A stretch of 64,000 nt of DNA, taken from Patescibacteria group bacterium. GTDB lineage: Bacteria > Patescibacteriota > Patescibacteriia > UBA9934 > GWF2-40-263. Of the stretch, positions 1 through 64,000 are shown in pieces. The notes under the pieces were generated by a model, which was not told the origin of the DNA, ran no database searches, and worked only from the letters and a program-made list of their open reading frames with translations. The first letter of the stretch is position 1. Each line of letters opens with the position of its first letter. Both the position numbers and the translations under genes were made by a program. The stretch is taken from contig JAHJAM010000002.1 in assembly GCA_018814025.1 (NCBI GenBank), positions 2,798 to 66,797 on the forward strand, in the 5' to 3' direction.

Positions 1-37
1 CCCCAGTTACTAGTTACTAGCCCCTAGTATTCAATAT

Positions 38-952
38 ATGTTTGTCTCCATTTTACGAATTACCAAGTTCGCAGGCCAGAATTTCTGGCGGAATTTTTGG
101 TTGTCCTTGATCACCATCTCCATGCTGGTTTTGACTTTGCTGACCATCAACGTGCTGCTGGTTTTGAATTTGGTGACGGACAAGGCGATTGAGTACGTGG
201 AACAGCGGATTGAAGTTTCGGTTTATTTCAACGCGGGCGTGGAGCAAGAAAAAGTGACCAATACGGCCGGCTATTTGCGGGATTTGCCTCAGGTGCGGGA
301 CGTGGAAACCATTACCGCGGCAGAAGCCTATGATCGTTTTCAAGTCCGCCATGCCGGCGATACCGCGATTTTAACTTCTTTGGAAGAGATTGGGGATAAT
401 CCGTTCGGCCCGACTTTGGTGGTGAAAGCTTTTTCGGCTAATGATTTTCCGTTTATTTTAAGCGCTTTGGACAATCCGCAATTCCGCGACGCGATTCGGG
501 ATAAAGATTTCAGCAGTTATGAGGAGGTGATTAGCCGGATCCGCTACACCACGGATCGGATTCGCTTGTTCGGCTTGGGCTTGTCCGTGATCTTTTTGTT
601 GATCGCCATGCTGATTGTCTTTAACACCGTGCGCATGGGGATTTTTACCCACCGGGAAGAAATTGGCATCATGAAGCTGGTGGGCGCGTCCAATTGGTTC
701 GTGCGCGCGCCGTTTTTGCTGGAGGTCATCGGCTACAGTCTTTTGTCCACCGTCATTATGGCGGCTTTGATGTATCCGACCATCGCTTTTATGGAAACTC
801 GGTTTGATTCGTATTTTGACGGGCAAGCCACGCATTTATTGCAGTATTTTGAAATGAACGGCTGGATGATTTTCGGCGCGCAGTTTTTGGCCGTGGCTTT
901 GATCAGCATGATTGCCACCGGGTTTGCTATGAGGAAGTATTTGAAAGTTTAA
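38..952 (+). CDS. ftsX: FtsX-like cell-division permease
   Basis: 304 aa with 4 predicted TM segments and the typical FtsX topology (N-terminal TM, large periplasmic loop, C-terminal TM triplet). The upstream partner ftsE would lie outside the window. Confidence 0.65.
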   Translation: MFVSILRITKFAGQNFWRNFWLSLITISMLVLTLLTINVLLVLNLVTDKAIEYVEQRIEVSVYFNAGVEQEKVTNTAGYLRDLPQVRDVETITAAEAYDRFQVRHAGDTAILTSLEEIGDNPFGPTLVVKAFSANDFPFILSALDNPQFRDAIRDKDFSSYEEVISRIRYTTDRIRLFGLGLSVIFLLIAMLIVFNTVRMGIFTHREEIGIMKLVGASNWFVRAPFLLEVIGYSLLSTVIMAALMYPTIAFMETRFDSYFDGQATHLLQYFEMNGWMIFGAQFLAVALISMIATGFAMRKYLKV

Positions 953-967
953 AAATATTGATAATTT

Positions 968-1498
968 ATGTTTAAGAAAATTGCCGTCATCGCGATTCTC
1001 GTCATTGCCGTCTTGTTGGCGATGCGATATTACACTGTGGTAAAAAAAGTTGATCCTTTAATGTATTCAATCGATTCGAAAATTGCCACGGTTGAGAAGC
1101 AAGCTTTCGGTGCCGGGTATTTTAATCTGACAACATTATCGGCTCTTGCCCGAGAGTGCGGCACAACAGTTGATAGTGAACATTTACGGTCAATAGAAAC
1201 CAAGCTCAATCCATTGATGGGCGTAAAGTATATTTTTACTTATCAAGGTGAAAGTCAGCAGGCTAATGTATATGTGGTAACGGTAATTCCCAATGCCCCG
1301 GGCTATGAAACTCTTGATCAATTTAAGAAAGATTTTGATTTTTGTGCGGTCGGCGGTGATTATTACCCCCATGCTTTAAGTGCTGGCTGGTTGATGTTTG
1401 TCAGTAGTTGCGGATCAGGATATCGCGACGAATCCGGTCGTCCGGTTGGTTGTGAGGAAGTGGAAAAAGCGCTCGGAGACAGTCTTAAATTAAAATAA
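968..1498 (+). CDS. hypothetical membrane-anchored protein
   Basis: 176-aa ORF with an N-terminal hydrophobic helix and no recognisable motifs. A bidirectional terminator follows it. Confidence 0.45.
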   Translation: MFKKIAVIAILVIAVLLAMRYYTVVKKVDPLMYSIDSKIATVEKQAFGAGYFNLTTLSALARECGTTVDSEHLRSIETKLNPLMGVKYIFTYQGESQQANVYVVTVIPNAPGYETLDQFKKDFDFCAVGGDYYPHALSAGWLMFVSSCGSGYRDESGRPVGCEEVEKALGDSLKLK

Positions 1499-1510
1499 GC
1501 TTGTAGGTTT

Positions 1511-1555
1511 AAAAAACACCCCGGGAAACCAGATTGGTTTCCCGGGGTTTTGTGG
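1511..1555. terminator. bidirectional rho-independent terminator between convergent genes
   Basis: Hairpin aaaaaacaccccgggaaacc...ggtttcccggggtttt with A-run and T-run flanks. Confidence 0.5.
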
Positions 1556-1556
1556 C

Positions 1557-1937
1557 TCACGCGGCCGTGATCAAGGCCACGACGGTGAGCAGATCGGCCG
1601 GAGGAGCCGGCTTCTTAATGAAGTACCAGCCATGGGCTTGAACATCTTGCTCGGTGATGATGCCGCCGGTCTGGCCGGATATGAAGAGGATCTTCTGTTC
1701 CGGCTTGAGGGAACAGATTTTCTCGGCCAACTGACGACCGTTCATGCCCGGCATCATGACGTCGGTGATGACCAAGTGGAACACGGTTCCGTTGCGCTGA
1801 ACCGCTTGCCAGGCCGCGAGCGGATCCGTGAAGCTGGTGATCTGATAACCTTCTCTGGTGAACACGCGAGTCAGGGCGCGAACCACGTTCTCATCGTCAT
1901 CGACCAGAAGAAGGTGTTTGGGAGCGGGATCGGCCAT
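1557..1937 (-). CDS. single-domain response regulator (CheY-like receiver)
   Basis: LLLVDDDENVVRAL...VITDVMMPGMNGRQL carries the receiver-domain acidic pocket and the phospho-acceptor Asp context. The gene is GC-rich relative to its neighbours. Confidence 0.75.
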   Translation of the reverse strand: MADPAPKHLLLVDDDENVVRALTRVFTREGYQITSFTDPLAAWQAVQRNGTVFHLVITDVMMPGMNGRQLAEKICSLKPEQKILFISGQTGGIITEQDVQAHGWYFIKKPAPPADLLTVVALITAA

Positions 1938-2042
1938 GCTGGTTCCTCCGGGGGGTGAAAGAAACGTCCGGATGGGACGGAAAGAACGAAACGATTAGGA
2001 AATAATAGGACCTTTTTTCGGTTTGGTAAAGGGTAGACAGAC

Positions 2043-2070
2043 AAAAGAACGACCCGCAGGTCGTTCTTTT
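2043..2070 (-). terminator. hairpin terminator downstream of tRNA-Gln
   Basis: Perfect 10-bp stem aagaacgacc/ggtcgttctt with loop CGCA and T-rich flanks. Confidence 0.4.
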
Positions 2071-2071
2071 A

Positions 2072-2145
2072 TGGTTCCGGGACGTGGATTCGAACCACGA
2101 TTGACGGCTTCAAAGGCCGCTGTCCTGCCATTAGACGATCCCGGA
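2072..2145 (-). tRNA. tRNA-Gln (anticodon UUG)
   Basis: Manually folded cloverleaf: acceptor TCCGGGA/TCCCGGA, anticodon stem GCGGC/GCCGT, loop CTTTGAA, T-loop TTCGAAT, encoded CCA. Confidence 0.85.
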
Positions 2146-2155
2146 ATGTGCGAAG

Positions 2156-2184
2156 AATATAACATGTTTTTTCTGGTAAATCAA
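2156..2184 (-). promoter_or_regulatory. sigma70-like promoter for tRNA-Gln(UUG)
   Basis: On the minus strand, TTGATT-17nt-TATATT followed by leader ...CGCACAT immediately 5' of the tRNA. The same leader heptamer precedes the second tRNA-Gln. Confidence 0.4.
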
Positions 2185-2209
2185 GAGACGCGTGCTATAA
2201 TCGCCTGAT

Positions 2210-3127
2210 ATGTCCTACGTATCCGTAATTAAAGGAAATGACCGGAGGGAAAACGTCAGGCAAGCGCTCGAGGCTTTGCCGGCCAGCGTTTGGGATAAAT
2301 TAAAGATCGCTCGCACGGTTTTGATTAAGCCGAATTTGGTGCATCATCAAAATCAGCTGGCTTCGACTCATGTTGATGCGGTGCGGGCGGTCATGGACGC
2401 GGTGCGCGCGCGATCGCAAGCCCGGATCGTGGTGGGTGATTCTTCATATCATGGCACCAAGCCGGCGTTTCGTAATTTCGGCTATGAGAATTTGCCGAAT
2501 GAATATGAGAATGTGCGTTTGTTTGATCTAAACGACGACGAGACAGTGCCCGGGTATTTCATGAAGCGCGAGGGTTCAAAAGGGGAAATGGGATTTTCGA
2601 AAACCGTGGCGGAAGCGGATTTTACCGTCTGCTTAACGCCGATGAAGACGCATCGAGACGTGGGTGTGTCTCTGACTACGAAGAATTGGACGATTGGTAC
2701 TTGGGTGCCGGAAGCGCGCATCGGCTTGCAGGGGCGATATTGGCCGCGCTGGATGTATTTGCACGCGGAAGGACCGGAAGCGCATAATTCCACGATCGCG
2801 GAGCTGCTGCATCAACACCGACCGGATTTGGCCGTGCTTGACGCGTTTTTGGCCATGGAAGGCGACGGGCCGACCAAGGGCGAACCCATCAAGCTAGACC
2901 TGGCTTTAGCCGGGGACGATTGCGTGAGCGTGGATCGCATGGCTTGCGAGTTGATGAGTATTGATCCTTATGACATCGGCTATCTTGTTATGGCTAATCA
3001 AAGAGGATACGGTATAATGGATAAAAGTCGGATTGAACTCTCGGGTGAAACCGATTTATCATCACTTAAAAAAGAATTTAAAAAGCCGGAGACGTGGTCG
3101 AAACACGTGTTGGCTTGGAAAAAATAA
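2210..3127 (+). CDS. DUF362 domain protein
   Basis: Motifs LIKPNLV and VGDSSY are typical of DUF362. An extended -10 TGcTATAAT lies at 2192-2200. Confidence 0.5.
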   Translation: MSYVSVIKGNDRRENVRQALEALPASVWDKLKIARTVLIKPNLVHHQNQLASTHVDAVRAVMDAVRARSQARIVVGDSSYHGTKPAFRNFGYENLPNEYENVRLFDLNDDETVPGYFMKREGSKGEMGFSKTVAEADFTVCLTPMKTHRDVGVSLTTKNWTIGTWVPEARIGLQGRYWPRWMYLHAEGPEAHNSTIAELLHQHRPDLAVLDAFLAMEGDGPTKGEPIKLDLALAGDDCVSVDRMACELMSIDPYDIGYLVMANQRGYGIMDKSRIELSGETDLSSLKKEFKKPETWSKHVLAWKK

Positions 3128-3128
3128 T

Positions 3129-3647
3129 ATGTCTGAAGAAAAAAAGAAATGTTTGTTCGTGGGCCGATTTCAGCCGTTTCATAACGGACACTTGATGGTG
3201 GTGTCGGGCATGGCCAAGGTGTGCAATCAAGTGATTATCGCCATCGGCAGCGCCAATGCGGAAAAGAGCTTAAAAAATCCTTTCACGGTCGAACAGCGGC
3301 GGGAAATGATCCAGCGCGCGCTGCAGTCGCAAGATTTGATTCCCAAATACGATATCAGCTTCATTGAGGTTGATGACAAAGAATCGGATTATGATTGGAC
3401 CAATCAGGTGTTGGAGCTGGCCGGGGATGACGTGGCGCAAGTTTGGACCGGGGACGAATGGACTAAGAAATGCTTTCAAGAAAAAGAAATCGAAGTCAAA
3501 GACATTAAAGAAGTGCCGGGCATCAGTGCCACGCAAGTGCGGCAGCTGATGATCGAGGACGGCGATTGGCACTTGAAGGTGCCGCCGGAAGTGGCGGATT
3601 ACCTGGATACGATTGGCGGCGTGGCGCGCGTAAAGTCATTAGCATGA
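3129..3647 (+). CDS. nicotinamide-nucleotide adenylyltransferase, archaeal NadM type
   Basis: GRFQPFHNGH matches the (H/T)xGH cytidylyltransferase motif, and the C-terminal ISATQVRQLM resembles the archaeal NMNAT ISGTxIR motif. The start was re-set to the ATG at 3129, which overlaps the upstream stop. Confidence 0.65.
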   Translation: MSEEKKKCLFVGRFQPFHNGHLMVVSGMAKVCNQVIIAIGSANAEKSLKNPFTVEQRREMIQRALQSQDLIPKYDISFIEVDDKESDYDWTNQVLELAGDDVAQVWTGDEWTKKCFQEKEIEVKDIKEVPGISATQVRQLMIEDGDWHLKVPPEVADYLDTIGGVARVKSLA

Positions 3648-4162
3648 GGCATCGAATCGGTAAGATTATCACGGCCGGTAAGCACGCGCTGCGAACGAAG
3701 CGCGATTGGTTTTGGTTTTTGGTGGCGAGCTTGGGATTTTTTTTATTGTTCGTGATGATTCCGGTTTGGACCACGCCGGGCGATGATTTTTTCTTTCATT
3801 TGTCCATCATGAAGTTTGAGGTTTATGGGTTGATGATCAGCTTGTCGTTTTTGAATGCTTATGTGATCAGCTTGCATCGGCATATTCGCCGGGTGCAGAA
3901 GGCGGCAGTGACCGCGACTCAAGTTGGATCCGGATTAAGCGCTTTGGCCAGCGGCTTGTTGGCCACGGTCGGTTGCGGAGCTTGTTATTCGAGTTTATTG
4001 GCCTTGTTCGGCTTGAGCGGTTCGGTGTTTATTGTTGAACATCGCTGGTGGTTTGCGGCCATGGCCGGGGGCTTGGCGATTTGGGCCATTGATTCAGCGG
4101 CCGAGAAGATAGTGGGCGGATGCACAAAGTGCCGGATTGAATCGGTTGACACCCCCTCATAA
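3644..4162 (+). CDS. hypothetical membrane protein with CxxC (GCGACYSS) motif
   Basis: Multi-TM ORF whose start overlaps the NadM stop (ATGA). Function unknown. Confidence 0.45.
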   Translation: MRHRIGKIITAGKHALRTKRDWFWFLVASLGFFLLFVMIPVWTTPGDDFFFHLSIMKFEVYGLMISLSFLNAYVISLHRHIRRVQKAAVTATQVGSGLSALASGLLATVGCGACYSSLLALFGLSGSVFIVEHRWWFAAMAGGLAIWAIDSAAEKIVGGCTKCRIESVDTPS

Positions 4163-4232
4163 TCTGTTAGTCTAAGAGGACAATCTGTTTGATCCCCCCT
4201 AGAGTCCAAGCTCTACGGGGATTTTGCGTTGT

Positions 4233-6233
4233 ATGGATAAATTTAAATTAAAAGCACCCTATCAGCCGGCTGGCGATCAGCCCAAAGCCATTGAACAATT
4301 AATGGCTGGTTTGGATTCGGGGAAAAAATTTCAAACTTTGCTGGGCGTGACCGGCTCGGGCAAAACCTACACCATGGCCAACGTGATTGCTAAATCCAAT
4401 CGCCCCACTTTGGTGATCGCCCATAACAAAACTTTGGCGGCCCAGCTTTGCAATGAGTTTCGAGAATTTTTTCCGGATCATGCCGTGGAATATTTCGTCA
4501 GTTATTACGATTACTATCAACCCGAGGCCTACATGCCGCGCTCGGATACTTATATTGAAAAAGAAGCGCAGATTAATGATGAGATTGATCGGCTGCGCCA
4601 CGCGGCCACCCAAGCCATTCTCACGCGGCGCGATGTGATTATCGTGGCCTCGGTTTCTTGCATTTATGCTTTGGGTTCGCCTGAGGAATATAAGGCCACG
4701 GTTTTGCATTTGCAGGTCGGGGAGGGGAATCGGGCGGATATTTTGCATACTTTGGTTAAATTGCAGTTTGAACGTACGAATGCGGACTTAACGCGCGGCC
4801 ATTACCGGGTGCGCGGCGATGTTCTGGAAATCATGCCCGTGGATCACGAAATAATATATCGCGTGACTTTTGCGGACGACGCGGTGGCGAAAATCGACCA
4901 AATGGATCCGATTACGCGCAAAAAGCTTGAGGAATATCAGGACGCTTGGCTGTTTCCGGCCACTCACTTTGTGGTTTCGCCAGCTAAACAACAACAGGCT
5001 TTGCGGGAAATTAAGCGCGAACTGGAGCAGCAATTAAAGAAAATGGATAAGGAAGGGAAAGTTTTGGAAGCCGAGCGTTTAAAGCGGCGCACTCGTTATG
5101 ATTTGGAAATGATTCAAAATATCGGCTATTGCAACGGCATTGAAAATTATTCGCGCTATTTTGACGGCCGAGCCCCGGGCCAGCCACCATATTCGCTGAT
5201 GGATTTTTTCCCCAAGGATTATTTGTTGATTATTGATGAATCGCACGTGACCGTGCCGCAAATCGGCGGCATGTACGAGGGGGATCGGGCGCGCAAGGAA
5301 ACTTTGGTGGAGCACGGGTTCCGCTTGCCTTCGGCCAAAGACAATCGGCCGCTGAAGTTTGAAGAATTTGAAGAGCGGGTCAATCAAGTAATTTTTACCA
5401 CGGCCACGCCGGGCAAATATGAATTGAAGAACAGCGAGCAAGTGGTGGAACAGATTATTCGGCCCACAGGGCTGATTGATCCGGAAGTAGTCGTGAGACC
5501 TGTATCTGGTGATGATAAGCAAAAAGGCCAGGTGGATGATTTGATCGAGGAAATTGTCACGCGAGCTAAGAAAAATGAGCGTTCGCTGGTCACGACTCTG
5601 ACCAAGCGCATGGCCGAGGATTTAACCGAGTTTTTGAAAGAACGCGACATTAAAGTGCAATATCTCCACTCTGATGTGCAAACTTTGGATCGGATTACGA
5701 TTTTGTCGGATTTTCGCCAGGGCAAATATGATTGCTTGGTGGGCGTGAATTTGCTGCGCGAAGGCTTGGATTTGCCGGAAGTGACGCTGGTGGCGATTTT
5801 GGATGCGGATAAGGAAGGTTTTTTGCGCAGTGCAACATCTTTGATTCAGACCATTGGCCGGGCCGCGCGCAATGTGGCTGGCAAAGTAATTTTGTACGCG
5901 GATAATATGACCGGTTCGCTGGGCCAGGCTTTGAAAGAAACCAATCGGCGCCGGAAAATTCAGCTGGCCCATAACCAAAAGCACCGCATCACGCCGAAAT
6001 CGATTAAGAAAGAAATTCATGATATTCGCGGCCTGCTGGGCGGGGAAGAAATTCCGGACATCAAAGATATTTTGAAACTGGAATTAACGGCCGAGCCGCA
6101 CGAAATCAAAGAAGTGATCGCGGAAAAAGAATATGACATGAAAGAAGCGGCCAAGAAATTGGATTTTGAGACAGCCGCGATTCTGCGGGATGAGATTAGA
6201 TTGTTGAATAATGAGTTGAAAGGAAGACAGTAG
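4233..6233 (+). CDS. uvrB: excinuclease ABC subunit B
   Basis: FKL..PY.PAGDQPKAI and the Walker A motif GVTGSGKT; 667 aa. The start was set at the ATG with GGGGA 11 nt upstream. Confidence 0.95.
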   Translation: MDKFKLKAPYQPAGDQPKAIEQLMAGLDSGKKFQTLLGVTGSGKTYTMANVIAKSNRPTLVIAHNKTLAAQLCNEFREFFPDHAVEYFVSYYDYYQPEAYMPRSDTYIEKEAQINDEIDRLRHAATQAILTRRDVIIVASVSCIYALGSPEEYKATVLHLQVGEGNRADILHTLVKLQFERTNADLTRGHYRVRGDVLEIMPVDHEIIYRVTFADDAVAKIDQMDPITRKKLEEYQDAWLFPATHFVVSPAKQQQALREIKRELEQQLKKMDKEGKVLEAERLKRRTRYDLEMIQNIGYCNGIENYSRYFDGRAPGQPPYSLMDFFPKDYLLIIDESHVTVPQIGGMYEGDRARKETLVEHGFRLPSAKDNRPLKFEEFEERVNQVIFTTATPGKYELKNSEQVVEQIIRPTGLIDPEVVVRPVSGDDKQKGQVDDLIEEIVTRAKKNERSLVTTLTKRMAEDLTEFLKERDIKVQYLHSDVQTLDRITILSDFRQGKYDCLVGVNLLREGLDLPEVTLVAILDADKEGFLRSATSLIQTIGRAARNVAGKVILYADNMTGSLGQALKETNRRRKIQLAHNQKHRITPKSIKKEIHDIRGLLGGEEIPDIKDILKLELTAEPHEIKEVIAEKEYDMKEAAKKLDFETAAILRDEIRLLNNELKGRQ

Positions 6234-6311
6234 AAGGTAGAGAGTAGAAAGGGAATTCACTTTCTACTTTCTACAGCGAGCCATGCGAGCGATATTACTT
6301 TTTACATAACT

Positions 6312-8834
6312 ATGAGCACAGATAAAATAACCATCAGAGGAGCGCGCGAACATAACCTGAAAAACATTAACCTGGAGATTCCGCGCAATAAACTGGTTTG
6401 CATTACCGGCGTTTCCGGCAGTGGCAAGTCCAGTTTGGCTTTTGATACGATTTTTGCCGAGGGCCAGCGCCGCTATGTTGAGTCTTTATCCGCTTACGCG
6501 CGGCAGTTTTTAGGGCAAATGGAAAAGCCGGATGTGGATGAAATCGAAGGCCTTTCGCCGGCCATTTCCATTGATCAAAAAGCGCACAGCTCCAATCCGC
6601 GCTCGACCGTGGCCACGATCACGGAGATTTACGATTATTTGCGCGTGCTGTTCGCACGCATCGGCCGGCCGCATTGCGTGAAGTGCGGACGGGAAATCCA
6701 GAAATTGACCATTGAAGAAATGGTGGACGTGGTTTTGAAGCGGCAAACCGCGGACAAAGGCGCGATTAAAATCTTGGCGCCGGTGGTGCGCGGGCGCAAG
6801 GGCGAGTATTATCAAATGCTTTACGATCTTTATAATTCGGGTTTTGCGCGCGTGCGCATTGACGGTCAAGAATACGATCTCAACAGCGAGATTAAGTTAG
6901 CGCGCTATCAACAGCATACGATTGAAGTGGTGGTGGATACGATTCCCGTGTCCTTGTTTGCCGCCGACGCGAAAGAAGCGCGCCAGCGCTTGGCGGATGC
7001 TTTGGAAATTGCCGTGGCGCGCGGGAATGACGTGGCCACGGTGATTTATCCGGACCAAAGCGAGCAAATGCTGTCCTCGAAATTCAGCTGTCCGGATGAC
7101 GGTTTTTCTTTTCCGGAAATCGAGCCGCGCTTATTTTCTTTTAATTCACCCTACGGTGCGTGCCAGGATTGCACGGGCTTGGGTACGGTGGAGCTGTTTA
7201 GCGAGGAAAAATGCCACACTTGCGAGGGCCAGCGTCTGCGCCCTGAGGCCTTGCATGTTTGGCTGCCGAAAAAAGGCGCCAAAGGCGTTTCGATCGTGGA
7301 TATCACCCGCATGAGCGTGGAGGAAGCCGGGGAATATTTTATAGATATTGTTTTGGACGAGCGGGAAAAGGAAATCGCGGGCACGGTTTTGAATGAAATT
7401 TTGAACCGTTTGCAGTTTATGCTGGACGTGGGGCTTCATTATTTAACTTTGGACCGCATGGCCGGCACTTTGTCCGGCGGCGAAGCGCAGCGCATTCGTT
7501 TGGCTTCGCAAGTCGGTTCGCGCTTAGTGGGCGCGCTTTATGTGCTGGACGAGCCGACTATCGGTTTGCATCAGCGCGATAATGATCGCTTGATCCAAAC
7601 TCTGACCGAATTGCGCGACTTGGGCAATTCGGTTTTGATCGTGGAGCATGATGAGGACACGATTCGGGCCAGCGACCATATGATTGAAATCGGGCCGGGC
7701 GCGGGCGTGCACGGCGGCGAAGTGGTGTGCAATGGCAGCGTGCCGGAGATTTTTAAGGATCAAAAGTCCTTGACCGCGGCTTATTTGCGCGGAGACGAAA
7801 AAATTGACGTGCCCCGGGAGCGGCGTGCCATCGGCCATGACCGGATTAAAATTGTGGGCGCGAGCGAACATAACTTAAAAAACATCAACGTGGAAATTCC
7901 GCTGCGCCGGTTTGTTTGCATTACCGGCGTGTCCGGATCCGGGAAATCAACTTTGGCTTATGAAACCATGTATAAGTCGATTGCTAAGCGTTTGTATGGC
8001 AGTAAGCATCGACCAGGCAAGCATAAATCGTTGTTGGGCATTGAATATATCGACAAAGCGATTTTGATCGATCAGGGCGCGATCGGCCGTTCTTCCCGAT
8101 CCAACCCGGCCACTTATACCGGAGTTTGGGCGCCGGTGCGTGAATTATTTTCGGCCACGGAGGAAGCGCGCTATCGCGGCTATAAGCCGGGCCGGTTCAG
8201 TTTCAATCGGCCGGGCGGGCGCTGCGAACATTGCGAAGGCCATGGATTATTGGCCATTGAAATGCACTTTTTGCCCACGGTGTATGTGACTTGCGACGTG
8301 TGCAAAGGCCGGCGTTTTGATCGGGAAACTTTGGAGATTGAATATAAAGAAAAAAATATCCATGACGTGCTGGAAATGACCGTGGAGGAAGGCTATGAAT
8401 TTTTTAAAGAGATTCCGCCGATTGCGGACAAGTTGAAAACTTTAAATGAAGTGGGTTTGGGCTATTTGAAGATGGGCCAGCCGGCGCCAACCTTATCCGG
8501 CGGGGAAGCGCAGCGCGTGAAGCTGGCTTCGGAATTATCCAAACGGCAAACCGGACGCACTTTGTATTTATTAGACGAGCCGACCACGGGTTTGCATTTT
8601 GCGGATGTAAAAAAACTTTTGGAAGTTTTGCATTCACTGGTGGATAAGGGCAACAGCGTGATTGTGATCGAACACAACTTGGATGTGATTAAAACCGCGG
8701 ATTGGCTGATTGACTTGGGACCGGAAGGTGGTGACAAGGGCGGGGAAGTGGTCAAATGCGGTACACCGGAAGAAATCGCCCGGCACGCGCCATCGTATAC
8801 TGGGGAATATTTGAAGCGGATGTTTAAGAAGTGA
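6312..8834 (+). CDS. uvrA: excinuclease ABC subunit A
   Basis: HNLKNI...[34 protein letters not shown], two ABC modules and zinc-finger cysteines. Confidence 0.95.
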
Positions 8835-8861
8835 TAATTGTGCTTAAATTAGTCAAATCTA

Positions 8862-8890
8862 TTGACATAATGGTTAAAATACTGTAGATT
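8862..8890 (+). promoter_or_regulatory. sigma70-like promoter upstream of the repeat-protein gene
   Basis: TTGACA-17nt-TAGATT. Confidence 0.35.
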
Positions 8891-9004
8891 TAAGTCCTTC
8901 CAGCATGCCGTTGGGAGAAACAGCCGTCTAGGGCAATGAAGGCGCGACGCGTTCGACTAGTGCGAACGTCCGCGCTGCTGCACCTAACGCGGCAGGAGAG
9001 GCAA

Positions 9005-10153
9005 ATGGAAAAAGCAGTGTCAGGAGTTTTCGCGGAATTGGTCGCCCAGCTGCACAGCGGCCGGCGCCTTACCTTCGAGCATCTCAAGGAATTCCTTGAC
9101 GACCCGCAGGCGGTCATTCCCAGGCAGAATGGAGAATTCGAGATCCTGCTCGCCCTTTTAAAACCGAACGAGGAAGTCATGGAGTTCGGTCTTGAGGACG
9201 ACCGGCAGGCCCTGGTGATCAAGCGCGACAAGGAATATTTTGCGGTGCTGGACGGCGTCGAGCATGGACCCTACGCCGAGATCAAGAGTTTCTTGCATGA
9301 TGACACCCACTTTTGTTTCGCGGCTAAGCGCGGCGAAAACTGGTTTGTGGTCAGGGATGGCGGGGAGTTCGGACCCTACGATCACATCAACGACCTGAAG
9401 TACAGCAACGACCATGTCTTTTTTGAGATCTCCACGGTCATCAATGGCGAAAAAACAGCCGTAGCCGTTCTGGATGGTAAGGTGTTGGGGTCGACGGGCG
9501 GACGCAGCCACGTTGGTTTGGTCGATGGCCACCATTTTTTTGTCCACCCGAGAGATGATGGAGAATGTTATGTGAGTTTGGACGACCAGAAATTTGGGCC
9601 GTTCGCTCCGGTTTCCGGCTTGGGGTATGCGGAAGGCCATTTTTTCTTCATCGAAGGGAACCGCATCCATCTGGACCGCGAAACCATCGATGTTGACGGG
9701 ACTCCTCATCTGGTGGGATATGCGGAAGGCCATCTTTTCTACATCCTCGAACGCACATGTAATCAGAAGAGCGAGTGCTATGCGGTTCTGGATGGAAAAG
9801 AATTTGGGCCGTACGAGTTTTGTGCCAGACCGAATCTTGGTTATTCGGAAGGCCATTTCTATTTTCTGATCGTCGCAGACCGTACGTATGGTGAGGTGAT
9901 CGGAGTCATGGTGGACGGAAAGCAAATCGCCCGCGTCGGCAATGCCTATGACTTGCAGTATTCAAATGGCCACTCATTGTTTCACATGTGGAATTCGGAA
10001 ACCCGAATTGTCCGGGTAATCATGGACGGGCGGTTAGGTGACACGAACATGGATTACGACACAATTTACCTCACGCAGGCCAAGGATAATCGCTTGTTCA
10101 TCTATGGCCGGCGCGGACGGCGGATTTACAAAACCGTCATTCCTCTCAAGTAG
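9005..10153 (+). CDS. tandem-repeat protein with ~38-aa DG.EFGPY...H.FF repeats, unknown family
   Basis: At least 7 degenerate repeats. A strong SD (GGAGAGG) precedes the ATG at 9005. GC content is about 58%, against roughly 48% in the flanks. Confidence 0.6.
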   Translation: MEKAVSGVFAELVAQLHSGRRLTFEHLKEFLDDPQAVIPRQNGEFEILLALLKPNEEVMEFGLEDDRQALVIKRDKEYFAVLDGVEHGPYAEIKSFLHDDTHFCFAAKRGENWFVVRDGGEFGPYDHINDLKYSNDHVFFEISTVINGEKTAVAVLDGKVLGSTGGRSHVGLVDGHHFFVHPRDDGECYVSLDDQKFGPFAPVSGLGYAEGHFFFIEGNRIHLDRETIDVDGTPHLVGYAEGHLFYILERTCNQKSECYAVLDGKEFGPYEFCARPNLGYSEGHFYFLIVADRTYGEVIGVMVDGKQIARVGNAYDLQYSNGHSLFHMWNSETRIVRVIMDGRLGDTNMDYDTIYLTQAKDNRLFIYGRRGRRIYKTVIPLK

Positions 10154-10177
10154 TTCGTTTCTCGCACTATCTCAGCG

Positions 10178-10238
10178 CGTTCCCCCTCGGGAGCGCGCTT
10201 TTTTAATTAATAAAACGGACCCAAGGGGGTCCGTTTGC
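10178..10238. terminator. pair of convergent hairpin terminators
   Basis: agcgcgttcccc..gggagcgcgc followed by TTTTTT on the plus strand, and aaacggaccc..gggtccgttt serving the minus-strand gene. Confidence 0.5.
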
Positions 10239-10239
10239 G

Positions 10240-10644
10240 CTAGAGGAGGCCGAGGAAGCCGAGCCAGCGGCCGTTTTTTGCCCATTGTTTCGGATAGGTG
10301 CGATCAGGGCGTGAGGGCAGGCGCGGATCTTCGCGAAAACGTCTCATGTATTCGGGTTGGGATGGGCATCTCAGCTTGAGTGCGGATTCATGCGCTTCTC
10401 GATAAGTGAGATATTTTTTGATTTTGGGGGCTTGGCCTAAAAATCCGGACATACCGCCAATGCGTTTCCAAGCTCGTTGACCGTAGAATTTATCCGGATT
10501 GGAAGGCAGACGCTTATCGAGATTGTAAAATTCGGCGTATTGAACTCCGGTCTCGAAACCGAGGTTTTGCGCTGCCTGACTGGCTTGTTGGATTTTTGAG
10601 TAAAATCGCGCTCGAGGATCGTATTTTTTTCGTCTTTGAACCAT
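10240..10644 (-). CDS. repeat protein with ~45-aa EDPRLP...Y..W..GGW..FLG repeats (short paralog)
   Basis: 2-3 copies of the same repeat seen in the adjacent upstream gene. Confidence 0.5.
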   Translation of the reverse strand: MVQRRKKYDPRARFYSKIQQASQAAQNLGFETGVQYAEFYNLDKRLPSNPDKFYGQRAWKRIGGMSGFLGQAPKIKKYLTYREAHESALKLRCPSQPEYMRRFREDPRLPSRPDRTYPKQWAKNGRWLGFLGLL

Positions 10645-10702
10645 TTGTTTCTCCTAACCTTAAGGAACTGGCTTTAATCTATGCTTTTTGGCGGGCGAAG
10701 TC

Positions 10703-10731
10703 AAAAAAAGGACCGCCAAGGGGCGGTCCGG
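10703..10731 (-). terminator. rho-independent terminator
   Basis: GGACCGCC-AAGG-GGCGGTCC hairpin followed by a T7 run on the minus strand, directly after the stop of gene 10737..11732. Confidence 0.55.
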
Positions 10732-10736
10732 AGAGA

Positions 10737-11732
10737 TTAGGCAGCGAGTCTGATTTGTGCGAACAAGCCGTTCCAACCGCCAATTTGTTGCCAGTTAATC
10801 GGTTTGGCGTTTCGGTAGGTTCGGTCTGGTCGAGCGCGTAACTTTGGATCTTCATGGAAACGTCGGAGATATTCAGCCTGGGTAATGATCCCGAGTTTGC
10901 GTATCGCTCCAATCACCTCGTTCAAGGTTTCGTAAGCGTCATGGCGCCTGGTTCGGCCAAGAAAAGCTGGCCAACCACCGTAGGCTTTCCAGACGCGATA
11001 GAATTTTTGATCTGGATGCGAGTAGAGACGCGGATCTTCGCGATAGCGCCGCTCATATTCCGGTTGGGATTGTATTCCTAAGCGGATTGCGGCTTCTGAA
11101 CAGATTTTCCAGTTCGCGTATTTTTTTGTTGGTTTTCTTCGGTTGAAAAATCCGTACCAACCGCCGTTTGATCGCCAATACTTTTTGTAACGATTCCACG
11201 GATCGGCCGGCAGGCGCGGATCTTCGTCATAACGCAACGCGTATTCCGTTTTTGTTTTGATACCAAGAGTGGCAACGGCAGCCGCGGCTTCATAGATGTT
11301 TGGATAGTAAGGGCCGCGTGCGGGTTTGGGTTTACGCTGAAGAAATGTATCCCAACCCGGCCAATCCGGATATTTGAATCGCGGTTGAGAATGAAGTCGC
11401 AGGTCCAGATACCGTTTGGCGTCGTATTCGCGCGCTGAACGGATATTGAGTTTTATGGCTGATTCGCTTGCCTGTTGCCAAGTTGGGTAATAATGATCCC
11501 TTAATTTTTTTATCAAGAAATCATCCCAACCTCGCCAGTCATTGGCATATTGTCTGGGCGGATTCGGTGGCAACTTGGGATCCAGCTCTTTTTTCTCCCA
11601 GTAGGTTAATTGGGAATAGATTCGGAGTCGGCGGACAGAAATTTTGGCTTCGATAAGGGAATTATAGTAGTCAGGCACTGAAATCTGTTCGCCGTCCAGA
11701 TCGAATAAGGCTGTGACATCTTTTTTTCGCAA
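10737..11732 (-). CDS. repeat protein with 5-6 copies of ~45-aa EDPRLP/GGW..FLG repeat
   Basis: Internal tandem repeats of the form Y.EA..A..LGI.S..EY...Y.EDPRLP..P...Y..W...GGW..FLG. Confidence 0.55.
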   Translation of the reverse strand: MRKKDVTALFDLDGEQISVPDYYNSLIEAKISVRRLRIYSQLTYWEKKELDPKLPPNPPRQYANDWRGWDDFLIKKLRDHYYPTWQQASESAIKLNIRSAREYDAKRYLDLRLHSQPRFKYPDWPGWDTFLQRKPKPARGPYYPNIYEAAAAVATLGIKTKTEYALRYDEDPRLPADPWNRYKKYWRSNGGWYGFFNRRKPTKKYANWKICSEAAIRLGIQSQPEYERRYREDPRLYSHPDQKFYRVWKAYGGWPAFLGRTRRHDAYETLNEVIGAIRKLGIITQAEYLRRFHEDPKLRARPDRTYRNAKPINWQQIGGWNGLFAQIRLAA

Positions 11733-11811
11733 GGCTGTCTCCTTGTGAAAGAGCGAATTATTGCGGGCGTGGGTAGGATAGCGAAATTTGGGAATATGTC
11801 AAAGGTTGGAT

Positions 11812-13149
11812 ATGATATCAGTGCTTATGCTTCCCGTTAAAATACAAGTTCAAAACAACCATCTGCCGGACAGTCCAGGCGTGTATTTTTATTACGACCG
11901 GGCCGGGGAGTTGCTGTATATAGGCAAAGCCACTTCATTAAAGAAACGCGTGGGGTCATATTTCGTTAAAGCTCACGACGACCGGATTGGGGAGATGGTC
12001 AGCCAGATTGCGAGGATTGACTATATTGAAACTCCGACCGTGATTGAGGCCTTGGTTTTGGAAGCTAATCAAATCAAGACTAAAAAGCCGAAATATAATA
12101 TTTTGGAACGGGATGACAAAAGCTTTTTGTATTTGGTGATTACTAATGAAGATTATCCGCGGCCGCTCCTGATGCGCGGACAAGAACTCGAGCGATTGGG
12201 AATTGATCCGTTCCGCGCGAAATTGACGGACAAGACCAAGAAAAAGTTTTTGGCCGTGTTCGGGCCGTATACGAGCGGGTCGTCACTTAAAAAAGCTTTG
12301 GATCTGATTCGCAAATTTATTCCTTGGTCGGATTGTTGGCCGCCGGAAGCGACCGGGCGCAAGCGAGCCTGTTTTAATGTGCATTTAAGAAAATGTCCGG
12401 GCGTGTGCACGGGCGCGATTAGCAAAAAGGACTATCGGCGCATCATCAAGCATTTGATCATGTTTTTTGAGGGCAAGAAGCTGCAATTGATCAGACAGAT
12501 GGAAAAAGAAATGAAACAGGCGTCCAAAGCGCAGGAATATGAACGGGCCGCGGATTTGCGCAACAAGATTGGCGCGCTCAAGCACATTCGGGATGTGGCT
12601 TTGATTGTTAAAGAAGATTTTGAACTGCCGGTAACACGGGTCAAAGAAGAAATGATTGATTTGGATGGCCGCATCGAGGCCTATGATATTAGCAATATTT
12701 CCGGCACTTCGTCCGTGGGTTCAATGGTCGTGTTTGAGGAAGGCGTGCCGGCCAGGGATAAATATCGCAAGTTCAAAATCAAAACCGTGCCGGGCGCTAA
12801 TGACGTGGCCATGCTGGAGGAAGTGATGCGGCGGCGGTTGAAGCGGTCAAAAGATTATCCGCAAACTTGGCCGTTGCCGGAAATAATGGTGATTGATGGG
12901 GGAGCGGGCCAGGTGAATCGGACGCAAGCGGTTTTGGATGAATTGCGCGTTAAAGTGCGGATTATCGGCATTGCCAAGGGTTTTGACCGCAAGCAAGATC
13001 GGTTGGTTTTTAATCGCGAGGATTTGGAACTGGCGCGCGTGGCCACGCGCGGCAAGGAAATTTTTCAAAAAGCGCGCGATGAAGCGCATCGGTTCGCGAT
13101 TAAGTATCATCGGCAGGTGCGAGGAAGGAAGTCTTTGGGTCAAAATTGA
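11812..13149 (+). CDS. uvrC: excinuclease ABC subunit C (short form)
   Basis: GIY-YIG motif (SPGVYFYY...YIGKATSLKKRVGSYF) and a UvrC central domain. The alternative in-frame starts are TTG 11788 and ATG 11827, so the exact start is ambiguous. Confidence 0.85.
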   Translation: MISVLMLPVKIQVQNNHLPDSPGVYFYYDRAGELLYIGKATSLKKRVGSYFVKAHDDRIGEMVSQIARIDYIETPTVIEALVLEANQIKTKKPKYNILERDDKSFLYLVITNEDYPRPLLMRGQELERLGIDPFRAKLTDKTKKKFLAVFGPYTSGSSLKKALDLIRKFIPWSDCWPPEATGRKRACFNVHLRKCPGVCTGAISKKDYRRIIKHLIMFFEGKKLQLIRQMEKEMKQASKAQEYERAADLRNKIGALKHIRDVALIVKEDFELPVTRVKEEMIDLDGRIEAYDISNISGTSSVGSMVVFEEGVPARDKYRKFKIKTVPGANDVAMLEEVMRRRLKRSKDYPQTWPLPEIMVIDGGAGQVNRTQAVLDELRVKVRIIGIAKGFDRKQDRLVFNREDLELARVATRGKEIFQKARDEAHRFAIKYHRQVRGRKSLGQN

Positions 13150-13207
13150 TTTTTCCACAGCCAAGACGGTTGACAAAGGCGATTTTTTTGGTTATGTTAA
13201 ATAGACT

Positions 13208-13552
13208 ATGGGGAAAATTTTACAACAAATTGAAAAGATTCAGGGAATCTTAGTGACCATGGACAAGCGTTTTGATTCCATGGATGGGCGGATTAATACT
13301 GTTGAAAGATCCATAAATCAGATAATGGATTTTTTGAAAGAACACATGTTAATGCGTCAGGAGGCGTATGAGATTTTTGTCACAAAAGATGAGGCAAAGG
13401 TTATGAAGGATGAGTTATTGACGGCAATTGATGGGAATACAAAGAAAGTAAACGATTTTGATGCTGAATTGGCGGCTGGAAGATCTCACAGACTAAGACT
13501 AGAGGGTAGAGTGGACAAAATTGAGAAGAAAATGGGAATTGCCTCAGCTTAA
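13208..13552 (+). CDS. hypothetical coiled-coil protein
   Basis: 114-aa ORF, heptad-rich. A bidirectional terminator follows at 13555-13595. Confidence 0.4.
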   Translation: MGKILQQIEKIQGILVTMDKRFDSMDGRINTVERSINQIMDFLKEHMLMRQEAYEIFVTKDEAKVMKDELLTAIDGNTKKVNDFDAELAAGRSHRLRLEGRVDKIEKKMGIASA

Positions 13553-13554
13553 AA

Positions 13555-13595
13555 ATAAAAAAAGCCGCCCTCGGAGTACCGGGGGCGGTTTTTTG
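13555..13595. terminator. bidirectional terminator
   Basis: ccgccctcgg-agta-ccgggggcgg with A-run and T-run flanks. Confidence 0.5.
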
Positions 13596-13603
13596 GTCGG
13601 CGG

Positions 13604-14227
13604 TTAAGCGAAATTGATGATTTCGCCGCCATCCGGCCAGGGTGATGGGCAATAGCCGCTGAGCGTAATGAACAGGACCGGCGGCGCTTCTTGGCGCCAG
13701 CCTTGAAGAACAGCCGCGATTTGGTGCGGATGATCCGGCCGCATTTCTTGCCGGCAAATGTTTTTGGCCATCGTGATGATGACCGCTGAGTTTAAAGATT
13801 CTCGCCCCGTGAATTTGGAGGCGCTTTGGGCGCCCGGTTTCAGGTTGAGCCGGAGAAGATTATCCGAACGCAGGATTTTATTTGGCCGGAAGGATTGGCC
13901 CGAATAGAGCTTTTTGGCTTTGGAACGCCACCAGCCTTGCGAGACGATCGAGAGATCGATTGGCGCACTGCTAATGACCAGCACCCAATCAGCCAGGACG
14001 ATTTGTGTGCCGTCCGCGGAAATCGCGACCGCCTGATCAAAATCTTTTTCCGCTTGCGCCACAATTTCGGAGACGAGAATCGATAGATCGGGTTCGGTTT
14101 CGTCTTGGCAAAAAGTGCGGAATGGTTGGCCGGGTTTAAGATTTTGTCGCTCTCGAAGTTTTGAAGCAACGCGGTGCAGGGAGAATTGGCGTCGCAATTC
14201 CTCGTTGGTTCTGGAAAAAAGAACCAT
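13604..14227 (-). CDS. hypothetical protein, paralog A of gene 16135..17106
   Basis: The N-terminus M.LF...EELR..F, the segment AVAISADGTQIVLADWVLVI and the C-terminal SGYCPSPWP..EII all align with paralog B. The SD GAGGAAAAA precedes the ATG. Confidence 0.55.
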   Translation of the reverse strand: MVLFSRTNEELRRQFSLHRVASKLRERQNLKPGQPFRTFCQDETEPDLSILVSEIVAQAEKDFDQAVAISADGTQIVLADWVLVISSAPIDLSIVSQGWWRSKAKKLYSGQSFRPNKILRSDNLLRLNLKPGAQSASKFTGRESLNSAVIITMAKNICRQEMRPDHPHQIAAVLQGWRQEAPPVLFITLSGYCPSPWPDGGEIINFA

Positions 14228-14334
14228 TTTTTCCTCGGGTCAGGCAAAAGCGTTATGCCGGTTTGGGTTTATATTTCGGATCAGTTTTTATACAATTTCA
14301 TTGAAGCAAATTGCGCTCCGTACGTCAAAATAAA

Positions 14335-14362
14335 AAACCGCTCTCGGATGAGAGCGGAAAGA
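14335..14362 (-). terminator. rho-independent terminator after the small membrane gene
   Basis: On the minus strand, ccgctctc-atccg-agagcgg followed by TTTTTTATTTT. Confidence 0.5.
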
Positions 14363-14365
14363 GAT

Positions 14366-14596
14366 TTACGGTCGCGGACTGCTGATCAATTCGCGAACTT
14401 GCTGATAGCCGCGAATGAACGCATAGCCAACCAGAGAAAGGTGCATGGCCACGATCAGACACAGCCACCAGAGGCCGTGGGCGCGCCAGAGGACTAGGAT
14501 GAATGCGCCGCCAAGGACCGTGAAAAAGAGCAAAAAACCGATGAGATAAGCATTGACGATATCCCGTTCGGAAGGCGGCCAATGCATTTGGCGCAT
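14366..14596 (-). CDS. small membrane protein (2 TM)
   Basis: 76 aa. Its ATG lies 1 nt after the upstream stop (TAA-A-ATG), which suggests translational coupling. The SD GGGGT lies inside the upstream gene. Confidence 0.45.
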   Translation of the reverse strand: MRQMHWPPSERDIVNAYLIGFLLFFTVLGGAFILVLWRAHGLWWLCLIVAMHLSLVGYAFIRGYQQVRELISSPRP

Positions 14597-14599
14597 GTT

Positions 14600-14986
14600 T
14601 TACCCCGCCCAAAAACCGGAATAAACGGTTCCGTTATGGTGGAGATGGATGAAGATTTCCGCGCGCCAGCCTTCGTCTAGGCGGTCTTTCATGGCATTGC
14701 CCAGAAAAGAGGCCAGGCGGGCCGCGGCTTTCAAAGGATCATTCGGACTTTCGTGCGGACTGATTTCCACGGTCGCCACCACGGTTTTGTCTGCACCTGG
14801 TTCGGTTTGCGACGGGCCGAAGACCACATGGACCATCTCTTTCCGGATGATGCCGGGCAGGCGCGCATCCAGGACATGACGGCGCATGTCTTCGCGCACT
14901 ACGAATTGCCAGGTGTCGTTTAGGTTGGGTCTGCGTTCCGGATCGTTGAGACTGGCCGGCCAGTTTGAGATCGTAATCAACGTCAT
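14600..14986 (-). CDS. tautomerase-superfamily-like protein, Thr instead of Pro at position 2
   Basis: The N-terminus MTLITISNWP parallels MPLITVWNWP of gene 15607..15984, and the C-terminus resembles MIF-like tautomerases. The start was re-set to the ATG with SD GAGGTG; the longer ORF call from 15214 was rejected. Confidence 0.4.
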   Translation of the reverse strand: MTLITISNWPASLNDPERRPNLNDTWQFVVREDMRRHVLDARLPGIIRKEMVHVVFGPSQTEPGADKTVVATVEISPHESPNDPLKAAARLASFLGNAMKDRLDEGWRAEIFIHLHHNGTVYSGFWAG

Positions 14987-14994
14987 GTTCCACC

Positions 14995-15150
14995 TCACCG
15001 ATTGTCTGTGGTGTAGGACGGCTTCTCGGTCGGCGCCTTGGGCACGGGTTCGGTATAAAGGTAAAATGTCCCGGCGATTAGGATTAGCGCTATAACAATG
15101 CTGAAAATGGTCAGGATGCGAGTGTCGCGCTCGCTGTTGGCCTTGCTCAC
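14995..15150 (-). CDS. small hydrophobic ORF (51 aa, GTG start)
   Basis: The SD GGAGG sits 6 nt upstream of GTG, and a TTGACA-17-TATCTT promoter lies just upstream. The ORF overlaps the RBS of the next gene. It is absent from the ORF track because it is shorter than 60 aa. Confidence 0.3.
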   Translation of the reverse strand: MSKANSERDTRILTIFSIVIALILIAGTFYLYTEPVPKAPTEKPSYTTDNR

Positions 15151-15185
15151 AACAAACCTCCGTAGTTGTCTCTCGCGGACAGCTT

Positions 15186-15214
15186 AAGATAGCCATTTTG
15201 GGGAAATTTGTCAA
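15186..15214 (-). promoter_or_regulatory. sigma70-like promoter (TTGACA-17-TATCTT)
   Basis: Read on the minus strand. It sits between the terminator of the 97-aa tautomerase gene and the small ORF. Confidence 0.45.
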
Positions 15215-15267
15215 GTGTTTCGGATAAAGATCGAAGGCGACCCATTGTTTAATTAAAAGAAAAAGCC

Positions 15268-15287
15268 CCGAGCTGGCTCGGGGCGTG
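15268..15287 (-). terminator. rho-independent terminator
   Basis: GCCCCGAGCCAGCTCGGGGC hairpin followed by TTTTTCTTTT on the minus strand. Confidence 0.55.
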
Positions 15288-15289
15288 GA

Positions 15290-15583
15290 TTAGGTAACGG
15301 GTTTGGGTCCGGGGATGTCGTCAATCGAATCCACAAATACCAAGAAGGATTCATTGGCCACGGGAACGTATTCGGCCGTGGTTGGGTGAAGGAACTGATT
15401 CGCGACGAGCAGCCGTTGGGTTTTGATGATTTCGGTAAAATGGGTGTGATGCTGGAGAATGCTTCCAAGATTAGCCCCTTGTTCAAAGCAATAACTGTAG
15501 ATTCTTTTTGAGGCTGAATTATGCTCCCAGTCTTCGCCGGGTTTGAATCGGCCCTCGACGTAGATAATGTTGAGGGAAGGCAT
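15290..15583 (-). CDS. 4-oxalocrotonate tautomerase-like protein (Pro1)
   Basis: MPSLNIIYVEGR is very similar to the canonical 4-OT N-terminus MPIAQIHILEGR. A strong SD AAGGAGACA precedes the ATG. Confidence 0.5.
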   Translation of the reverse strand: MPSLNIIYVEGRFKPGEDWEHNSASKRIYSYCFEQGANLGSILQHHTHFTEIIKTQRLLVANQFLHPTTAEYVPVANESFLVFVDSIDDIPGPKPVT

Positions 15584-15606
15584 GGGTGTCTCCTTTCGCT
15601 TCGGAG

Positions 15607-15984
15607 TCAGACGCAGAATCCGTCCTTGACCGGGTCAAAGCGCTTGACCGCGACCTCGACGTTCCATTCGTGAGTGGTCGTCTTGTTGATAAGTTTCAGA
15701 GCTTGCTGGTGCAAGGTTTCGGCCAGATGCTGACGGATTTCGGAGGTGCGCTCGGGGAGGTCATGTAACAGTTCGACGATGATGATCAGGGTGCGGTCGT
15801 CGGACAAAACCTGCGAGCCGGCGAAGCAGACGCTGACCAGTTCCGGGCCGTCGATGCCAGGCACTTCTGCGGACACGCAAGCCTCGCGCAGCAGATGGGC
15901 AAAACCATTCTGTCCTTGGATAGTGCCGTCGGAAAACGGTGTGGAAAATTCCACGGGCCAGTTCCAAACTGTGATCAGGGGCAT
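15607..15984 (-). CDS. tautomerase-superfamily protein (Pro1, ~126 aa long form)
   Basis: The N-terminal MPLITVWNWP has Pro directly after Met followed by a beta-strand-like hydrophobic pattern. The SD AAGGAGA precedes the ATG. The start was re-set from the ORF-track 16032. Confidence 0.5.
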   Translation of the reverse strand: MPLITVWNWPVEFSTPFSDGTIQGQNGFAHLLREACVSAEVPGIDGPELVSVCFAGSQVLSDDRTLIIIVELLHDLPERTSEIRQHLAETLHQQALKLINKTTTHEWNVEVAVKRFDPVKDGFCV

Positions 15985-16080
15985 GGGTTGTCTCCTTTTG
16001 AAAGAACGATTCACCTTTTGAAGCCGTGACAAACGCGTCGCGGGCTCAAGAAGTGCCCCGAGCGGACTTGGGGCAAGCTA

Positions 16081-16113
16081 CGAGGTTTTTTACGATCGTA
16101 AAAAACCTCGTAA
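16081..16113. repeat. 33-bp perfect palindrome TACGAGGTTTTTTACGATCGTAAAAAACCTCGTA
   Basis: Perfect dyad with a CGATCG centre. A second copy with a compensatory G-to-A / C-to-T change in the arms lies at 32641-32673. Confidence 0.8.
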
Positions 16114-16134
16114 GAAAGAATTTGCGGTAGTGAT

Positions 16135-17106
16135 CTAGCGGACTCGGCGCGGAATGATTTTTGTCGGTTCCGGCAGAGGATATTGGCAATTGGACGCGGT
16201 GGTGATGAAACGACGCGTGTTGTCAAAGTATTTTTCGTCGCGCAAGTAGATCTGGTTGAGGGCATTGAAGTCTTCGAGCGTGAGTTTGGTGTGTTCGAGC
16301 CAAGAAAGAAAGTTGATCTTACGGTCATTCTCTTCAAGATAACCAATATCGGTCAAGAAAAGCTGGTCGCTTTTCGCTATGGCGCAATAAAAGGCTTCGC
16401 GGTGTTGCCGGCCCGTATCGCTCAGCATAATTTTTTGTTGAAGAAACGGCGTTTCCGGATAGAGTAAAAAACGATCCTTTTCGACCACGATCACTTCAGT
16501 CGCGGTGATGATTCGAGTTCCATCTTCCGAACAAGCAACTGCGGAGTTGAAATCATCACTTGCTTGTTGTCGAATGGTTTTAATTGAGTGCTGGAGTTCA
16601 TTTACCAAGAAAGTTCTGGCTTTGTGTTTTGGATCCGTGCGGTTTTGCCAAGACCAGAGCAACGCGTCAACAATCATGATCGCATTCGGTGTCGCGGGTT
16701 CACCTTTTGAGTTCGGGAAGAAAATCGCTTTTTCGTGCGATGATGTGAAGATGAAGATCGGGACACTTCCAGTCAGGTAGATCTTTGCTTCGTGTTCAAT
16801 CAGGAAATTCCAGAGGGGGCTGAATTTGTTTTGGGTCAGGTTTTCGCGACACCAGAGTTGGTATTGCGAGTGGGCCGGATTGATTGGCACAGCAAATTTC
16901 TTTAGCACATCATAGTTATCTTCTTTGATGATCCAAGAGAGCTGGATGCGGCAATTGTTCCAAAAGGTCGCATTTGGTTGTTCGACGTTCGACTGTTGAA
17001 CGACTATTTGTTCGACGTTATAACAGCCGAAGTTGGTCTCTTCAGCGAAACGATTCCGGACAAAGGCCTCGCGCAACTCTTCGTAGCTTTTTGTGAAAAG
17101 AGCCAT
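16135..17106 (-). CDS. hypothetical protein, paralog B of gene 13604..14227 (with insertions)
   Basis: The N- and C-termini and the segment AVACSEDGTRIITATEVIVV align with paralog A. A strong SD AAGGAG is present. Confidence 0.55.
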   Translation of the reverse strand: MALFTKSYEELREAFVRNRFAEETNFGCYNVEQIVVQQSNVEQPNATFWNNCRIQLSWIIKEDNYDVLKKFAVPINPAHSQYQLWCRENLTQNKFSPLWNFLIEHEAKIYLTGSVPIFIFTSSHEKAIFFPNSKGEPATPNAIMIVDALLWSWQNRTDPKHKARTFLVNELQHSIKTIRQQASDDFNSAVACSEDGTRIITATEVIVVEKDRFLLYPETPFLQQKIMLSDTGRQHREAFYCAIAKSDQLFLTDIGYLEENDRKINFLSWLEHTKLTLEDFNALNQIYLRDEKYFDNTRRFITTASNCQYPLPEPTKIIPRRVR

Positions 17107-17234
17107 GATCTTACTCCTTCTACGGAGGGTGTTCGCTGGTTTCTAGGCCTTGAACACCGGTTAATCGAATGGGCAGAACATCTACCCAAAGGACACGTTA
17201 AGTTAGCCAGTTTTGTAGGATTTGTCAAGGAGAG

Positions 17235-17262
17235 GGTAGGTAGGGAAATAGTAGGTAGGGTA
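17235..17262. repeat. dispersed motif GGTAGGTAGGGAAATAGTAGGTAGGGTAA
   Basis: One copy of the GTAGGTAGGG repeat family; other copies are listed in the findings. Confidence 0.7.
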
Positions 17263-17329
17263 AAAGGGAGTTATCCACAGATAAAAATATTTTCTTGATT
17301 TTAAAGGGAAAAATTAGTGGCTTAAAGTG

Positions 17330-17358
17330 TTGACGCATGTATGATGGTGGGATATGAT
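17330..17358 (+). promoter_or_regulatory. mraZ promoter (TTGACG-17-TATGAT)
   Basis: Near-consensus -35 and -10 hexamers with 17-nt spacing, about 110 nt upstream of mraZ. Confidence 0.5.
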
Positions 17359-17382
17359 GGAGGCATGTGGAAATAAGTGGGG
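17343..17382 (+). promoter_or_regulatory. putative MraZ operator: four (G/A)TGG(G/A) direct repeats at 10-bp periodicity
   Basis: gatggtggg / gatatgatgga / ggcatgtgga / aataagtgggg, each unit ending at 17350, 17360, 17370 and 17380. E. coli MraZ binds GTGGG repeats with 10-bp spacing that overlap its own promoter. Confidence 0.4.
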
Positions 17383-17468
17383 ATTGGCCGGACTGGATCT
17401 GGCTGATGCTCACTTTTTATTTTTTAAGTGTTCCACTTCATTTTTCCTGAGTTGAATCACAGTTCAAT

Positions 17469-17900
17469 ATGTTTATTGGAGAATACAAACATAACATTGA
17501 CGAGAAAGGACGCTTAGCCATCCCGGTTAAGTTTCGTTCTGACTTGGCCAAAGGAGCTGTGGTGACGCGAGGTCTGGATACTTCGCTTTTCCTGTTCCCC
17601 ATGGAGGAGTGGGACAAGTTGGCTCAGAAATTAGCTAATTTGCCCCTGGGGCAGTCCAACAGCCGTGCCATCGCCCGACTCATGCTTGCGGGTGCTATGG
17701 ACGTAGAAATGGACAAACAGGGAAGGGTAGTAATCCCGGAGTACCTGCGAGAATACGCGGGTATGAAAAAAACAGTCGTTTTAGCCGGACTATATAACCG
17801 ACTAGAGATCTGGGAACAAAGTAAATGGGAAGAGTACAAAGCCGCAACCGAAAAGGACGCGGAAGAAATCGCGGAAACATTAGGAGAGCTAGGAATTTAA
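17469..17900 (+). CDS. mraZ: transcriptional regulator MraZ
   Basis: MFIGEYKHNIDEKGRLAIP and the duplicated DXXXR-type halves; 143 aa. Confidence 0.9.
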   Translation: MFIGEYKHNIDEKGRLAIPVKFRSDLAKGAVVTRGLDTSLFLFPMEEWDKLAQKLANLPLGQSNSRAIARLMLAGAMDVEMDKQGRVVIPEYLREYAGMKKTVVLAGLYNRLEIWEQSKWEEYKAATEKDAEEIAETLGELGI

Positions 17901-17923
17901 TTCGAACATAGGGTAACGCGATT

Positions 17924-18043
17924 ATCACACATCAGCTTGTCGATGTGTGATAGACGTGCAACCTTACGTGAGCCAAAGCGAGAGAAAAGAAAAGTTTACT
18001 TTTCTTTTCCGAGCGCGGCGAACGCAAAGGGCGTGAGCCCTTT
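17924..18043 (+). promoter_or_regulatory. three consecutive stem-loops in the mraZ-rsmH intergenic region
   Basis: First, TATCACACATC-N7-GATGTGTGATA, an 11-bp perfect stem. Second, AGAAAAGAAAAGT-TT-ACTTTTCTTTTC. Third, AAAGGGC-GTGA-GCCCTTT. Confidence 0.4.
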
Positions 18044-18055
18044 ATCCAATAAGGT

Positions 18056-18934
18056 ATGATTGCGCACAAACCGGTTTTGCTCGAGGAAGTGATTGCTCTT
18101 CTTGAGCCAAAATCGAACCAGAGTTTTATTGACGCCACAGTGGGGCAGGGTGGGCATGCTCACGAGATATTGAGCCATACCCATCCTGATGGGCGTCTGC
18201 TGGGCATCGACCGCGATGCTCCGAATCTCAACATCGCCAAAAAGCGCCTTAAGCCTTTTGGTGCGCGAGCGGTTCTGGTTCAGGACAGCTACGCCAACGT
18301 AAGCACCCACGCTTATGCTCATAAATTTTCTCAAGTTGATGCCATCCTGGTGGATCTGGGTTTCTCCTCGGCTCACATTGATGATCCGAAGCGAGGCTTC
18401 AGTTTTCAACAGGAAGGGCCTTTAGACATGAGGTATGACACGCGGCAGAAGTTAACGGCCGCGGAGATCGTCAACACTTGGGATGAAGATGAGCTCGCTC
18501 GGGTCTTTAGAAAATTAGGAGAGGAAACTTATGCTCGTCAGATTGCCAAAGCAATCGTGAAAGCCCGTGTGCTAGGGGACTTTCAGACCACGACCCAGCT
18601 CGCTGAGCTGATTGTCAAAAATAAACGTCGTGGCGGAAAGATCCATCCGGCAACGCAGGTTTTCCAGGCTTTGCGCATGACCGTGAATCGTGAGCTGGAG
18701 GAACTCGAGAAGGCTCTACCGGAGTTTGTCTCGCTTCTTCGGCCAGGAGGACGGCTGGCGGTCATATCCTTCCATTCCTTGGAGGACAGAATTATTAAAC
18801 AGTTCTTTGCGGATAAACAAAAAAACAAAGAAATAAAGATCCAAACTAAAAGACCAATCACTGCGACTTTGTCAGAAATAAAAAGCAATCCTCGGGCGCG
18901 CAGCGCCAAGCTACGAGTCGCGGAAACAGTATAA
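18056..18934 (+). CDS. rsmH: 16S rRNA (cytosine1402-N4)-methyltransferase
   Basis: HKPVLLEEVI...DATVGQGGHA, a SAM-binding motif typical of RsmH/MraW. Confidence 0.9.
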   Translation: MIAHKPVLLEEVIALLEPKSNQSFIDATVGQGGHAHEILSHTHPDGRLLGIDRDAPNLNIAKKRLKPFGARAVLVQDSYANVSTHAYAHKFSQVDAILVDLGFSSAHIDDPKRGFSFQQEGPLDMRYDTRQKLTAAEIVNTWDEDELARVFRKLGEETYARQIAKAIVKARVLGDFQTTTQLAELIVKNKRRGGKIHPATQVFQALRMTVNRELEELEKALPEFVSLLRPGGRLAVISFHSLEDRIIKQFFADKQKNKEIKIQTKRPITATLSEIKSNPRARSAKLRVAETV

Positions 18935-18978
18935 GGGTCAGGCCAAATATCCTTAAATGGATCTCTGCATCAGGAAGG

Positions 18979-19000
18979 GTAGAAAGTAGAAAGTAGAAAG
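18979..19000. repeat. TAGAAAG x3 tandem 7-mer array
   Basis: gtagaaagtagaaagtagaaag. A related array overlaps the uvrB stop at 6231-6275. Confidence 0.7.
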
Positions 19001-19149
19001 TTTACTAGCTTTATACTCCACCTATTGCAGAGGTCCCCACTACTCAAAAACAAAAATACTACGGCCTGATACGCAGGCCCGTGACGGCCAAAATAGCCGC
19101 ACGGGCCATGCCCTTATAACGGGGTGATTGGCAAAACAAAAACCAAATT

Positions 19150-19503
19150 ATGTCTCCTTTTGCTCAAACAATGTTTGCGCCGTTATCGAATCGGCGCAGC
19201 TTAAAAACCCTCCTGGACAACAACATCGTCATGATTAACGTTGTCAGTCTGGTCTTGGTGCTGGCCGTGATTCTGATGTATATCTTTCAGGTGAACGGGG
19301 CCGTGACCAAGGGTTATCAAATGCGCGATTTGGAGACGCGAATTGAATCATTAACGTTAGAGAATCAGAAACTGGAAGTGGTGGCGCGGGAAGCGCAATC
19401 ATTGGATAACGTGAAAAATTCCGTGAAGATGCTGGGATTCGTACCCGCGGAAGTGCCGACCTATACGAATGGTTCCGAACCAGCGTTGGCATTAGCGGAA
19501 TAG
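19150..19503 (+). CDS. FtsL-like cell division protein (single TM plus coiled coil)
   Basis: Its position after mraZ-rsmH, the bitopic topology and the leucine-rich heptads support the call. A terminator ctcgggg-atga-cccgag+T6 lies at 19530-19552. Confidence 0.5.
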   Translation: MSPFAQTMFAPLSNRRSLKTLLDNNIVMINVVSLVLVLAVILMYIFQVNGAVTKGYQMRDLETRIESLTLENQKLEVVAREAQSLDNVKNSVKMLGFVPAEVPTYTNGSEPALALAE

Positions 19504-19625
19504 GAGCGGGAGCTAGAGGAGCTAATTACTCGGGGATGACCCGAGTTTTTTAATTAGTTCCCTTAGCTCCTTTAACTCTTCCGGCTCTTCTAGCTCCCGT
19601 GCATTTCGTGATATAATTTTCTTAC

Positions 19626-20192
19626 ATGCTTCAAGCAACGATTGTGGACACGCAACAACTAATTGACGCCGTCCAATCCATCAACTGGATGCAGCCGTCA
19701 TGGGATGTTTTTATTATCATCTTTTTTATCATGGCGTCATTGGTATATGGAATTTCTTTGGGCCGCGACCGGATTTTTGTCACTTTGGTTTCACTCTACA
19801 TGGGTTTGGCCGTGGTCAAGTACGTGCCTTACATTACCGAGTTTAACGCTTCCATCACCATTCAAGACGGACTGGCTATGAACGTTTCGGTTTTTCTGGG
19901 CGTGTTTATCATTCTGTTTTTTCTTTTGTCCCAGTCGGCTTTGGTTAAAACTTTGGGATCGGGCTTAAATCAGGGCTCGATGATCACGGTTTTACTGTTT
20001 TCTTTTTTGCAGACCGGATTGTTGATTAGCGTTACTCTTTCGTTTTTTCCGCAAGACATTTCGCAGTGGATTTCGCCGCTCACGCAAACCATGTTTTTGA
20101 GCGATCCGGCTAAAGCCTTTTGGATTATCACGCCGATCGTGGCCATGATGATTATTGGGGGCGTGGATCGGGATCGGCGCGACCGCTATTGA
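19626..20192 (+). CDS. CvpA-like integral membrane protein (putative)
   Basis: 188 aa with 4-5 TM segments, resembling the colicin V production protein family in size and topology. The assignment is weak. Confidence 0.35.
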   Translation: MLQATIVDTQQLIDAVQSINWMQPSWDVFIIIFFIMASLVYGISLGRDRIFVTLVSLYMGLAVVKYVPYITEFNASITIQDGLAMNVSVFLGVFIILFFLLSQSALVKTLGSGLNQGSMITVLLFSFLQTGLLISVTLSFFPQDISQWISPLTQTMFLSDPAKAFWIITPIVAMMIIGGVDRDRRDRY

Positions 20193-20239
20193 TGTAACCT
20201 TTGGCTTGCTTTAGGGTAAGAGGATAAGCAGTCAAAGAT

Positions 20240-20716
20240 GTGAAGCAAAAAGAATTTGATAAATTTTACCGTCGGAACATTGACCGTATCTATCGATACG
20301 TGTTTTTTCGTATTGGGCAAAATCATGAAATTGCGGAAGATTTGGTGAGTGAGATTTTTTTAAAGGCTTTAAATAAGTTTGATGATTATGATGAAAAAAA
20401 GTCCAAATCAGCTTGGATATACACAATCGCGCATAATCATTTGGTAAACTATTATCGAGATAAGAAAGTTGAGATTGATTTTGACGATTTGATCATGGAT
20501 TCCCGTTTGCACGGGAATGACGGCAGGGGAGAGGTTTTTTTGGAGATTGAGGGGATTTTAGCAAAATTATCAAAAGAAGATCGTCGGCTTGTAACCATGA
20601 AGTACTTGGAAGGGTATAAGTATTCAGAGATGGCGGAGATTTTGGGGCGTCAGGCCAACGCGCTTAAAGTCGCTACCCATCGCTCACTTAAAACAATTAA
20701 AGACGGTTTGCGTTAA
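20240..20716 (+). CDS. ECF-type RNA polymerase sigma factor
   Basis: Sigma70 region 2 (IYRYVFFRIGQNHEIAEDLVSEIFLKA) and region 4 (EDRRLVTMKYLEGYKYSEMAEILG). Confidence 0.8.
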   Translation: MKQKEFDKFYRRNIDRIYRYVFFRIGQNHEIAEDLVSEIFLKALNKFDDYDEKKSKSAWIYTIAHNHLVNYYRDKKVEIDFDDLIMDSRLHGNDGRGEVFLEIEGILAKLSKEDRRLVTMKYLEGYKYSEMAEILGRQANALKVATHRSLKTIKDGLR

Positions 20717-20717
20717 T

Positions 20718-21623
20718 ATGTTTATCCCAAAACAATTTAAACAACTTCGGGACAACGCTTGCCCGTCGCCGGAGTTTAAAAATCAGCTCTTGGCTAAACT
20801 TAATCAAGAAACATCTATGACTAATCAATCTTGGGTGCGACGTTTCGTGCCCGCGTTCGCCGCCGCCTTGGTACTCTTTTTTGCCCTAGGTACCGGAGCC
20901 TACGCTTACGAAAGCCCAAGCGTAACCGAAGGCCATCCGTTGCATTTTTTAAAGAATAATTTTGAAAAGTTCGAAGAAAGGTTTGCGGACAGTCCGGAAA
21001 AGCAAGCTCAGTTTCATGCGAAAATGATGGAGCGTCGCATGGGCGAGGCTGAACATTTGGGCTGGGGCAGTGAGGAAGCGCAAACCCTTTTGGAAGCAGC
21101 GGCCGCGGAAATGGATTTATCCGTTGAAGAATTGGTTAATGATTTGAAAGATCCAGAAACTCGATCCCAGATTATGGATCAATTAGCCGAACAGGGTTTT
21201 GAATTCGCCGAAGCTTGGCAAGAGCATCGGGAGCAATACGGTCAAGGCAAGGCCAAAGGATTTGGCATCGGCCAACACATGATTGATTTCGATGATGATG
21301 CAACTGACGACATCCAAGCGCCGGTAATGGGCCGCGGTCTGGGTTGGGGGTTGGGCGATGATATCCAGGAATTGCGATTGGAAATATTTAACGATGAAGA
21401 CTTGTCTGTTGAAGAAAAGCGAGAGACTTTTCATGAAGCGGTTAGGGGCTTAATTGAAGAAAAAGTTGAAGTCAAGAAAGCAGAATTGGATGATGAGGAA
21501 GAGGATGAGGAGCTGATTGATGATGACGTTGAAAATCCGGATGAGGAGGCTGACGGTGGGAGCGAAGATAAGAAAGATGACAACGGCGATGACAAGAATG
21601 AGAGCGAAGAAGAAGATGACTAA
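20718..21623 (+). CDS. putative membrane-anchored anti-sigma factor with highly acidic C-terminal tail
   Basis: The gene lies immediately downstream of the ECF sigma factor (1-nt gap). It has a single TM (AFAAALVLFFALGTGA) and a C-terminal D/E-rich tail. A terminator lies at 21632-21660. Confidence 0.35.
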   Translation: MFIPKQFKQLRDNACPSPEFKNQLLAKLNQETSMTNQSWVRRFVPAFAAALVLFFALGTGAYAYESPSVTEGHPLHFLKNNFEKFEERFADSPEKQAQFHAKMMERRMGEAEHLGWGSEEAQTLLEAAAAEMDLSVEELVNDLKDPETRSQIMDQLAEQGFEFAEAWQEHREQYGQGKAKGFGIGQHMIDFDDDATDDIQAPVMGRGLGWGLGDDIQELRLEIFNDEDLSVEEKRETFHEAVRGLIEEKVEVKKAELDDEEEDEELIDDDVENPDEEADGGSEDKKDDNGDDKNESEEEDD

Positions 21624-21689
21624 GCATAAATACCACCCGGCATTGGCCGGGTGGTTTTTTGATGGGACGCGTGTTATATTAGTCTCAAT

Positions 21690-23063
21690 ATGATCAAACT
21701 CTACAACACATTATCTCGGGAAAAGGAGGAATTTAAGCCGACCAAAGATAAGGAAGTCGGGATCTACGCTTGCGGGCCCACGGTTTATTTCTTTGCGCAT
21801 ATCGGCAATTTTCGGACCTATGTTTTTGAAGATGTTTTGCGCCGGGTGCTTGAGTTTAACGGATACGCGGTCAAATTCGTGATGAATATCACGGACGTGG
21901 GGCATCTGACTGATGACGCGGACGCGGGCGAGGATAAAATGCTTTTGGCCATGCGGCGCGAGGGCAAAAGTGCGCAAGAGATCGCGGAATTTTATACGCA
22001 AGCCTTCATGGCGGATGTGAAAAAACTGAATATCAAGCCCGCGGATGAATATCCGCGCGCGACTGATCACATTCAAGAACAGATCGAGTTGATTAAGAAA
22101 TTGGAGGAAAAAGGCTTTACTTACCAAACCACGGATGGGGTTTATTTTGATACTTCTAAATTGCCGGATTACGGGCGCTTGTCCGGTCAAAAGTCGGAAG
22201 AAAAAGAAGCGGGCGCGCGCGTGGCCATGGGCGAGAAGAAAAATCCGACTGATTTTGCCTTGTGGAAGTTTTCATCTGAAAGCGAACAGCGATTAATGGA
22301 ATGGGAATCGCCTTGGGGCAAGGGTTTCCCGGGCTGGCATATTGAATGTTCGGCCATGAGCGCCAAGTATTTGGGCATCCCTTTTGATATTCATTTGGGC
22401 GGAATTGACCATGTGCCGGTTCACCATGAGAATGAGATTGCGCAAACTCAAGCGGCGGAAGGTAAGCTCTTGGCCAATTATTGGGTGCATAGCGACTTTT
22501 TGACCGTGGATGGCGGCAAGATGAGCAAGTCTTTGGGCAATATCTATACGATTTCGGATTTGGCGGCGAAGGGCATCGATCCGCTGGCTTTCCGGTATTT
22601 CTGTTTGGGCGCGCATTATCGCACCAAGTTAAACTTTACCACCGAGTCCATTAACGCGGCGCAAAACGCTCTGAATAATTTGCGCGATGCGGTTCGGGAT
22701 TGGGATTCGCCTTCGGGCGGTTGCGCGGCTTATGAGCAGGAGTTTGCGGCGGCGCTGGATGATGATTTGAATCTGCCCGAGGCTTTGGCCGTGGTTTGGC
22801 AGATGAAAGATTCGGCGAGTGCGAGTTCGGCTAAGGCCGCGAGTTTGCTCAAGTTCGATCAGGTTTTGGGCTTAGAGCTTGATCAATACGTGGCCCAGCC
22901 TTTGGCCGTGCCCGAGGACGTGAAATCTTTGGTTAAAGATCGCGAGCGGGCGCGCGAGGAAAAGGATTTCGAGCGCGCGGATCAGCTGCGCGAGCAAATT
23001 GAGAAAAAAGGATTTACGGTGGATGATCAAGCGGCCGGTTCAAAAATTAATCAAAAACATTAA
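21690..23063 (+). CDS. cysS: cysteine--tRNA ligase
   Basis: HIGNFRT (HIGH motif), KMSKSLGN, zinc-binding Cys. Confidence 0.95.
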   Translation: MIKLYNTLSREKEEFKPTKDKEVGIYACGPTVYFFAHIGNFRTYVFEDVLRRVLEFNGYAVKFVMNITDVGHLTDDADAGEDKMLLAMRREGKSAQEIAEFYTQAFMADVKKLNIKPADEYPRATDHIQEQIELIKKLEEKGFTYQTTDGVYFDTSKLPDYGRLSGQKSEEKEAGARVAMGEKKNPTDFALWKFSSESEQRLMEWESPWGKGFPGWHIECSAMSAKYLGIPFDIHLGGIDHVPVHHENEIAQTQAAEGKLLANYWVHSDFLTVDGGKMSKSLGNIYTISDLAAKGIDPLAFRYFCLGAHYRTKLNFTTESINAAQNALNNLRDAVRDWDSPSGGCAAYEQEFAAALDDDLNLPEALAVVWQMKDSASASSAKAASLLKFDQVLGLELDQYVAQPLAVPEDVKSLVKDRERAREEKDFERADQLREQIEKKGFTVDDQAAGSKINQKH

Positions 23064-23081
23064 TTATTTATCAACAACAAT

Positions 23082-23585
23082 ATGGACGATTACGGCCCGC
23101 CAGACATGGAATTGAATGCTGATTCCGGAGAACATTCTCCGGGTAAGGCTACAAAATCAGGTTCGATCAAAATCGCAGTCGGTTTGTTAATCGGCTTCAT
23201 TATTTTCGGCATCGGAGTTTTTGCCTTGGTCATGCAATTGACCAACGGTCCGCGCGAAGTGGCCGATGTCTTTATGGCGGATTTGAACGCCGGCCAAGTG
23301 GCATCCGCTTATGATTTAACTTCAAGCGCTTTTCAGGAAGCGGTGAGCGGAGAAAGTTGGGCTCAGTTTGTGGAAGCTTATCCAATTTTGGTCGGTTATC
23401 AGGACGTGTCCTTTAATTATTCGTCCATGGCCGGGGACAGTGCCGTGATCAGCGGCACCTTGAAAGGCACTGATGGCGAGGTCCGGCCAGTAACGATTGA
23501 TTTGGTGAAAGAAAATGAGGAGTGGCGAGTGCTGAATCTGAGTTTGGAACCCGAGGATGCACCGCAAATTGAAGCCGAGTTTTAA
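23082..23585 (+). CDS. hypothetical membrane-anchored protein
   Basis: N-terminal TM followed by a soluble domain; a terminator follows at 23590-23617. Confidence 0.45.
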   Translation: MDDYGPPDMELNADSGEHSPGKATKSGSIKIAVGLLIGFIIFGIGVFALVMQLTNGPREVADVFMADLNAGQVASAYDLTSSAFQEAVSGESWAQFVEAYPILVGYQDVSFNYSSMAGDSAVISGTLKGTDGEVRPVTIDLVKENEEWRVLNLSLEPEDAPQIEAEF

Positions 23586-23624
23586 AAAACAAACCGCCCT
23601 GAGAGGGGCGGTTTTGAGTTGGGG

Positions 23625-24221
23625 CTAGTGTTCGACTTTAAAGCCGTCGATTTCGGTGGTGATTTCGCTCTGGACTTCGGTATCTTCGAAGCCGGTGAGA
23701 TGGATATTCTGAATGAACTCCGAGGCCTTGTGCATAAGCATCTCCGGCGGGCCGGCCTGATCCATATTGGCTACGACCAAGGCTTCCAGATTGTTTAGGA
23801 AATCCAAGGCATAGCGAATTTGCTCGTCAGTCTCCTTGAGTTTTTGCTCCAGGATTTTTTTGTTTTCCAGGGCGAAGTGGATGTTCTTGATGGCGCCGTT
23901 GTTGGTGTCGCCAGTCTGCATTTCGGCCAGTTTGATTTTGACCCTCCCTTGGCTTTCCTTGAGCGCATGTTTGCGATCCATCAAGGTCGGCAGATAAAGA
24001 TTGAGCACAGTGTTGAGATCGTCGCGGATTTGGTCCCAAGTCGAGGATTTGGGGATCAGGGTATGAAATTCGAGCACGAAGGATGCGATCTGGCGGCGCA
24101 GGCGATCCTGATCATTGCGGAACCGGTCCAAGAACTTATCCACCAAGTTCCAGCTCATGATCATCAGATTGTTCAAGATGTGATAGACATCTCGAAATAT
24201 TGTGCTGATTTTTTTTAGCAT
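23625..24221 (-). CDS. hypothetical protein
   Basis: 198-aa ORF with no recognisable motifs, divergent from the downstream plus-strand cluster. Confidence 0.4.
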   Translation of the reverse strand: MLKKISTIFRDVYHILNNLMIMSWNLVDKFLDRFRNDQDRLRRQIASFVLEFHTLIPKSSTWDQIRDDLNTVLNLYLPTLMDRKHALKESQGRVKIKLAEMQTGDTNNGAIKNIHFALENKKILEQKLKETDEQIRYALDFLNNLEALVVANMDQAGPPEMLMHKASEFIQNIHLTGFEDTEVQSEITTEIDGFKVEH

Positions 24222-24324
24222 CCGTGACCTCCTCGTGAAAAGAGCAAGAGAACAGAATGCCAGATTTTGCTTCGGTTGTCAACCGTGGATAGCAAACCGA
24301 TATTTATGCTACAATAGGTGCAAT

Positions 24325-24831
24325 ATGGCGGAAGTGAAGGAAGCGCTCAAAAAAGTTCCGGAAATGCCCGCGGCCGAAGCGCCGCGGGAGGTTGAGGTTA
24401 GGCAGGAGAAAAGGGAAAAAGTAGGTAGGGAAGAAGGGGGTGGGGAGAAAATTCAAGATTCTGAAGTCACCCAAGCTGAACAAGCAGTGCAGATGGCAGC
24501 TGCGGCACCCCCGCCTTTGGTGAAGGATCCGATTGTGGCTCAGATTGAAAGCGTGATGGCTGAGGATTTAACGGACTTGTTTTTGGGCTTATCGCCGGAA
24601 CAACAAGCCGTGTTTCAGCAAAAAGGCGAAGAAACCGCTTCTTTGATCAAGGAAATGATTATGCAGGCCAAAGTCAACATGAAGAAAGTTTTCGAATTGC
24701 TGCGGGATTGGCTGCGGCTGCTGCCCGGGGTCAATAAGTTCTTTCTGGAGCAAGAAGCGAAAATTAAAGCTGATAAAATTTTAGGGCTGGCCAAAGAAGA
24801 ACAGCGACGGGCCAGCGAACAAATTGCATGA
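24325..24831 (+). CDS. hypothetical coiled-coil protein containing an in-frame GGTAGGTAGGGAA motif
   Basis: The start was re-set to the ATG at 24325 (MAEVKEALKK), with a TACAAT box 10 nt upstream. The segment KVGREEGGGEK is encoded by the dispersed motif. The stop overlaps the start of the downstream ATPase gene. Confidence 0.45.
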   Translation: MAEVKEALKKVPEMPAAEAPREVEVRQEKREKVGREEGGGEKIQDSEVTQAEQAVQMAAAAPPPLVKDPIVAQIESVMAEDLTDLFLGLSPEQQAVFQQKGEETASLIKEMIMQAKVNMKKVFELLRDWLRLLPGVNKFFLEQEAKIKADKILGLAKEEQRRASEQIA

Positions 24832-27383
24832 TGATTTTTCAGTTCGGATTGGAAACATTCGATCAAACGAATTTCACCGCGACCGGAACGGGCGCGGATT
24901 GGGGTTTTCTAATTCCAATTTTATGGTTAGTCGGAATTTTGGCCGCCGCGGCCATGGTGATTTATTTGGCGTTATATTTTATCCGCCACCGCGCGCAGGT
25001 TCGGTCCGCAACTTTTGACTTAGTCACGCTGTTAATCACGCTGCCGAAATTTCGCCGCGAAGAAGAGTCTGAGCGAGGCGGTTCAAAAGAAGACGTGCAA
25101 GAAACGATTGCGGCCGCGGAAACTTTCTTTTCGGCCGTGGCCGGCTTGAAAGCGGAAAAAGGTTTTATGAAGTGGCTGCTGGGCAAGAATGATCAGTTTT
25201 CATTCGAAATCGTGATGCATAAGAATCTGATTAAGTTTTACGCGGCCGTGCCCAGGCATTTACAGGATTTCTTTCAACAACAGCTGTCCGCGGCTTATCC
25301 GGACGCGTTCATCGAAGAGGTTGAGGATTACAATATTTTTTCTCCGACCGGGGTGATTTTGGGCAGCTATTTAACGCTCAAGCGGGAAAATGGCTTTCCC
25401 ATTAAAACTTATCGCCAGCTGGATAAAGATCCGCTGAATGCGCTGACCAATGTCTTATCAAAATTGCCCGCGGATGAAGGCGCGGTTTTTCAATACGTGG
25501 TGCGCTCGGCGCCGGGCGCTTGGCGCAAACGCGGCGTAAAAATCGCTCAAGACATGCAACAAGGCATGAGTTTGGAAGAAGCGATCAGCGGTAAAAAGAA
25601 ATCTTCGGTCAAAGAATTGACCGGTTTATCAGCCGAGGATAAAAAACCGGAAAAAGAACACCGCTTATCGCCGCAAGAAGAAGAAACCGTCAAAGGCCTG
25701 GAAGAGAAAGCCAGCAAGGGCGGCATGGAAGTTTGCGTGCGCTTGATGGTTTCGGGTGCGAACGCGGGCACGGCCCAGACCACGCTGGCTAATATGATCA
25801 ATGCTTTTTCCCAATACAATATCTATCAATACGGCAACTCTTTCGTGAAATCCGTGCCCAAATCAAAAAATAAAATCACGCAGCGTTTTATTTACCGGGC
25901 TTTCAACGAGCACATGGTTTGCGTTTTGAATACCGAGGAAATGGCCAGTTTGTGGCATTTGCCCACGCCTTGGACCGAAACGCCGAATATCAAGTGGCTG
26001 GGCGCTCGCCGCGGGGCCGTGCCATCGGGCGTGCCCAAGAGCCGGGCCGAGGAAGGCCAACTGGAATTGGGCTTTAATGTTTATCGGGGCATTAAGACGC
26101 CGGTTTGGATGAAAGGGCCGGATCGCTCGCGCCACATGTACATCATTGGCAAATCCGGATCCGGCAAATCAGAAACCATTGCCAAGTATGCGATTCAAGA
26201 CATTCAAAACGGACACGGCGTGGCCGTGGTGGAACCGCACGGCGATTTGGTGGAGCGGATTTTAGCCAATATCCCCAAAGAGCGGGTGGATGACGTGATT
26301 TATTTCTGTCCGTCTGATTTGGAGCGGCCCATGGGCTTGAATATGCTGGAGGCCAAGGATGAAAGCATGAAAGACATGGCCGTGCAGGAAATGATTTCAA
26401 TTTTTTACAAATTGTTCCCGCCGGAAATGATCGGACCGCAATTTGAGCACACGATGCGCAATATGATGCTGACCTTGATGGCTGATCAAGAAAATCCGGG
26501 GACTTTAGCGGAAATTCCGCGGATTATTACGGACGCGGATTTTCAACAGGAATGGGTGGCGAAAGTGAAAGACCCGGTGGTTCGGGCTTATTGGGAAAAA
26601 GAAGTCGCCAACACCAGCGACTTCCACAAGTCAGAGATGTTCGGATATTTGACCTCAAAAGTCGGCCGGTTCGTGGAAAACGAAATGATGCGCAACATCA
26701 TCGGCCAGTCGCATTCCAGTTTTGACTTCAGGGAAGTCATGGATAAGAAAAAGATTTTGCTGGTCAATCTTTCCAAAGGCAAGACCGGGGATGTAAATTC
26801 GGAACTGCTGGGCATGATCATTGTTTCCAAACTGCAAATGGCGGCGCTGGGCCGGGCGGACATGCCCGAGAGCGAGCGCAGCGACTTTTATCTTTACATC
26901 GATGAGTTCCAGAACTTCATTACGGATTCCATTGCCACAATTTTGTCCGAAGCGCGCAAGTACCGGTTGAATCTGATCATCGCCCACCAATATATCGGCC
27001 AATTGGTGAAGAACGGGGACACGAAAATTCGCGATGCGGTGTTTGGCAACGTGGGCACCAACTTTGTGGCCCGAATCGGGCCCGAAGACGTGGAAATGCT
27101 CGAGCCCATCTACTCACCGGAGTTTTCCGGATATGATTTGATGAATTCTGATAAGTTTACTTGGTATGTGAAGATGATTGTGGATAACTCTCAAGTTAAG
27201 CCTTTTACCATGAATTTGGCACCTTCGCCGTCGGGAAATCGGGAATTAGCCGAGGCCATTAAGGAACTTTCTCGGTTGAAATATGGACGGGATCGCGCTA
27301 TTGTCGAAGCAGAGATATTAGAGCGTTCGCAATTGGGCACGGCCGGGCGGGGACCCCAGAGGCCGGGCCCGGGAGAGATATAA
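24828..27383 (+). CDS. VirD4/TraG/TraD-family (FtsK/HerA-like, DUF87-type) membrane-anchored ATPase
   Basis: N-terminal TM, Walker A (IIGKSGSGKSETI) and Walker B (FYLYIDEFQNF) motifs; 851 aa. Confidence 0.55.
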   Translation: MMIFQFGLETFDQTNFTATGTGADWGFLIPILWLVGILAAAAMVIYLALYFIRHRAQVRSATFDLVTLLITLPKFRREEESERGGSKEDVQETIAAAETFFSAVAGLKAEKGFMKWLLGKNDQFSFEIVMHKNLIKFYAAVPRHLQDFFQQQLSAAYPDAFIEEVEDYNIFSPTGVILGSYLTLKRENGFPIKTYRQLDKDPLNALTNVLSKLPADEGAVFQYVVRSAPGAWRKRGVKIAQDMQQGMSLEEAISGKKKSSVKELTGLSAEDKKPEKEHRLSPQEEETVKGLEEKASKGGMEVCVRLMVSGANAGTAQTTLANMINAFSQYNIYQYGNSFVKSVPKSKNKITQRFIYRAFNEHMVCVLNTEEMASLWHLPTPWTETPNIKWLGARRGAVPSGVPKSRAEEGQLELGFNVYRGIKTPVWMKGPDRSRHMYIIGKSGSGKSETIAKYAIQDIQNGHGVAVVEPHGDLVERILANIPKERVDDVIYFCPSDLERPMGLNMLEAKDESMKDMAVQEMISIFYKLFPPEMIGPQFEHTMRNMMLTLMADQENPGTLAEIPRIITDADFQQEWVAKVKDPVVRAYWEKEVANTSDFHKSEMFGYLTSKVGRFVENEMMRNIIGQSHSSFDFREVMDKKKILLVNLSKGKTGDVNSELLGMIIVSKLQMAALGRADMPESERSDFYLYIDEFQNFITDSIATILSEARKYRLNLIIAHQYIGQLVKNGDTKIRDAVFGNVGTNFVARIGPEDVEMLEPIYSPEFSGYDLMNSDKFTWYVKMIVDNSQVKPFTMNLAPSPSGNRELAEAIKELSRLKYGRDRAIVEAEILERSQLGTAGRGPQRPGPGEI

Positions 27384-27425
27384 AAAAACAAAGCCTGCAA
27401 ACAAAGACTCAATAAAAAAATTTAT

Positions 27426-28064
27426 ATGGCGCGCCAAGATGATGCGAGGTATGAGGGGGAAATGGAGGAAATGATCTTTGAGCCCGAACCAGCCGTGGGC
27501 CAGAAAGCGCCGGCTGAAGACAAGCATGTTCGGGTTGACCTAATTATCAGAACCCTGAAGCAAGTCCATGAGAGCATCGGACACATTATCGATCTTTTTG
27601 AAAGCGATGGAGTAGTGGACGACGGCCAAATGATGGCCGAGTTGGTGACCGCCAAAAAACAATTAGCCCAGAAGCTGGAAGATTTTTCCGGCGCCCGGGT
27701 GGTCGAGGGCATGTTCGATGGGGCGCTGATGATCGGCCAGGACGGCAAATCATATTCCGTGCCGCCGAATTACGCTTCCAAGTCGCGTTTGGTTGAAGGT
27801 GACGTCATGAAACTCACTATTCGGCCGGACGGGTCTTTTGTTTTTAAACAGATTGGTCCGATTGAGCGCAAGCGAATCGTAGGTACCGTGGCTTTTGACG
27901 CCTCGACCAATTCTTACGTGGCCATCAGCGATGGCGCGACTTTTAAAGTTTTAACCGCCAGCGTGACATATTTTAAAGGACAGCCCGGCGATGAAGTGGT
28001 CTTGCTGGTTCCCAAATCAGGCAAGAGCGTGTGGGCGGCCGTGGAAAATGTGATTAAAAAATAG
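27426..28064 (+). CDS. hypothetical protein
   Basis: 212-aa ORF downstream of the ATPase, with an acidic N-terminus and a beta-rich C-terminus. Confidence 0.4.
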   Translation: MARQDDARYEGEMEEMIFEPEPAVGQKAPAEDKHVRVDLIIRTLKQVHESIGHIIDLFESDGVVDDGQMMAELVTAKKQLAQKLEDFSGARVVEGMFDGALMIGQDGKSYSVPPNYASKSRLVEGDVMKLTIRPDGSFVFKQIGPIERKRIVGTVAFDASTNSYVAISDGATFKVLTASVTYFKGQPGDEVVLLVPKSGKSVWAAVENVIKK

Positions 28065-28145
28065 TGAAAGCAGGCACTCGGCACTAGGCTTTAGGCCCTG
28101 GGAATGTTATCCTAGCGCCTAGCGCCTAAGGTCCAGCGCCTTTTT

Positions 28146-29741
28146 ATGTCTCAAGCGATTTATCGAAAATATCGGCCCGGAAAATTCTCGGACGTGACCG
28201 GACAGGATCACGTGATTCAGACGCTGCAGAATCAAATTAAAAATGATTCGGTGGCGCATGCTTATCTTTTTACCGGTCCGCGCGGCATCGGCAAGACCAC
28301 GGTGGCTCGGTTGTTGGCGAAGGCCGTGAATTGCGAAAAGAGCAAAGATTTTGAACCGTGCAATGCATGCCCGGCTTGCGAGGATATCGCGGGCGGAGCG
28401 TCTTTGGACGTGGTGGAAATTGACGCCGCTTCCCAGACCGACGTGGAGAACGTGCGCGAGAATATTGTGAAAAGCGTGCGTTTCACGCCCAATCGTCTCA
28501 AGTACAAAGTTTATATCATTGACGAGGTTCACATGCTTTCCGCCTCTTCTTTCAATGCTTTGCTGAAAACTTTGGAAGAACCGCCGGCGCATGGCATTTT
28601 TATTTTAGCCACCACGGAAATTCACAAAGTGCCGCAGACCATCATCAGCCGCTGCCAGCGGTTTGATTTTCGCCGGATTCCGGTCCCGATGCTAGTGGCT
28701 CGGCTCATGGGAATCATCGATCAGGAGGGTATTAAAGTTGACGAGGATGTGTTGCAGGAAGTGGCGCGCCACGCGGACGGCTGCGCACGCGATGCGGAAA
28801 GTTTGCTGGGCCAGATTTTAGCCATGGCCGGCCAAGATTCAATCAGCATGGAAGCGGCCAGCTTGGTTTTGCCGGCCACGACCACGGTGTTGGTGCTGGA
28901 TTTTGTTGATTCGCTGGCGAATGATCAAGCCAAAGCCGCGATTGAACAATTGGATAATTATGTGGAACAGGGGATTGATATGCCCCAGTTTATGGATGAT
29001 GTAATCGATTTTTTCCGGATTTTGCTTTTTGCTAAAATGGGCAATCGCGATTTATTGGAAATGTCTTTTAACTCGGACACGGTAGCCGGCGCGGATCAAA
29101 TTTTACCGAAGCTGACTTTGAGTAAAATTACCCAAGCGATTGCCGCTTTTTTGGAAGCCCGGCGGCATATGAAGCTGGACAAGATTCCGCAGTTGTCCGC
29201 GGAATTGGCGGTTTTGGATTTGTGCGGGAAAAAGGTAGGTAGGGAAGAAGAAGGTAGGGTAGAAGACTCCAGCAAACTGGATTTTAAGGAACAGGGGGCT
29301 GGTTCGGGTTCGGAGAGAGAGGTTGGAAATAATCAACAAGAGTTGGAAACTAACGAGATAGTTGGAGAGGTTGAAAAAGAACCAACTGTTCCGATTCAAG
29401 CCAAAGAAACGGTTTTTGATTCCGTGCCCGTGATCGATTTGGCAGAAGTCAAAAGAAAGTGGCCGGATGTTTTTCAGCAATTAAAACAATGCAATGCGTC
29501 TTTGCCCATCATGATTCAAGCCGGCCAGCCTTCGGCCGTCAACGGCGACCAAGTGGAAATATCATTTGAATACGCCCTCTATGCGGACACCATGAATCGT
29601 GATAAGAATAAAAAACTTTTGGAAGAAGTGATGAAAAAAGTGATCGGCAAGCCGCTGCGGATTCACGCCAAGCATGAGAATTTGAAGGCGGATCAGGCCG
29701 TGTCGGATTTAATTGATCAATTTGGAGGATCAGTAGTGTAA
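28146..29741 (+). CDS. dnaX: DNA polymerase III subunit gamma/tau
   Basis: AYLFTGPRGIGKTT, the zinc module CNACPAC and DEVHML. The linker contains an in-frame GGTAGGTAGGGAAGAAGAAGGTAGGGTAG motif (29234-29265), which encodes KVGREEEGRVE. Confidence 0.95.
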   Translation: MSQAIYRKYRPGKFSDVTGQDHVIQTLQNQIKNDSVAHAYLFTGPRGIGKTTVARLLAKAVNCEKSKDFEPCNACPACEDIAGGASLDVVEIDAASQTDVENVRENIVKSVRFTPNRLKYKVYIIDEVHMLSASSFNALLKTLEEPPAHGIFILATTEIHKVPQTIISRCQRFDFRRIPVPMLVARLMGIIDQEGIKVDEDVLQEVARHADGCARDAESLLGQILAMAGQDSISMEAASLVLPATTTVLVLDFVDSLANDQAKAAIEQLDNYVEQGIDMPQFMDDVIDFFRILLFAKMGNRDLLEMSFNSDTVAGADQILPKLTLSKITQAIAAFLEARRHMKLDKIPQLSAELAVLDLCGKKVGREEEGRVEDSSKLDFKEQGAGSGSEREVGNNQQELETNEIVGEVEKEPTVPIQAKETVFDSVPVIDLAEVKRKWPDVFQQLKQCNASLPIMIQAGQPSAVNGDQVEISFEYALYADTMNRDKNKKLLEEVMKKVIGKPLRIHAKHENLKADQAVSDLIDQFGGSVV

Positions 29742-29757
29742 ATAACCTATTTGTCTT

Positions 29758-30294
29758 ATGGAAAATCAATCATCCGGGGGAATTATTTGGGTCGTAGCCG
29801 CTTTGCTGGTCATCGGCGGGGGAATTTACTTGTGGCAGGATGAAGGAGCAACATATCAAGCACCCGAGTCTGAAGAGTTTCAGCCTGTGGAATTAACTCA
29901 GGATTGGCAAAGTTCGGATTTGGGTTTTGCTTTGAAATTGCCGGACGGTTTTCAGATCAGCGAACGGCCGGACGGGATTTTGGTGGTTAAGGAATCAACT
30001 GAAGCCGAGCCGGAACCGAGGCCGGAATTTCAGGTTCAAGTCACCCAAGGAAATTTAGCTGATTTCAAAGTCGGTCGCGGTATTACTTTGTTAAGCGATG
30101 AAGAAGTAATCATCAACGGTGCGAAAGCCCGGAAGTTCGTGATTACGGCCGATTCTTTGCCCGCAGGCACGGAATGTGATTTTTACAGTTTTGAAAATCG
30201 GGGCATGATTTACGAGTTTAGCGAATATCAGTGCGTTGACTCGCCGATTTTTGAAGCCGTGCTAAATACCTTCGCCATAGTTTGGGAAAAATAA
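29758..30294 (+). CDS. hypothetical membrane-anchored or secreted protein
   Basis: N-terminal TM followed by a soluble domain; a terminator follows. Confidence 0.45.
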   Translation: MENQSSGGIIWVVAALLVIGGGIYLWQDEGATYQAPESEEFQPVELTQDWQSSDLGFALKLPDGFQISERPDGILVVKESTEAEPEPRPEFQVQVTQGNLADFKVGRGITLLSDEEVIINGAKARKFVITADSLPAGTECDFYSFENRGMIYEFSEYQCVDSPIFEAVLNTFAIVWEK

Positions 30295-30302
30295 TCAAAT
30301 TA

Positions 30303-30332
30303 AAAACACCTCGCGAAAGCGGGGTGTTTTTG
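30303..30332. terminator. bidirectional hairpin terminator
   Basis: acacctcgc-GAAA-gcggggtgt with A-run and T-run flanks. Confidence 0.5.
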
Positions 30333-30404
30333 GTTCCGGGACAAGGATTCGAACCTTGATTCTCAGGTCCAGAACCTGATGTCCTGCCGTTAGACGATCC
30401 CGGA
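30331..30404 (-). tRNA. tRNA-Gln (anticodon CUG)
   Basis: Cloverleaf with the same acceptor as the first tRNA-Gln, anticodon stem CAGGT/ACCTG, loop TCTGGAC and T-loop TTCGAAT. On the minus strand it is preceded by TTGACA-16/17-TAGTTT and the leader CGCACAT. Confidence 0.85.
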
Positions 30405-30638
30405 ATGTGCGTCAAAACTATCATTAATTATTCAGTTTGTCAAAGGCGAGGTCTTGATTATTCTCGGACGATTTCTTATACTACTGCTGTTTTTAAACCA
30501 ATAAATATCAATATGATGTCATTTCTTGCGGGGAGGAGAATAGCTCTGTATCCAAAGCGATACGCCGTGGTGGCTGCCGTGATCGGCAGTTTTGCGATTT
30601 TTCATAATGTTTTCGCTTCAGGCGGGGAGGAAAGCACC

Positions 30639-31934
30639 ATGTTCGCGCAGACTTTTTTCTGGATCGCGGTGATTTTAATTGCGGCGAAATTATCCAGCTT
30701 AGTGGAGCGATTCGGCCAGCCTTCGGTGTTGGGCGAACTGGTCATCGGGGTGATTCTCGGCAACTTGGCGCTCTTGGGCATCCATTCATTTGAACCGCTG
30801 CGCCAAAATGAAATTATTGCTTTCTTGGCCGAGCTGGGCGTGGTGATTTTGCTGTTTCAGATCGGTTTGGAATCCAATATCAATCAAATGAAGAAAGTGG
30901 GTTTGAAGGCATTTTTGGTGGCGACCGTGGGCGTGATCGTGCCATTTGTGCTGGGAACTTACGTGGTCGGTCCTTGGCTTTTGCCGGGTTTAACTGCCAA
31001 CGCTTATCTTTTCTTGGGCGCAACCTTGACCGCCACTTCCGTGGGCATTACCGCGCGCGTGTTTAAGGATTTGGGCAAGCTGCAGACTCCGGAAGCGCAA
31101 ATCGTGCTGGGCGCGGCCGTGATTGACGACGTGATGGGCTTGATTATTTTGGCCGTGGTGTCCGCGATTGTCACGATCGGCGCGGTCAGTTTGGGAACCG
31201 TGAGCATAATCGTGGCCAAGGCCGTGTTGTTCCTTGTCGGGGCGATCGTGATCGGCCAATTGATTGCTCCGATTTTGGGCCGATCGTTCTCACAAATTCA
31301 TACGGGCGTGGGCATGAAGTTTACGCTGGCGATTTGTTTCGGCTTGCTCATGGCTTTCTTGGCTCATTTGATCGGACTGGCGCCGATCGTGGGCGCCTTT
31401 GCCGGCGGCTTGGTTTTGGATCCGGTTCACTTCCGTTACTTTAAGGACCCTTCAATCGTGCGCGACGTGAAAGTGGCCGTGCGCGAGGCGGACGTGCACA
31501 CGCGCGAGCAAGTGCTCAAGGCAATCGAGCCGCACGCGCATCGGCATATCGAAGATATCATCGAACCCGTGGCTTTTTTCCTGGTGCCGATTTTCTTTGT
31601 CATGACCGGTTTCGGTGTGAAATTGGAAACCATGTTTGACCTGCCGATTCTGTTGACGGCTTTGGGCATTACGGCCGTGGCGTTTGTGGGCAAGATCGTG
31701 GCCGGCTTGGTAGCCGGCCAGGTGGACAAGAAAATCGTGGGTTTTGGCATGGTGCCGCGCGGGGAAGTGGGCTTGATTTTTGCCATGATCGGCAAGGGCT
31801 TGGGCGTGGTCAATGACGAGATTTTTAGCATCATCGTGATCATGGTGATCTTGACAACGCTTTTGACTCCGCCAATTCTGACTTACTTGATCAAGAAAGA
31901 AAAGAAGGCTGAGACTCGCGAAGCAACAGCATAA
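30639..31934 (+). CDS. CPA2-family cation:proton antiporter (Kef/NhaP-like)
   Basis: The TM1 motif AKLSSLVERFGQPSVLGELVIGVILG is present with 10-12 TM segments. The start was chosen at the ATG with strong SD GGGGAGGAAAG. The ORF-track start at 30405 would overlap the tRNA promoter, and 30513 is an alternative. Confidence 0.75.
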   Translation: MFAQTFFWIAVILIAAKLSSLVERFGQPSVLGELVIGVILGNLALLGIHSFEPLRQNEIIAFLAELGVVILLFQIGLESNINQMKKVGLKAFLVATVGVIVPFVLGTYVVGPWLLPGLTANAYLFLGATLTATSVGITARVFKDLGKLQTPEAQIVLGAAVIDDVMGLIILAVVSAIVTIGAVSLGTVSIIVAKAVLFLVGAIVIGQLIAPILGRSFSQIHTGVGMKFTLAICFGLLMAFLAHLIGLAPIVGAFAGGLVLDPVHFRYFKDPSIVRDVKVAVREADVHTREQVLKAIEPHAHRHIEDIIEPVAFFLVPIFFVMTGFGVKLETMFDLPILLTALGITAVAFVGKIVAGLVAGQVDKKIVGFGMVPRGEVGLIFAMIGKGLGVVNDEIFSIIVIMVILTTLLTPPILTYLIKKEKKAETREATA

Positions 31935-31995
31935 TATCCACAGAAAATCGATTGACAAACAGCAAAAATCGTGATGTGATGTCAGTACGATAAAT

Positions 31996-32027
31996 AAACT
32001 CCACCCTAAAATCGGGTGGAGTTTTGT
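31996..32027 (+). terminator. rho-independent terminator
   Basis: aaactccaccc-taaaat-cgggtggagtttt. Confidence 0.5.
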
Positions 32028-32091
32028 GTTTAACTTGAGCTGAGAAGATTAACGATAATTGTTACGATCGGATAAAAGTCCGTAAGGAAAT

Positions 32092-32637
32092 ATGAAGAAA
32101 TTTTTAGCACAAATTACTTTGATTGGAACGGCTTCAAAACACGTTGCTGATGATTTGTTAGTTGAGTTCGATCGTTGTTTGTATGGAGTAAATAATATTC
32201 GATCCGTAACACTAGCTTGTAACCCGCAAGGTGTTGAAATTTTCAAAGAGATTAAGGGTGCGAAAGAGCGAAGAAGAATTAAAGAGGCCTTTCAATCTCT
32301 AAAACAAAAGAGGCTGATAAAAATTGAGAAGCAGGCAAAAAAAATATCAATCTCATTAACAAGAAAAGGGAAATTGCAATCTTTAAGACACCAAATTTTA
32401 ACCGAGAATAAACAGCTGTCAGAAGATGATGTTTGTGTGATTGTTTTTGATATTCCAGAGCATGTTAGAACAATACGGGATCAGTTGCGTCACTTTTTGA
32501 AAAAAGCCGGTTGTACTCAATTACAGCGGAGTGTCTGGACTACAACAATAGATATTATTCGACCTCTCAAAGCTCTATTAAAGTCTATGAAAGCAGAGAA
32601 ATGGATTCATGTTTTTCAAGGTCAGTCGGTATTTTGA
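32092..32637 (+). CDS. orphan protein with central winged-helix and C-terminal Cas2/VapD-like domain
   Basis: LIKIEKQAKKISISLTRKGK has a wing-like wHTH pattern. VCVIVFDIPEHVRTIRDQLRHFLKKAGCTQLQRSVW resembles the Cas2 core (YDI...R.RL...L...G.R.Q.SVF). The gene is AT-rich and no CRISPR array is nearby. Confidence 0.4.
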   Translation: MKKFLAQITLIGTASKHVADDLLVEFDRCLYGVNNIRSVTLACNPQGVEIFKEIKGAKERRRIKEAFQSLKQKRLIKIEKQAKKISISLTRKGKLQSLRHQILTENKQLSEDDVCVIVFDIPEHVRTIRDQLRHFLKKAGCTQLQRSVWTTTIDIIRPLKALLKSMKAEKWIHVFQGQSVF

Positions 32638-32640
32638 TCC

Positions 32641-32673
32641 TACGAAGTTTTTTACGATCGTAAAAAACTTCGT
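32641..32673. repeat. 33-bp perfect palindrome TACGAAGTTTTTTACGATCGTAAAAAACTTCGTA
   Basis: Second copy of the 16081 palindrome with compensatory arm changes. It begins 4 nt after the stop of gene 32092..32637. Confidence 0.8.
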
Positions 32674-32786
32674 ACGCCGTGCAGTCGGCGTTTGATTCTT
32701 CATGCATTCGAGGGTTCGGGATTTTAAGATCGAATGTTTTTCTGTTATGATGCTTTTGACAAGGCTGAGAGCCAAAGCTAGAAAAC

Positions 32787-32811
32787 CACCCGATTCGGGT
32801 GGTTTTGTGAT
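32787..32811 (-). terminator. terminator of rimK-like gene
   Basis: aaaaccacccg-attc-gggtggtttt. Confidence 0.5.
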
Positions 32812-33705
32812 TTATTTAATTTTGCTGGCCGCGAAGTCGATGAGCGCGCCGGCGATATCTATTTCCGTGACTTTTTGCAGTTCTTGGAAGCCGGGGTTGG
32901 CGTTGACCTCCAGCACTTGCGGGCCTTGGCTGGTGCGGACAAAATCCACACCCGCGATATCCAGTTTGAAAATTTCCGCCACTTTGATGGATAAATTAAT
33001 TTCATCTTCAGTCAATTCCGCTTTGGTGGCTTGGCCGCCCAAGGAAGCATTGGCCCGGATATCGCCGGGGCGAGCATGGCGCTCCATGGCCGCGATCACT
33101 TGGCCGCCGACCACGTACGCGCGATAGTCTTGGCGATTGGCTTCTTGTACAAATTCTTCAATGATGACCGGGGCATGGTCGCGGATATGAATATAATCCA
33201 CAATCGGCTGCAGAGTTTCGGAATTTTCCGCGTAAAATACGCCTTTGCCGTGCGTGCCAAAACTGGTTTTGATGATGATGGGCCAGCCAATTTGTTCGGC
33301 GAGTTTAATGGCGCCGTCGGCGGTGCGAGCAATGCCCCACTTGGGCGTGGGAATATCATGCTTATAAAAAGTGGCATGCTGATCCAGCTTGTTTTTGGTT
33401 CGAGACAGATTGGAAAGATTGTTGACGATTAGATAACCGGCTTCGGCCAGAAGTTCCGGCGTGTAAGTATTCAAGGTCGGCTCTTCAGTAATATTGGGAC
33501 GGGCGATGATGGCATCAATTTGCCCCAGTGGATGGCCGTCGTGCAAAACTTCGATGCTGTGGCCGTTTTTTCGAAAAGTTAAATATTCTTGATACAAGCG
33601 CACCATGTTAAAACCCTTTTTTTCTCCGGCTTCCACAATTTGATCGATGGAAGCGTAAGAGTCGAAAGCGGGTTTTCGAAAAGCGAGTATGCCGATGGTT
33701 TTCAT
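32812..33705 (-). CDS. RimK-family ATP-grasp ligase
   Basis: ATP-grasp motifs; 297 aa. Confidence 0.75.
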   Translation of the reverse strand: MKTIGILAFRKPAFDSYASIDQIVEAGEKKGFNMVRLYQEYLTFRKNGHSIEVLHDGHPLGQIDAIIARPNITEEPTLNTYTPELLAEAGYLIVNNLSNLSRTKNKLDQHATFYKHDIPTPKWGIARTADGAIKLAEQIGWPIIIKTSFGTHGKGVFYAENSETLQPIVDYIHIRDHAPVIIEEFVQEANRQDYRAYVVGGQVIAAMERHARPGDIRANASLGGQATKAELTEDEINLSIKVAEIFKLDIAGVDFVRTSQGPQVLEVNANPGFQELQKVTEIDIAGALIDFAASKIK

Positions 33706-34649
33706 AGTTGGTTGAGGATTTGATCAAGTTCTTCCAAGGTTTTGACCTGGACGAGTTGCTGGCGGAATATTTTTACGCCCGGAACTCCTTTAAAATAATT
33801 GACTAAATGTTTGCGGAAAGTGACCATGCTGTTCGGGCCGTAATGCTCGACATGCAGCCGGGCGTGCATTTTGGCCACGCGGATTCTTTCAGCCAGTGAA
33901 ACTTCTTTAATCGGTTGGCCGCTTAAGAAATCCGCGACCTGTTGGAAGATCCAGGGGTTGCCTAAAGCCCCGCGGGCGATAAGTATACCATCGGCTTTGG
34001 TTTGGTCAAGAGCTTTTTGCGCTAATTCCGGCGAAGTAATGTCCCCGTTGGCCAGTACCGGAAGCGAAACAAGTTCTTTGACCCGGCGAATGATGTCCCA
34101 GTCGGCCCGGCCCGCATAAGCCTGTTTTTTGGTACGGCCGTGAATGGTGATTAAGTCCGCGCCGGCTTGTTCTAAAACTTGAGCAAATTCCAGGATTTCT
34201 TTTTTATCACTCCAGCCGGTGCGGGTTTTGACCGAGACCGGAACATCAACCGCGGCTTTGACGGCTTTGACAATCGCAGCCGCTAATTCAGGATCCTTCA
34301 TTAAGGCACAGCCGTGGAAGTTGCCGGTAAGTTTTTTGGCCGGACAGCCCATGTTAAGATCGATGAACTCGGGATTTTGGCGTGCCATGACGATTTTCGC
34401 GGCTTGGGCCATTATTTCCGGATCGCGCCCGAAAATTTGTTGAACCAGGGGCCGTTCCTCATCATGAATATCCAACATTTTTAAAGTTTTCTCATTGCCG
34501 TGAACAAGCGCATCCGCGGAAACCATTTCCCGAAAAATAATTGGCGATGACAAAGATTTGACCACGCGGCAAAACGGGGAGTCGGTCATCTCGGCCATGG
34601 GCGAGAGCCCAATGATCGGGCGTCTGATTGTTTTCCAGTCAGGCTTCAT
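33702..34649 (-). CDS. tRNA-dihydrouridine synthase
   Basis: LSPMAEMTD...NMGCP TIM-barrel FMN motifs. The stop overlaps the rimK start. Confidence 0.85.
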   Translation of the reverse strand: MKPDWKTIRRPIIGLSPMAEMTDSPFCRVVKSLSSPIIFREMVSADALVHGNEKTLKMLDIHDEERPLVQQIFGRDPEIMAQAAKIVMARQNPEFIDLNMGCPAKKLTGNFHGCALMKDPELAAAIVKAVKAAVDVPVSVKTRTGWSDKKEILEFAQVLEQAGADLITIHGRTKKQAYAGRADWDIIRRVKELVSLPVLANGDITSPELAQKALDQTKADGILIARGALGNPWIFQQVADFLSGQPIKEVSLAERIRVAKMHARLHVEHYGPNSMVTFRKHLVNYFKGVPGVKIFRQQLVQVKTLEELDQILNQL

Positions 34650-34751
34650 AACGGGGGAATAATACTGGATTAAGCGCGGTTGTTCAAGGGTTGTGGAAAG
34701 GAGCCAGAGGAGCTAAACTAATGATACGGAGCTAATTGAGCTAAAAAAATT

Positions 34752-34973
34752 ATGACGCAATATTTAATGTTAGATCGGGAGCAGTTATTTCAGGAGATCG
34801 TGGAAAACGGCCGCGCCCAAGGCGTGGTGGATCAAGAGGCCTACCATTCGTTGGTGGACTCCATGGTCGAGGGGCACTTGGAAGTGGGTGAGTATGATAA
34901 GGACCAGGCCTTGCCAGAGCTGATTGAGGACTTGAAAGCCCGCTGGAGTGATTATCAAAAGACTTTGGAATAA
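34752..34973 (+). CDS. small acidic hypothetical protein
   Basis: 73-aa ORF preceded by a GGAGCTAA array; a terminator follows at 34985-35015. Confidence 0.35.
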   Translation: MTQYLMLDREQLFQEIVENGRAQGVVDQEAYHSLVDSMVEGHLEVGEYDKDQALPELIEDLKARWSDYQKTLE

Positions 34974-35032
34974 AGCAAAAAACAGCGCCAAGCATGGACA
35001 GAGCGCTGTTTTTTGTTTATGATTGGCCCATT

Positions 35033-36823
35033 ATGTCCGACCTGTCACACATTAGAAACTTCTGCATCATCGCCCATATCGACCACGGCAAGTCGACCTT
35101 ATCGGATCGGCTGCTTGAGGTCACAGGCACAGTGGAAAAGCGGAATATGAAAGAGCAGATGTTAGATTCCATGGATATCGAGCGCGAGCGCGGCATCACC
35201 ATTAAATTGGCGCCGGCGCGCATGGAATATCGCGGCCTGACTTTGAACTTGATTGATACGCCCGGACACGTGGATTTTAATTACGAAGTTTCTCGCTCTT
35301 TGGCGGCCGTGGAAGGCGCGATTTTGCTCGTGGATTCAACTCAGGGCGTGCAAGCGCAAACCATTGGCAATTTGTATTTGGCTTTGGATGAAGATTTAAC
35401 CATCATTCCGGTTTTGAACAAGATTGATTTGCCGGCCGCTGATATCCCCAAGCGCACGCAGGAAATTGTGAAGCTGCTGGGCTGCGATCCGGCGGAAATT
35501 CTGTCAGTCAGCGGCAAAACCGGCGAGGGTGTGCCGGAATTGCTGGAAGCGATCGTGAAACGCATCCCGCCGCCCAGCGGTGATGAAAAAGCGCCAGCCC
35601 GGGCTTTGGTTTTTGATTCCAATTACGATGATTATAAAGGCGTGGTCGCGTATGTGCGCGTGGTGGACGGGAGTTTTAAAATCGGCGATAAAATTGAATT
35701 CATGGCCAATAACGCCGAAGGCGAAATTTTGGAAACCGGTGCGCTGGGGGTGGGCGGCTACCACAAACAGCCGGTTTTGGCCACCGGGCAAATCGGCTAC
35801 ATCGTCACCGGCTTGAAAGACATTCAAGCTTGCCGGGTGGGCGATACCGTCACTCATTTGAAAAACCCGGCCACTGAATTGCTGCCCGGTTACAAGGTGG
35901 TCAACCCCATGGTTTTTGCCGGCGTGTTTCCCAAAGTGGGCGATGACTTTCCGCGCTTGCGCGAGGCCATGGAGCGTTTGAAATTAAATGATTCCGCTTT
36001 GACTTATGAACCGGAACATTCGCCGGCCTTGGGCTATGGTTTCCGTTGCGGATTGCTGGGCATGCTGCATTTGGAGATTTTGAAAGAGCGCTTGATGCGC
36101 GAGTTTGATATTGATTTGGTGGTGACCGTGCCGTCGGTGGCATATCGCTTAACAACCAGGGGCAATAACGTGGTGATTATCAAGAGCCCGATCGAGTTGC
36201 CTGACGGGTCTCATATCACGTCAATTGAAGAGCCTTGGGTCAAAGCGGATATCGTGACTCCCAATGACCACGTGGGCGCGGTCATGCAGTTAGTGCAGGA
36301 TCGGCGGGGAATCTATATGAATACCGAATATCTGTCCGAGAATCGGGCGATTTTGCATTACGAAATTCCTTTGGCCATGGTGATTGTGGATTTTTACGAT
36401 AAATTGAAAAGCGTGACTTCCGGTTATGCCTCTTTGAATTATGAGGTGGTTGATTATCGAATCGCCAACGTGGTGCGCATGGATATTTTGGTGGCCGAAG
36501 AAATGGTGGAAGCGTTTTCCATGCTGGTTTATCGAGATGAGGCGGAACGGGCCGGCCGCCGAATCGTCAACGCTCTAAAAGATTCTATTCCCAGACAAAA
36601 TTTCGTGATAAAATTACAGGCAGCCGTGGGCGGCAACATCGTGGCGGCGGAGAAAATTTCCGCCATGCGAAAAGACGTGACGGCGAAGTTGTACGGCGGA
36701 GACGTAACGCGGAAACGAAAGCTGTTGGAAAAACAAAAGAAAGGCAAAGCTAAAATGATGGAGCTGGGAAAAGGCAAAGTGAATATCCCGTCCGACGCTT
36801 GTTTGAAAGTATTAAAACGCTAA
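35033..36823 (+). CDS. lepA: elongation factor 4
   Basis: IRNFCIIAHIDHGKSTL and the DTPGHVDF G-domain, plus the LepA C-terminal domain. The start was re-set to MSDLSHIRNF. Confidence 0.95.
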   Translation: MSDLSHIRNFCIIAHIDHGKSTLSDRLLEVTGTVEKRNMKEQMLDSMDIERERGITIKLAPARMEYRGLTLNLIDTPGHVDFNYEVSRSLAAVEGAILLVDSTQGVQAQTIGNLYLALDEDLTIIPVLNKIDLPAADIPKRTQEIVKLLGCDPAEILSVSGKTGEGVPELLEAIVKRIPPPSGDEKAPARALVFDSNYDDYKGVVAYVRVVDGSFKIGDKIEFMANNAEGEILETGALGVGGYHKQPVLATGQIGYIVTGLKDIQACRVGDTVTHLKNPATELLPGYKVVNPMVFAGVFPKVGDDFPRLREAMERLKLNDSALTYEPEHSPALGYGFRCGLLGMLHLEILKERLMREFDIDLVVTVPSVAYRLTTRGNNVVIIKSPIELPDGSHITSIEEPWVKADIVTPNDHVGAVMQLVQDRRGIYMNTEYLSENRAILHYEIPLAMVIVDFYDKLKSVTSGYASLNYEVVDYRIANVVRMDILVAEEMVEAFSMLVYRDEAERAGRRIVNALKDSIPRQNFVIKLQAAVGGNIVAAEKISAMRKDVTAKLYGGDVTRKRKLLEKQKKGKAKMMELGKGKVNIPSDACLKVLKR

Positions 36824-36824
36824 T

Positions 36825-36920
36825 ATGAAACGCAAAAAATTATTCAAAATGGTTTGGGCCGCGGCTTGCATTATGGTGATTGTGAGCATGCTGGGATTCA
36901 CTTTTATCTTGGGGGCTTAG
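36825..36920 (+). CDS. candidate small hydrophobic peptide (31 aa)
   Basis: MKRKKLFKMVWAAACIMVIVSMLGFTFILGA. Its ATG overlaps the lepA stop (TAATATG). It is shorter than the ORF-track cutoff and is a low-confidence call. Confidence 0.25.
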   Translation: MKRKKLFKMVWAAACIMVIVSMLGFTFILGA

Positions 36921-36992
36921 TTGAGGGAACTAAAGGTGCTAGGGGAGCTAAAGGAGCTAGTCTGACTACTTTAATTTCTTCACGAGTTTCCC

Positions 36993-38732
36993 ATGCAAAA
37001 ACGCTGGTCTTTGGCCAAGCCGATTTCGCTGGAGGTAAAAAAACAAAACCCGGATCTTGATCCGGTGGTTTTGCAATTGCTGTGGAATCGGGGTTTGCGC
37101 CAGCCAGAAGAAATCGCCGCGTTTCTCACTCCAGATTGGCTGACCGGGGCGCATGACCCATGGTTGTTTTCCAATATGCGCGCGGCCGTGGATCGGGTTT
37201 ATCAAGCCTTGGACAAAGGCGAAGTGATTACCGTGCACGGCGATTATGACGCTGACGGCGTCTGCGGCACCGCGGTTTTGGTCAGTACTTTGCGAGAGAT
37301 TATCAGGAAAATAGGCGGCGATGAGAAAAAGATCACGGCCTTTATTCCGCATCGGGAAAGAGACGGCTACGGTATGTCGACGGCCACTATGGATAAGTTG
37401 GATGAAGAGTATCAAACCAAACTGGTGATTACGGTTGATTGCGGGATCAGCAATCAACCGGCGATTGATCTGGGTCGGACGAAAAATATCGATACGATTG
37501 TTTGCGACCACCATACGGTGCCGGCGGAATTGCCGGAGTCGGCAATTTTAATTCATCCGCAAGTCGCGGGCGAGGCCTATCCCTTCAAGGAACTTTGCGG
37601 TACGGCCGTGGGCTTTAAGCTGGCCAGCGCTTTGATTCACGAAGCGCAAAAACGCGGCCTGGCTTTTCCCGCCGGCCAGGAAAAATGGCTTTTGGATTTG
37701 GTGGCTATTGCGACCGTCACGGATGTGATGCCGCTGCTGGGCGAAAATCGGGTGTTGGAACATTTCGGACTGAAGGTTTTGAATAAGACTCGGCGGCCGG
37801 GCCTGCGGAAATTAGTGGAAGTGGCGGGCAGCCGGTTTGGGGCCTTGGATACGGTCTCGATCGGTTTTCAAATCGGGCCGCGGTTGAACGCGGCCGGGCG
37901 GCTGGCTGAGGCGAAATTGGCCGCTGATTTGCTTTTGGCTGAAGATCAGGCCGAGGCTTTGGGTTTGGCTCAGCAATTGCATCAGATTAATACGGAGCGG
38001 CAAAAAGCGTCCAAAGAAATTTTTGAGCAGGCCTTGGCTCAAGTGGGGGAGCTCGGGGATCGAAAATTAATCACGGTGGTGGGCGAGGACTGGCCGGCCG
38101 GCCTGGTGGGCTTGGTGGCGGGAAAATTAGCCTCAAAGTTTTATCGGCCCGCGTACGCGATTACCAAGAGCGAGACCGGATATGTGGGTTCCGGGCGGGG
38201 CATCGAAGGATTTAACGTGACCGAGGCTTTGCAGGCGGCCAGTGAATATTTGGATAAATTCGGCGGCCATCCCCAAGCTTGCGGCTTTTCGACTGCCGGC
38301 CCGGATCGTTTAGAAAAATTGATCGCTAAGCTGCACGAGACGGCCGAGCAGCGGTTGCAGGCCGATGATTTGCGGCCCAGGGTTGAAGTTGAGGCCGAAG
38401 TTGATTTGGGGGAGATTGATTGGGATTTTTATCAGCAAATTCAACAACTGGCGCCGTTTGGCACGGCCAATCCGGAACCGGTGTTCATGAGCAGCGGCTT
38501 ATCGGTTTTCGGTTATGATTTGGTGGGGGCGGAGGACAAGCATCTGCGGCTGACGGTCAGGACAAAGAATGGTAAAATAGTGAAGCTGATCGGTTTTGGT
38601 TTCGGCGACCGGGCTAAAGATTTGCAGCGGGACGATTTAGTGGATGCGGTGTATCAAATCGACGTGAACACGTGGAACGGCCGGCGCGAGCTGCAATATA
38701 AGCTGGTGGATTTAAGAAAACATCAAATATGA
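36993..38732 (+). CDS. recJ: single-stranded-DNA-specific exonuclease RecJ
   Basis: DHH motifs (VHGDYDADGVCGTAVL, DHH at ~37510) and a DHHA1 domain. Confidence 0.9.
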   Translation: MQKRWSLAKPISLEVKKQNPDLDPVVLQLLWNRGLRQPEEIAAFLTPDWLTGAHDPWLFSNMRAAVDRVYQALDKGEVITVHGDYDADGVCGTAVLVSTLREIIRKIGGDEKKITAFIPHRERDGYGMSTATMDKLDEEYQTKLVITVDCGISNQPAIDLGRTKNIDTIVCDHHTVPAELPESAILIHPQVAGEAYPFKELCGTAVGFKLASALIHEAQKRGLAFPAGQEKWLLDLVAIATVTDVMPLLGENRVLEHFGLKVLNKTRRPGLRKLVEVAGSRFGALDTVSIGFQIGPRLNAAGRLAEAKLAADLLLAEDQAEALGLAQQLHQINTERQKASKEIFEQALAQVGELGDRKLITVVGEDWPAGLVGLVAGKLASKFYRPAYAITKSETGYVGSGRGIEGFNVTEALQAASEYLDKFGGHPQACGFSTAGPDRLEKLIAKLHETAEQRLQADDLRPRVEVEAEVDLGEIDWDFYQQIQQLAPFGTANPEPVFMSSGLSVFGYDLVGAEDKHLRLTVRTKNGKIVKLIGFGFGDRAKDLQRDDLVDAVYQIDVNTWNGRRELQYKLVDLRKHQI

Positions 38733-39130
38733 AAATTCGAATCTATTCCGACGGAGGATCAAGAGGGAATCCGGGGCCGTCCGCGGCCGCGGCGGTTTTG
38801 ATGAATCCGGAAAATAAAAAAGTGCTGGCCACGGTGGCTGAATACGTGGGCGAGACCACGAATAATCAAGCCGAGTATTACGGCGTGATTATGGGCTTGA
38901 AAAAGGCCAAAGAACTGGGGGTGAAGGAGGTTGAGGTTTATATGGACTCGGAGTTGGCCATCAAGCAGTTGAAAGGCGAGTACCGGGTTAAGAATTCAGA
39001 GTTAGCCAAGCGGTTTTTGGAGGTGCACAATCTTATTCAGGAGTTTCATCAGGTGACTTATCAACATGTGACGCGGGACAAGAATCAACAAGCCGATGCT
39101 TTGGTGAATAAGATTTTGGATGAGCGTTAG
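38729..39130 (+). CDS. rnhA: ribonuclease HI
   Basis: IYSDGGSRGNPGPSAAAAVL and the catalytic DEDD pattern; the start overlaps the recJ stop. Confidence 0.85.
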   Translation: MKIRIYSDGGSRGNPGPSAAAAVLMNPENKKVLATVAEYVGETTNNQAEYYGVIMGLKKAKELGVKEVEVYMDSELAIKQLKGEYRVKNSELAKRFLEVHNLIQEFHQVTYQHVTRDKNQQADALVNKILDER

Positions 39131-39227
39131 GCTGGGGGCTGGTAAACAGGAACTGGGTGTTGGAGGGTTTTTTATTCCCAACTCCTAGTTACCAGTCGCG
39201 AGTTACTTATGATATAATATTTTCACT

Positions 39228-40349
39228 ATGGGATTATTTGGAGGCGCAAAAAAGGATAGCTACCTCGGCATTGATATTGGTGCCGGGGGTATTAAGTTAG
39301 TGGAGCTGGCCAATGAAAAGGGCCGGGCCACGGTTTTAACTTACGGCTATTCCGTGCGCCAGCCGGGCGAGGCCGTGACTTCGCCGTTTGACGATGTCAA
39401 AGGCACGGGCGAAACTTTAGCGAAACTTTGCGATCAGGCCGGAACTAAATCCAAGCGGGCCATGGCGGCTTTGCCGATTTCCAGCGTGTTCACCGCGATT
39501 ATCTCGATTCCCCGGCGCAAGGAGGAAAAAGAAATGAAACCGCTGATTGACGCGCAAGTTTCCAAGCTCACTCCCTTGCCGCTGTCGGATATGATCACTT
39601 ATTCGACTTTTATCGATAATTTGAAAGAAGATAAAACTCAGAAGGCTCAGGGGCTGACGCCGGGGCAAACGGCGGCGGCGGCGCGCAAAAAAGATTACGT
39701 GCGAGTGTTGGTGACGGGGGCGGCCAAGAGTTTGGTGCAAAAATACATTGAGATTTTTAAGATCGCCAAATTGGAATTGCAAGCGATTGATACGGAAGCG
39801 TTCGCCTTGATTCGGGCTTTGGTGGGCAAAGACAAAAGTTCTATCATGCTTCTGGATATCGGTTCCATGCGCACGAATATCACCATCGTGGAAAAAGGGA
39901 TTCCGTTTTTGACGCGGAGCATCAATGTGGGCGGCAGTGCGGTGACCAAACGGATTATGGAACAAACCGGCTTGCCTGAAGATCAAGCCGAGCAGATGAA
40001 AATGGATTTGGCTTCGGCCGAGGCAACCGGCCAAACCGCGGCCGGGGGCATGCCGGCCATTTTGGAAGCGGCCATGCAGCCGATTTTGAATGAAATCAAT
40101 TACAGCTTTCAATTGTATGAAAAGATGGAGCTGACGGAAATGAAACGCGTGGAAAAGGTGATTGTGACCGGCGGCTCCTCGCATTTGCCGCGCGTGCCCG
40201 AGTATTTTTCCGAAAAATTGAACTTGAATGTTTATCGGGGCGATCCCTGGGCCCGAGTGGCCGTGCCGCATGATTTGCGGCCGGTGCTGGATGAGATTGG
40301 TCCGCGCATGAGTATCGCGATCGGCTTGGCCATGAGGGAGATGGATTAG
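39228..40349 (+). CDS. pilM: type IV pilus assembly ATPase-like protein PilM
   Basis: Actin-like fold, YLGIDIGAGGIKLVEL. Confidence 0.85.
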   Translation: MGLFGGAKKDSYLGIDIGAGGIKLVELANEKGRATVLTYGYSVRQPGEAVTSPFDDVKGTGETLAKLCDQAGTKSKRAMAALPISSVFTAIISIPRRKEEKEMKPLIDAQVSKLTPLPLSDMITYSTFIDNLKEDKTQKAQGLTPGQTAAAARKKDYVRVLVTGAAKSLVQKYIEIFKIAKLELQAIDTEAFALIRALVGKDKSSIMLLDIGSMRTNITIVEKGIPFLTRSINVGGSAVTKRIMEQTGLPEDQAEQMKMDLASAEATGQTAAGGMPAILEAAMQPILNEINYSFQLYEKMELTEMKRVEKVIVTGGSSHLPRVPEYFSEKLNLNVYRGDPWARVAVPHDLRPVLDEIGPRMSIAIGLAMREMD

Positions 40350-40350
40350 T

Positions 40351-40737
40351 ATGAAAGAAAAAAGAACAGTGTTGATTCTGGATCGGGATGCGTACACGGC
40401 CGGCTTGTACGCTCGAAAGTTCGAGCAGGAAAAGTGGCAAGTTAAAATTGTGGATGATTTGGATCAAGCGTTGAGTTATTTGAAAAGCCATGAACCGGAA
40501 GCCTTTGTGTTCGATCATCAGAGTTTGTCAGATCTGAAAGTTGACGCGGCGGACTTCGCGCACCGGACCAGGCGGACCGACAGTTTGCTGGCCGTGCTGA
40601 TCGAAATGGACAAGGTGGTTTATCCGGATCAAACAGTTGAAGAGTACGAGGCTGACACTTATTTATTAAAAGGGCACTTCGTGCCTTCGGAAGCCGTGGC
40701 CAAGATTTCTCGTTTGGTTGATGAAGCCGAGGACTAA
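40351..40737 (+). CDS. receiver-domain-like protein (CheY-like) in pil cluster
   Basis: VLILDRD...VKIVDDL has a receiver-like beta-alpha pattern with acidic residues. The ATG lies 1 nt after the pilM stop. Confidence 0.4.
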   Translation: MKEKRTVLILDRDAYTAGLYARKFEQEKWQVKIVDDLDQALSYLKSHEPEAFVFDHQSLSDLKVDAADFAHRTRRTDSLLAVLIEMDKVVYPDQTVEEYEADTYLLKGHFVPSEAVAKISRLVDEAED

Positions 40738-40759
40738 TGGTAAAATTATTTATAATATG

Positions 40760-40906
40760 CCCAGTAGGACAACTTCGATGAAGTTGCATTTTTACCCACG
40801 CTGGGTCAAGACCCAAGGTCTGAACAGACAAGAAGTTTAATTAGTTTAATTAGAATGCAACTTCCTACGGAAATTCACGTAAAAATATCGAAGTTGTACT
40901 ACTGGG
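40760..40906. repeat. ~147-bp nested imperfect palindrome abutting the pilin start codon
   Basis: The outer 20-bp arms are cccagtaggacaacttcgat (40760-79) and atcgaagttgtactactggg (40887-906), with 1 mismatch. The inner 11-bp arms are gaagttgcatt (40780-90) and aatgcaacttc (40854-64). The central hairpin is GGGTCaaGACCC. The pilin ATG is at 40908. Confidence 0.7.
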
Positions 40907-40907
40907 T

Positions 40908-41417
40908 ATGAACGACCAAAAAGGTTTTACTCTAATCGAAGTTCTGATTGTGGCGGGCGTGATTCTGGTGATTGGAATTTTTTCGGCCTTGGCCGTGAAT
41001 TCAGCGCGTTCTAAATCGCGCGATGCCGTGCGCTTGTCGCAAGTGCGCATGCTGCAGTCGGCCCTGGAGGATTTTTACAATGAAAATAACGGTTATCCCA
41101 GGGATCAAGGCATTCCTTTGGGCGATGCCACGCAAAGCGCGTGTCTGGGAGCGGCCGGTTTTCAGGCTGATTGTTCGACTGATCGAGCGGTATTGCTGCG
41201 GGCGGTCATGGGGACGGTGGAATCAGGCTTGAAAGATCAAGTGATTTGCGGCACGCCGGCGCGCAATGCTTTTTGTTATTCCCAACTGCTTGACGCTTCC
41301 ACTTACCGCATTCAATTCGAGTTAGAAAACAACTGGAATCAAGTCGGCTTGATTCAGGGCATTAATTGTGCGTATCCGGATGGTATTGAGGCCGGCCGCT
41401 GTCGATTAGAGATTTAG
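40908..41417 (+). CDS. type IV pilin (prepilin-type N-terminal cleavage/methylation domain)
   Basis: The N-terminus KGFTLIEVLIVAGVILVI carries the class III signal (G|FTLIE). Confidence 0.8.
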   Translation: MNDQKGFTLIEVLIVAGVILVIGIFSALAVNSARSKSRDAVRLSQVRMLQSALEDFYNENNGYPRDQGIPLGDATQSACLGAAGFQADCSTDRAVLLRAVMGTVESGLKDQVICGTPARNAFCYSQLLDASTYRIQFELENNWNQVGLIQGINCAYPDGIEAGRCRLEI

Positions 41418-41422
41418 TTTTT

Positions 41423-42265
41423 ATGATGTGGTCAATAATTTTCGTTTTTTTAATCGGTCTGTCCGTGGGCAGTTTTTTAAATGTAGTGGTTTTTCGCGCG
41501 CGCAGCGAAGATACCATCGGCGGCCGGTCCAAATGCCAGCACTGCGGGGTTGAGCTGCGAGCTCAGGACATGATCCCGGTGGTCAGCTATTTTGTGCTGG
41601 GCGGACGCTGTCGCAACTGCAATAAACCGATTTCCATCCAGTATCCGCTGGTGGAATTTTGTACCGCGATTTTGTTTTGTTTGTTTTTCTTGCGATATTA
41701 TTACGGCTTTTCCTTGCCCATCGGCTTGGATGTGACCCAATCAATCGTCTATTTGCTGCGCGATTTGCTGTTCACCGTGTTTTTGATCGTCCTGTTCGTT
41801 TACGACCTTCGTTATTATTTGATCTTGGACCGTTTTTCCATCCCGGCCATGGTCATTGCCTTGGTGGTGAATTATTTTTTAGGCCTTCCCATTTTGTCCA
41901 TGTTAAGCGGTGCCGTGATTATCGGCGGCTTTTTCTTGTTTCAGTTTTTGATTTCTAAGGGTCGCTGGATCGGCGGCGGGGACGTGCGCATGGGCTTGCT
42001 GATGGGCATTATTTTGGGCTTGCGCGAAGGCTTGGTGGCTTTGGTGCTGGCTTACGCGGTGGGCGCTTTGGTGGGCATCTTTTTACTTTTGGGGCAAAAA
42101 GTTGAGATGCAGTCCAAGGTTCCGTTTGGCAGTTTTCTGGCTTTAACCACGATTATTATGCTTTTGGCCGGCGTGGCCTTGATTGATTGGTATATCAGCA
42201 TGGTGGGCATTCCGCCGGAGATAATTGATTTTCTTTCGCAGCCGCCCGTGCCCATGAAGTTCTAA
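41423..42265 (+). CDS. pilD: prepilin peptidase (A24 family)
   Basis: N-terminal zinc-ribbon Cys pairs (CQHCG...CRNC) and multi-TM peptidase A24 catalytic Asp residues. Confidence 0.85.
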   Translation: MMWSIIFVFLIGLSVGSFLNVVVFRARSEDTIGGRSKCQHCGVELRAQDMIPVVSYFVLGGRCRNCNKPISIQYPLVEFCTAILFCLFFLRYYYGFSLPIGLDVTQSIVYLLRDLLFTVFLIVLFVYDLRYYLILDRFSIPAMVIALVVNYFLGLPILSMLSGAVIIGGFFLFQFLISKGRWIGGGDVRMGLLMGIILGLREGLVALVLAYAVGALVGIFLLLGQKVEMQSKVPFGSFLALTTIIMLLAGVALIDWYISMVGIPPEIIDFLSQPPVPMKF

Positions 42266-42314
42266 GTTAAACCGCCCCCGCCGTTGGCGAGGGCGGTTTT
42301 TTAGTATAAAATAG

Positions 42315-44315
<2,001 letters not shown>

Positions 44316-44326
44316 GGTATAAGGGT

Positions 44327-44698
44327 ATGCAAATAAAAACTCGGACATTTGTTGATCTGGTTGTTTGGCAGCAGGCTCATAAGTTCGTACTTTCTTTGTA
44401 TCAGTTAACAAAAAGTTTTCCTGATACTGAAAGGTACGGACTGGTTACTCAATTGAGGAGAGCGGGTGTATCAGTAACATCTAACATTGCTGAGGGTTAT
44501 ACACGTTTTGGTCGAAAAAATAAGGCTCATTTTTACACGATGTCACAAGCATCATTAACTGAGATTCAAAATCAGTTGATATTATCAAGGGATTTAGGTT
44601 ATATTTCTAGCGAAAATTATGATAGACTTTGGGAACATACGTTAGATATTTATCGAATGTTAAATATATTAATTAGAAGTGTGAAAGTAAATCCCTGA
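44327..44698 (+). CDS. four-helix-bundle protein (23S rRNA intervening-sequence protein family)
   Basis: QLRRAGVSVTSNIAEGY...S..E..NQL is the hallmark of this family. The gene is AT-rich and is flanked by inverted copies of the GTAGGTAGGGT motif (44304-44326 and 44699-44726). Confidence 0.75.
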   Translation: MQIKTRTFVDLVVWQQAHKFVLSLYQLTKSFPDTERYGLVTQLRRAGVSVTSNIAEGYTRFGRKNKAHFYTMSQASLTEIQNQLILSRDLGYISSENYDRLWEHTLDIYRMLNILIRSVKVNP

Positions 44699-44730
44699 TA
44701 CCCTACCTACTTTTGCCCTACCTCCTATTT

Positions 44731-45036
44731 ATGAAATTATCCAAAGAAGAAGTGGAACACGTAGCGCAACTGGCGCGTCTGAAATTAACTCCGGAGGAAG
44801 CCGAGAAGTATCAAGGGCAATTGGGCTCGATTTTGGAGTATGTGGAAAAATTAAACGAGCTGGATGTGAAGTCCGTGCCGGAAATGCAGCACGCGGCCGG
44901 ATCAGCTAATGTGTTTCGCGATGACGAAGTGGAAGGAAGTGATCAAGACACTCGTGAGCGGATTGTTGAAGCATTTCCGCAAAAAGAAGGAGATTTGCTG
45001 GAGGTGCAGGCCGTTTTTGAAAATCAAGAAACTTAA
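44731..45036 (+). CDS. gatC: Asp/Glu-tRNA amidotransferase subunit C
   Basis: MKLSKEEVEHVAQLARLKLTPEE is the typical GatC N-terminus. Confidence 0.85.
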   Translation: MKLSKEEVEHVAQLARLKLTPEEAEKYQGQLGSILEYVEKLNELDVKSVPEMQHAAGSANVFRDDEVEGSDQDTRERIVEAFPQKEGDLLEVQAVFENQET

Positions 45037-45043
45037 ATATACA

Positions 45044-45130
45044 GACCCCCTCCCAGCCTCCCCCTTGGTAAGGGGGAGGAGTAACCGAGGGTTCCCCTTC
45101 CTTACCAAGGAGGGGGTTAGGGGGAGGTCT
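45044..45130. repeat. GC-rich double hairpin / imperfect inverted repeat between gatC and gatA
   Basis: The two elements are CCCCCTTggtAAGGGGGAGG and CCCCTTCCTTaccAAGGAGGGGG. The outer arms gaccccctcccagcctcc and ggagggggttagggggaggtc pair to give a cruciform-capable element. Confidence 0.6.
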
Positions 45131-45140
45131 TGAGAATATT

Positions 45141-46586
45141 ATGGACATATCAACAATGACAATCCGCAAAGCTTTGGACCAAATGCAAGCCGGAGAATTT
45201 ACGGCCAAGGATTTAGTTCAGGCTTGCTTGGATAGTATCGAATCGAAAAATGAAAATTTGAACGCGCTCTTGAGCGTGGCGGATTCGGCTTTGGCGCAAG
45301 CGGACGCAATCGACCGGAAGCGCGCGGCCGGTGAAGAACTGGGCGCTTTGGCCGGGATCCCAATCGTGATTAAAGATAATATTTTAGTGAAGGGTTGGAC
45401 CGCTTCCGCGGGCTCGCGGATTTTAGAAGATTATCAGGCCAGCTATGACGCGACCGTGATTAAGAGGTTGCGCCAAGCTGACGCAATCTTGATTGGCCGG
45501 GCCAACATGGATGAATTTGCCATGGGTTCATCGGGCGAAACTTCGCATTACGGCCCCACTAAAAATCCTTGGGACGAAACCAAGGTGCCGGGGGGGTCGA
45601 GCAGCGGATCATGCGCGGCCGTGGCTTCAGGCATGGCCCTGGGAGCCTTGGGAACGGACACAGGCGGTTCTATCCGCCAACCGGCGAGCTTGTGCGGTTT
45701 AACCGGTTTGAAGCCCACCTATGGCCGGGTTTCCCGATATGGGGCCGTGGCCATGTGCTCAAGCCATGATCAAATCGGGCCCATCGCCAAGACCGCGGAA
45801 GATGCGGCTTTGATTTTGGCTGTGATTGAGGGTTCGGATGCCAAGGACGCAACCAGCGTGGCGGGCACGGATGTGTTTATCCCGGAGTTGGTACAAAAAG
45901 ATTTGAAAGGCGTGAAAATCGGCATTCCGAAAGAGTATTTTCTGGCCGGTATGGATCCGGCCGTGGAAAAAGCCGTGCGCGAGGGCATTGAAGAATTGAA
46001 AAAAGGCGGGGCCGAGATCACGGAGGTTTCCCTGCCGCATACGGAGTACGGTTTGGCCGCTTATTATCTTTTAATGCCGGCCGAAGCCAGTTCGAATTTG
46101 GGACGCTATGACGGCGTGCGCTATGCCTATTCATCTAACGGCAACGATTTAATCGACAGCTACGCGCGCACGCGTGGCGAGGGTTTCGGCGCGGAGGTGA
46201 AGCGGCGGATTATGCTCGGCACTTATGCCTTGTCCGCGGGTTATTATGACGCGTATTATCGGAAGGCTTTGAAAGTGCGCACCTTAATCAAACAAGATTT
46301 TGATGACGTGTTTAAGCAGGTTGATTTAATTGCTTGTCCGACCTCGCCCTCGGTGGCCTGGGATTTGGGCGCCAAGTTTGATGATCCGCTGACCATGTAT
46401 CTTTCCGACGTTTATACCATTACGGCTAACCTGGCGACTTTGCCGGGCATGTCCGTCCCGTGCGGCTTTAAGGATGGTTTGCCCATCGGTTTGCAATTTT
46501 TGGCTAAGCCGTTTGACGAAGCCAGTATTTTCCGCGCCGGCATGTTCTATCAATCGGCCACGGATTGGCACAAGAAAACACCATAA
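45141..46586 (+). CDS. gatA: Glu-tRNA(Gln) amidotransferase subunit A
   Basis: Amidase signature GGSSSGS and the Ser-cisSer-Lys triad context. Confidence 0.95.
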   Translation: MDISTMTIRKALDQMQAGEFTAKDLVQACLDSIESKNENLNALLSVADSALAQADAIDRKRAAGEELGALAGIPIVIKDNILVKGWTASAGSRILEDYQASYDATVIKRLRQADAILIGRANMDEFAMGSSGETSHYGPTKNPWDETKVPGGSSSGSCAAVASGMALGALGTDTGGSIRQPASLCGLTGLKPTYGRVSRYGAVAMCSSHDQIGPIAKTAEDAALILAVIEGSDAKDATSVAGTDVFIPELVQKDLKGVKIGIPKEYFLAGMDPAVEKAVREGIEELKKGGAEITEVSLPHTEYGLAAYYLLMPAEASSNLGRYDGVRYAYSSNGNDLIDSYARTRGEGFGAEVKRRIMLGTYALSAGYYDAYYRKALKVRTLIKQDFDDVFKQVDLIACPTSPSVAWDLGAKFDDPLTMYLSDVYTITANLATLPGMSVPCGFKDGLPIGLQFLAKPFDEASIFRAGMFYQSATDWHKKTP

Positions 46587-47227
46587 GTATGCCGGCCACG
46601 CATTTTTTTAAAACTAATCAGCCGGCCACGCGATTAATCGCCCAAGGTTTATTTTGGGCGTTTATTGTTTTAGCGATTCTGATGCAATTGGGCTGGATTG
46701 ACGTGGTGGATCATAACCAGGAATGGTTTTTAGTGTATATGCTCTTGCTGTCGGCTTTGGGTATGATGGGGCCGTTTATTATCGTTAATTTGATCCGCCC
46801 ATTGCGTGCTCGGATCACTGAGCAAGCGTTAGGTTTGATGGAGATGCTGGCGGGCGCGGCCATGGTGGCATCTTGGATTGGGGCCTTCGGCTTGTATCGC
46901 GACGGATTTGGCTATGATACTTTCGTGCATTTTTTTGCCTCCTTATGCTTGGTTTTGATCTTCGGTATAGCGCTGACGGTCTTTCCATTTTTTGCCAAAC
47001 GCGTTTGGCTGCTGCTTCTGCTGGTGGTGGTTTTGACTTTGCTGGGCGGGTTGCTCAATGAGATGTTTGAATATGCGGGCGATTTGCTGTTTACGACCAT
47101 GATGTACGGGGAAGCGGGCCAGCCGGATGACACGCTGCGGGATTTAATCGGCAATAGCGTGGGTGCGGTCATCGGCGTGGTAGTTTTGTATTTCGTCCGC
47201 GAGCGGTTGAATAAATATCTAGGTTAA
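46565..47227 (+). CDS. hypothetical integral membrane protein (in place of gatB)
   Basis: 5-6 TM segments; the start overlaps the gatA end, and an alternative ATG lies at 46589. Confidence 0.45.
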   Translation: MAQENTISMPATHFFKTNQPATRLIAQGLFWAFIVLAILMQLGWIDVVDHNQEWFLVYMLLLSALGMMGPFIIVNLIRPLRARITEQALGLMEMLAGAAMVASWIGAFGLYRDGFGYDTFVHFFASLCLVLIFGIALTVFPFFAKRVWLLLLLVVVLTLLGGLLNEMFEYAGDLLFTTMMYGEAGQPDDTLRDLIGNSVGAVIGVVVLYFVRERLNKYLG

Positions 47228-47240
47228 TCATATTGAGAGT

Positions 47241-47363
47241 AATTCGTCATTGCGAGGAGGGAGTGATTTATCGACTGACGAAGCAATCGCACGTCATATC
47301 ACGCAAATGATTAAACTTGAGATTGCTTCGCTACGACTGGCGACTTCGCTCGCAATGACTAAT
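47241..47363. repeat. structured repeat element, copy 1 (~120 bp) directly upstream of lgt
   Basis: It shares aattcgtcattg(c/t)gagga(g/a)ggagt...atcgactgacgaagcaat...cttgagattgcttcgct...cgctcgc(a/c)atgac with copy 2 at 61047-61155. It has terminal inverted repeats GTCATTGCGAG/CTCGCAATGAC and an inner pair CGAAGCAATC/GATTGCTTCG. Confidence 0.7.
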
Positions 47364-47367
47364 CCAT

Positions 47368-48126
47368 ATGATTCCATACTTTACGGCCACAACTTTTCAT
47401 CTCGGTCCGATCCCGATTCAGGTTTGGGGAACTTTGGTGGCTCTGGGAATTTTAGCCGGCACTTTTGCTTCGGCTTGGCTGGCTAAGCAACGAAAGCAAG
47501 ACGCGGGCTTGATTTGGGATTTGGCCACTTGGGTGATTCTAGGTGCTTTTGTCATGGCGCGCGTGTTTCATGTGTGGCTTTATAATTTCGATTATTATGC
47601 GGCTGATCCGACCAAGATATTCGTGATTTGGGAAGGCGGCTGGTCGATCATCGGTGGTTTTTTGGGGGCGGTCTTAGCCGGCGCATGGTATTTAAAAAAA
47701 CGCCAAGTGAATTTTGGGGAGTATGCGGACACCACAATTTTTGGTTTGCCTTTAGGCTTGTTCATCGGACGGATCGGATGCTTTTTGATTCATGATCATC
47801 CGGGCAAGATCACGAATTTCTTTTTGGGCGTGCAGTATCCGGATGGAATCATTCGCCACGATCACGGATTATATTTGTCCTTAAGCGGTTTGGGTTTGTT
47901 TGCGGCGTATCTGATTATGTGGAAATTGAAAATTGAAAAAGGATTGTTGCTGCCGGTATTTTTGTTGTGGTATGGGGCAGTCAGATTCGTTTTGGATTTT
48001 TATCGAGCCACGGACGGGTTGATTGTGGATGCCAGATATTGGGGTTTGACTCCGGCTCAGTTCGCGTCTTTGTTTATGATAGTGCTGGGGATAACTTTAT
48101 TAATAAGAAAAAGGAAGCATATTTAA
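47368..48126 (+). CDS. lgt: prolipoprotein diacylglyceryl transferase
   Basis: Typical Lgt N-terminus with HLGPIPIQVWG, the Lgt signature G..I(G)R.G.F.N.E in GLFIGRIGCFLIHDHPG, and 7 TM segments. Confidence 0.9.
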   Translation: MIPYFTATTFHLGPIPIQVWGTLVALGILAGTFASAWLAKQRKQDAGLIWDLATWVILGAFVMARVFHVWLYNFDYYAADPTKIFVIWEGGWSIIGGFLGAVLAGAWYLKKRQVNFGEYADTTIFGLPLGLFIGRIGCFLIHDHPGKITNFFLGVQYPDGIIRHDHGLYLSLSGLGLFAAYLIMWKLKIEKGLLLPVFLLWYGAVRFVLDFYRATDGLIVDARYWGLTPAQFASLFMIVLGITLLIRKRKHI

Positions 48127-48235
48127 TCACTGTCAAGGAATCAAAAATTTTTTATAAAAGCCTCTTAATAAGGGCTTTTTTCATATGCTTGTGGATAACT
48201 TGATAAATAAAGATAAATACGCTATGGTGGAAATA

Positions 48236-48548
48236 GGCAAGGGATTAGGTTGCAGGCCCATATTCCACAGCCAAACCGGCTTAGGGTAGGTCAACCCTAA
48301 GTTGGGTAGAACTGCCGCTGTCCGTTACTAGGAATAAGCGGTGGTGCGATCCGCACAAGCTCCGTGTTCTGGCCACACTCAGTACTGGTTCCTCGGCCAG
48401 CTGCTACCTGAAGCAGTCATCGCCCGGGTTTCCGACCTCTGAAGGGGATTTGGAAACGCGGGAGATAAGAGTGAAGATGTACACGGAGCTGGCGGAGACC
48501 AAATCCAAACAAAAAACACCCGACTGAGGTCGGGCGTTTTTTATTGCA
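48236..48548 (+). ncRNA. candidate structured non-coding RNA of unknown class (~310 nt)
   Basis: This is the largest ORF-free stretch in the window on both strands, and it is GC-rich. A TTGATA-18-TATGGT promoter lies upstream (48200-48229), and the region ends in a strong hairpin plus T-run terminator (48518-48543). It contains multiple internal helices, for example CTTAGGGT-aggtcaa-CCCTAAG, GTGCG-atc-CGCAC and CTGGCC...GGCCAG. The strand assignment is tentative. Confidence 0.35.
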
Positions 48549-48555
48549 TATTTTG

Positions 48556-48957
48556 TCAGCCAAAAATAGTTCCCCAAAATCCTTTTTTGGTTCTGCCTGG
48601 CTTTTCCTCTTTTTTCAGGGGTTGGGATAGGGGATTAACATAAGTTGAGATGTATTGCCCGATTCTGGCCATTTCTTGCTCAACTAGCTGGCCGTCGTAA
48701 TCAGCCGAGTGGGCATGGGCGGATTGGCTGTAAGTGGCTTTTTTTTGGTCCAAGTGCAGATTGAGCTCAATTCCGTCGCCTTTAAGCGCGTAGTAAAGAT
48801 GGAATTGCGGAAATGCCGCATTGGTGAAACGTCGGGTATAGCTGATTTGGCCTTTGAAGCCGGGCTTTTCGCCGTAGCCGGCCCGGCGCAGTAAGTTGCG
48901 GGGATTGTCCGGTAACGGGCCGGGGAGATATTGTTTCATACCTTGCCATGATAGCAT
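48556..48957 (-). CDS. hypothetical protein (ORF-track call truncated at N-terminus)
   Basis: The ORF-track version (to 49083) runs antisense across tRNA-Ser, and its N-terminus 'EGFEPS' is simply the T-arm read backwards. The gene was shortened to the first ATG downstream of the tRNA. Even the shortened gene is a weak call. Confidence 0.3.
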   Translation of the reverse strand: MLSWQGMKQYLPGPLPDNPRNLLRRAGYGEKPGFKGQISYTRRFTNAAFPQFHLYYALKGDGIELNLHLDQKKATYSQSAHAHSADYDGQLVEQEMARIGQYISTYVNPLSQPLKKEEKPGRTKKGFWGTIFG

Positions 48958-48993
48958 ATTTTCGCTACAATTCCGCCAGACCTGTAATAACCA

Positions 48994-49082
48994 GGAGAGG
49001 TCGCATAGTTGGTCTAGTGCGCACGCTTGGAAAGCGTGTATACCGCAAGGTATCGAGGGTTCGAATCCCTCCCTCTCCGCCA
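48994..49082 (+). tRNA. tRNA-Ser (anticodon GGA) with long variable arm
   Basis: Acceptor GGAGAGG/CCTCTCC, D-arm GCAT..GTGC, anticodon stem CACGC/GCGTG with loop TTGGAAA, a 16-nt variable arm, T-arm GAGGG-TTCGAAT-CCCTC, discriminator G and encoded CCA. Confidence 0.85.
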
Positions 49083-49187
49083 AAAAATTCTCTGTTGAAA
49101 GCAGGGGATTTTTTATTTAGGTCAACGGCATTGTTTACGATCGTGAGTTTTACCGTCGATGAGGTATGTATGTTAGAATAAGAATAC

Positions 49188-49541
49188 ATGAAGCAATTAA
49201 CACCCGAGGAACAAGAAGTGATTCTGAATAAAGGCACGGAGCCGGCCGGATCCGGTCAATATGATCGGTTCTTTGAGTCCGGGACTTATAAGTGCAAACA
49301 ATGCGGTGCGGAATTGTATCGGTCGGATGATAAGTTTGACGCGCACTGCGGGTGGCCGAGTTTTGATCAGGAGATCGCGGGTGCAGTCAAGCGCCTGCCG
49401 GATGCGGACGGCCTGCGCACGGAAATTCAATGTACCAAGTGCGGCGCGCATTTGGGACATGTTTTTGAAGGCGAACATATGACTGATAAGAATGTCAGGT
49501 ATTGTGTGAATTCCGTGAGTCTTGATTTCGAGAAGAAATAA
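49188..49541 (+). CDS. msrB: peptide-methionine (R)-S-oxide reductase
   Basis: Two CxxC zinc motifs (CKQCGAEL, CTKCGAHL) and the active-site HLGHVF..E. Confidence 0.9.
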   Translation: MKQLTPEEQEVILNKGTEPAGSGQYDRFFESGTYKCKQCGAELYRSDDKFDAHCGWPSFDQEIAGAVKRLPDADGLRTEIQCTKCGAHLGHVFEGEHMTDKNVRYCVNSVSLDFEKK

Positions 49542-49542
49542 T

Positions 49543-50067
49543 ATGGTTCAAGTAATTGTTTTGGGCGGCGGATGCTTTTGGTGTACGGAAGCCGTATTTC
49601 AAAAGATAAAGGGGGTAACGAAAGTTGAATCTGGTTATGCGGGCGGGGAAGCGGCCAATCCCACTTATGAACAAGTTTCCACGGGCGAAACCGGGCACGC
49701 GGAATGCGTGCGCGTGGAATACGACGCCGATCAAGTCGGCTTGAATAAAATTTTGGATGTTTTTTTCGCCGTTCATGATCCCACGACCTTAAATCGACAA
49801 GGGAATGATGTGGGTACGCAGTATCGCTCAATTATTTTTTGGACTGAGCCGGAACAAGAAAAGGCAATTAAAGATTATTTGATTAAGGTTCAGGATGAGT
49901 TTAAAGATCCGGTGGTGACTGAAGTCGAAAAACTAGATATGTTTTATCCGGCCGAGGACTATCACGAGGATTATTACAACCAGAACAAAAGCAAGATGTA
50001 TTGCCGGCTGGTGATCTCGCCCAAGCTGAAGAAGGTTGAAGAGAAATTTGCCGATTGGCAAAAGTAA
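49543..50067 (+). CDS. msrA: peptide-methionine (S)-S-oxide reductase
   Basis: GGGCFWCTE active-site motif. The start was re-set to an ATG 2 nt after the msrB stop. Confidence 0.9.
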   Translation: MVQVIVLGGGCFWCTEAVFQKIKGVTKVESGYAGGEAANPTYEQVSTGETGHAECVRVEYDADQVGLNKILDVFFAVHDPTTLNRQGNDVGTQYRSIIFWTEPEQEKAIKDYLIKVQDEFKDPVVTEVEKLDMFYPAEDYHEDYYNQNKSKMYCRLVISPKLKKVEEKFADWQK

Positions 50068-50069
50068 AT

Positions 50070-51092
50070 ATGTCTTTGAGCAAAAACGAACAAGCGCTTT
50101 TGCGCCGGATTCATGTGGCTTCGGAAAATGATCCGCTCAAGCCGGAGTTCCCGCCCCATGACCCAAAATTTCCGGCCACCCCCACTTACCGAATTAAAGT
50201 GCCGGGTTTTTCCAATGTTTGGCTCAAAGATGAAAGCCACAATCCCACGGGCACGCACAAGGATCGAATGGCTTGGGAAATCGTGGTGACATATAAAGAT
50301 TTCTTGTTGGCGAAGAAAAGCGGCCAGATCAAGACGCCGCTGCCAGCCATGTCATTGATTTCTTCCGGGTCGGCGGCCGTGGCGATTCAAAGCCAGTTGC
50401 GCATGCATGGTTTGCCGGATTTAAGAGTACTGGTGGATCGGAAGCTTAATTCGGCAACTGTCAGAATTTTGGAAAAATTGGGCTGCCGGATTTATTTCAC
50501 GGATTTAAAACGCAAGCCTTTTCATTGGCGGGAGATATTGCGTTTGACCGATAATCCGAACGGCTTTGACATCACTTCCGCCGAAGCTTTGGATCCGACG
50601 ACGCGCTTTTACGACTGGTTGAGCTACGAGATCATCAATTCCTCGCCGGATTATTGTTTTATGCCCTTTGGCACAGGAAATTTGTTCGAGAATGTTTTGA
50701 ATATCAATAAAAGGGAAGTTTCCACCAAGCACCATGATCCGCGATTCAAAGGCAAAGTCCAAGTCTTGCGGCGCTGTAATTTTTTAGCGGCCACCACGAA
50801 TAATCCGCAATCTAAAGCCGATAAGCTTTTTTCCCAGCATCTGCCGTTCGTTCATTATGATGAACAATGGATTCGCCTTTATCGTTGCGCCGGTTTTTGC
50901 GGACCCGAGTCCAATGTTCATTTAATTAAAGAAAAATATTTGGAGCAAGCCATGAAGCTGGCAGCTGCCCAGGGCATTAATTGCGAGCCTTCCGGCGTGG
51001 CGGGTCTGGGCTTGTTGCTGCAGCTGCGACCGAAGATTCCCAAAACGAAAAAAATATTAATTGTCAGTACCGGAAAAACAACATTTTTATAA
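50070..51092 (+). CDS. PLP-dependent enzyme, fold type II (threonine synthase / cysteine synthase-like)
   Basis: NPTGTHKDR corresponds to the PTGSFKDR PLP-lysine motif of the PALP family. Confidence 0.55.
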   Translation: MSLSKNEQALLRRIHVASENDPLKPEFPPHDPKFPATPTYRIKVPGFSNVWLKDESHNPTGTHKDRMAWEIVVTYKDFLLAKKSGQIKTPLPAMSLISSGSAAVAIQSQLRMHGLPDLRVLVDRKLNSATVRILEKLGCRIYFTDLKRKPFHWREILRLTDNPNGFDITSAEALDPTTRFYDWLSYEIINSSPDYCFMPFGTGNLFENVLNINKREVSTKHHDPRFKGKVQVLRRCNFLAATTNNPQSKADKLFSQHLPFVHYDEQWIRLYRCAGFCGPESNVHLIKEKYLEQAMKLAAAQGINCEPSGVAGLGLLLQLRPKIPKTKKILIVSTGKTTFL

Positions 51093-51134
51093 ATTAAAAA
51101 TCCTCCGGCCTAAACCGGAGGATTATGGTTTTAA

Positions 51135-51887
51135 TTATTTTTTAACCGGAGCTTTGACTGCCTCGTAGTTTAAGAACATCACCACGAAAGCCACGGTGCT
51201 GAAGGCATAAATTACGTCCGCGGCCGTCATGGTGACAATATCGGTCACATAGTGGGCCGGAACAACGATATAAATAATATCCGGAAGCCAACTGGCAATG
51301 AAAGTGAATATGCCAATCACCAGCGTAAGGCCGAAAGTGCGCCACCAGCGGCCTTTGACCAGTTGGTAGCTGTAGTGCAGAGCGTCCAGGCCGGTTTTTT
51401 CTCTGAAGAGCAAGGCATGAATCACAAACAAGTAACTGACGGCCATGAAAATGCCGGGCAGGATCAGGAGGATAGTGGCCAAGCTGATGATTATTCCGGA
51501 CACGATTTGAATCCAAATAGCTTTGGGCCAAACCGGCAAAATGTTTTTTATGGCCTCGGTCCATTCGATTTCTTTTCCGGAGGAGCCGGATCCGGCTTTG
51601 CCGGATTTATCTATCCAGGCTTTAACCACTGAGGCGACGGCTAAGGTGGCGACCGTGCCCAGGATCAATTCCAAAAATGATTCCCAGCGGAATAAAGTGG
51701 TGAAATCGGATAAATCATCAAAATTCGGGGTCGGGGTAAAATATAGAATAATGTTCAGCGGAATGTAGACCGCTAAAGTAATGTAGAGAATTTTGGTGAA
51801 ATTTTCTCGGTAAGCTCCCCAAGATTTAGTGAGCAGAGTTTTTAAGGAATACATTCCCTTGGGCGCACTTGAGGTTTTGGCGGGCAT
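51135..51887 (-). CDS. hypothetical integral membrane protein
   Basis: 250 aa with about 6 TM segments and a Gly/Ser-rich loop. Confidence 0.45.
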   Translation of the reverse strand: MPAKTSSAPKGMYSLKTLLTKSWGAYRENFTKILYITLAVYIPLNIILYFTPTPNFDDLSDFTTLFRWESFLELILGTVATLAVASVVKAWIDKSGKAGSGSSGKEIEWTEAIKNILPVWPKAIWIQIVSGIIISLATILLILPGIFMAVSYLFVIHALLFREKTGLDALHYSYQLVKGRWWRTFGLTLVIGIFTFIASWLPDIIYIVVPAHYVTDIVTMTAADVIYAFSTVAFVVMFLNYEAVKAPVKK

Positions 51888-51889
51888 AG

Positions 51890-52684
51890 TTATTTTTTAC
51901 TTAAGAAATTCAAGATTTTTTTGGCTGAGAAAATAATTGATTTGGCCGGACTGTTTATTTTCGCCGCGGGTTTGGCGGCGCGATCAGCTTGCTTTTGTTC
52001 TTTTTTCAACCGTGTGTCTTCTTTGTTCACGGCTTTATCCGCCACGCCGCGTTTGACGTAGAGGCTCATGAGCAAGAAGATAATCATGCTGCCAAAAATG
52101 ATGGTGGCGATGTTGATCAGGAGCAAAATCAGAGCACTGCCGGCTAAGGCGCCGTCCAGCCGAGCCAGGCCAATGCCCACGGCGGAAATCGGCGGAATTA
52201 AAGCCACGGAAATGGCCACGCCCGGCAAGTGGGCCGAGAGTTGAGGTTTGATGAGGGCGAAAGACGCGGCAATGCCGGCCAGGAGGCCGATGGCCGCGGC
52301 CACGATTGAAGTGTCGGTGCGCAAGATAATTTCCTCGGTCATGGGGCCGGAAATGCCGTCGGAAAATAGCCAGGTGGCCAAAATGGCGGCCGGGATCATC
52401 AACAATAAACCTTTGAGGATGGTGAAGAAGGATCGAGCCATTAAGTGCGCATCAAACATGATGATACCCAATGACAAACTCAGGATCGGCGAAAGCAAAG
52501 GGGCGATGAGCATGGAGCCGATAACCACGGCCGCGTTGTTCATGAGCATGCCGAAGGTGGCCATGAGCACGGCCAAGATCCCCATAAAAAAGAAATCATC
52601 GCGCGGCGTTGAGTCCGCGATGAGCGATTCAATGGCTGTGTTTTTATCCTCCTCGGAAAGGGAGCGGAAAAGCGTAACCGCCAT
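51890..52684 (-). CDS. DUF389-family membrane protein
   Basis: GSMLIAPLLSPILSLSLGI is a DUF389 signature. The start was re-set to the ATG at 52684. The upstream extension in the ORF track is simply the dispersed repeat motif translated. Confidence 0.55.
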   Translation of the reverse strand: MAVTLFRSLSEEDKNTAIESLIADSTPRDDFFFMGILAVLMATFGMLMNNAAVVIGSMLIAPLLSPILSLSLGIIMFDAHLMARSFFTILKGLLLMIPAAILATWLFSDGISGPMTEEIILRTDTSIVAAAIGLLAGIAASFALIKPQLSAHLPGVAISVALIPPISAVGIGLARLDGALAGSALILLLINIATIIFGSMIIFLLMSLYVKRGVADKAVNKEDTRLKKEQKQADRAAKPAAKINSPAKSIIFSAKKILNFLSKK

Positions 52685-52763
52685 AATATAAATATTATAA
52701 CATAGGAAGTAGGGGAGAAGTAGGTGGGGTGAAAATAAAATATCTGATATACTTATTATCAAT

Positions 52764-53720
52764 ATGCTGACAAATATACTTGTATTGATTGCCGGATTTA
52801 TTCTTTTAATTCGCGGCGCGGATTATTTGGTGAAGGGCGCGGCTTCCATGGCGCGGCGCCTGGGCGTGCGCGCGTTTGTGGTGGGTTTGACGGTGGTGGC
52901 TTTCGGCACTTCGGCGCCCGAGCTGGTAGTTAACGTTTTGTCCGCCACTTCCGGATCAACCGGTTTGGCTTTGGGCAATGTTTTGGGTTCCAATTTGGCA
53001 AATATCCTTTTGATTCTTGGAATTGCCGCGATCATTTCGCCCGTGATTTTGCATCGGGGAACGGTTTGGAAAGAATTACCGCTGTTGCTTTTGGCTTCAG
53101 TGCTGGTCGTGGTCTTGGGCAGCGATATTTTTTTTGACGGCTCTTTTAGCAACATTATTTCTCGGATTGACGGAATCGTTCTGCTTTCTTTTTTTGTCAT
53201 CTTTTTATATTACACGCACGGTGCCAGCAAAGGGCAATCTGATGAACATGAACAAATTGATGTGTATGATAAGAAGAGAACCGCTATTTATTTGATCGGC
53301 GGCTTGGCGGGTTTAGCTTTGGGCGGCAAATTCATTGTGGATTCGGCTGTGTTTATCGCTCAGGCTTTCAGCGTATCCGAACATGTGATCGGGGCCACGA
53401 TTGTGGCCGTGGGCACTTCGCTGCCGGAATTGGCCACCACTATCGTGGCGGCCATAAAAAAACACACGGACATTGCCGTGGGCAATGTGGTGGGCTCCAA
53501 TTTGTTCAACGTTTTTTTCGTGCTGGGCACGACCGTGGTTATTCGGCCTTTAGCTTTTGACCACGCGGCCTGGCAGGATGCAATGATCGTTTTGGGCATT
53601 ACTTTGATTCTCTTTATGTCTTTGTTCGTGGGCAAGCGGCATCATTTTGAAAAATGGCAAGGCGTCACATTTGTGGGGATGTATCTGGCGTATATCGTGT
53701 TTTCAGTTTTTAGGGGGTAG
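52764..53720 (+). CDS. Ca2+/cation antiporter (CaCA family, YrbG-like)
   Basis: Two alpha-repeat motifs, GTSAPELVVNV and GTSLPELATTIVAA. The stop TAG is embedded in GGTAGGTAGGGAA. Confidence 0.85.
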   Translation: MLTNILVLIAGFILLIRGADYLVKGAASMARRLGVRAFVVGLTVVAFGTSAPELVVNVLSATSGSTGLALGNVLGSNLANILLILGIAAIISPVILHRGTVWKELPLLLLASVLVVVLGSDIFFDGSFSNIISRIDGIVLLSFFVIFLYYTHGASKGQSDEHEQIDVYDKKRTAIYLIGGLAGLALGGKFIVDSAVFIAQAFSVSEHVIGATIVAVGTSLPELATTIVAAIKKHTDIAVGNVVGSNLFNVFFVLGTTVVIRPLAFDHAAWQDAMIVLGITLILFMSLFVGKRHHFEKWQGVTFVGMYLAYIVFSVFRG

Positions 53721-53810
53721 GTAGGGAAATCGTCGGTAGGGCAAAGGGGCCTCGCGGCCTCTTTTTGTGTCTTGAATATTCAGGCTAAACAAGGCAAGCT
53801 AGTGATACCT

Positions 53811-55598
53811 ATGGATCAAAAAGATGAGATCAAACAAAAAGTGGATGTGGTGGAGCTGATTTCCGAATATGTTCAGCTCAAACCCGCGGGCAGTAATTCG
53901 TTTAAGGCCTGTTGCCCGTTTCATACGGAAAAGACGCCGTCTTTTCAGGTTTCCGGAGAAAAGCAAATTTGGAAATGCTTCGGCTGCGGCGAGGGTGGGG
54001 ACTGTTTTGAGTTTTTGATGAAAATGGAAGGCTTGGATTTTCCCGAAGCCTTGCGGCACTTAGGCAATCGGGTGGGGATTGAGGTTAAACGTTTCACCTC
54101 GGAAACCAGCAATGTCAGCCAGCGCTTGTCAGCCATGAATGATCTGGCCAGCAAGTTTTATCAAAAAGTGTTATTGGATTCTCCGGCCGCGCAAGCAGCC
54201 CGGGATTATCTGACCAAACGCGGTATCGGCCAGGAATTGCGAGATAAGTTCGGCATCGGGTTTGCCCCGGATGCCTGGGAAACCTTGTCGACATTTTTGT
54301 TGAAGAGGGGATTTTCCGCCAGCGAGGGCGTGCAAGCCGGTTTGATGATGAATCGGCGCCAGGGCAGCGGCGTGATTGATCGGTTTCGCAATCGCATAAT
54401 GATCTCTTTGCGCGACGCGCACGGCAACACCGTGGGTTTTACCGGCCGGCAAATGCCGGGCGATGAACACGGGCCCAAATACATGAATTCGCCTGAGACC
54501 CCAATTTATCATAAAGGAAAATTGTTGTTCGGTTTGGATTTGGCCAAGCGAGCGATTAAAGAGCGGGGAAGCGTAATTATTGTGGAAGGAAATTTAGACG
54601 TGGTGGCTTCGCATAAAGCCGGGGTGGAGAACGTGGTGGCTTCATCCGGCACGGCTTTGACCCAAGATCAACTGACATTTTTGAAACGCTACACCAAGAC
54701 CATTGTTTTTTCTTTTGATGCGGACGCGGCCGGTTTTAACGCGGCTTACAAGGGCATTAATCTGGCCCGGGAATTGGATTTAGACGTCCGAGTAGTGGTT
54801 TTACCCAAGGAGGCGGGCAAGGATCCGGATGAGGCGGTTCAAAAAGATCCGGGCATTTGGCAGCGGGCCGCGGCCAGTACCAAGCCGATCATGCAATATT
54901 TTATCGATCAAGCCGTGGCCGGCAAGAATTTAGATAATGTGGATGATAAAAAAGCCATGGCCGCGTTTTTATTGCCGGAGCTGGCTAAAATTAGCGATTT
55001 GGTGGAACGGGAACATTGGCTGCAACTAATTAGTGATTTATTGCGGACGGATATGGGAGTTTTGCGCCTAGCCGTGGGGCGCACGCCGCAAAAATCGGTG
55101 GAAAAACCGGTTGAGAAAACCCAGGCGCCGCCGGCTAAGTTATCAAAAACTCAACAGGCCGAGGAATATATTATCGGCTGTTTTATTCAGGATCAGGCTT
55201 ATCGCAGTCAAATCATTAAGGAATTGGAGGCCGAACATCTTTCCTCTGATTTGTTGAAGAAACTTTACAAAGAATTGGTTTCGCTATATAATCAGCCCGA
55301 ATCAGAAACCTCTTTACAAAAATCATTTTATTGGCGTGTACGCGATCAACTCGAAAAATCTGCGGATAATCAAACCTTGATTCCGCTTCTTGACACAATT
55401 AGTCTTCGAGGCGAACAAATGGTCGCAAATTTATCACCCAACGAGGTTTCCCGACAATTGAAGCAACTTTTGCAAATAATAATTTCCGCGGACGTGAAGG
55501 AACGGCGCGGAGATTTAGCTGCCCGGATTCGCCAGGCCGAGAGCCGGGGCGATCAACAAGCCGTGCAGCGCTTAATCGCTGAATACAATGAGCTCTAA
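53811..55598 (+). CDS. dnaG: DNA primase
   Basis: Zinc ribbon CCPFHTEKTPSF, and a TOPRIM domain with EGNLDVV. Confidence 0.9.
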   Translation: MDQKDEIKQKVDVVELISEYVQLKPAGSNSFKACCPFHTEKTPSFQVSGEKQIWKCFGCGEGGDCFEFLMKMEGLDFPEALRHLGNRVGIEVKRFTSETSNVSQRLSAMNDLASKFYQKVLLDSPAAQAARDYLTKRGIGQELRDKFGIGFAPDAWETLSTFLLKRGFSASEGVQAGLMMNRRQGSGVIDRFRNRIMISLRDAHGNTVGFTGRQMPGDEHGPKYMNSPETPIYHKGKLLFGLDLAKRAIKERGSVIIVEGNLDVVASHKAGVENVVASSGTALTQDQLTFLKRYTKTIVFSFDADAAGFNAAYKGINLARELDLDVRVVVLPKEAGKDPDEAVQKDPGIWQRAAASTKPIMQYFIDQAVAGKNLDNVDDKKAMAAFLLPELAKISDLVEREHWLQLISDLLRTDMGVLRLAVGRTPQKSVEKPVEKTQAPPAKLSKTQQAEEYIIGCFIQDQAYRSQIIKELEAEHLSSDLLKKLYKELVSLYNQPESETSLQKSFYWRVRDQLEKSADNQTLIPLLDTISLRGEQMVANLSPNEVSRQLKQLLQIIISADVKERRGDLAARIRQAESRGDQQAVQRLIAEYNEL

Positions 55599-55644
55599 CC
55601 AATTCCTATAGTTAAAAGAGGTCTTGCTCGTTGTTTTTGTTTTT

Positions 55645-56907
55645 ATGTCAAAAGATATTAAGAAGTCCGGCAAAGCCGGAGCCGGCTCCGCTGGAAAATC
55701 AGCAAAAAAGTGGAAACCTTCAGTTAAGCATGGTTCGGCCAAGCGGCCGAGGCATCAGGGGGGGAAGTCCGGGAAAGTCGGAAAAAAAGTGGTTAAAAAA
55801 GAACGCTATGCGCGCGCTTTGCCGCCAGCTCAGTCAGTGATTGACCGGCTGTTGACCAAAGGGGCGTCTCGCGGCTTCGTGACCGAGAACGAGGTGCTGT
55901 TTGCTTTTCCCGATGTCGAAGATTACATGAAAGTTTTTGATGATTTTTTGGATGAATTGGAACGGATTGGCGTACACTTTGTGGAAATGAAAGAAGGTAT
56001 CTTGGGCCGTGAGCAAGATCGAGATGACGTATACGATAAAATCCGCGTCAGCCGAGACAAGAAACGATCTGATATTCCGGAAATCAGTCAAGATTCGATT
56101 CAAATGTATTTGCGGGAAATCGGCAAAATTCCATTGTTAACCGGCGAAGAAGAAGTGGCTTTGGCTAAACGCAAAGAACGCAATGAAAAAGAAGCTGAGC
56201 GCCGTTTAATCGAAGCGAACTTGCGTTTGGTGGTTTCCATTGCCAAAAAGTTTGTGGGTAAGCAAATGTCTTTGTTGGATTTAATTCAAGAAGGCAACAT
56301 CGGCTTGTTCCGAGCGGTTAAAAAGTTCGAATATCGCAAAGGCTATAAGTTTTCCACTTATGCGACCTGGTGGATTCGCCAGGCCATTACCCGGGCTTTG
56401 GCTGACCAGTCGCGAACTATTCGCATTCCCGTGCATATGGTGGAAACCATTAACCGCTTCATGCAGATCGAACGCCAATTGATTCAAGACTTGGGCCGCG
56501 AGCCTCTGCCCGAGGAAATTGCCGCGGAAATGAGTGAAACCATTGAAAAGGTTTTGCATATCCGCAAGATTTCCCAAGATACAGTGTCGCTGGAAACTTC
56601 AGTGGGTGATGATGACGAAGATTCCAAGCTGGAAGACTTTATCGAGGATACTAAGTCGATTTCACCGGATCGAGCAGCCGCGCGCGAATTATTGAAGGAC
56701 TATGTGCACGAAGGCATGAAGGATTTGAGTCCGCGCGAGCAAAAGATTCTGGAAATGCGATTTGGTCTGACTGACGGCGTAAGCCATACCTTGGAAGAAG
56801 TGGGTAAGGAGTTTGATGTGACGCGCGAGCGCATTCGGCAAATTGAAGCAAAAGCCTTAGAAAAGATTCAAGCGCACCAGATTATTGGGAAGTTAAGGGA
56901 TTATTGA
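55645..56907 (+). CDS. rpoD: RNA polymerase sigma factor RpoD
   Basis: Regions 1.2 through 4 ([11 protein letters not shown], the [10 protein letters not shown] region 2, and [12 protein letters not shown] region 3). The start is ambiguous: the alternatives are TTG 55624 and ATG 55645. Confidence 0.9.
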
Positions 56908-56936
56908 AAAACAGGCCTTCGGGCCTGTTTTTTGGT
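56908..56936 (+). terminator. rho-independent terminator
   Basis: aaaaacaggccttcgggcctgtttttt. Confidence 0.6.
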
Positions 56937-57060
56937 ATGCAACCATTTTGTTTTAAATGCGATATACTATATGCACAGCGAAAGAATTAATGCAGACAAA
57001 GCACATGAAGCATGAGGTGTGAAAGGTGGGGTATCATCATGATGCGTCACGTTTCACGCT

Positions 57061-57708
57061 ATGTGCTCAAACAAACATATGGAAAATGAGGAGGTAATTG
57101 TCCTTGAAGCCAAAACCAATCCCGAGGCTTTCGGGCGGCTATACGACATGTATTATCAGCCAATTTTTGCTTTTGTGTTGAGCCGGATCGGAAATGTTGA
57201 GGTTTCAAAAGACATTTGCAGCGAAACTTTTTTTCAGGCTCTAAAGAACATTTCTAAATACAAGCCCAAAGGCCGCCCCTTTAAATCATGGCTGTTTGCC
57301 ATTGCCGTGGCTCAGGTGGGGAATTACTATCGCAAACGCTCTAAAATGTTGGCTATCACGATCGATGAATGTCCGGAATTGGTGGCCGCCGATATTTATC
57401 AACCTGATTTCAGTGCCATCGAAGATGAAACGGAATTGGAAATCAAGGAACAAGTTGTGCAATTGCGCCGATTGATGGGGCAGTTGAATCAAAAACAGCA
57501 AACAATTTTGACTTTGCGTTATTTTTCTCACATGACGATTCCGGAAATATCGCAAGTTATCAAAATGAAGGAAGGAACGATTAAATCACATTTGCATCGG
57601 GCACTGAAGAAATTGCACGTATTAATGACCGAAGAAGATCTAAAAAACGAATATGACTCAGCGGGAGCCACTCAATCTCGAACAGCTTTTGGAGTGTCTG
57701 GGGTCTAA
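57061..57708 (+). CDS. ECF-type sigma factor (second copy)
   Basis: Sigma70 region 2 (FGRLYDMYYQPIFAFVLSRIG...FF) and region 4 (LTLRYFSHMTIPEISQVIKMKEGTIKSHLHRAL). Confidence 0.75.
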   Translation: MCSNKHMENEEVIVLEAKTNPEAFGRLYDMYYQPIFAFVLSRIGNVEVSKDICSETFFQALKNISKYKPKGRPFKSWLFAIAVAQVGNYYRKRSKMLAITIDECPELVAADIYQPDFSAIEDETELEIKEQVVQLRRLMGQLNQKQQTILTLRYFSHMTIPEISQVIKMKEGTIKSHLHRALKKLHVLMTEEDLKNEYDSAGATQSRTAFGVSGV

Positions 57709-58066
57709 CGAGACTCCGGGCGATTCTCATCATCGATACGCGCTTCGGCGGGCCCTGTTGAAATCTCGCTGCTTCGAGGTCAATCAAATTACGGCTAAGT
57801 GGCTGAGATTGTTTACTTTAACTACTTCGGCCGTGGCCGGCGGAGCCGTGGCCGTGGCTTTTGTGCTGGTGGTGCAAACAACTTTAACCATGGATATCGA
57901 AGATCGTTCGCATACAGCCAGAAATTCATTAGCCAGTGAGAATCGGAATCTGCGCCCCATGGAATTAATCAATCAAATGAAAGTGGCGGAAATCAATGAG
58001 ATGGTTCCTTATGATGATTTGCGAAAGGTTTTTATCAAAGATATTGATTTGGCTTTTACTCGATAA
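57653..58066 (+). CDS. putative anti-sigma factor or membrane protein downstream of ECF sigma
   Basis: It overlaps the sigma gene by 56 nt in another frame. It has one TM (LTTSAVAGGAVAVAFVLVV), and the start is uncertain. Confidence 0.3.
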   Translation: MTQREPLNLEQLLECLGSNETPGDSHHRYALRRALLKSRCFEVNQITAKWLRLFTLTTSAVAGGAVAVAFVLVVQTTLTMDIEDRSHTARNSLASENRNLRPMELINQMKVAEINEMVPYDDLRKVFIKDIDLAFTR

Positions 58067-58112
58067 ATCCAGGTTAACGACGTCCATCCGCCTTACTTAA
58101 GGCGGATTTTGG

Positions 58113-58832
58113 ATGCTTGACAAATCCGCGTTTGCGTGCCTCAATAGGCAGGTTCCGAACCCGGAGGATGCAATGGTTGCAGCAACAAGGGATTCAGGAC
58201 TCGCGGCTTTGGATCAACGGATGGAAGAATGTTCTCTGGCTATTCGTCGTTTTGACCGTAAGATTAGCCAAGCTAAGCTCGCGACTCTGGTCGGACGGCT
58301 GCGCCCGGTCATGAAATCATTGGTGCAAGAAAGTTTTTTTCGGCGCGACGCCAGCCGGCCTGATTTAGCGGAACTGGGCTTGGCTTTGGCCTCAATCTTA
58401 GAAAAGCCGGTGCGTAAGATTATCCCGGTGTCAGCCAGGCACGGTCTCGTCTCATCCGAAGGCGAAAATTTTGGTGGACCGTGCGAGGACGCGGCCATCT
58501 GGAAAACCAAGCTCTATCAGATTTACGCCAAGCACGAGATGTGGCTTTGGCCGCTGATCAGCAACCATGACAGCCTGCACTGCGGCTATGAAGGGCTGCG
58601 GCGTCTGTTCCTTAATGAAATCAGTAGACAAGCGCCAAATCGTCTGGAAGCCATGCTGCATGAGACCGCGGATGCCATGGTTTGGTCCATTGATTTTTAT
58701 CTGGCCTTCGCCTTGGCCAACAATCAGCGCTGTCTGGATTATTTCGGACGATTGATCCAGCAGTTCCCGGCCGCGGTGCCAGTGCGCGAGCGGCGTAACC
58801 GTTCCGGCGAGTGGTATGTGATCGTCCGATAA
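58113..58832 (+). CDS. hypothetical protein (GC-rich)
   Basis: 239-aa ORF flanked by hairpin terminators at 58091-58118 and 58837-58870. It is more GC-rich than its surroundings. Confidence 0.4.
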   Translation: MLDKSAFACLNRQVPNPEDAMVAATRDSGLAALDQRMEECSLAIRRFDRKISQAKLATLVGRLRPVMKSLVQESFFRRDASRPDLAELGLALASILEKPVRKIIPVSARHGLVSSEGENFGGPCEDAAIWKTKLYQIYAKHEMWLWPLISNHDSLHCGYEGLRRLFLNEISRQAPNRLEAMLHETADAMVWSIDFYLAFALANNQRCLDYFGRLIQQFPAAVPVRERRNRSGEWYVIVR

Positions 58833-58870
58833 CTCAGGCCCTGGGAAATCCCGGGGCTTTTTTGTTTGTT

Positions 58871-59120
58871 CCGCGAATATGTTATAGTTGAAGCAGCTCC
58901 TCATGACGCTGAATTTGGGCTAAATACTTGCCTAGAGCTTGGAGCCGCGTCGACCGTGGTTGGCGCGTGAGAGCTCAGCAGAGAAGCAGATTTCTATCGA
59001 TACTTCGTAAGAACTATCGAGCGAATGAAGTGCCCTTCGGGGTGTTCTCAATTATCATCTAGCCAAGTATCAGCGCGTGTGGAGTTTAAAAAACACCCTC
59101 GGTGACGAGGGTGTTTTTCA
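58871..59120 (+). ncRNA. candidate small RNA (~220-250 nt) between two terminators
   Basis: The region has no ORF on either strand. An upstream TTTGTT-16-TATAGT candidate promoter is present. There is an internal GCCC-TTCG-GGG(T) hairpin, and a terminator aaaaaacaccctcg-gtga-cgagggtgttttt lies at 59088-59120. Confidence 0.25.
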
Positions 59121-59152
59121 TTCACATATGATGCGATCGCATCATATGTGAA
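59121..59152. repeat. 32-bp perfect palindrome TTCACATATGATGCGATCGCATCATATGTGAA
   Basis: Perfect dyad with a GCGATCGC core (HIP1-like octamer), immediately after a terminator. Confidence 0.8.
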
Positions 59153-59156
59153 TGTT

Positions 59157-59519
59157 TTATTCGTAACAATGTTTGGATTTGAGATAATCAGTCAGCGACG
59201 GAGCCGCGCCGGCTTTAATTTCATCCACTCGATTTTGTCCTAAGGCTTCGACTGAACAAGCTTCTTGTGTCGGAGTGACCTGGGTGGGGATGTCTTGCGG
59301 ATCGATCCCGACTGATTCCAGCATTATTTCCTGTTCGGTATTTAAAAGCGGATGATCGTAAGCACTTTCCGTGGGCGGGCTGATCAGCGCTTTGGGAATT
59401 TGGGTCACATTGATGCCAAAAGGTTTGACAATTGCCAGAACCACGATGGCGACGATGAATAAGACAATCAGCCCGGCCGCGATTATTCCCAGAATCATCA
59501 GGATTTTTTTCATATTCAT
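59157..59519 (-). CDS. hypothetical membrane-anchored protein
   Basis: N-terminal TM (ILMILGIIAAGLIVLFIVAIVVLAIV) followed by a soluble tail. Confidence 0.45.
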   Translation of the reverse strand: MNMKKILMILGIIAAGLIVLFIVAIVVLAIVKPFGINVTQIPKALISPPTESAYDHPLLNTEQEIMLESVGIDPQDIPTQVTPTQEACSVEALGQNRVDEIKAGAAPSLTDYLKSKHCYE

Positions 59520-59524
59520 AAATC

Positions 59525-59902
59525 TTAATTATTAACGACACTCAGGACATCGATATAAAAAGTTGAACCTTGCGGACTTTTTACTTCAAGGGCGTCGGCA
59601 AGATTAATGGTTCCTTGACCGCGGCTATTTTCGAATAGTTGTTTGCCATTTCGAACATATAGGACATTGGCTTGAGCAAAGAGCGGGATTTTTTTAATAT
59701 CCTGATTGGCCAGCGTCACGAAAAGGTTTCCGGCCTGATCGGTTGACCATTCGGCTTGAATGGTTTCACGGCCAATGAATAAAATTTCGTTTTCGCTTTG
59801 AAAGATGCCGTTATCGTAGTGCGGGGCGGTAAACTCGGCTTGCTGATCGGTACAGCCGGCGCCGAGAGTCACCAGGAGAGCAAAAATGAGAAAGTAGCGC
59901 AT
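59525..59902 (-). CDS. putative lipoprotein
   Basis: The re-set start MRYFLIFALLVTLGAGC gives a lipobox (L-G-A-G-C), and a TATAAT box lies upstream on the minus strand. Confidence 0.45.
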   Translation of the reverse strand: MRYFLIFALLVTLGAGCTDQQAEFTAPHYDNGIFQSENEILFIGRETIQAEWSTDQAGNLFVTLANQDIKKIPLFAQANVLYVRNGKQLFENSRGQGTINLADALEVKSPQGSTFYIDVLSVVNN

Positions 59903-59967
59903 AAAAAAAAGATAAATGATTGATTGGAATATTATAGCATCTTCCGGCGTTTTTTCTGAGACAAGGT

Positions 59968-59996
59968 TTGACAATTAGGGAATCATGACTCATAAT
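59968..59996 (+). promoter_or_regulatory. rlmN promoter TTGACA-17-CATAAT (near-leaderless)
   Basis: Consensus -35 and good -10 with 17-nt spacing. The -10 ends 8 nt before the rlmN ATG (60005), which implies a leaderless or very short-leader mRNA. Confidence 0.45.
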
Positions 59997-60004
59997 CAGG
60001 CGTT

Positions 60005-61033
60005 ATGTTGAATCGTTTGGAAACAATCAAAGAGCTGTTCCCCAAGGCCCAGAATTTCCGTCTCAAGCAAATTGAGTGCGCGGTTTTTGATGCCGCAATT
60101 TCCGGCTGGGAAGAAGTGACCACTTTACCGCAAGCGGATCGCCAGCTATTGATCGAAAAAGTGCCGTGGGTTTCATATCGGGCCGCGGAGACTTTTGGGG
60201 ATATCGAAGACGATGTCATCAAAGCGCTTTTGACTTTGTCGGATGATGCCAAGATTGAAACCGTGCTGATGCGCAATCGGCGCGGGCACTGGAGCGTTTG
60301 CGTTTCCACACAAGTGGGCTGCGCCATGCGCTGCGTTTTTTGCGCCACGGGCAAGATGGGGTTGAAACGTAATTTAACTTCGGATGAGATTGTGGATCAG
60401 CTGCGGTTTTGGCAAAAGTATTTGCTGACAAATTTGGGTGATGAGGAACGGATTACTAACGTGGTGTACATGGGGATGGGCGAGCCAATGAATAATTATG
60501 AAGCCGTCAAAGATTCTTTAAACCGAATTTTGCTGAACACGGAAATCGGGGAAACGCGGATTACGGTTTCCACGGTTGGCGTGCTGCCGCGCCTGGATCA
60601 AATTTTGGATGATGAAGATTGGCCGCCGGTGCGTTTGGCTATTTCCTTGCACAGCGCGCAAAATGAGGTGCGGAAACAATTAATGCCGTCTTCTTATGAT
60701 GATTTTTTGCCTAAACTGGCAGATTGGGCTCGGCGCTATAATCAGAAATTCGGCAATCGCCGCCATCATTTAACTTTTGAATATATTATGTTGGCGGGCG
60801 TGAATGACAGTTCGCAAGCGGCCGAGGCTCTAGCGGATTATGTGCTTAAAATTGATAATGTGCGCGTTAACTTGATTCCATATAACGCCAGCGGCGCGGA
60901 TTATGAAGGCAGTTCCGAAGAAACTTTAGAGCGGTTCATGTCGGTCTTGGAACAGAGGGATGTAACCGTGACCGTGCGCCGGTCGCAAGGCCAGGAGATC
61001 GCCGCGGCCTGCGGACAATTAGCCGGAAAATAA
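60005..61033 (+). CDS. rlmN: 23S rRNA/tRNA (adenine-C2)-methyltransferase, radical SAM
   Basis: CVSTQVGCAMRCVFCATG matches the Cx3Cx2C motif, together with the C-terminal Cys. Confidence 0.9.
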   Translation: MLNRLETIKELFPKAQNFRLKQIECAVFDAAISGWEEVTTLPQADRQLLIEKVPWVSYRAAETFGDIEDDVIKALLTLSDDAKIETVLMRNRRGHWSVCVSTQVGCAMRCVFCATGKMGLKRNLTSDEIVDQLRFWQKYLLTNLGDEERITNVVYMGMGEPMNNYEAVKDSLNRILLNTEIGETRITVSTVGVLPRLDQILDDEDWPPVRLAISLHSAQNEVRKQLMPSSYDDFLPKLADWARRYNQKFGNRRHHLTFEYIMLAGVNDSSQAAEALADYVLKIDNVRVNLIPYNASGADYEGSSEETLERFMSVLEQRDVTVTVRRSQGQEIAAACGQLAGK

Positions 61034-61046
61034 AAATCAGCCTTAT

Positions 61047-61155
61047 AATTCGTCATTGTGAGGAAGGAGTTTCAATCGACTGACGAAGCAATTTTGAATG
61101 ACTTGAGATTGCTTCGCTCGATAAATTACTCGCTCGCCATGACGAAGAATTTCTG
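61047..61155. repeat. structured repeat element, copy 2
   Basis: See copy 1. Its 3' portion supplies the last ~10 codons and the stop of the minus-strand gene 61126..61602. Confidence 0.7.
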
Positions 61156-61602
61156 GGGCTGATTGTATATTTGAGTAAAATCACTGACGATTTGCGGTTT
61201 CATACCCAGGATTTCTTCCCGATAATCCAGATCCGGGATCTCGAACATCAGATAAATCGGCTTTTGCAAATGGCAGGCCAGGCCCATTTCCATGAGTGTG
61301 TTGGCGCCGATGTAGCCTTTGATGCCTCTTTTTTCGTAATTGGTCACGACGATTATGTCTGACCAAATCACTTTGTCGAAATGAGCGCGCATGGAGCGTT
61401 CTTTTTGGTCCCAAACCCAAGCGGCATCATCGCCGGATTCTTTTCGAAGTTTATAATAATCCGCCACGGCCATGGGCCGGCCGTCCGGTCCAGGGATTTC
61501 GTGCGGTGGCAGGCGAACTTCGTGGCCCAGCTCTTCGAGTTGTTTTTGCGCGGCCAGCATTTCATTGTAAAAAGCAATGCTGCCGCAAAGCGTGATTTTC
61601 AT
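61126..61602 (-). CDS. nucleoside 2-deoxyribosyltransferase-like protein (putative)
   Basis: MKITLCGS...DIIVVT...GANTLMEMGLA...KPIYL parallels the NDT fold and the catalytic Glu region of Lactobacillus NDT (GLGMELGYA). Confidence 0.35.
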   Translation of the reverse strand: MKITLCGSIAFYNEMLAAQKQLEELGHEVRLPPHEIPGPDGRPMAVADYYKLRKESGDDAAWVWDQKERSMRAHFDKVIWSDIIVVTNYEKRGIKGYIGANTLMEMGLACHLQKPIYLMFEIPDLDYREEILGMKPQIVSDFTQIYNQPQKFFVMASE

Positions 61603-61645
61603 AGGAAAGTAGGTAGGGAAGAAGTAGGTAGGGTTAGAGGGGGTT
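61603..61645. repeat. dispersed motif AGGAAAGTAGGTAGGGAAGAAGTAGGTAGGGTTAGAGGGGG
   Basis: GTAGGTAGGG family, two tandem units. Confidence 0.7.
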
Positions 61646-62227
61646 TGAGATTAAATTATAGTGTTCCGGATTATTTCGATATAAGTATTCCATGACTTTG
61701 CCTCGGACAGGGTCGTTGTTAATACCAACTGATTCTGCATATTTGACGATTTGTTCGGAGGCAGCTTCGACTTCTTTTTGAGTTTCAACCATTAACTCGA
61801 TTTCAACTACATGATAACCGTAGTCGATTGTGTCGATACTGATGACATAATCATCTTTTTGATACATTTTTCTCTCTGTTTTTAGAGTAACAAACGGTTC
61901 GTAGCCAGCCATGGCAATATCATCAGCTATGTTTCCGGTGTTACCAAGATGCAGCTCCTCACGAATTTCGTCATCAGTTTCCAATTCTTTAAACTCGGTA
62001 GTGTTCCAATCTGGACGGCCAAGCTCGTTGAGCTTTTTGCTGACATTCACCTTGAGTTCGAAGCGGTCATTGCGCTGGCGCAGCCAAAGTCCGTTGGCGG
62101 TTAAGTCGTATTGCTCATTATCAAAATACGTATCAGTGTTGGTGACTTCTTTGACGAACTGCGCGCCCGCGATAAGCTTCGCTTCTTCTTCCGGGCTGAG
62201 TTGAAATTTTTTTTCAACCTCAATCAT
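61634..62227 (-). CDS. CYTH-domain protein (class IV adenylyl cyclase / triphosphatase-like)
   Basis: The N-terminal EVEKKF motif is characteristic of CYTH, and acidic residues recur on alternating positions of the beta strands. Confidence 0.55.
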   Translation of the reverse strand: MIEVEKKFQLSPEEEAKLIAGAQFVKEVTNTDTYFDNEQYDLTANGLWLRQRNDRFELKVNVSKKLNELGRPDWNTTEFKELETDDEIREELHLGNTGNIADDIAMAGYEPFVTLKTERKMYQKDDYVISIDTIDYGYHVVEIELMVETQKEVEAASEQIVKYAESVGINNDPVRGKVMEYLYRNNPEHYNLISNPL

Positions 62228-62229
62228 AG

Positions 62230-62619
62230 TTATGAAAAATTGACGATGATGGTGCGTTCTTTCGGGCCGTAGAACTCAACCAGAATGATGCGCTGATATG
62301 GCCCAAGAAGCATTTCATTGTTTTCGCAAGGAATTGCGATTGAGGTGCCAAGCAGCGAGCTCATGATGTGGTCGCCTACATGGCTGGGATCATGAGGGTG
62401 GCGATACTTAAGTTTCGGCACCATGGCTTCGTAAGCATCGAGCAGGTCTTGATCAGTGCCCGGGTCCAGATCGGCCGTGGTTAAAGCGGCCGAGGTGTGG
62501 GGGAGAAATACATGGACGAGATTGAAGCCGTTGGCGTGCTGTTTAACTAAATCTTCGATTTGCGGGGTGAGATCTACGACTTCGTTCTCTGTTTTGGTGC
62601 TGATGACCAATTTATTCAT
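62230..62619 (-). CDS. YjbQ/UPF0047 family protein (secondary thiamine-phosphate synthase-like)
   Basis: VFLPHTSAALT and the overall ~130-aa length. Confidence 0.65.
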   Translation of the reverse strand: MNKLVISTKTENEVVDLTPQIEDLVKQHANGFNLVHVFLPHTSAALTTADLDPGTDQDLLDAYEAMVPKLKYRHPHDPSHVGDHIMSSLLGTSIAIPCENNEMLLGPYQRIILVEFYGPKERTIIVNFS

Positions 62620-62661
62620 ATAAGTTTATTTTAATTTCATCCCCAGCATATCTTTTTGCGG

Positions 62662-62691
62662 GCGGACAAGCAAGAGGAGAAGTGCTATAAT
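62662..62691 (+). promoter_or_regulatory. pilT promoter with extended -10 (TGcTATAAT)
   Basis: cGGACA-17-TGcTATAAT, about 28 nt upstream of the pilT ATG. Confidence 0.45.
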
Positions 62692-62718
62692 ATTGGTAAT
62701 TATTTTATTGAAGGCAAT

Positions 62719-63756
62719 ATGTTAATCGACACAGTTTTAGAAACAGCCGTGAAGCACCGAGCTTCAGACATCCACTTTGCGGTCGGCTTGAAACCGTTCA
62801 TCCGCGTGGACGGCCAGCTTTTTGAATTAAAAAAGGAATCGCCGGTGACTAATAAAATCATCAGTGATTTCATCAACTCAGTTTTAACCAAGGAGCAACT
62901 GGCGATCATGGAAGAGCGCAAGGGCATGGATTTTGTTTATGCGGCCGCGGATAGTGTGCGCATCCGCGTCAACGTGCATTTTGAAAAAGGCAATTTGGGT
63001 TTGGTGGGGCGGATTATTCCGGCCACGATTCCAACCATGGAAGATATCGATTGTCCGGATATTCTTTACGAATTTATTAAACAAGAGTCAGGTTTGATTT
63101 TAGTGACCGGGCCGGCCGGTTCAGGCAAATCCACCACTTTGGCGGCCATGATCAGGAAGATTAATGAAGAGCGCTCCGCCAACATTATCACCTTGGAAGA
63201 CCCGATCGAGTATTTGCATACGCCCAAGAATTCGATTATCAAACAGCGCGAGCTGGGCGTGGATATGATTTCGTTCGAAGAGGCTTTGCGCCAAGCTTTG
63301 CGCGAGGATCCGAACGTGGTGATGGTGGGAGAAATGCGGGATTTGGAAACTATTTCCACGACCGTGACCGTGGCCGAAACCGGACACTTGGTGCTGGCCA
63401 CCTTGCATACGCACAACGCGCCGCAGGCCATTGACCGCATCATCGATATGTTTCCACCTTCCCAACAAGGACAGATTAAAATGCAGTTGTCTTTGTCTTT
63501 GAAGTGCGTGGTCTCGCAGAAGCTGGTGCCGCGCGAGGGCGGGGGACGCGTGGCCATTCGAGAGGTGATGGTGAATTCGCCGGCCGTGGCCAACTTGATC
63601 CGTTTGGGCAAAGTCGAGCAGATCGCCAGCGTGATTGAAACCGGTTCCCAGCAAGGCATGATGAGCTATAAGTTCGCGTTCCGCGAGGCCGAGAAAAAAG
63701 GCTGGGTTTCCAAAGCCACCGCGAAGTTTTATACCGAGAATCCGTTTTCCGCGTAA
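62719..63756 (+). CDS. pilT: type IV pilus retraction ATPase PilT
   Basis: Walker A (LVTGPAGSGKSTTLAAMI), Asp box and His box. The start was re-set to MLIDTVLETAVKHRASDIHF. Confidence 0.9.
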   Translation: MLIDTVLETAVKHRASDIHFAVGLKPFIRVDGQLFELKKESPVTNKIISDFINSVLTKEQLAIMEERKGMDFVYAAADSVRIRVNVHFEKGNLGLVGRIIPATIPTMEDIDCPDILYEFIKQESGLILVTGPAGSGKSTTLAAMIRKINEERSANIITLEDPIEYLHTPKNSIIKQRELGVDMISFEEALRQALREDPNVVMVGEMRDLETISTTVTVAETGHLVLATLHTHNAPQAIDRIIDMFPPSQQGQIKMQLSLSLKCVVSQKLVPREGGGRVAIREVMVNSPAVANLIRLGKVEQIASVIETGSQQGMMSYKFAFREAEKKGWVSKATAKFYTENPFSA

Positions 63757-63795
63757 GCAAACAGCCCCGCTCGCGGGGCTGTTTTTGTGATTGGA
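63757..63795 (+). terminator. rho-independent terminator
   Basis: aaacagccccgc-tcgc-ggggctgtttttgtg. Confidence 0.6.
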
Positions 63796-63806
63796 TGATT
63801 AGACTT

Positions 63807-63998
63807 TTAAAAGCGGAAGAGAAAAGTTCCCAGGTAGTCCGTGATCAGATTTTCCAGAGGCACTAAAAGCCGCTGGCTCCGCAATTCTTGGCCTTTTTGA
63901 CTCCACTCGTCAAGCCCGCGGTATTCCATTTCCAGAATATAGTCATCCAGCACCTGGGTTTGCGCGCTTAGGTCCGGCAATGAACCGGCATAACGGGC
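63807..63998 (-). CDS. partial CDS (C-terminal 63 aa), product unknown; the gene continues past the window edge
   Basis: An open frame runs from the window edge to a TAA at 63807-63809 (revcomp); the translation ends ...LITDYLGTFLFRF. It is not in the ORF track because it lacks a start. Confidence 0.3.
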   Translation of the reverse strand, partial: ARYAGSLPDLSAQTQVLDDYILEMEYRGLDEWSQKGQELRSQRLLVPLENLITDYLGTFLFRF

Positions 63999-64000
63999 GG

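Follow-up and report, generated by a model that had tools for sequence, protein, structure and literature searches.

Two related elements at gene junctions

The stretch of DNA that we analysed, a 64-kb window from a Patescibacteria/CPR MAG, carries two look-alike palindromic elements, both given here in plus-strand coordinates. Copy 1 (core element 47244-47361) occupies the 140-nt spacer between a DUF2238 gene and lgt, and copy 2 (core element 61050-61145) lies between rlmN and a convergent NDT-like gene. A first-pass annotation had placed two such copies at these positions, and both are there, with three blocks in common that match exactly or almost so; ATCGACTGACGAAGCAAT and CTTGAGATTGCTTCGCT each have two exact occurrences in the window, one per copy, against 0.05 and 0.22 matches expected by chance at up to 3 mismatches. 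The left ends of both copies read TTCGTCATTGYGAGGA, and the right ends of both are its near reverse complement. The earlier figure of ~85% identity holds for the shared blocks, which are 92-100% identical, but not for the whole elements, at ~70-78%. The similarity of copy 1 to copy 2 is not above that to copies in other phyla, so there is no sign of recent amplification here.

The nested inverted repeats that had been proposed were mapped in both copies as an outer and an inner pair. In copy 1, with a CGTC head at 47245-47248 and a right head reading AGTC on the minus strand, the outer stem P1 pairs GTCATTGCGAG (47246-47256) with CTCGCAATGAC (47349-47359), and the inner stem P3 pairs CGAAGCAATC (47279-47288) with GATTGCTTCG (47321-47330). 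A left-arm mini-hairpin, P2 (AGTGA-TTTA-TC(G)ACT, 47262-47276), forms when this segment is folded by itself. An extra outer stem pairs AATCATAT (47226-47233), which begins within the DUF2238 stop codon TAA (47225-47227), with ATATGATT (47365-47372), where the start codon of lgt, ATG (47368-47370), is located. The junction also holds a Shine-Dalgarno-like GAGGAG.

Copy 2 has a CGTC head at each of its two ends. Its P1 pairs GTCATTGTGAG (61052-61062) with CTCGCCATGAC (61133-61143) with a single T-C mismatch and a single G-T pair, its P2 is AGTT-TCAATC-GACT (61068-61081), and its P3 pairs CGAAGCAAT (61084-61092) with ATTGCTTCG (61108-61116). The extra outer stem of this copy (8 bp) joins AATCAGCC (61034-61041), immediately 3' of the rlmN stop codon that ends at 61033, to GGCTGATT (61159-61166). 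The C that follows the left-arm palindrome has been lost (GCAATT) and two positions in P1 are not Watson-Crick; copy 2 may be a decaying relic. An identical copy 2 is found at the same site in a sister assembly, and one Logan contig terminates inside it.

Membership in a widespread repeat family

A covariance model, CM R1, built from 60 elements of other organisms with no window sequence included, detected both copies in a scan of the 64 kb (copy 1, 43.0 bits, E = 3.7e-8; copy 2, 35.2 bits, E = 2.8e-6) and gave no other match. That these matches are artefacts of composition was ruled out by the minus-strand scores, which are ~20 bits lower (21.6 bits for copy 1 and 18.5 bits for copy 2). Both copies are thereby shown to be members of a palindromic-repeat family spread over many bacterial phyla and phages. 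The family layout runs from a CGTC or TGTC head through GTCATTGCGAG, a covarying mini-hairpin at the position of P2, GACGAAGCAATC and a variable loop to the mirror arm; GCAAT is followed by C, and tails are CCA or CTC.

At least 13 phyla share this architecture, as do 69 viral contigs, which were matched by the inner stem alone; the element is not confined to this genome. The 67 genome loci include Omnitrophota, Chloroflexota, Bacteroidota, Planctomycetota, Alpha-, Gamma- and Deltaproteobacteria, Patescibacteria, Deferribacter and Elusimicrobiota, among others. Plasmids or secondary replicons of Novosphingobium, Methylosinus, Methylocystis, Halomonas and Legionella carry the element, and on one Novosphingobium replicon it occurs in at least 40 places. 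The outer stem was left out of the search patterns, and both outer arms were nonetheless present, with at most 1 mismatch, in 68 of the 75 viral and 52 of the 62 genome matches; the heads at each end were CGTC in 89 of 134 cases and TGTC in 38. Most members lie within ~30 nt of genes, at junctions that are co-directional in 41 cases, convergent in 12 and divergent in 2.

A selected fold without a preferred strand

Folding of both copies, which had been put forward as a check, gave structures far more stable than shuffled sequences, whether as RNA (copy 1, -47.3 kcal/mol, z = -5.8; copy 2, -41.3 kcal/mol, z = -6.4) or as DNA (z = -4.4 and z = -4.2, respectively), and the extra outer stem brings copy 2 to -55.2 kcal/mol (z = -8.2). 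Single arms alone folded no better than shuffles (z about 0). The claim that pairing is kept despite sequence difference is weak when only copies 1 and 2 are compared, but stands at the level of the family, where the covariation score was 0.155, compared with 0.070 for shuffles and no more than 0.047 on sliding. Pair counts in P2 were GC 44, AU 8 and GU 7 at one position and CG 38 and GC 15 at another, with stems of 2 to 12 bp and GNA or GNRA loops; the outermost P1 pair was CG 37, UA 9 and UG 5, and three distal pairs of P3 covary. Across the family, a single-stranded fold is shown to be under selection, with covariation in a side hairpin of one arm and at the stem edges and conserved sequence in the stem cores.

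A strong fold and a covarying side helix would also be expected of a dedicated structured RNA, either a cis-regulator or a three-way-junction small RNA, acting on lgt or on the convergent pair, and the position of copy 1 immediately upstream of lgt, with the start codon buried in its base and the GAGGAG motif in the junction, fits such a role. We nevertheless consider this highly improbable. Rfam gave no match to the element even at E <= 10, members lie in the same orientation as the flanking genes in 24 cases and opposite in 17 (p = 0.35), the neighbouring genes are unrelated, and the lgt of a relative works without any element. Counts of G-T versus A-C mismatches likewise point to neither strand as the functional one (26 vs 34 for all positions, p = 0.37; 16 vs 7 when restricted to the conserved cores of P1 and P3), and the complementary strand forms identical helices. 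The earlier proposal of a hairpin RNA therefore survives as a hairpin-forming repeat but not as a small RNA gene, given the lack of an Rfam match, the occurrence in either orientation beside unrelated neighbours, and the spread over many phyla and phages.

Copy 1 as an insertion upstream of lgt

In a relative with 78% nucleotide identity (L146), copy 1 is missing and the DUF2238 stop codon overlaps the lgt start codon (ATGA). Because the two genes overlap at the orthologous site, copy 1 is an insertion, placed where two genes of a compact operon meet. The lgt gene of L146 begins ATGATC, and the ATGATT in the right arm of the extra stem in the window is ancestral gene sequence. In a second relative (L151), the next junction upstream is occupied by a different palindrome with a TGTC tag.

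Such insertion polymorphism among relatives, together with the terminal inverted repeats, the small size, the multiple copies and the frequency with which contigs terminate in the element, recalls a classical MITE, in other words an insertion sequence shortened by deletion and mobilised by a DDE transposase, which binds its terminal inverted repeats and generates a target-site duplication. Near copy 1, an imperfect direct repeat of 9-10 nt (TAATCATAT, 47225-47233, and TAATCCATAT, 47359-47368) could be read in the same way, but it does not adjoin the left inverted repeat, is partly palindromic and overlaps the ancestral lgt start. The target-site duplications that the first-pass annotation had proposed to look for do not exceed chance among 132 family members, in which flanking direct repeats of 2-6 nt are not commoner than in shuffled pairings (7 vs 7.5, 2 vs 2.0 and 0 vs 0.5). 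Moreover, no autonomous parent was found, no pair of orphan ends encloses transposase-sized cargo, and neither a transposase nor any other protein family recurs beside the genome copies. A MITE origin is accordingly very unlikely; what remains of that proposal is a repeated hairpin element whose copy 1 arrived by insertion, without the duplication, parent or transposase of a strict MITE.

Copy 2 and the C-terminus of the NDT-like protein

Homologs of the NDT-like protein are mostly 146-150 aa long, whereas the protein in the window has 158 aa. The closest homologs (P0002 and P0003) lack its 12 final codons, NQPQKFFVMASE, together with the stop (61126-61164, minus strand). FVMASE and the stop codon (61126-61146) fall inside the right arm of the copy 2 core, and all 12 extra codons lie inside the additional outer 8-bp stem, the right arm of which encodes N-Q-P of the tail on the minus strand. 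This homolog comparison upholds the earlier claim of an altered C-terminus, with the element giving the last 6-12 codons and the stop, and shows that copy 2 rewrote the end of this gene.

The location of copy 2 between the convergent rlmN and NDT-like genes would suit a main role as an intrinsic (bidirectional) terminator of transcription, set between genes that converge or share an operon. Family members are found directly 3' of stop codons, and in related phages the element comes after the stop codon of a structural-module gene that is conserved, at a place taken by other hairpins in other phages. However, neither copy is followed by a T-tract on either strand, a terminator scan was negative at the elements, and most members lie between two co-directional genes, with the start codon of the second only a few bases away, making termination a very improbable main role.

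Relationship to CGTC-tagged repeats and Ssn nucleases

These features match those described for the CGTC-tagged REP superfamily (Di Nocera, De Gregorio and Rocco 2013, BMC Genomics 14:522, PMC3733652), which includes Neisseria dRS3/NTS and Rickettsia RPE-4/RPE-6 and was reported as four CGTC families in 5 phyla. Judged from their described features, those families share with ours the terminal tag CGTC, often TGTC, a stem that begins AT and a C or CCA tail after the palindrome. They likewise occur mostly as paired inverted dimers with a variable and sometimes structured spacer and with unequal arms ('heterodimers'), lie between co-directional or convergent ORFs near the upstream stop, in some cases overlap or fall within coding regions, and have no known dedicated transposase. 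Unlike the published units, with an 8-9-bp stem and a 4-5-nt loop, the arm here has a 5-bp ATTGC/GCAAT stem, an interior of at least 18 nt and no fold of its own, and the conserved pairing is that between arms; the family also reaches at least 13 phyla, Patescibacteria included, rather than 5.

The Ssn GIY-YIG nucleases cleave NTS/SRM members of this superfamily in single-stranded DNA; cleavage is governed by the 3 nt that precede the palindrome and binding by the C that follows it, and loop content is dispensable; in Neisseria, Ssn cutting of NTS limits integration of incoming DNA (Nat Commun 2025;16:2388; PMC11893778). The head CGTCATT and tail AATC(Y)(R)G of the NTS CGTCATTCCCGCGMAVGCGGGAATCYRG are identical to those of our family, the positions used by Ssn for cleavage and binding are those conserved here, and heads-outward dimers of CGTC units flank ssn genes. 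In viral contigs L159-L163, the units on either side of the Ssn-like genes have an interior of 18 nt that agrees with ours at 12/18 positions, and a further locus has an Ssn-like gene fragment 2.9 kb from a family member. The window also contains a textbook NTS-type unit, described below. On the other hand, the arms of copies 1 and 2 fail the strict SRM search pattern and have a z of about 0 when folded alone, so any Ssn substrate would have to be either the dimer or a 5-bp stem with a large interior. We found no Ssn-like ORF in the 64-kb window, only one, truncated, in ~1.1 Mb around some 140 family members, no match on the element-rich replicons at E <= 1e-8, and no Ssn gene flanked by exactly the unit of the window.

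The inverted doublet forming a long hairpin, the intergenic location without target-site duplication and the likely orientation-independent effects on neighbouring genes at the RNA level are also traits of REPIN/RAYT systems and of E. coli REP/BIME. A REPIN proper, a REP doublet mobilised by a single-copy RAYT (an IS200-like tyrosine transposase), shares the geometry of two inverted units, spacer and long hairpin as well as the preference for junctions (PMC3116915, PMC3337134). The heads here are CGTC or TGTC, however, not GTAG. A tblastn search with E. coli RayT (E <= 1) found no match in the window or in 144 other loci, nor on the element-rich replicons, and CGTC repeats are reported never to flank tyrosine-transposase genes (PMC3733652). 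REPIN-RAYT systems are moreover described as vertically inherited and lineage-specific, whereas this sequence is common to many phyla, and we regard a REPIN as very unlikely.

We therefore favour, with a probability of roughly 0.7, the reading that both copies are non-autonomous palindromic repeats of DNA, each a heads-outward inverted dimer of CGTC-tagged REP-like units belonging to a cross-phylum and phage family. Such a dimer (PMC3733652), akin to the NTS/SRM that Ssn nucleases recognise (PMC11893778), is the better label, and the copies are new, diverged members of an already known repeat type rather than a new RNA gene. A trans-acting protein that reads folded single-strand DNA may be what keeps the (C/T)GTC-ATT head, the C after ...AAT and the stem cores, and the best candidate for this reader is an Ssn-type GIY-YIG single-strand nuclease, presumably encoded elsewhere in the genome. 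Once inserted, the element would be transcribed within the flanking mRNAs, where a long hairpin (-41 to -55 kcal/mol) could form an orientation-independent 3'-end barrier or processing site, and in copy 1 the base of the hairpin would juxtapose the DUF2238 stop with the start codon of lgt.

The published SRM search pattern has only one match in the window, a classical single CGTC-1/NTS-type unit of this superfamily, CGTCATTCCCGTGCAAACGGGAATCCAT (20495-20522, minus strand). An ECF sigma-factor-like gene (20240-20716) contains the unit in frame, and the unit encodes MDSRLHGNDG. Codons are thus given to host proteins here, as with Rickettsia RPE, both by this unit and through the 12-residue NDT-like tail; unlike RPE, copy 2 replaces a C-terminus rather than lying within a domain, and the 20495-20522 unit alone is truly intragenic.

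Two hairpins belonging to a widespread repeat family

The first-pass annotation had described two similar hairpin sequences in the window, which derives from a Patescibacteria (CPR) MAG, and both are present, copy 1 at 47244-47361 between the DUF2238 and lgt genes and copy 2 at 61050-61145 between the convergent rlmN and NDT-like genes. Within the 64-kb window, the shared blocks ATCGACTGACGAAGCAAT and CTTGAGATTGCTTCGCT are present in two places apiece, with no further matches there at up to three mismatches (chance expectation 0.05 and 0.22, respectively), and the left-end block TTCGTCATTGYGAGGA marks the left end of either copy, with a near reverse complement of it at the right end. The identity of about 85% initially estimated holds for these blocks but not for the entire elements, for which mean column identity is 78% in the alignment and global identity is 70%. 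Each copy forms one long nested hairpin, with RNA folding energies of -47.3 kcal/mol for copy 1 and -41.3 kcal/mol for copy 2 (z = -5.8 and -6.4), and their folding as DNA is likewise stronger than that of controls (z = -4.4 and -4.2). Measured from outer stem to outer stem, copy 1 spans 114 nt and copy 2 spans 92 nt, relative to a family median of 86 nt across 134 distinct elements. The heads of copy 1 are CGTC (left) and AGTC (right), its tails are CGC and CTC, and its arms have the CGTC-ATTGC...GCAAT-C form of the family consensus; copy 2 carries CGTC at either end, with tails TTT and CTC, and has ATTGT and ATGGC against GCAAT.

Family membership was assessed with CM R1, a covariance model built from 60 family elements, none of them from the window. 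CM R1 gave plus-strand scores of 43.0 bits for copy 1 (E = 3.7e-8) and 35.2 bits for copy 2 (E = 2.8e-6), with minus-strand scores of 21.6 and 18.5 bits, and no other window match passed E = 0.1. These scores identify the two copies, which share the same polarity, as diverged family members. The copies are not each other's closest relatives, as tested for a sign of local amplification, and a metagenome scan for the window's own sub-variant returned only two loci, so that no sub-family alignment was possible.

The family itself is spread across many bacterial phyla and phages. A search of viral contigs with only the inner stem as the pattern (GACGAAGCAAT, 5-35 nt, GATTGCTTCG) found 69 loci, nearly all with the same flanks even though the flanks lay outside the search pattern, giving the consensus cGTCATTGCGAGGAGC-GAAGC-GACGAAGCAATCCAG, loop, CTGGATTGCTTCG-CTTCG-CTCGCAATGACg. 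A scan of one genome per species for the variant pattern CTGACGAAGCAAT...AGATTGCTTCGCT returned 67 loci, in Omnitrophota, Anaerolineales and other Chloroflexota, Bacteroidales, Kapaibacteria and other Bacteroidota, Planctomycetes, Hydrogenedentes, Calditrichaeota, Alpha-, Gamma- and Deltaproteobacteria, Syntrophales, a Doudnabacteria (CPR) MAG, Deferribacter, Elusimicrobiota, Margulisiibacteriota, Zixiibacteriota and an Actinomycetaceae MAG. With one mismatch at most, the two outer arms are kept in 68 of 75 viral and 52 of 62 genome matches. The consensus copy also matches secondary replicons of Novosphingobium (at least 40 places in one record), Methylosinus, Methylocystis, Halomonas and Legionella, all unannotated, and one consensus arm matches a Helicobacter canis prophage. 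Six-frame peptides of the element had no Pfam match, full-text literature searches for its DNA and peptide strings yielded primer coincidences or nothing, and a literature search on palindromic intergenic repeats in Patescibacteria found no relevant item.

Conserved anatomy and covariation

The elements share a three-helix plan. The outer stem, P1, pairs GTCATTGCGAG with CTCGCAATGAC, usually with one additional covarying pair. In the left arm only, GA precedes the mini-hairpin P2, which has a stem of 2-12 bp and, typically, either a GAA, GCA or GTA loop or a GNRA tetraloop. The inner stem, P3, pairs (C)GAAGCAATC with GATTGCTTC(G), with variable distal pairs, and encloses a variable central loop, while the right-arm linker is short, usually GCTNCG, and sometimes holds its own hairpin or another nested palindrome. 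Several elements (L029, L032, L033, L062 and also L028) have a further palindromic module, GGAGCCTGTCATCGGGCCG ... CGGACCCGTTGGCTCGC, nested between P1 and P3, and whether the left or the right arm holds it differs from copy to copy.

In the 60-sequence alignment, 96.3% of pairing cells are complementary. P2 is the main site of covariation (GC 44, AU 8, GU 7 at one pair; CG 38, GC 15 at another), the outermost P1 pair also covaries (CG 37, UA 9, UG 5), as do three distal pairs of P3, and the overall covariation score is 0.155, where shuffles reach 0.070 and slid partners 0.047 at most. Covariation above these controls implies that some single-stranded fold is under selection. The P1 and P3 cores are nearly invariant in sequence, and the primary sequence of the stems is constrained in addition to the fold. 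The same helices form on the complementary strand, and a comparison of G-T with A-C mismatches did not point to one functional strand (26 vs 34 overall, p = 0.37; 16 vs 7 in the conserved cores).

A REP-like inverted dimer rather than a MITE or RNA gene

We find that the element consists of two CGTC-tagged, NTS/SRM-like units joined as an inverted dimer with their heads outward, and that it is a REP-like non-autonomous DNA repeat. CGTC-tagged REPs were defined by Di Nocera et al. 2013 as units with the terminal tetranucleotide CGTC at one end, often varied to TGTC and also to CCTC, followed by a stem of 8-9 bp that starts AT, its first two positions being complementary A-T residues, a 4-5-nt loop and a short unpaired tail of consensus CCA (PMC3733652). 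They occur mostly as inverted dimers of often unlike partners with variable, sometimes structured, spacers, sit between co-directional and convergent ORFs near the upstream stop, occasionally overlap or insert into coding regions, and have no dedicated transposase; Neisseria dRS3 and Rickettsia RPE-4/6 are members (PMC3733652). Our family has CGTC (89/134) or TGTC (38/134) heads at each end, ATT...AAT followed by C after the palindrome, and tails that are most often CCA (52 left, 50 right) or CTC (43 left, 51 right; n = 134), and it shows all of these genomic habits, including the dimers, the junction types and the lack of a flanking dedicated transposase. It differs in that its arm stem is only 5 bp (ATTGC with GCAAT) and its interior 12-18 nt or more, and in that the isolated arms show no folding advantage over shuffles (z = 0.5 and 0.0). 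This is a known kind of repeat, and what is new is a further member and a wider host range, which extends the CGTC-tagged/NTS-like superfamily to Patescibacteria and to many phyla beyond the five reported in 2013, with phage contigs shown to carry elements.

The element is not a classical MITE, nor is it a dedicated RNA gene, the two identities originally proposed. An origin as a MITE would suit the terminal inverted repeats and the dispersed copies, but direct repeats of 2-6 nt flank the elements at the level of shuffled controls, with no target-site duplications beyond chance at family flanks, and no autonomous parent, sought as orphan ends enclosing cargo, was found. REPIN/RAYT systems, in which each REP has a GTAG head and the genome holds a RAYT gene that REPs typically flank, were also considered: the heads here are CGTC/TGTC and not GTAG, no RAYT was found, and E. 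coli RayT had no tblastn match in the window or any locus (E <= 1), nor on the element-rich replicons. A small structured RNA would be consistent with the strong RNA folds; there is, however, no Rfam family match and no orientation bias. At gathering thresholds, Rfam reported only tRNAs in the window and in 14 viral and genome loci holding family members, and at E <= 10 the output was noise with nothing meaningful. As for an intrinsic terminator, no T-tract follows either window copy, and a terminator scan called no site at the copies. These results remove a false lead, as copy 1 is not an lgt riboswitch and the window does not gain a new small RNA. The RNA hairpin may affect flanking genes.

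Genomic habits of the family

Family elements are intergenic and lie tight against neighboring genes, mostly within 30 nt. Among elements with both neighbors no more than 200 nt away, 41 junctions are co-directional, 12 convergent and 2 divergent, a preference that both window copies fit. In the co-directional cases, element polarity follows that of the genes in 24 and opposes it in 17 (p = 0.35), and there is accordingly no orientation bias relative to transcription. Clustering of neighbor genes found no protein family recurring beside genome copies, the only recurrent neighbor families being phage structural genes common to related viral contigs. In related phage contigs, the element directly follows the stop of a conserved gene of about 500 aa (phrog_13692). 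This gene adjoins a weak XkdF-like protease match, and the element after it has constant polarity, opposite to the gene. When contigs L002, L004, L008/L021, L013 and L045 were compared with L019, L047, L067, L022, L039, L046, L052 and L062, sister phages were seen to carry other palindromes at this spot (of the CTTCTCCCGC..GCGGGAGAAGG or CGTCATGCG.. type) or none.

Clustered arrangements were also observed. In contigs L046 (3052-3440) and L069 (4415-4803), three family members follow one another in tandem about every 157 nt and share the inter-element sequence; the inner hairpin is tandemly duplicated in L091, and family copies are adjacent in L110 (Deferribacter). These arrangements resemble BIME-like arrays.

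Copy 1 occupies a junction in the gatC-gatA-DUF2238-lgt operon

A relative represented by contigs L146 and L147 (about 78% nucleotide identity) has the same gene order, gatC, gatA, DUF2238 and lgt, and in it the DUF2238 stop overlaps the lgt start (ATGA), while in the window these genes are separated by a 140-nt spacer filled by copy 1. This comparison shows that copy 1 arrived by insertion, which explains a structured spacer in an otherwise overlapping operon. The gatC-gatA gap is likewise 17 nt in L146 vs 104 nt in the window, and the gatA-DUF2238 junction is 2 nt in both. In L151, a relative whose DUF2238 protein is 69% identical, it is this last junction that carries a different, TGTC-tagged palindrome (L151 1531-1635; TGTCATTCCGACGGAGC ... 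GCTCTGCTCAGGATGACG; fold -51 kcal/mol). With different palindromes at different junctions in the window and in L151, and compact junctions in L146, it follows that these junctions were colonised independently, which is the best evidence in our analysis for mobility.

Around each copy we noted an extra outer stem of 8 bp and an imperfect direct repeat. At copy 1, this extra stem pairs AATCATAT with ATATGATT; the left arm begins within the stop codon of DUF2238, and the lgt start codon lies in the right arm. Because ATGATT is ancestral lgt sequence, we leave this stem out of the element. In a copy 1 transcript, the DUF2238 stop and lgt start codons would be placed at the base of one hairpin.

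The same region holds other structured sequence. The gatC-gatA spacer of the window is filled by a nested palindrome unrelated to the family (45043-45130; AGACCCCCTCCCAGCCTCCCCCTTGGTAAGGGGGAGGA ... TCCCCTTCCTTACCAAGGAGGGGGTTAGGGGGAGGTCT), and at its start, L151 has a similar element, CCCCT...GGTAAGGGGGAGG, upstream of gatA. Between a ligase-like gene and gatC, a cassette at 44294-44729 contains a 123-aa 23S_rRNA_IVP/bAvd-like gene (44327-44698; Pfam E = 1.4e-35) bounded by two inverted repeats, GTAGGTAGGGTAT and ATACCCTACCTAC, each some 13 nt long, and the entire cassette is missing from the syntenic relative L146.

Copy 2 supplies the C-terminus of the NDT-like protein

The proposal that copy 2 donates the C-terminus and stop codon of the NDT-like gene was borne out. 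The protein has 12 extra residues, NQPQKFFVMASE, its homologs being mostly 146-150 aa, and FVMASE plus the stop is the reverse complement of the right arm of the copy 2 core. The entire 12-residue tail lies within the extra 8-bp outer stem of copy 2 (AATCAGCC with GGCTGATT). Copy 2 rewrote this C-terminus, and the foreign tail on the NDT-like protein is explained. A sister assembly (L140) carries an identical copy 2 at the same site, and an empty site was not found, the closest NDT-like homologs differing in synteny. One short-read contig terminates inside copy 2. The element breaks assemblies and seeds spurious ORFs (for example, the peptides RHCEERSDEAIQ, LDCFASLAMT and MDSRLHGNDG), and CM R1 could serve for masking it.

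Ssn-type nucleases as a candidate, testable partner

Ssn is a 94-aa GIY-YIG protein of family cd10448 that binds and cuts the repeat NTS, CGTCATTCCCGCGMAVGCGGGAATCYRG, and related SRM hairpins solely as single-stranded DNA and on one strand, and ssn genes are typically flanked by NTS/SRM repeats (PMC11893778, 2025). In NTS, cutting depends on the three bases that precede the palindrome and binding on the C that follows it, and the loop tolerates replacement or extension (PMC11893778). The positions governing cutting and binding are those conserved in our family. Against membership, the family arms and the window arms fail the SRM pattern, HGTCWYN(0-2)YYVSBRHN(0-5)WNVSBRGN(0-2)RNCYNB (PMC11893778); its head HGTCWY and its tail RNCYNB fit.

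A search with an Ssn-like consensus matched the gonococcal chromosome once, at 70% identity, and also genes annotated as 'GIY-YIG nuclease family', which are flanked by heads-outward dimers of CGTC units. The 23 Ssn-like genes seen in viral contigs have different CGTC/TGTC units at their flanks; the interior of some is homologous, yet no exact family unit occurs there. For the genes in L159-L163, the flanking unit is CGTCATCCCGC-GCGCAGCGAAGCGGAGAC-GCGGGACCCAG, whose 18-nt interior is 12/18 identical to the family's GAGGAGCGAAGCGACGAA, including the central GCGAAGC. There is no Ssn-like ORF in the 64-kb window, and the roughly 140 element loci yielded a single truncated one, in L127, with an NTS-type unit after it.

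The element sequence may be maintained by an Ssn-type enzyme that reads single-stranded DNA. Ssn-type single-strand nucleases offer a testable partner that could keep an 80-nt palindrome almost unchanged across phyla. A more elaborate scenario, which we consider unlikely, is that the family forms an expanded-interior class of the CGTC/NTS superfamily, in which the arms fold only together to give a three-way-junction ssDNA, the stem cores would be near-invariant from Alphaproteobacteria to Patescibacteria because they are read by a candidate Ssn subfamily or other ssDNA enzyme, and spread between phyla would be phage-borne; in CPR bacteria, dependent on DNA uptake, such elements would mark or restrict incoming ssDNA.

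The SRM pattern has one match in the window, at 20495-20522 (minus strand). This is CGTCATTCCCGTGCAAACGGGAATCCAT, a classical CGTC-1/NTS-type unit with a CCA tail, whose 8-bp stem and GCAA loop are of the sizes published for CGTC-tagged REPs. It lies in frame inside an ECF sigma-factor-like gene (ORF 20240-20716) and encodes MDSRLHGNDG, apparently between the two sigma regions; it is an RPE-like intragenic insertion.

Other palindromes were also seen in the window. Two copies of a perfect 34-nt palindrome, TACGArGTTTTTTACGA followed by TCGTAAAAAACyTCGTA, lie at 16079-16112 and 32641-32674 and differ at one position and at its mirror position on the opposite arm (A/T vs G/C). A further perfect palindrome of 36 nt lies at 59119-59154, and all three are centred on CGATCG.

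Follow-up and report, generated by a model that had tools for sequence, protein, structure and literature searches.

The 64,000-nucleotide stretch analysed here (the window), from a Patescibacteria group bacterium, carries between lgt and a convergent gene a candidate RNA that is probably a functional, structured and noncoding molecule, restricted to its lineage and exapted from a decayed trmB gene. It would be an independent + strand gene for an RNA of about 300 nt, with a predicted start at a promoter-like site at 48200-48228 and a predicted end at 48517-48542, and it would have replaced the gene for a TrmB-family regulator that in related Uhrbacteria stands between lgt and a convergent 127-aa gene. 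Specifically, a 5' half of no detectable source, made up of two hairpins and the 5' strand of the closing helix P1, would have joined a half derived from trmB, and the core helix of the latter, P7, would be inherited from long-range pairing already present in the trmB mRNA of one clade. Once coding capacity was lost, the sequence would have been kept by selection for base pairing, not for reading frame. The resulting RNA may be stable, since P1 joins its two ends, and may act in trans.

Boundaries and signals of the element

The element lies in the longest stretch of the window without an open reading frame (ORF) of at least 60 aa on either strand, 48204-48555 (352 nt; the runner-up, 58905-59156, has 252 nt), and an earlier sequence-only reading had singled it out correctly on this ground. 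The same reading called it GC-rich, which holds in relative terms only, with a GC content of 0.555 in the body of the predicted RNA against 0.489 in the whole window. Upstream, lgt (47368-48126) is followed at about 48156-48181 by a weak + strand hairpin and T-run that, read from the sequence, resemble a terminator and mark the upstream boundary of the element. The sole other genome with the element, L162, has a hairpin and T-run at the same place after lgt, with a different stem sequence.

Beyond this boundary lies a sigma70-like promoter on the + strand (TTGATA-17-TATGGT, 48200-48228), predicted from its consensus match alone, which would set the transcription start near 48235. The site had been noticed before, after the lgt terminator, with an 18-nt spacer; its place stands, and the spacer is corrected to 17 nt. 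It matches 9 of 12 consensus positions. L162 retains TATGGT as -10 hexamer, again 17 nt from the -35 hexamer, which there reads TTGTAA, giving 8/12, which is under the threshold of the scanner; the promoter matches in both genomes are thus modest. Abutting the -35 hexamer is a perfect DnaA-box 9-mer on the minus strand, TTATCCACA (TGTGGATAA on the + strand), at 48190-48198, which occurs three times in the window against 0.28 expected and sits inside a block, ATGCTTGTGGATAACTTG, that is identical in L162. The same 9-mer is found at the 3' end of lgt or in the spacer between lgt and trmB in 80 of 164 related loci. Its orientation and spacing differ, being opposite next to the element's promoter to what is seen in the lgt-trmB spacer of relatives, and the TTGACA-containing repeat of that spacer is lost at the element.

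The body of the predicted RNA (48236-48509, + strand, 274 nt) comprises 77 consensus pairs in 13 helices and is closed by P1. It is followed at 48517-48542 by an intrinsic-terminator hairpin, CCCGAC-UGAG-GUCGGG and U6, with its core at 48519-48534 and six T at 48537-48542, in agreement with the earlier proposal of a hairpin and U-run at the 3' end. L162 has a terminator-like hairpin at the same place, with another stem sequence and then seven T. In the window, an A-tract precedes the hairpin and a T-tract follows, and the hairpin can therefore also terminate the convergent minus-strand gene at 48556-48939, whose stop lies 10 nt away; as such, it is not exclusive to the + strand transcript. This gene, whose 127-aa product matched no Pfam family, is conserved in relatives to the right of trmB; to the right of the element, L162 has a different convergent gene, which brings a terminator of its own (4585-4557). 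The element had also been described as lying upstream of tRNA-Ser (48994-49082). That description is purely positional, since the tRNA has a promoter-like site of its own and the minus-strand gene separates the two.

Descent of the 3' half from a trmB gene

The similarity of its Lgt protein puts the window in Candidatus Uhrbacteria (Patescibacteria); among species-level genomes and contigs of JGI metagenomes, the Lgt proteins closest to that of the window are only 60-62% identical to it. A search of 5.8 billion proteins for Lgt returned one closer relative, P0002, with 75% identity, which is found on the Logan contigs L162 and L163. L162, with this Lgt of 75% identity, holds a full-length copy of the element directly after lgt. 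The 80 Lgt loci taken from GTDB species genomes and the 80 taken from JGI metagenomes hold no other copy, and searches of related Lgt loci with nhmmer, blastn and a covariance model built from the two RNA copies (R1) gave matches inside trmB only. R1 scores 325 bits on the window and 337 bits on L162. Seven further Lgt contigs comprise five with trmB and two short ones on which the downstream DNA is unrelated. A protein-database search with spurious ORFs of the L162 copy, meant to catch uncalled relatives, returned nothing or the ORFs themselves, and exact-pattern scans of IMG/VR with two invariant 20-22-mers gave no match. The earlier suggestion that the element is lineage-specific is in keeping with this distribution of one copy in a single other genome.

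What stands at this place in relatives indicates where the element comes from. A trmB-family gene follows lgt at 55 of 170 related loci (52 of 164 by tblastn, plus L165, L167 and L170), usually with the convergent 127-aa gene next; it encodes a protein of about 250 aa with the TrmB winged-helix domain (PF01978). The order lgt, trmB, convergent 127-aa gene is seen in L165, in L004/L084 and in many others, and the order in the window is lgt, element, convergent 127-aa gene. The 127-aa product of the window is 47% identical (E 9e-40) to that of L165 3330-3713, directly after trmB, and homologues lie downstream of trmB in many loci. With this shared right-hand neighbour, the element fills exactly the slot of trmB.

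The nucleotide and profile matches lead to the same gene. A 29-nt core of the element recurs with 83-93% identity in 15 related loci, in most of them on the same strand and about 300-400 nt after lgt, where it is coding; the blastn match to L019 covers 27 of 29 positions (E 1e-5). Within the 3' half of the body (48348-48505, + strand), 48348-48377 (GATCCGCACAAGCTCCGTGTTCTGGCCACA) translates to DPHKLRVLAT in tblastn, against DPHKLRGLAT at trmB codons 78-87. Codons ~114-148 follow as the relics HRP.., EGE.., EDV.. and TELAETK: a TrmB profile finds them colinear in shifting frames (HRPxxR at 113-121, EGExxxRxIxE at 123-134), and 48483-48503, read from the sequence against the alignment, gives TELAETK for TERAESK of codons ~140-146. 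A nucleotide profile of the 3' half (nhmmer) in turn matches trmB codons ~114-146 and 81-87 in L164 (E 3e-6), L143 (3e-4) and L089 (9e-4), and R1, beyond the two RNA copies, matches only inside the L164 trmB (23.5 bits, model positions 125-281).

An intact trmB is absent from the window, where tblastn with 15 TrmB proteins gave a single 10-residue match. The element has no start codon before the relic frame, lacks the part coding for the helix-turn-helix (HTH) and the C-terminal two fifths of trmB, and has its frames broken in L162. Synteny together with the nucleotide and profile matches, which concern the 3' half only, identifies 48348-48505 by sequence homology as a descendant of trmB codons ~78-87 and 114-148, with the intervening part deleted. 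No match to the 5' half (48236-48347) was obtained on either strand, whether in trmB, in any other part of the related loci or elsewhere in the window.

The two best-kept patches of this relic are complementary to each other: UCCGCAC-AA-GCUCCGUG pairs with CACGGAGC-GUGCGGA. In twelve intact trmB genes, which encode EDPHKLRG(L/I) (EDPQKLRGL in L089) and (T/A)(E/G)(R/H)AE(S/T/A) (GQAELGAES in L019), the same patches give a duplex with an energy between -27 and -40 kcal/mol. Three more genes of this clade have a weakened duplex (-13 to -19 kcal/mol), and the remaining trmB genes, mostly with EDPQKLTGL, reach -4 to -18 kcal/mol. The evidence for selection on the helix within the coding genes is suggestive but not strong. 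Among 13 genes of the helix-bearing clade, 92% of cells are paired, which 15 of 500 shuffles match; one pair covaries (U-A in six, C-G in four) and G-U occurs in two sequences. In L019, the peptide is altered by a 9-codon insertion, but the patches still pair and the pairing is even longer. Across all 37 trmB genes, synonymous constraint at the patches is not markedly raised. The sequence between them has no conserved structure in the genes, and the closing helix alone is common to the genes and the RNA. A MITE or an in-frame insertion as the source of the inverted repeat was considered and is ruled out, because trmB genes that have the helix and those that lack it can be aligned there without gaps.

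Pairing, conservation and competing readings

The + strand folds at -137.8 kcal/mol (z -6.5, equalled by none of 100 dinucleotide shuffles), which is in line with the well-formed internal helices seen by the sequence-only reading; the minus strand gives -127 kcal/mol (z -5.6) and the L162 copy folded alone z -4.7. The RNAalifold consensus of the window and L162 is multi-branched. In it, P1 pairs 48242-48251 (GGAUUAGGUU) with 48497-48506 (GACCAAAUCC) on the + strand, joining both ends; it is invariant between the two genomes, so covariation neither supports nor contradicts it, and P8 and P11 likewise show zero variation. Hairpin H3 (48277-48304, +), with the invariant loop UAGGUCAAC, has three compensatory pairs among nine and three with one-sided changes. 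It is followed by hairpin H4/H5 (48311-48345, +; ACUGCCGCU ... AGCGGUGGU), with one compensatory and four one-sided pairs among the nine of H4. P7, the long-range helix from the trmB mRNA, pairs 48358-48369 (AGCUCCGUGUUC) with 48479-48490 (GUACACGGAGCU) on the + strand and is the stem that carries an inner three-way region (48385-48466, +). This region holds H9 (loop CCUC), H10 and P11-P13 (loop GAAGGGGA region), with one compensatory pair each in H9 and H10. The separate minimum-free-energy (MFE) folds of the window and L162 have just 43 of about 90 pairs in common, so parts of the consensus, chiefly the 5' end and P1, are uncertain.

Aligning the homologous region, as the earlier reading had advised, reveals changes in the L162 copy that preserve the structure; all conservation and covariation figures here compare these two genomes. 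Paired columns are identical at a rate of 0.83 and unpaired ones at 0.73. The 77 consensus pairs include 7 compensatory and 12 one-sided changes and none that is broken, with all 154 cells paired, a result equalled by 5 of 500 shuffles for n=2 sequences; sliding the partners by 1-3 columns lowers pairing to 27-45%. Because RNAalifold is biased towards consistent pairs, the window's own MFE structure (88 pairs) was projected on L162 as an unbiased test: 63 pairs are unchanged, 11 change on one side, 7 are compensatory and 7 are broken. When the 52 substitutions are instead scattered at random, 18.9 +/- 2.5 pairs are broken, with a minimum of 9 in 2000 trials. G-U makes up 18 of the 154 paired cells, which would be A-C mismatches on the minus strand and thus fits a + strand RNA. 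Taken as a whole, the pairing pattern points in the right direction for a conserved structured noncoding RNA, at the level of the whole structure, as per-pair significance is out of reach for two sequences.

Identity to L162 is 0.78 over the RNA body (0.69 in the 5' half, 0.85 in the 3' half) and 0.81 in the promoter block (48185-48236), against 0.44-0.56 at four-fold degenerate sites of gatC, gatA, DUF2238 and lgt, an imperfect neutral proxy, and 0.50, with 17 gaps, in the spacer from the lgt stop to the terminator. Past the terminator, outside the range given identity scores, similarity drops, as judged from the pairwise alignment, in which gaps there are long and matches few. Flanking non-coding DNA as similar as the element, which a recent transfer between the two genomes would entail, is not seen.

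The same data bear on the possibility that the element is an inert remnant of decayed trmB, whose fold is a chance result of coding sequence that is GC-rich and partly palindromic, and whose likeness to L162 reflects kinship. Such a remnant would explain why the 3' half demonstrably derives from trmB, why intact trmB genes already contain the main helix and why the element occurs in only two genomes. It would not readily explain an identity of 0.78-0.85 where four-fold sites have about 0.5 and the adjacent spacer 0.50, nor 7 broken pairs where about 19 are expected, nor the compensatory changes in helices 3, 4, 9 and 10. Furthermore, the promoter-like block and the terminator are both retained, and although about 60% of the gene is gone, the surviving piece is intact in the window and in L162. 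An inert remnant is therefore possible though unlikely. The earlier reading had named a pseudogene remnant or decayed spacer as what would refute a structured RNA; the first part is true of the 3' half, and the second does not fit an identity of 78-85% against about 50% at four-fold sites. "Pseudogene remnant" and "functional noncoding RNA" can both hold for the same DNA, which is a caution for annotation.

A purely cis-acting role, as an extended terminator or insulator, a long 3' untranslated region (UTR) of lgt or a DNA site linked to the DnaA box, appears quite improbable. The location between convergent genes, a hairpin able to terminate both strands and a perfect DnaA-box 9-mer kept here in many relatives would suit it, but a conserved multi-branched structure of about 270 nt far exceeds what termination needs, and in both genomes a terminator-like hairpin of lgt already stands upstream. 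In addition, L162 keeps the element despite a different right-hand gene with its own terminator, and the G-U pairs indicate a + strand RNA and not symmetry in the DNA.

Very improbable, in turn, is a small protein, for instance from the 16-codon ORF that runs from ATG 48477 to TGA (MYTELAETKSKQKTPD). The ATG followed by ELAETKSKQK occurs in both genomes, with the L162 ATG at the same place and SAELAETKSKQK after it. However, the shared codons are identical in nucleotides, with zero synonymous differences where four-fold sites elsewhere differ by about 50%; this identity fits constraint at the RNA level, since these bases make up the 3' strands of P7 and P1. The lengths from that ATG differ (16 and 39 codons), a good Shine-Dalgarno sequence is absent at the usual distance and helices P8 and P7 flank the ATG. 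Between the window and L162, indels of +2, +2 and -1 nt disrupt any reading frame in common, the relic frame included, and no ORF shared by the two copies was found.

Hardly credible is a very divergent housekeeping RNA (RNase P RNA, 6S, SRP RNA or tmRNA), for which the size range and closed architecture would be suitable, but half of the molecule stems from a protein gene and every family search of either genome was negative. The cmscan check proposed by the sequence-only reading has now been run, and no known family matched the element in the window or its L162 copy; literature searches likewise turned up no account of this RNA. At gathering scores, Rfam 15 finds three tRNAs in the whole window and nothing at the element. 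With lax filters and E<=10, searched over 48050-48700, there are zero matches in 48200-48500; the weak matches are confined to the two terminator regions, look like chance and lie far under gathering scores, and the L162 copy behaves likewise. The models of tmRNA, whose hallmarks are a tRNA-like domain and a reading frame for a tag peptide, are complemented by ARAGORN, which reports the three tRNAs and no tmRNA in the window. 6S RNA forms one long irregular hairpin with a central bubble and SRP RNA carries the helix 8 motif; neither model matches, and the consensus fold is a multi-branched one of 13 helices. The earlier view that the element is not RNase P RNA or tmRNA, and that SRP RNA and other known classes do not fit, is thus upheld.

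The RNase P reading deserves mention for one string. Its P4 helix is formed by the CR-I (GGAAAGUCCGG) and CR-V (ACAGAA.CCGGCUUA) strands in a fixed order, and ACAGCCAAACCGGCUUA in the window looks like the 3' strand of P4. Besides this P4-like 16-nt motif, the element shares with RNase P RNA (RF00010/RF00011) a similar size and a stem that closes 5' to 3' end. The CR-V-like string stands alone, near the 5' end, with no CR-I strand or P4 5' strand in the element, and is not kept in L162, which has AUAAGCCAAUCUUGGACUA. The covariance models RF00010, RF00011 and their relatives gave no match at E<=10 to the window element or the L162 copy. The P4-like CCGGCUUA is instead the 5' arm of H3, a covarying local hairpin; L162 has UGGACUAG there, with the 3' arm changed to match, and RNase P was rejected. 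The caution with which the likeness was first reported was well placed, CCGGCTTA being the 5' arm of this local hairpin and reading TGGACTAG in L162.

Comparison with known RNAs and meaning for the lineage

A functional, structured RNA exapted from trmB has its nearest counterpart in OxyS, a small RNA whose origin lies in a piece of a peroxidase mRNA and which took the place of the peroxidase gene at its locus (Krieger et al. 2022, PMC8825220). In both cases a noncoding RNA occupies the syntenic slot of the ancestral gene, relatives keep the gene intact, and the nucleotide similarity is to an internal part of the ancestral mRNA, on the same strand and colinear, here for the 3' half only. The differences are considerable. 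OxyS has about 110 nt against about 300 nt predicted here, and three hairpins with pairing seeds against a predicted closed multi-branched fold; its ancestor encoded an enzyme and not a TrmB-family transcription regulator, and the 5' half of the element is without detectable origin. Furthermore, expression, regulator and targets are established for OxyS, while the element is known from sequence. Some regulatory input of the parental gene is reported to have been inherited by OxyS (PMC8825220). By analogy, the DnaA-box-like 9-mer kept beside the promoter may mean that some regulatory input of the replaced gene was retained here as well.

The element also resembles large structured bacterial noncoding RNAs that comparative genomics has revealed, such as the raiA, OLE, ROOL, GOLLD and HEARO motif RNAs in Rfam, in being a long, GC-enriched, ORF-free region with promoter-like and terminator signals, a complex predicted structure and no assigned function. 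It differs from them in sequence and structure, with no match in Rfam, in its distribution, with two genomes here against hundreds to thousands for those RNAs, and in an origin that can be traced to a protein gene. With the post-lgt trmB genes of Uhrbacteria (PF01978) it has in common the slot and strand, colinear codons and the long-range complementary patches; unlike them, it has no start codon or HTH part, but a new 5' half, a promoter-like site, a terminator and frames broken differently in each genome. The closed multi-branched fold with its junctions, and the invariant loops UAGGUCAAC, CCUC and GAAGGGGA, suggest that, if the model of the fold is right, a protein-binding or tertiary-folded RNA fits better than a simple seed-pairing small RNA. 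The genomes of Candidate Phyla Radiation bacteria are tiny, and to our knowledge hardly any regulatory RNA has been characterised in them. If one of about 300 nt, folded and conserved, is kept in such a genome, it is likely to be useful.

Did the helix serve as RNA before the protein was lost? It is conceivable, if distinctly unlikely, that the trmB helix was an RNA domain functional in, or processed from, the mRNA, which outlived the protein, gained a promoter, a terminator and a 5' domain, and as an RNA takes over part of the role of the locus. If true, a transcription-factor gene would have handed its place over entirely to a large structured RNA, and dual-function trmB mRNAs would be expected in relatives. 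The origin proposed here, by sequence comparison, is in any case an unusual and testable one for a candidate confined to two uncultured genomes. The clearest bacterial case that we know of so far, OxyS, is a short pairing RNA. The present locus offers a series of states, from an intact regulator gene without the helix, through a gene with an intragenic helix, to what would be a stand-alone RNA built on that helix, and the origin of large structured RNAs thereby becomes directly testable.

Pairing within trmB and motifs in the lgt-trmB spacers

The gene for the TrmB-family regulator, which follows lgt in many relatives, contains in one clade two distant coding patches, at codons about 78-84 and about 139-146, that are complementary to each other over 15-20 bp (-27 to -40 kcal/mol). 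This pairing, found in the trmB genes of the related loci L001, L013, L019, L022, L076, L086, L089, L140, L143, L154, L156 and L164, is absent from the sister trmB clade. One of its positions covaries (CGU/ACG versus CGC/GCG), and the L019 gene has a 9-codon insertion, yet the pairing is kept.

The spacer in front of trmB has features of its own. Directly 3' of lgt lies an inverted-repeat-like motif, CTGTCGGC-N6-8-(T)TGACA(A), in L001, L013, L019, L034, L076, L077, L086, L140, L164 and others, and a further TTGTCA stands near the trmB start codon in the spacers of the same relatives. The TrmB-like regulator may use these motifs as operators. In the window (48129-48140) and in L162, the sole relative with a full-length copy of the predicted ncRNA, only ACTGTCAAGG is retained after the lgt stop codon.

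Other ORF-free stretches, repeats and genes

The second-longest stretch without an ORF (58905-59156, 252 nt) has no Rfam match at gathering score; at its end, a hairpin resembling a terminator (about 59093-59118) is directly followed by the perfect palindrome CATTCACATATGATGCGATCGCATCATATGTGAATG (59120-59155). A short tandem repeat, GTAGAAA three times over, occurs in the ORF-free stretch 18935-19149, and a similar GTAGG-rich run, GGTAGGTAGGGAAATAGTAGGTAGGG, at 17230-17265, upstream of a DnaA-box copy at 17271. In L169, another Lgt relative, tandem GACCCCTCA/GACCCCTAA repeats (1905-1964) close the DNA 3' of lgt at the contig edge; this DNA is unrelated to the predicted ncRNA.

Two minus-strand tRNA-Gln genes (2072-2145 and 30331-30404), a pair with anticodons UUG and CUG, lie 28 kb apart and have nearly identical acceptor and T arms. 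The gene 5' of gatC (about 44370-44700, equal to 1-331 of locus L161) matches the 23S_rRNA_IVP / bAvd families, whose members include accessory proteins of diversity-generating retroelements.

A DnaA-box 9-mer at lgt ends

The window has three copies of the perfect DnaA-box 9-mer TTATCCACA, at 17271-17279 (+), 27179-27187 (-) and 48190-48198 (-), where 0.28 would be expected by chance. A TTGACG-17-TATGAT site lies ~55 nt downstream of the first copy, and the other two have flanks in common (ATGATTGTGGATAACT at 27179 versus ATGCTTGTGGATAACT at 48190). Among the 164 Lgt loci (L001-L164), 80 have the 9-mer at the lgt end, nearly always as a single copy. In some loci this copy overlaps the final codons of Lgt (..V W I K/R..), and in the others it stands in the spacer between lgt and trmB, about 35-45 nt 5' of the trmB start. 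This pattern suggests that the 9-mer is a DNA-level site, retained whatever the coding context.
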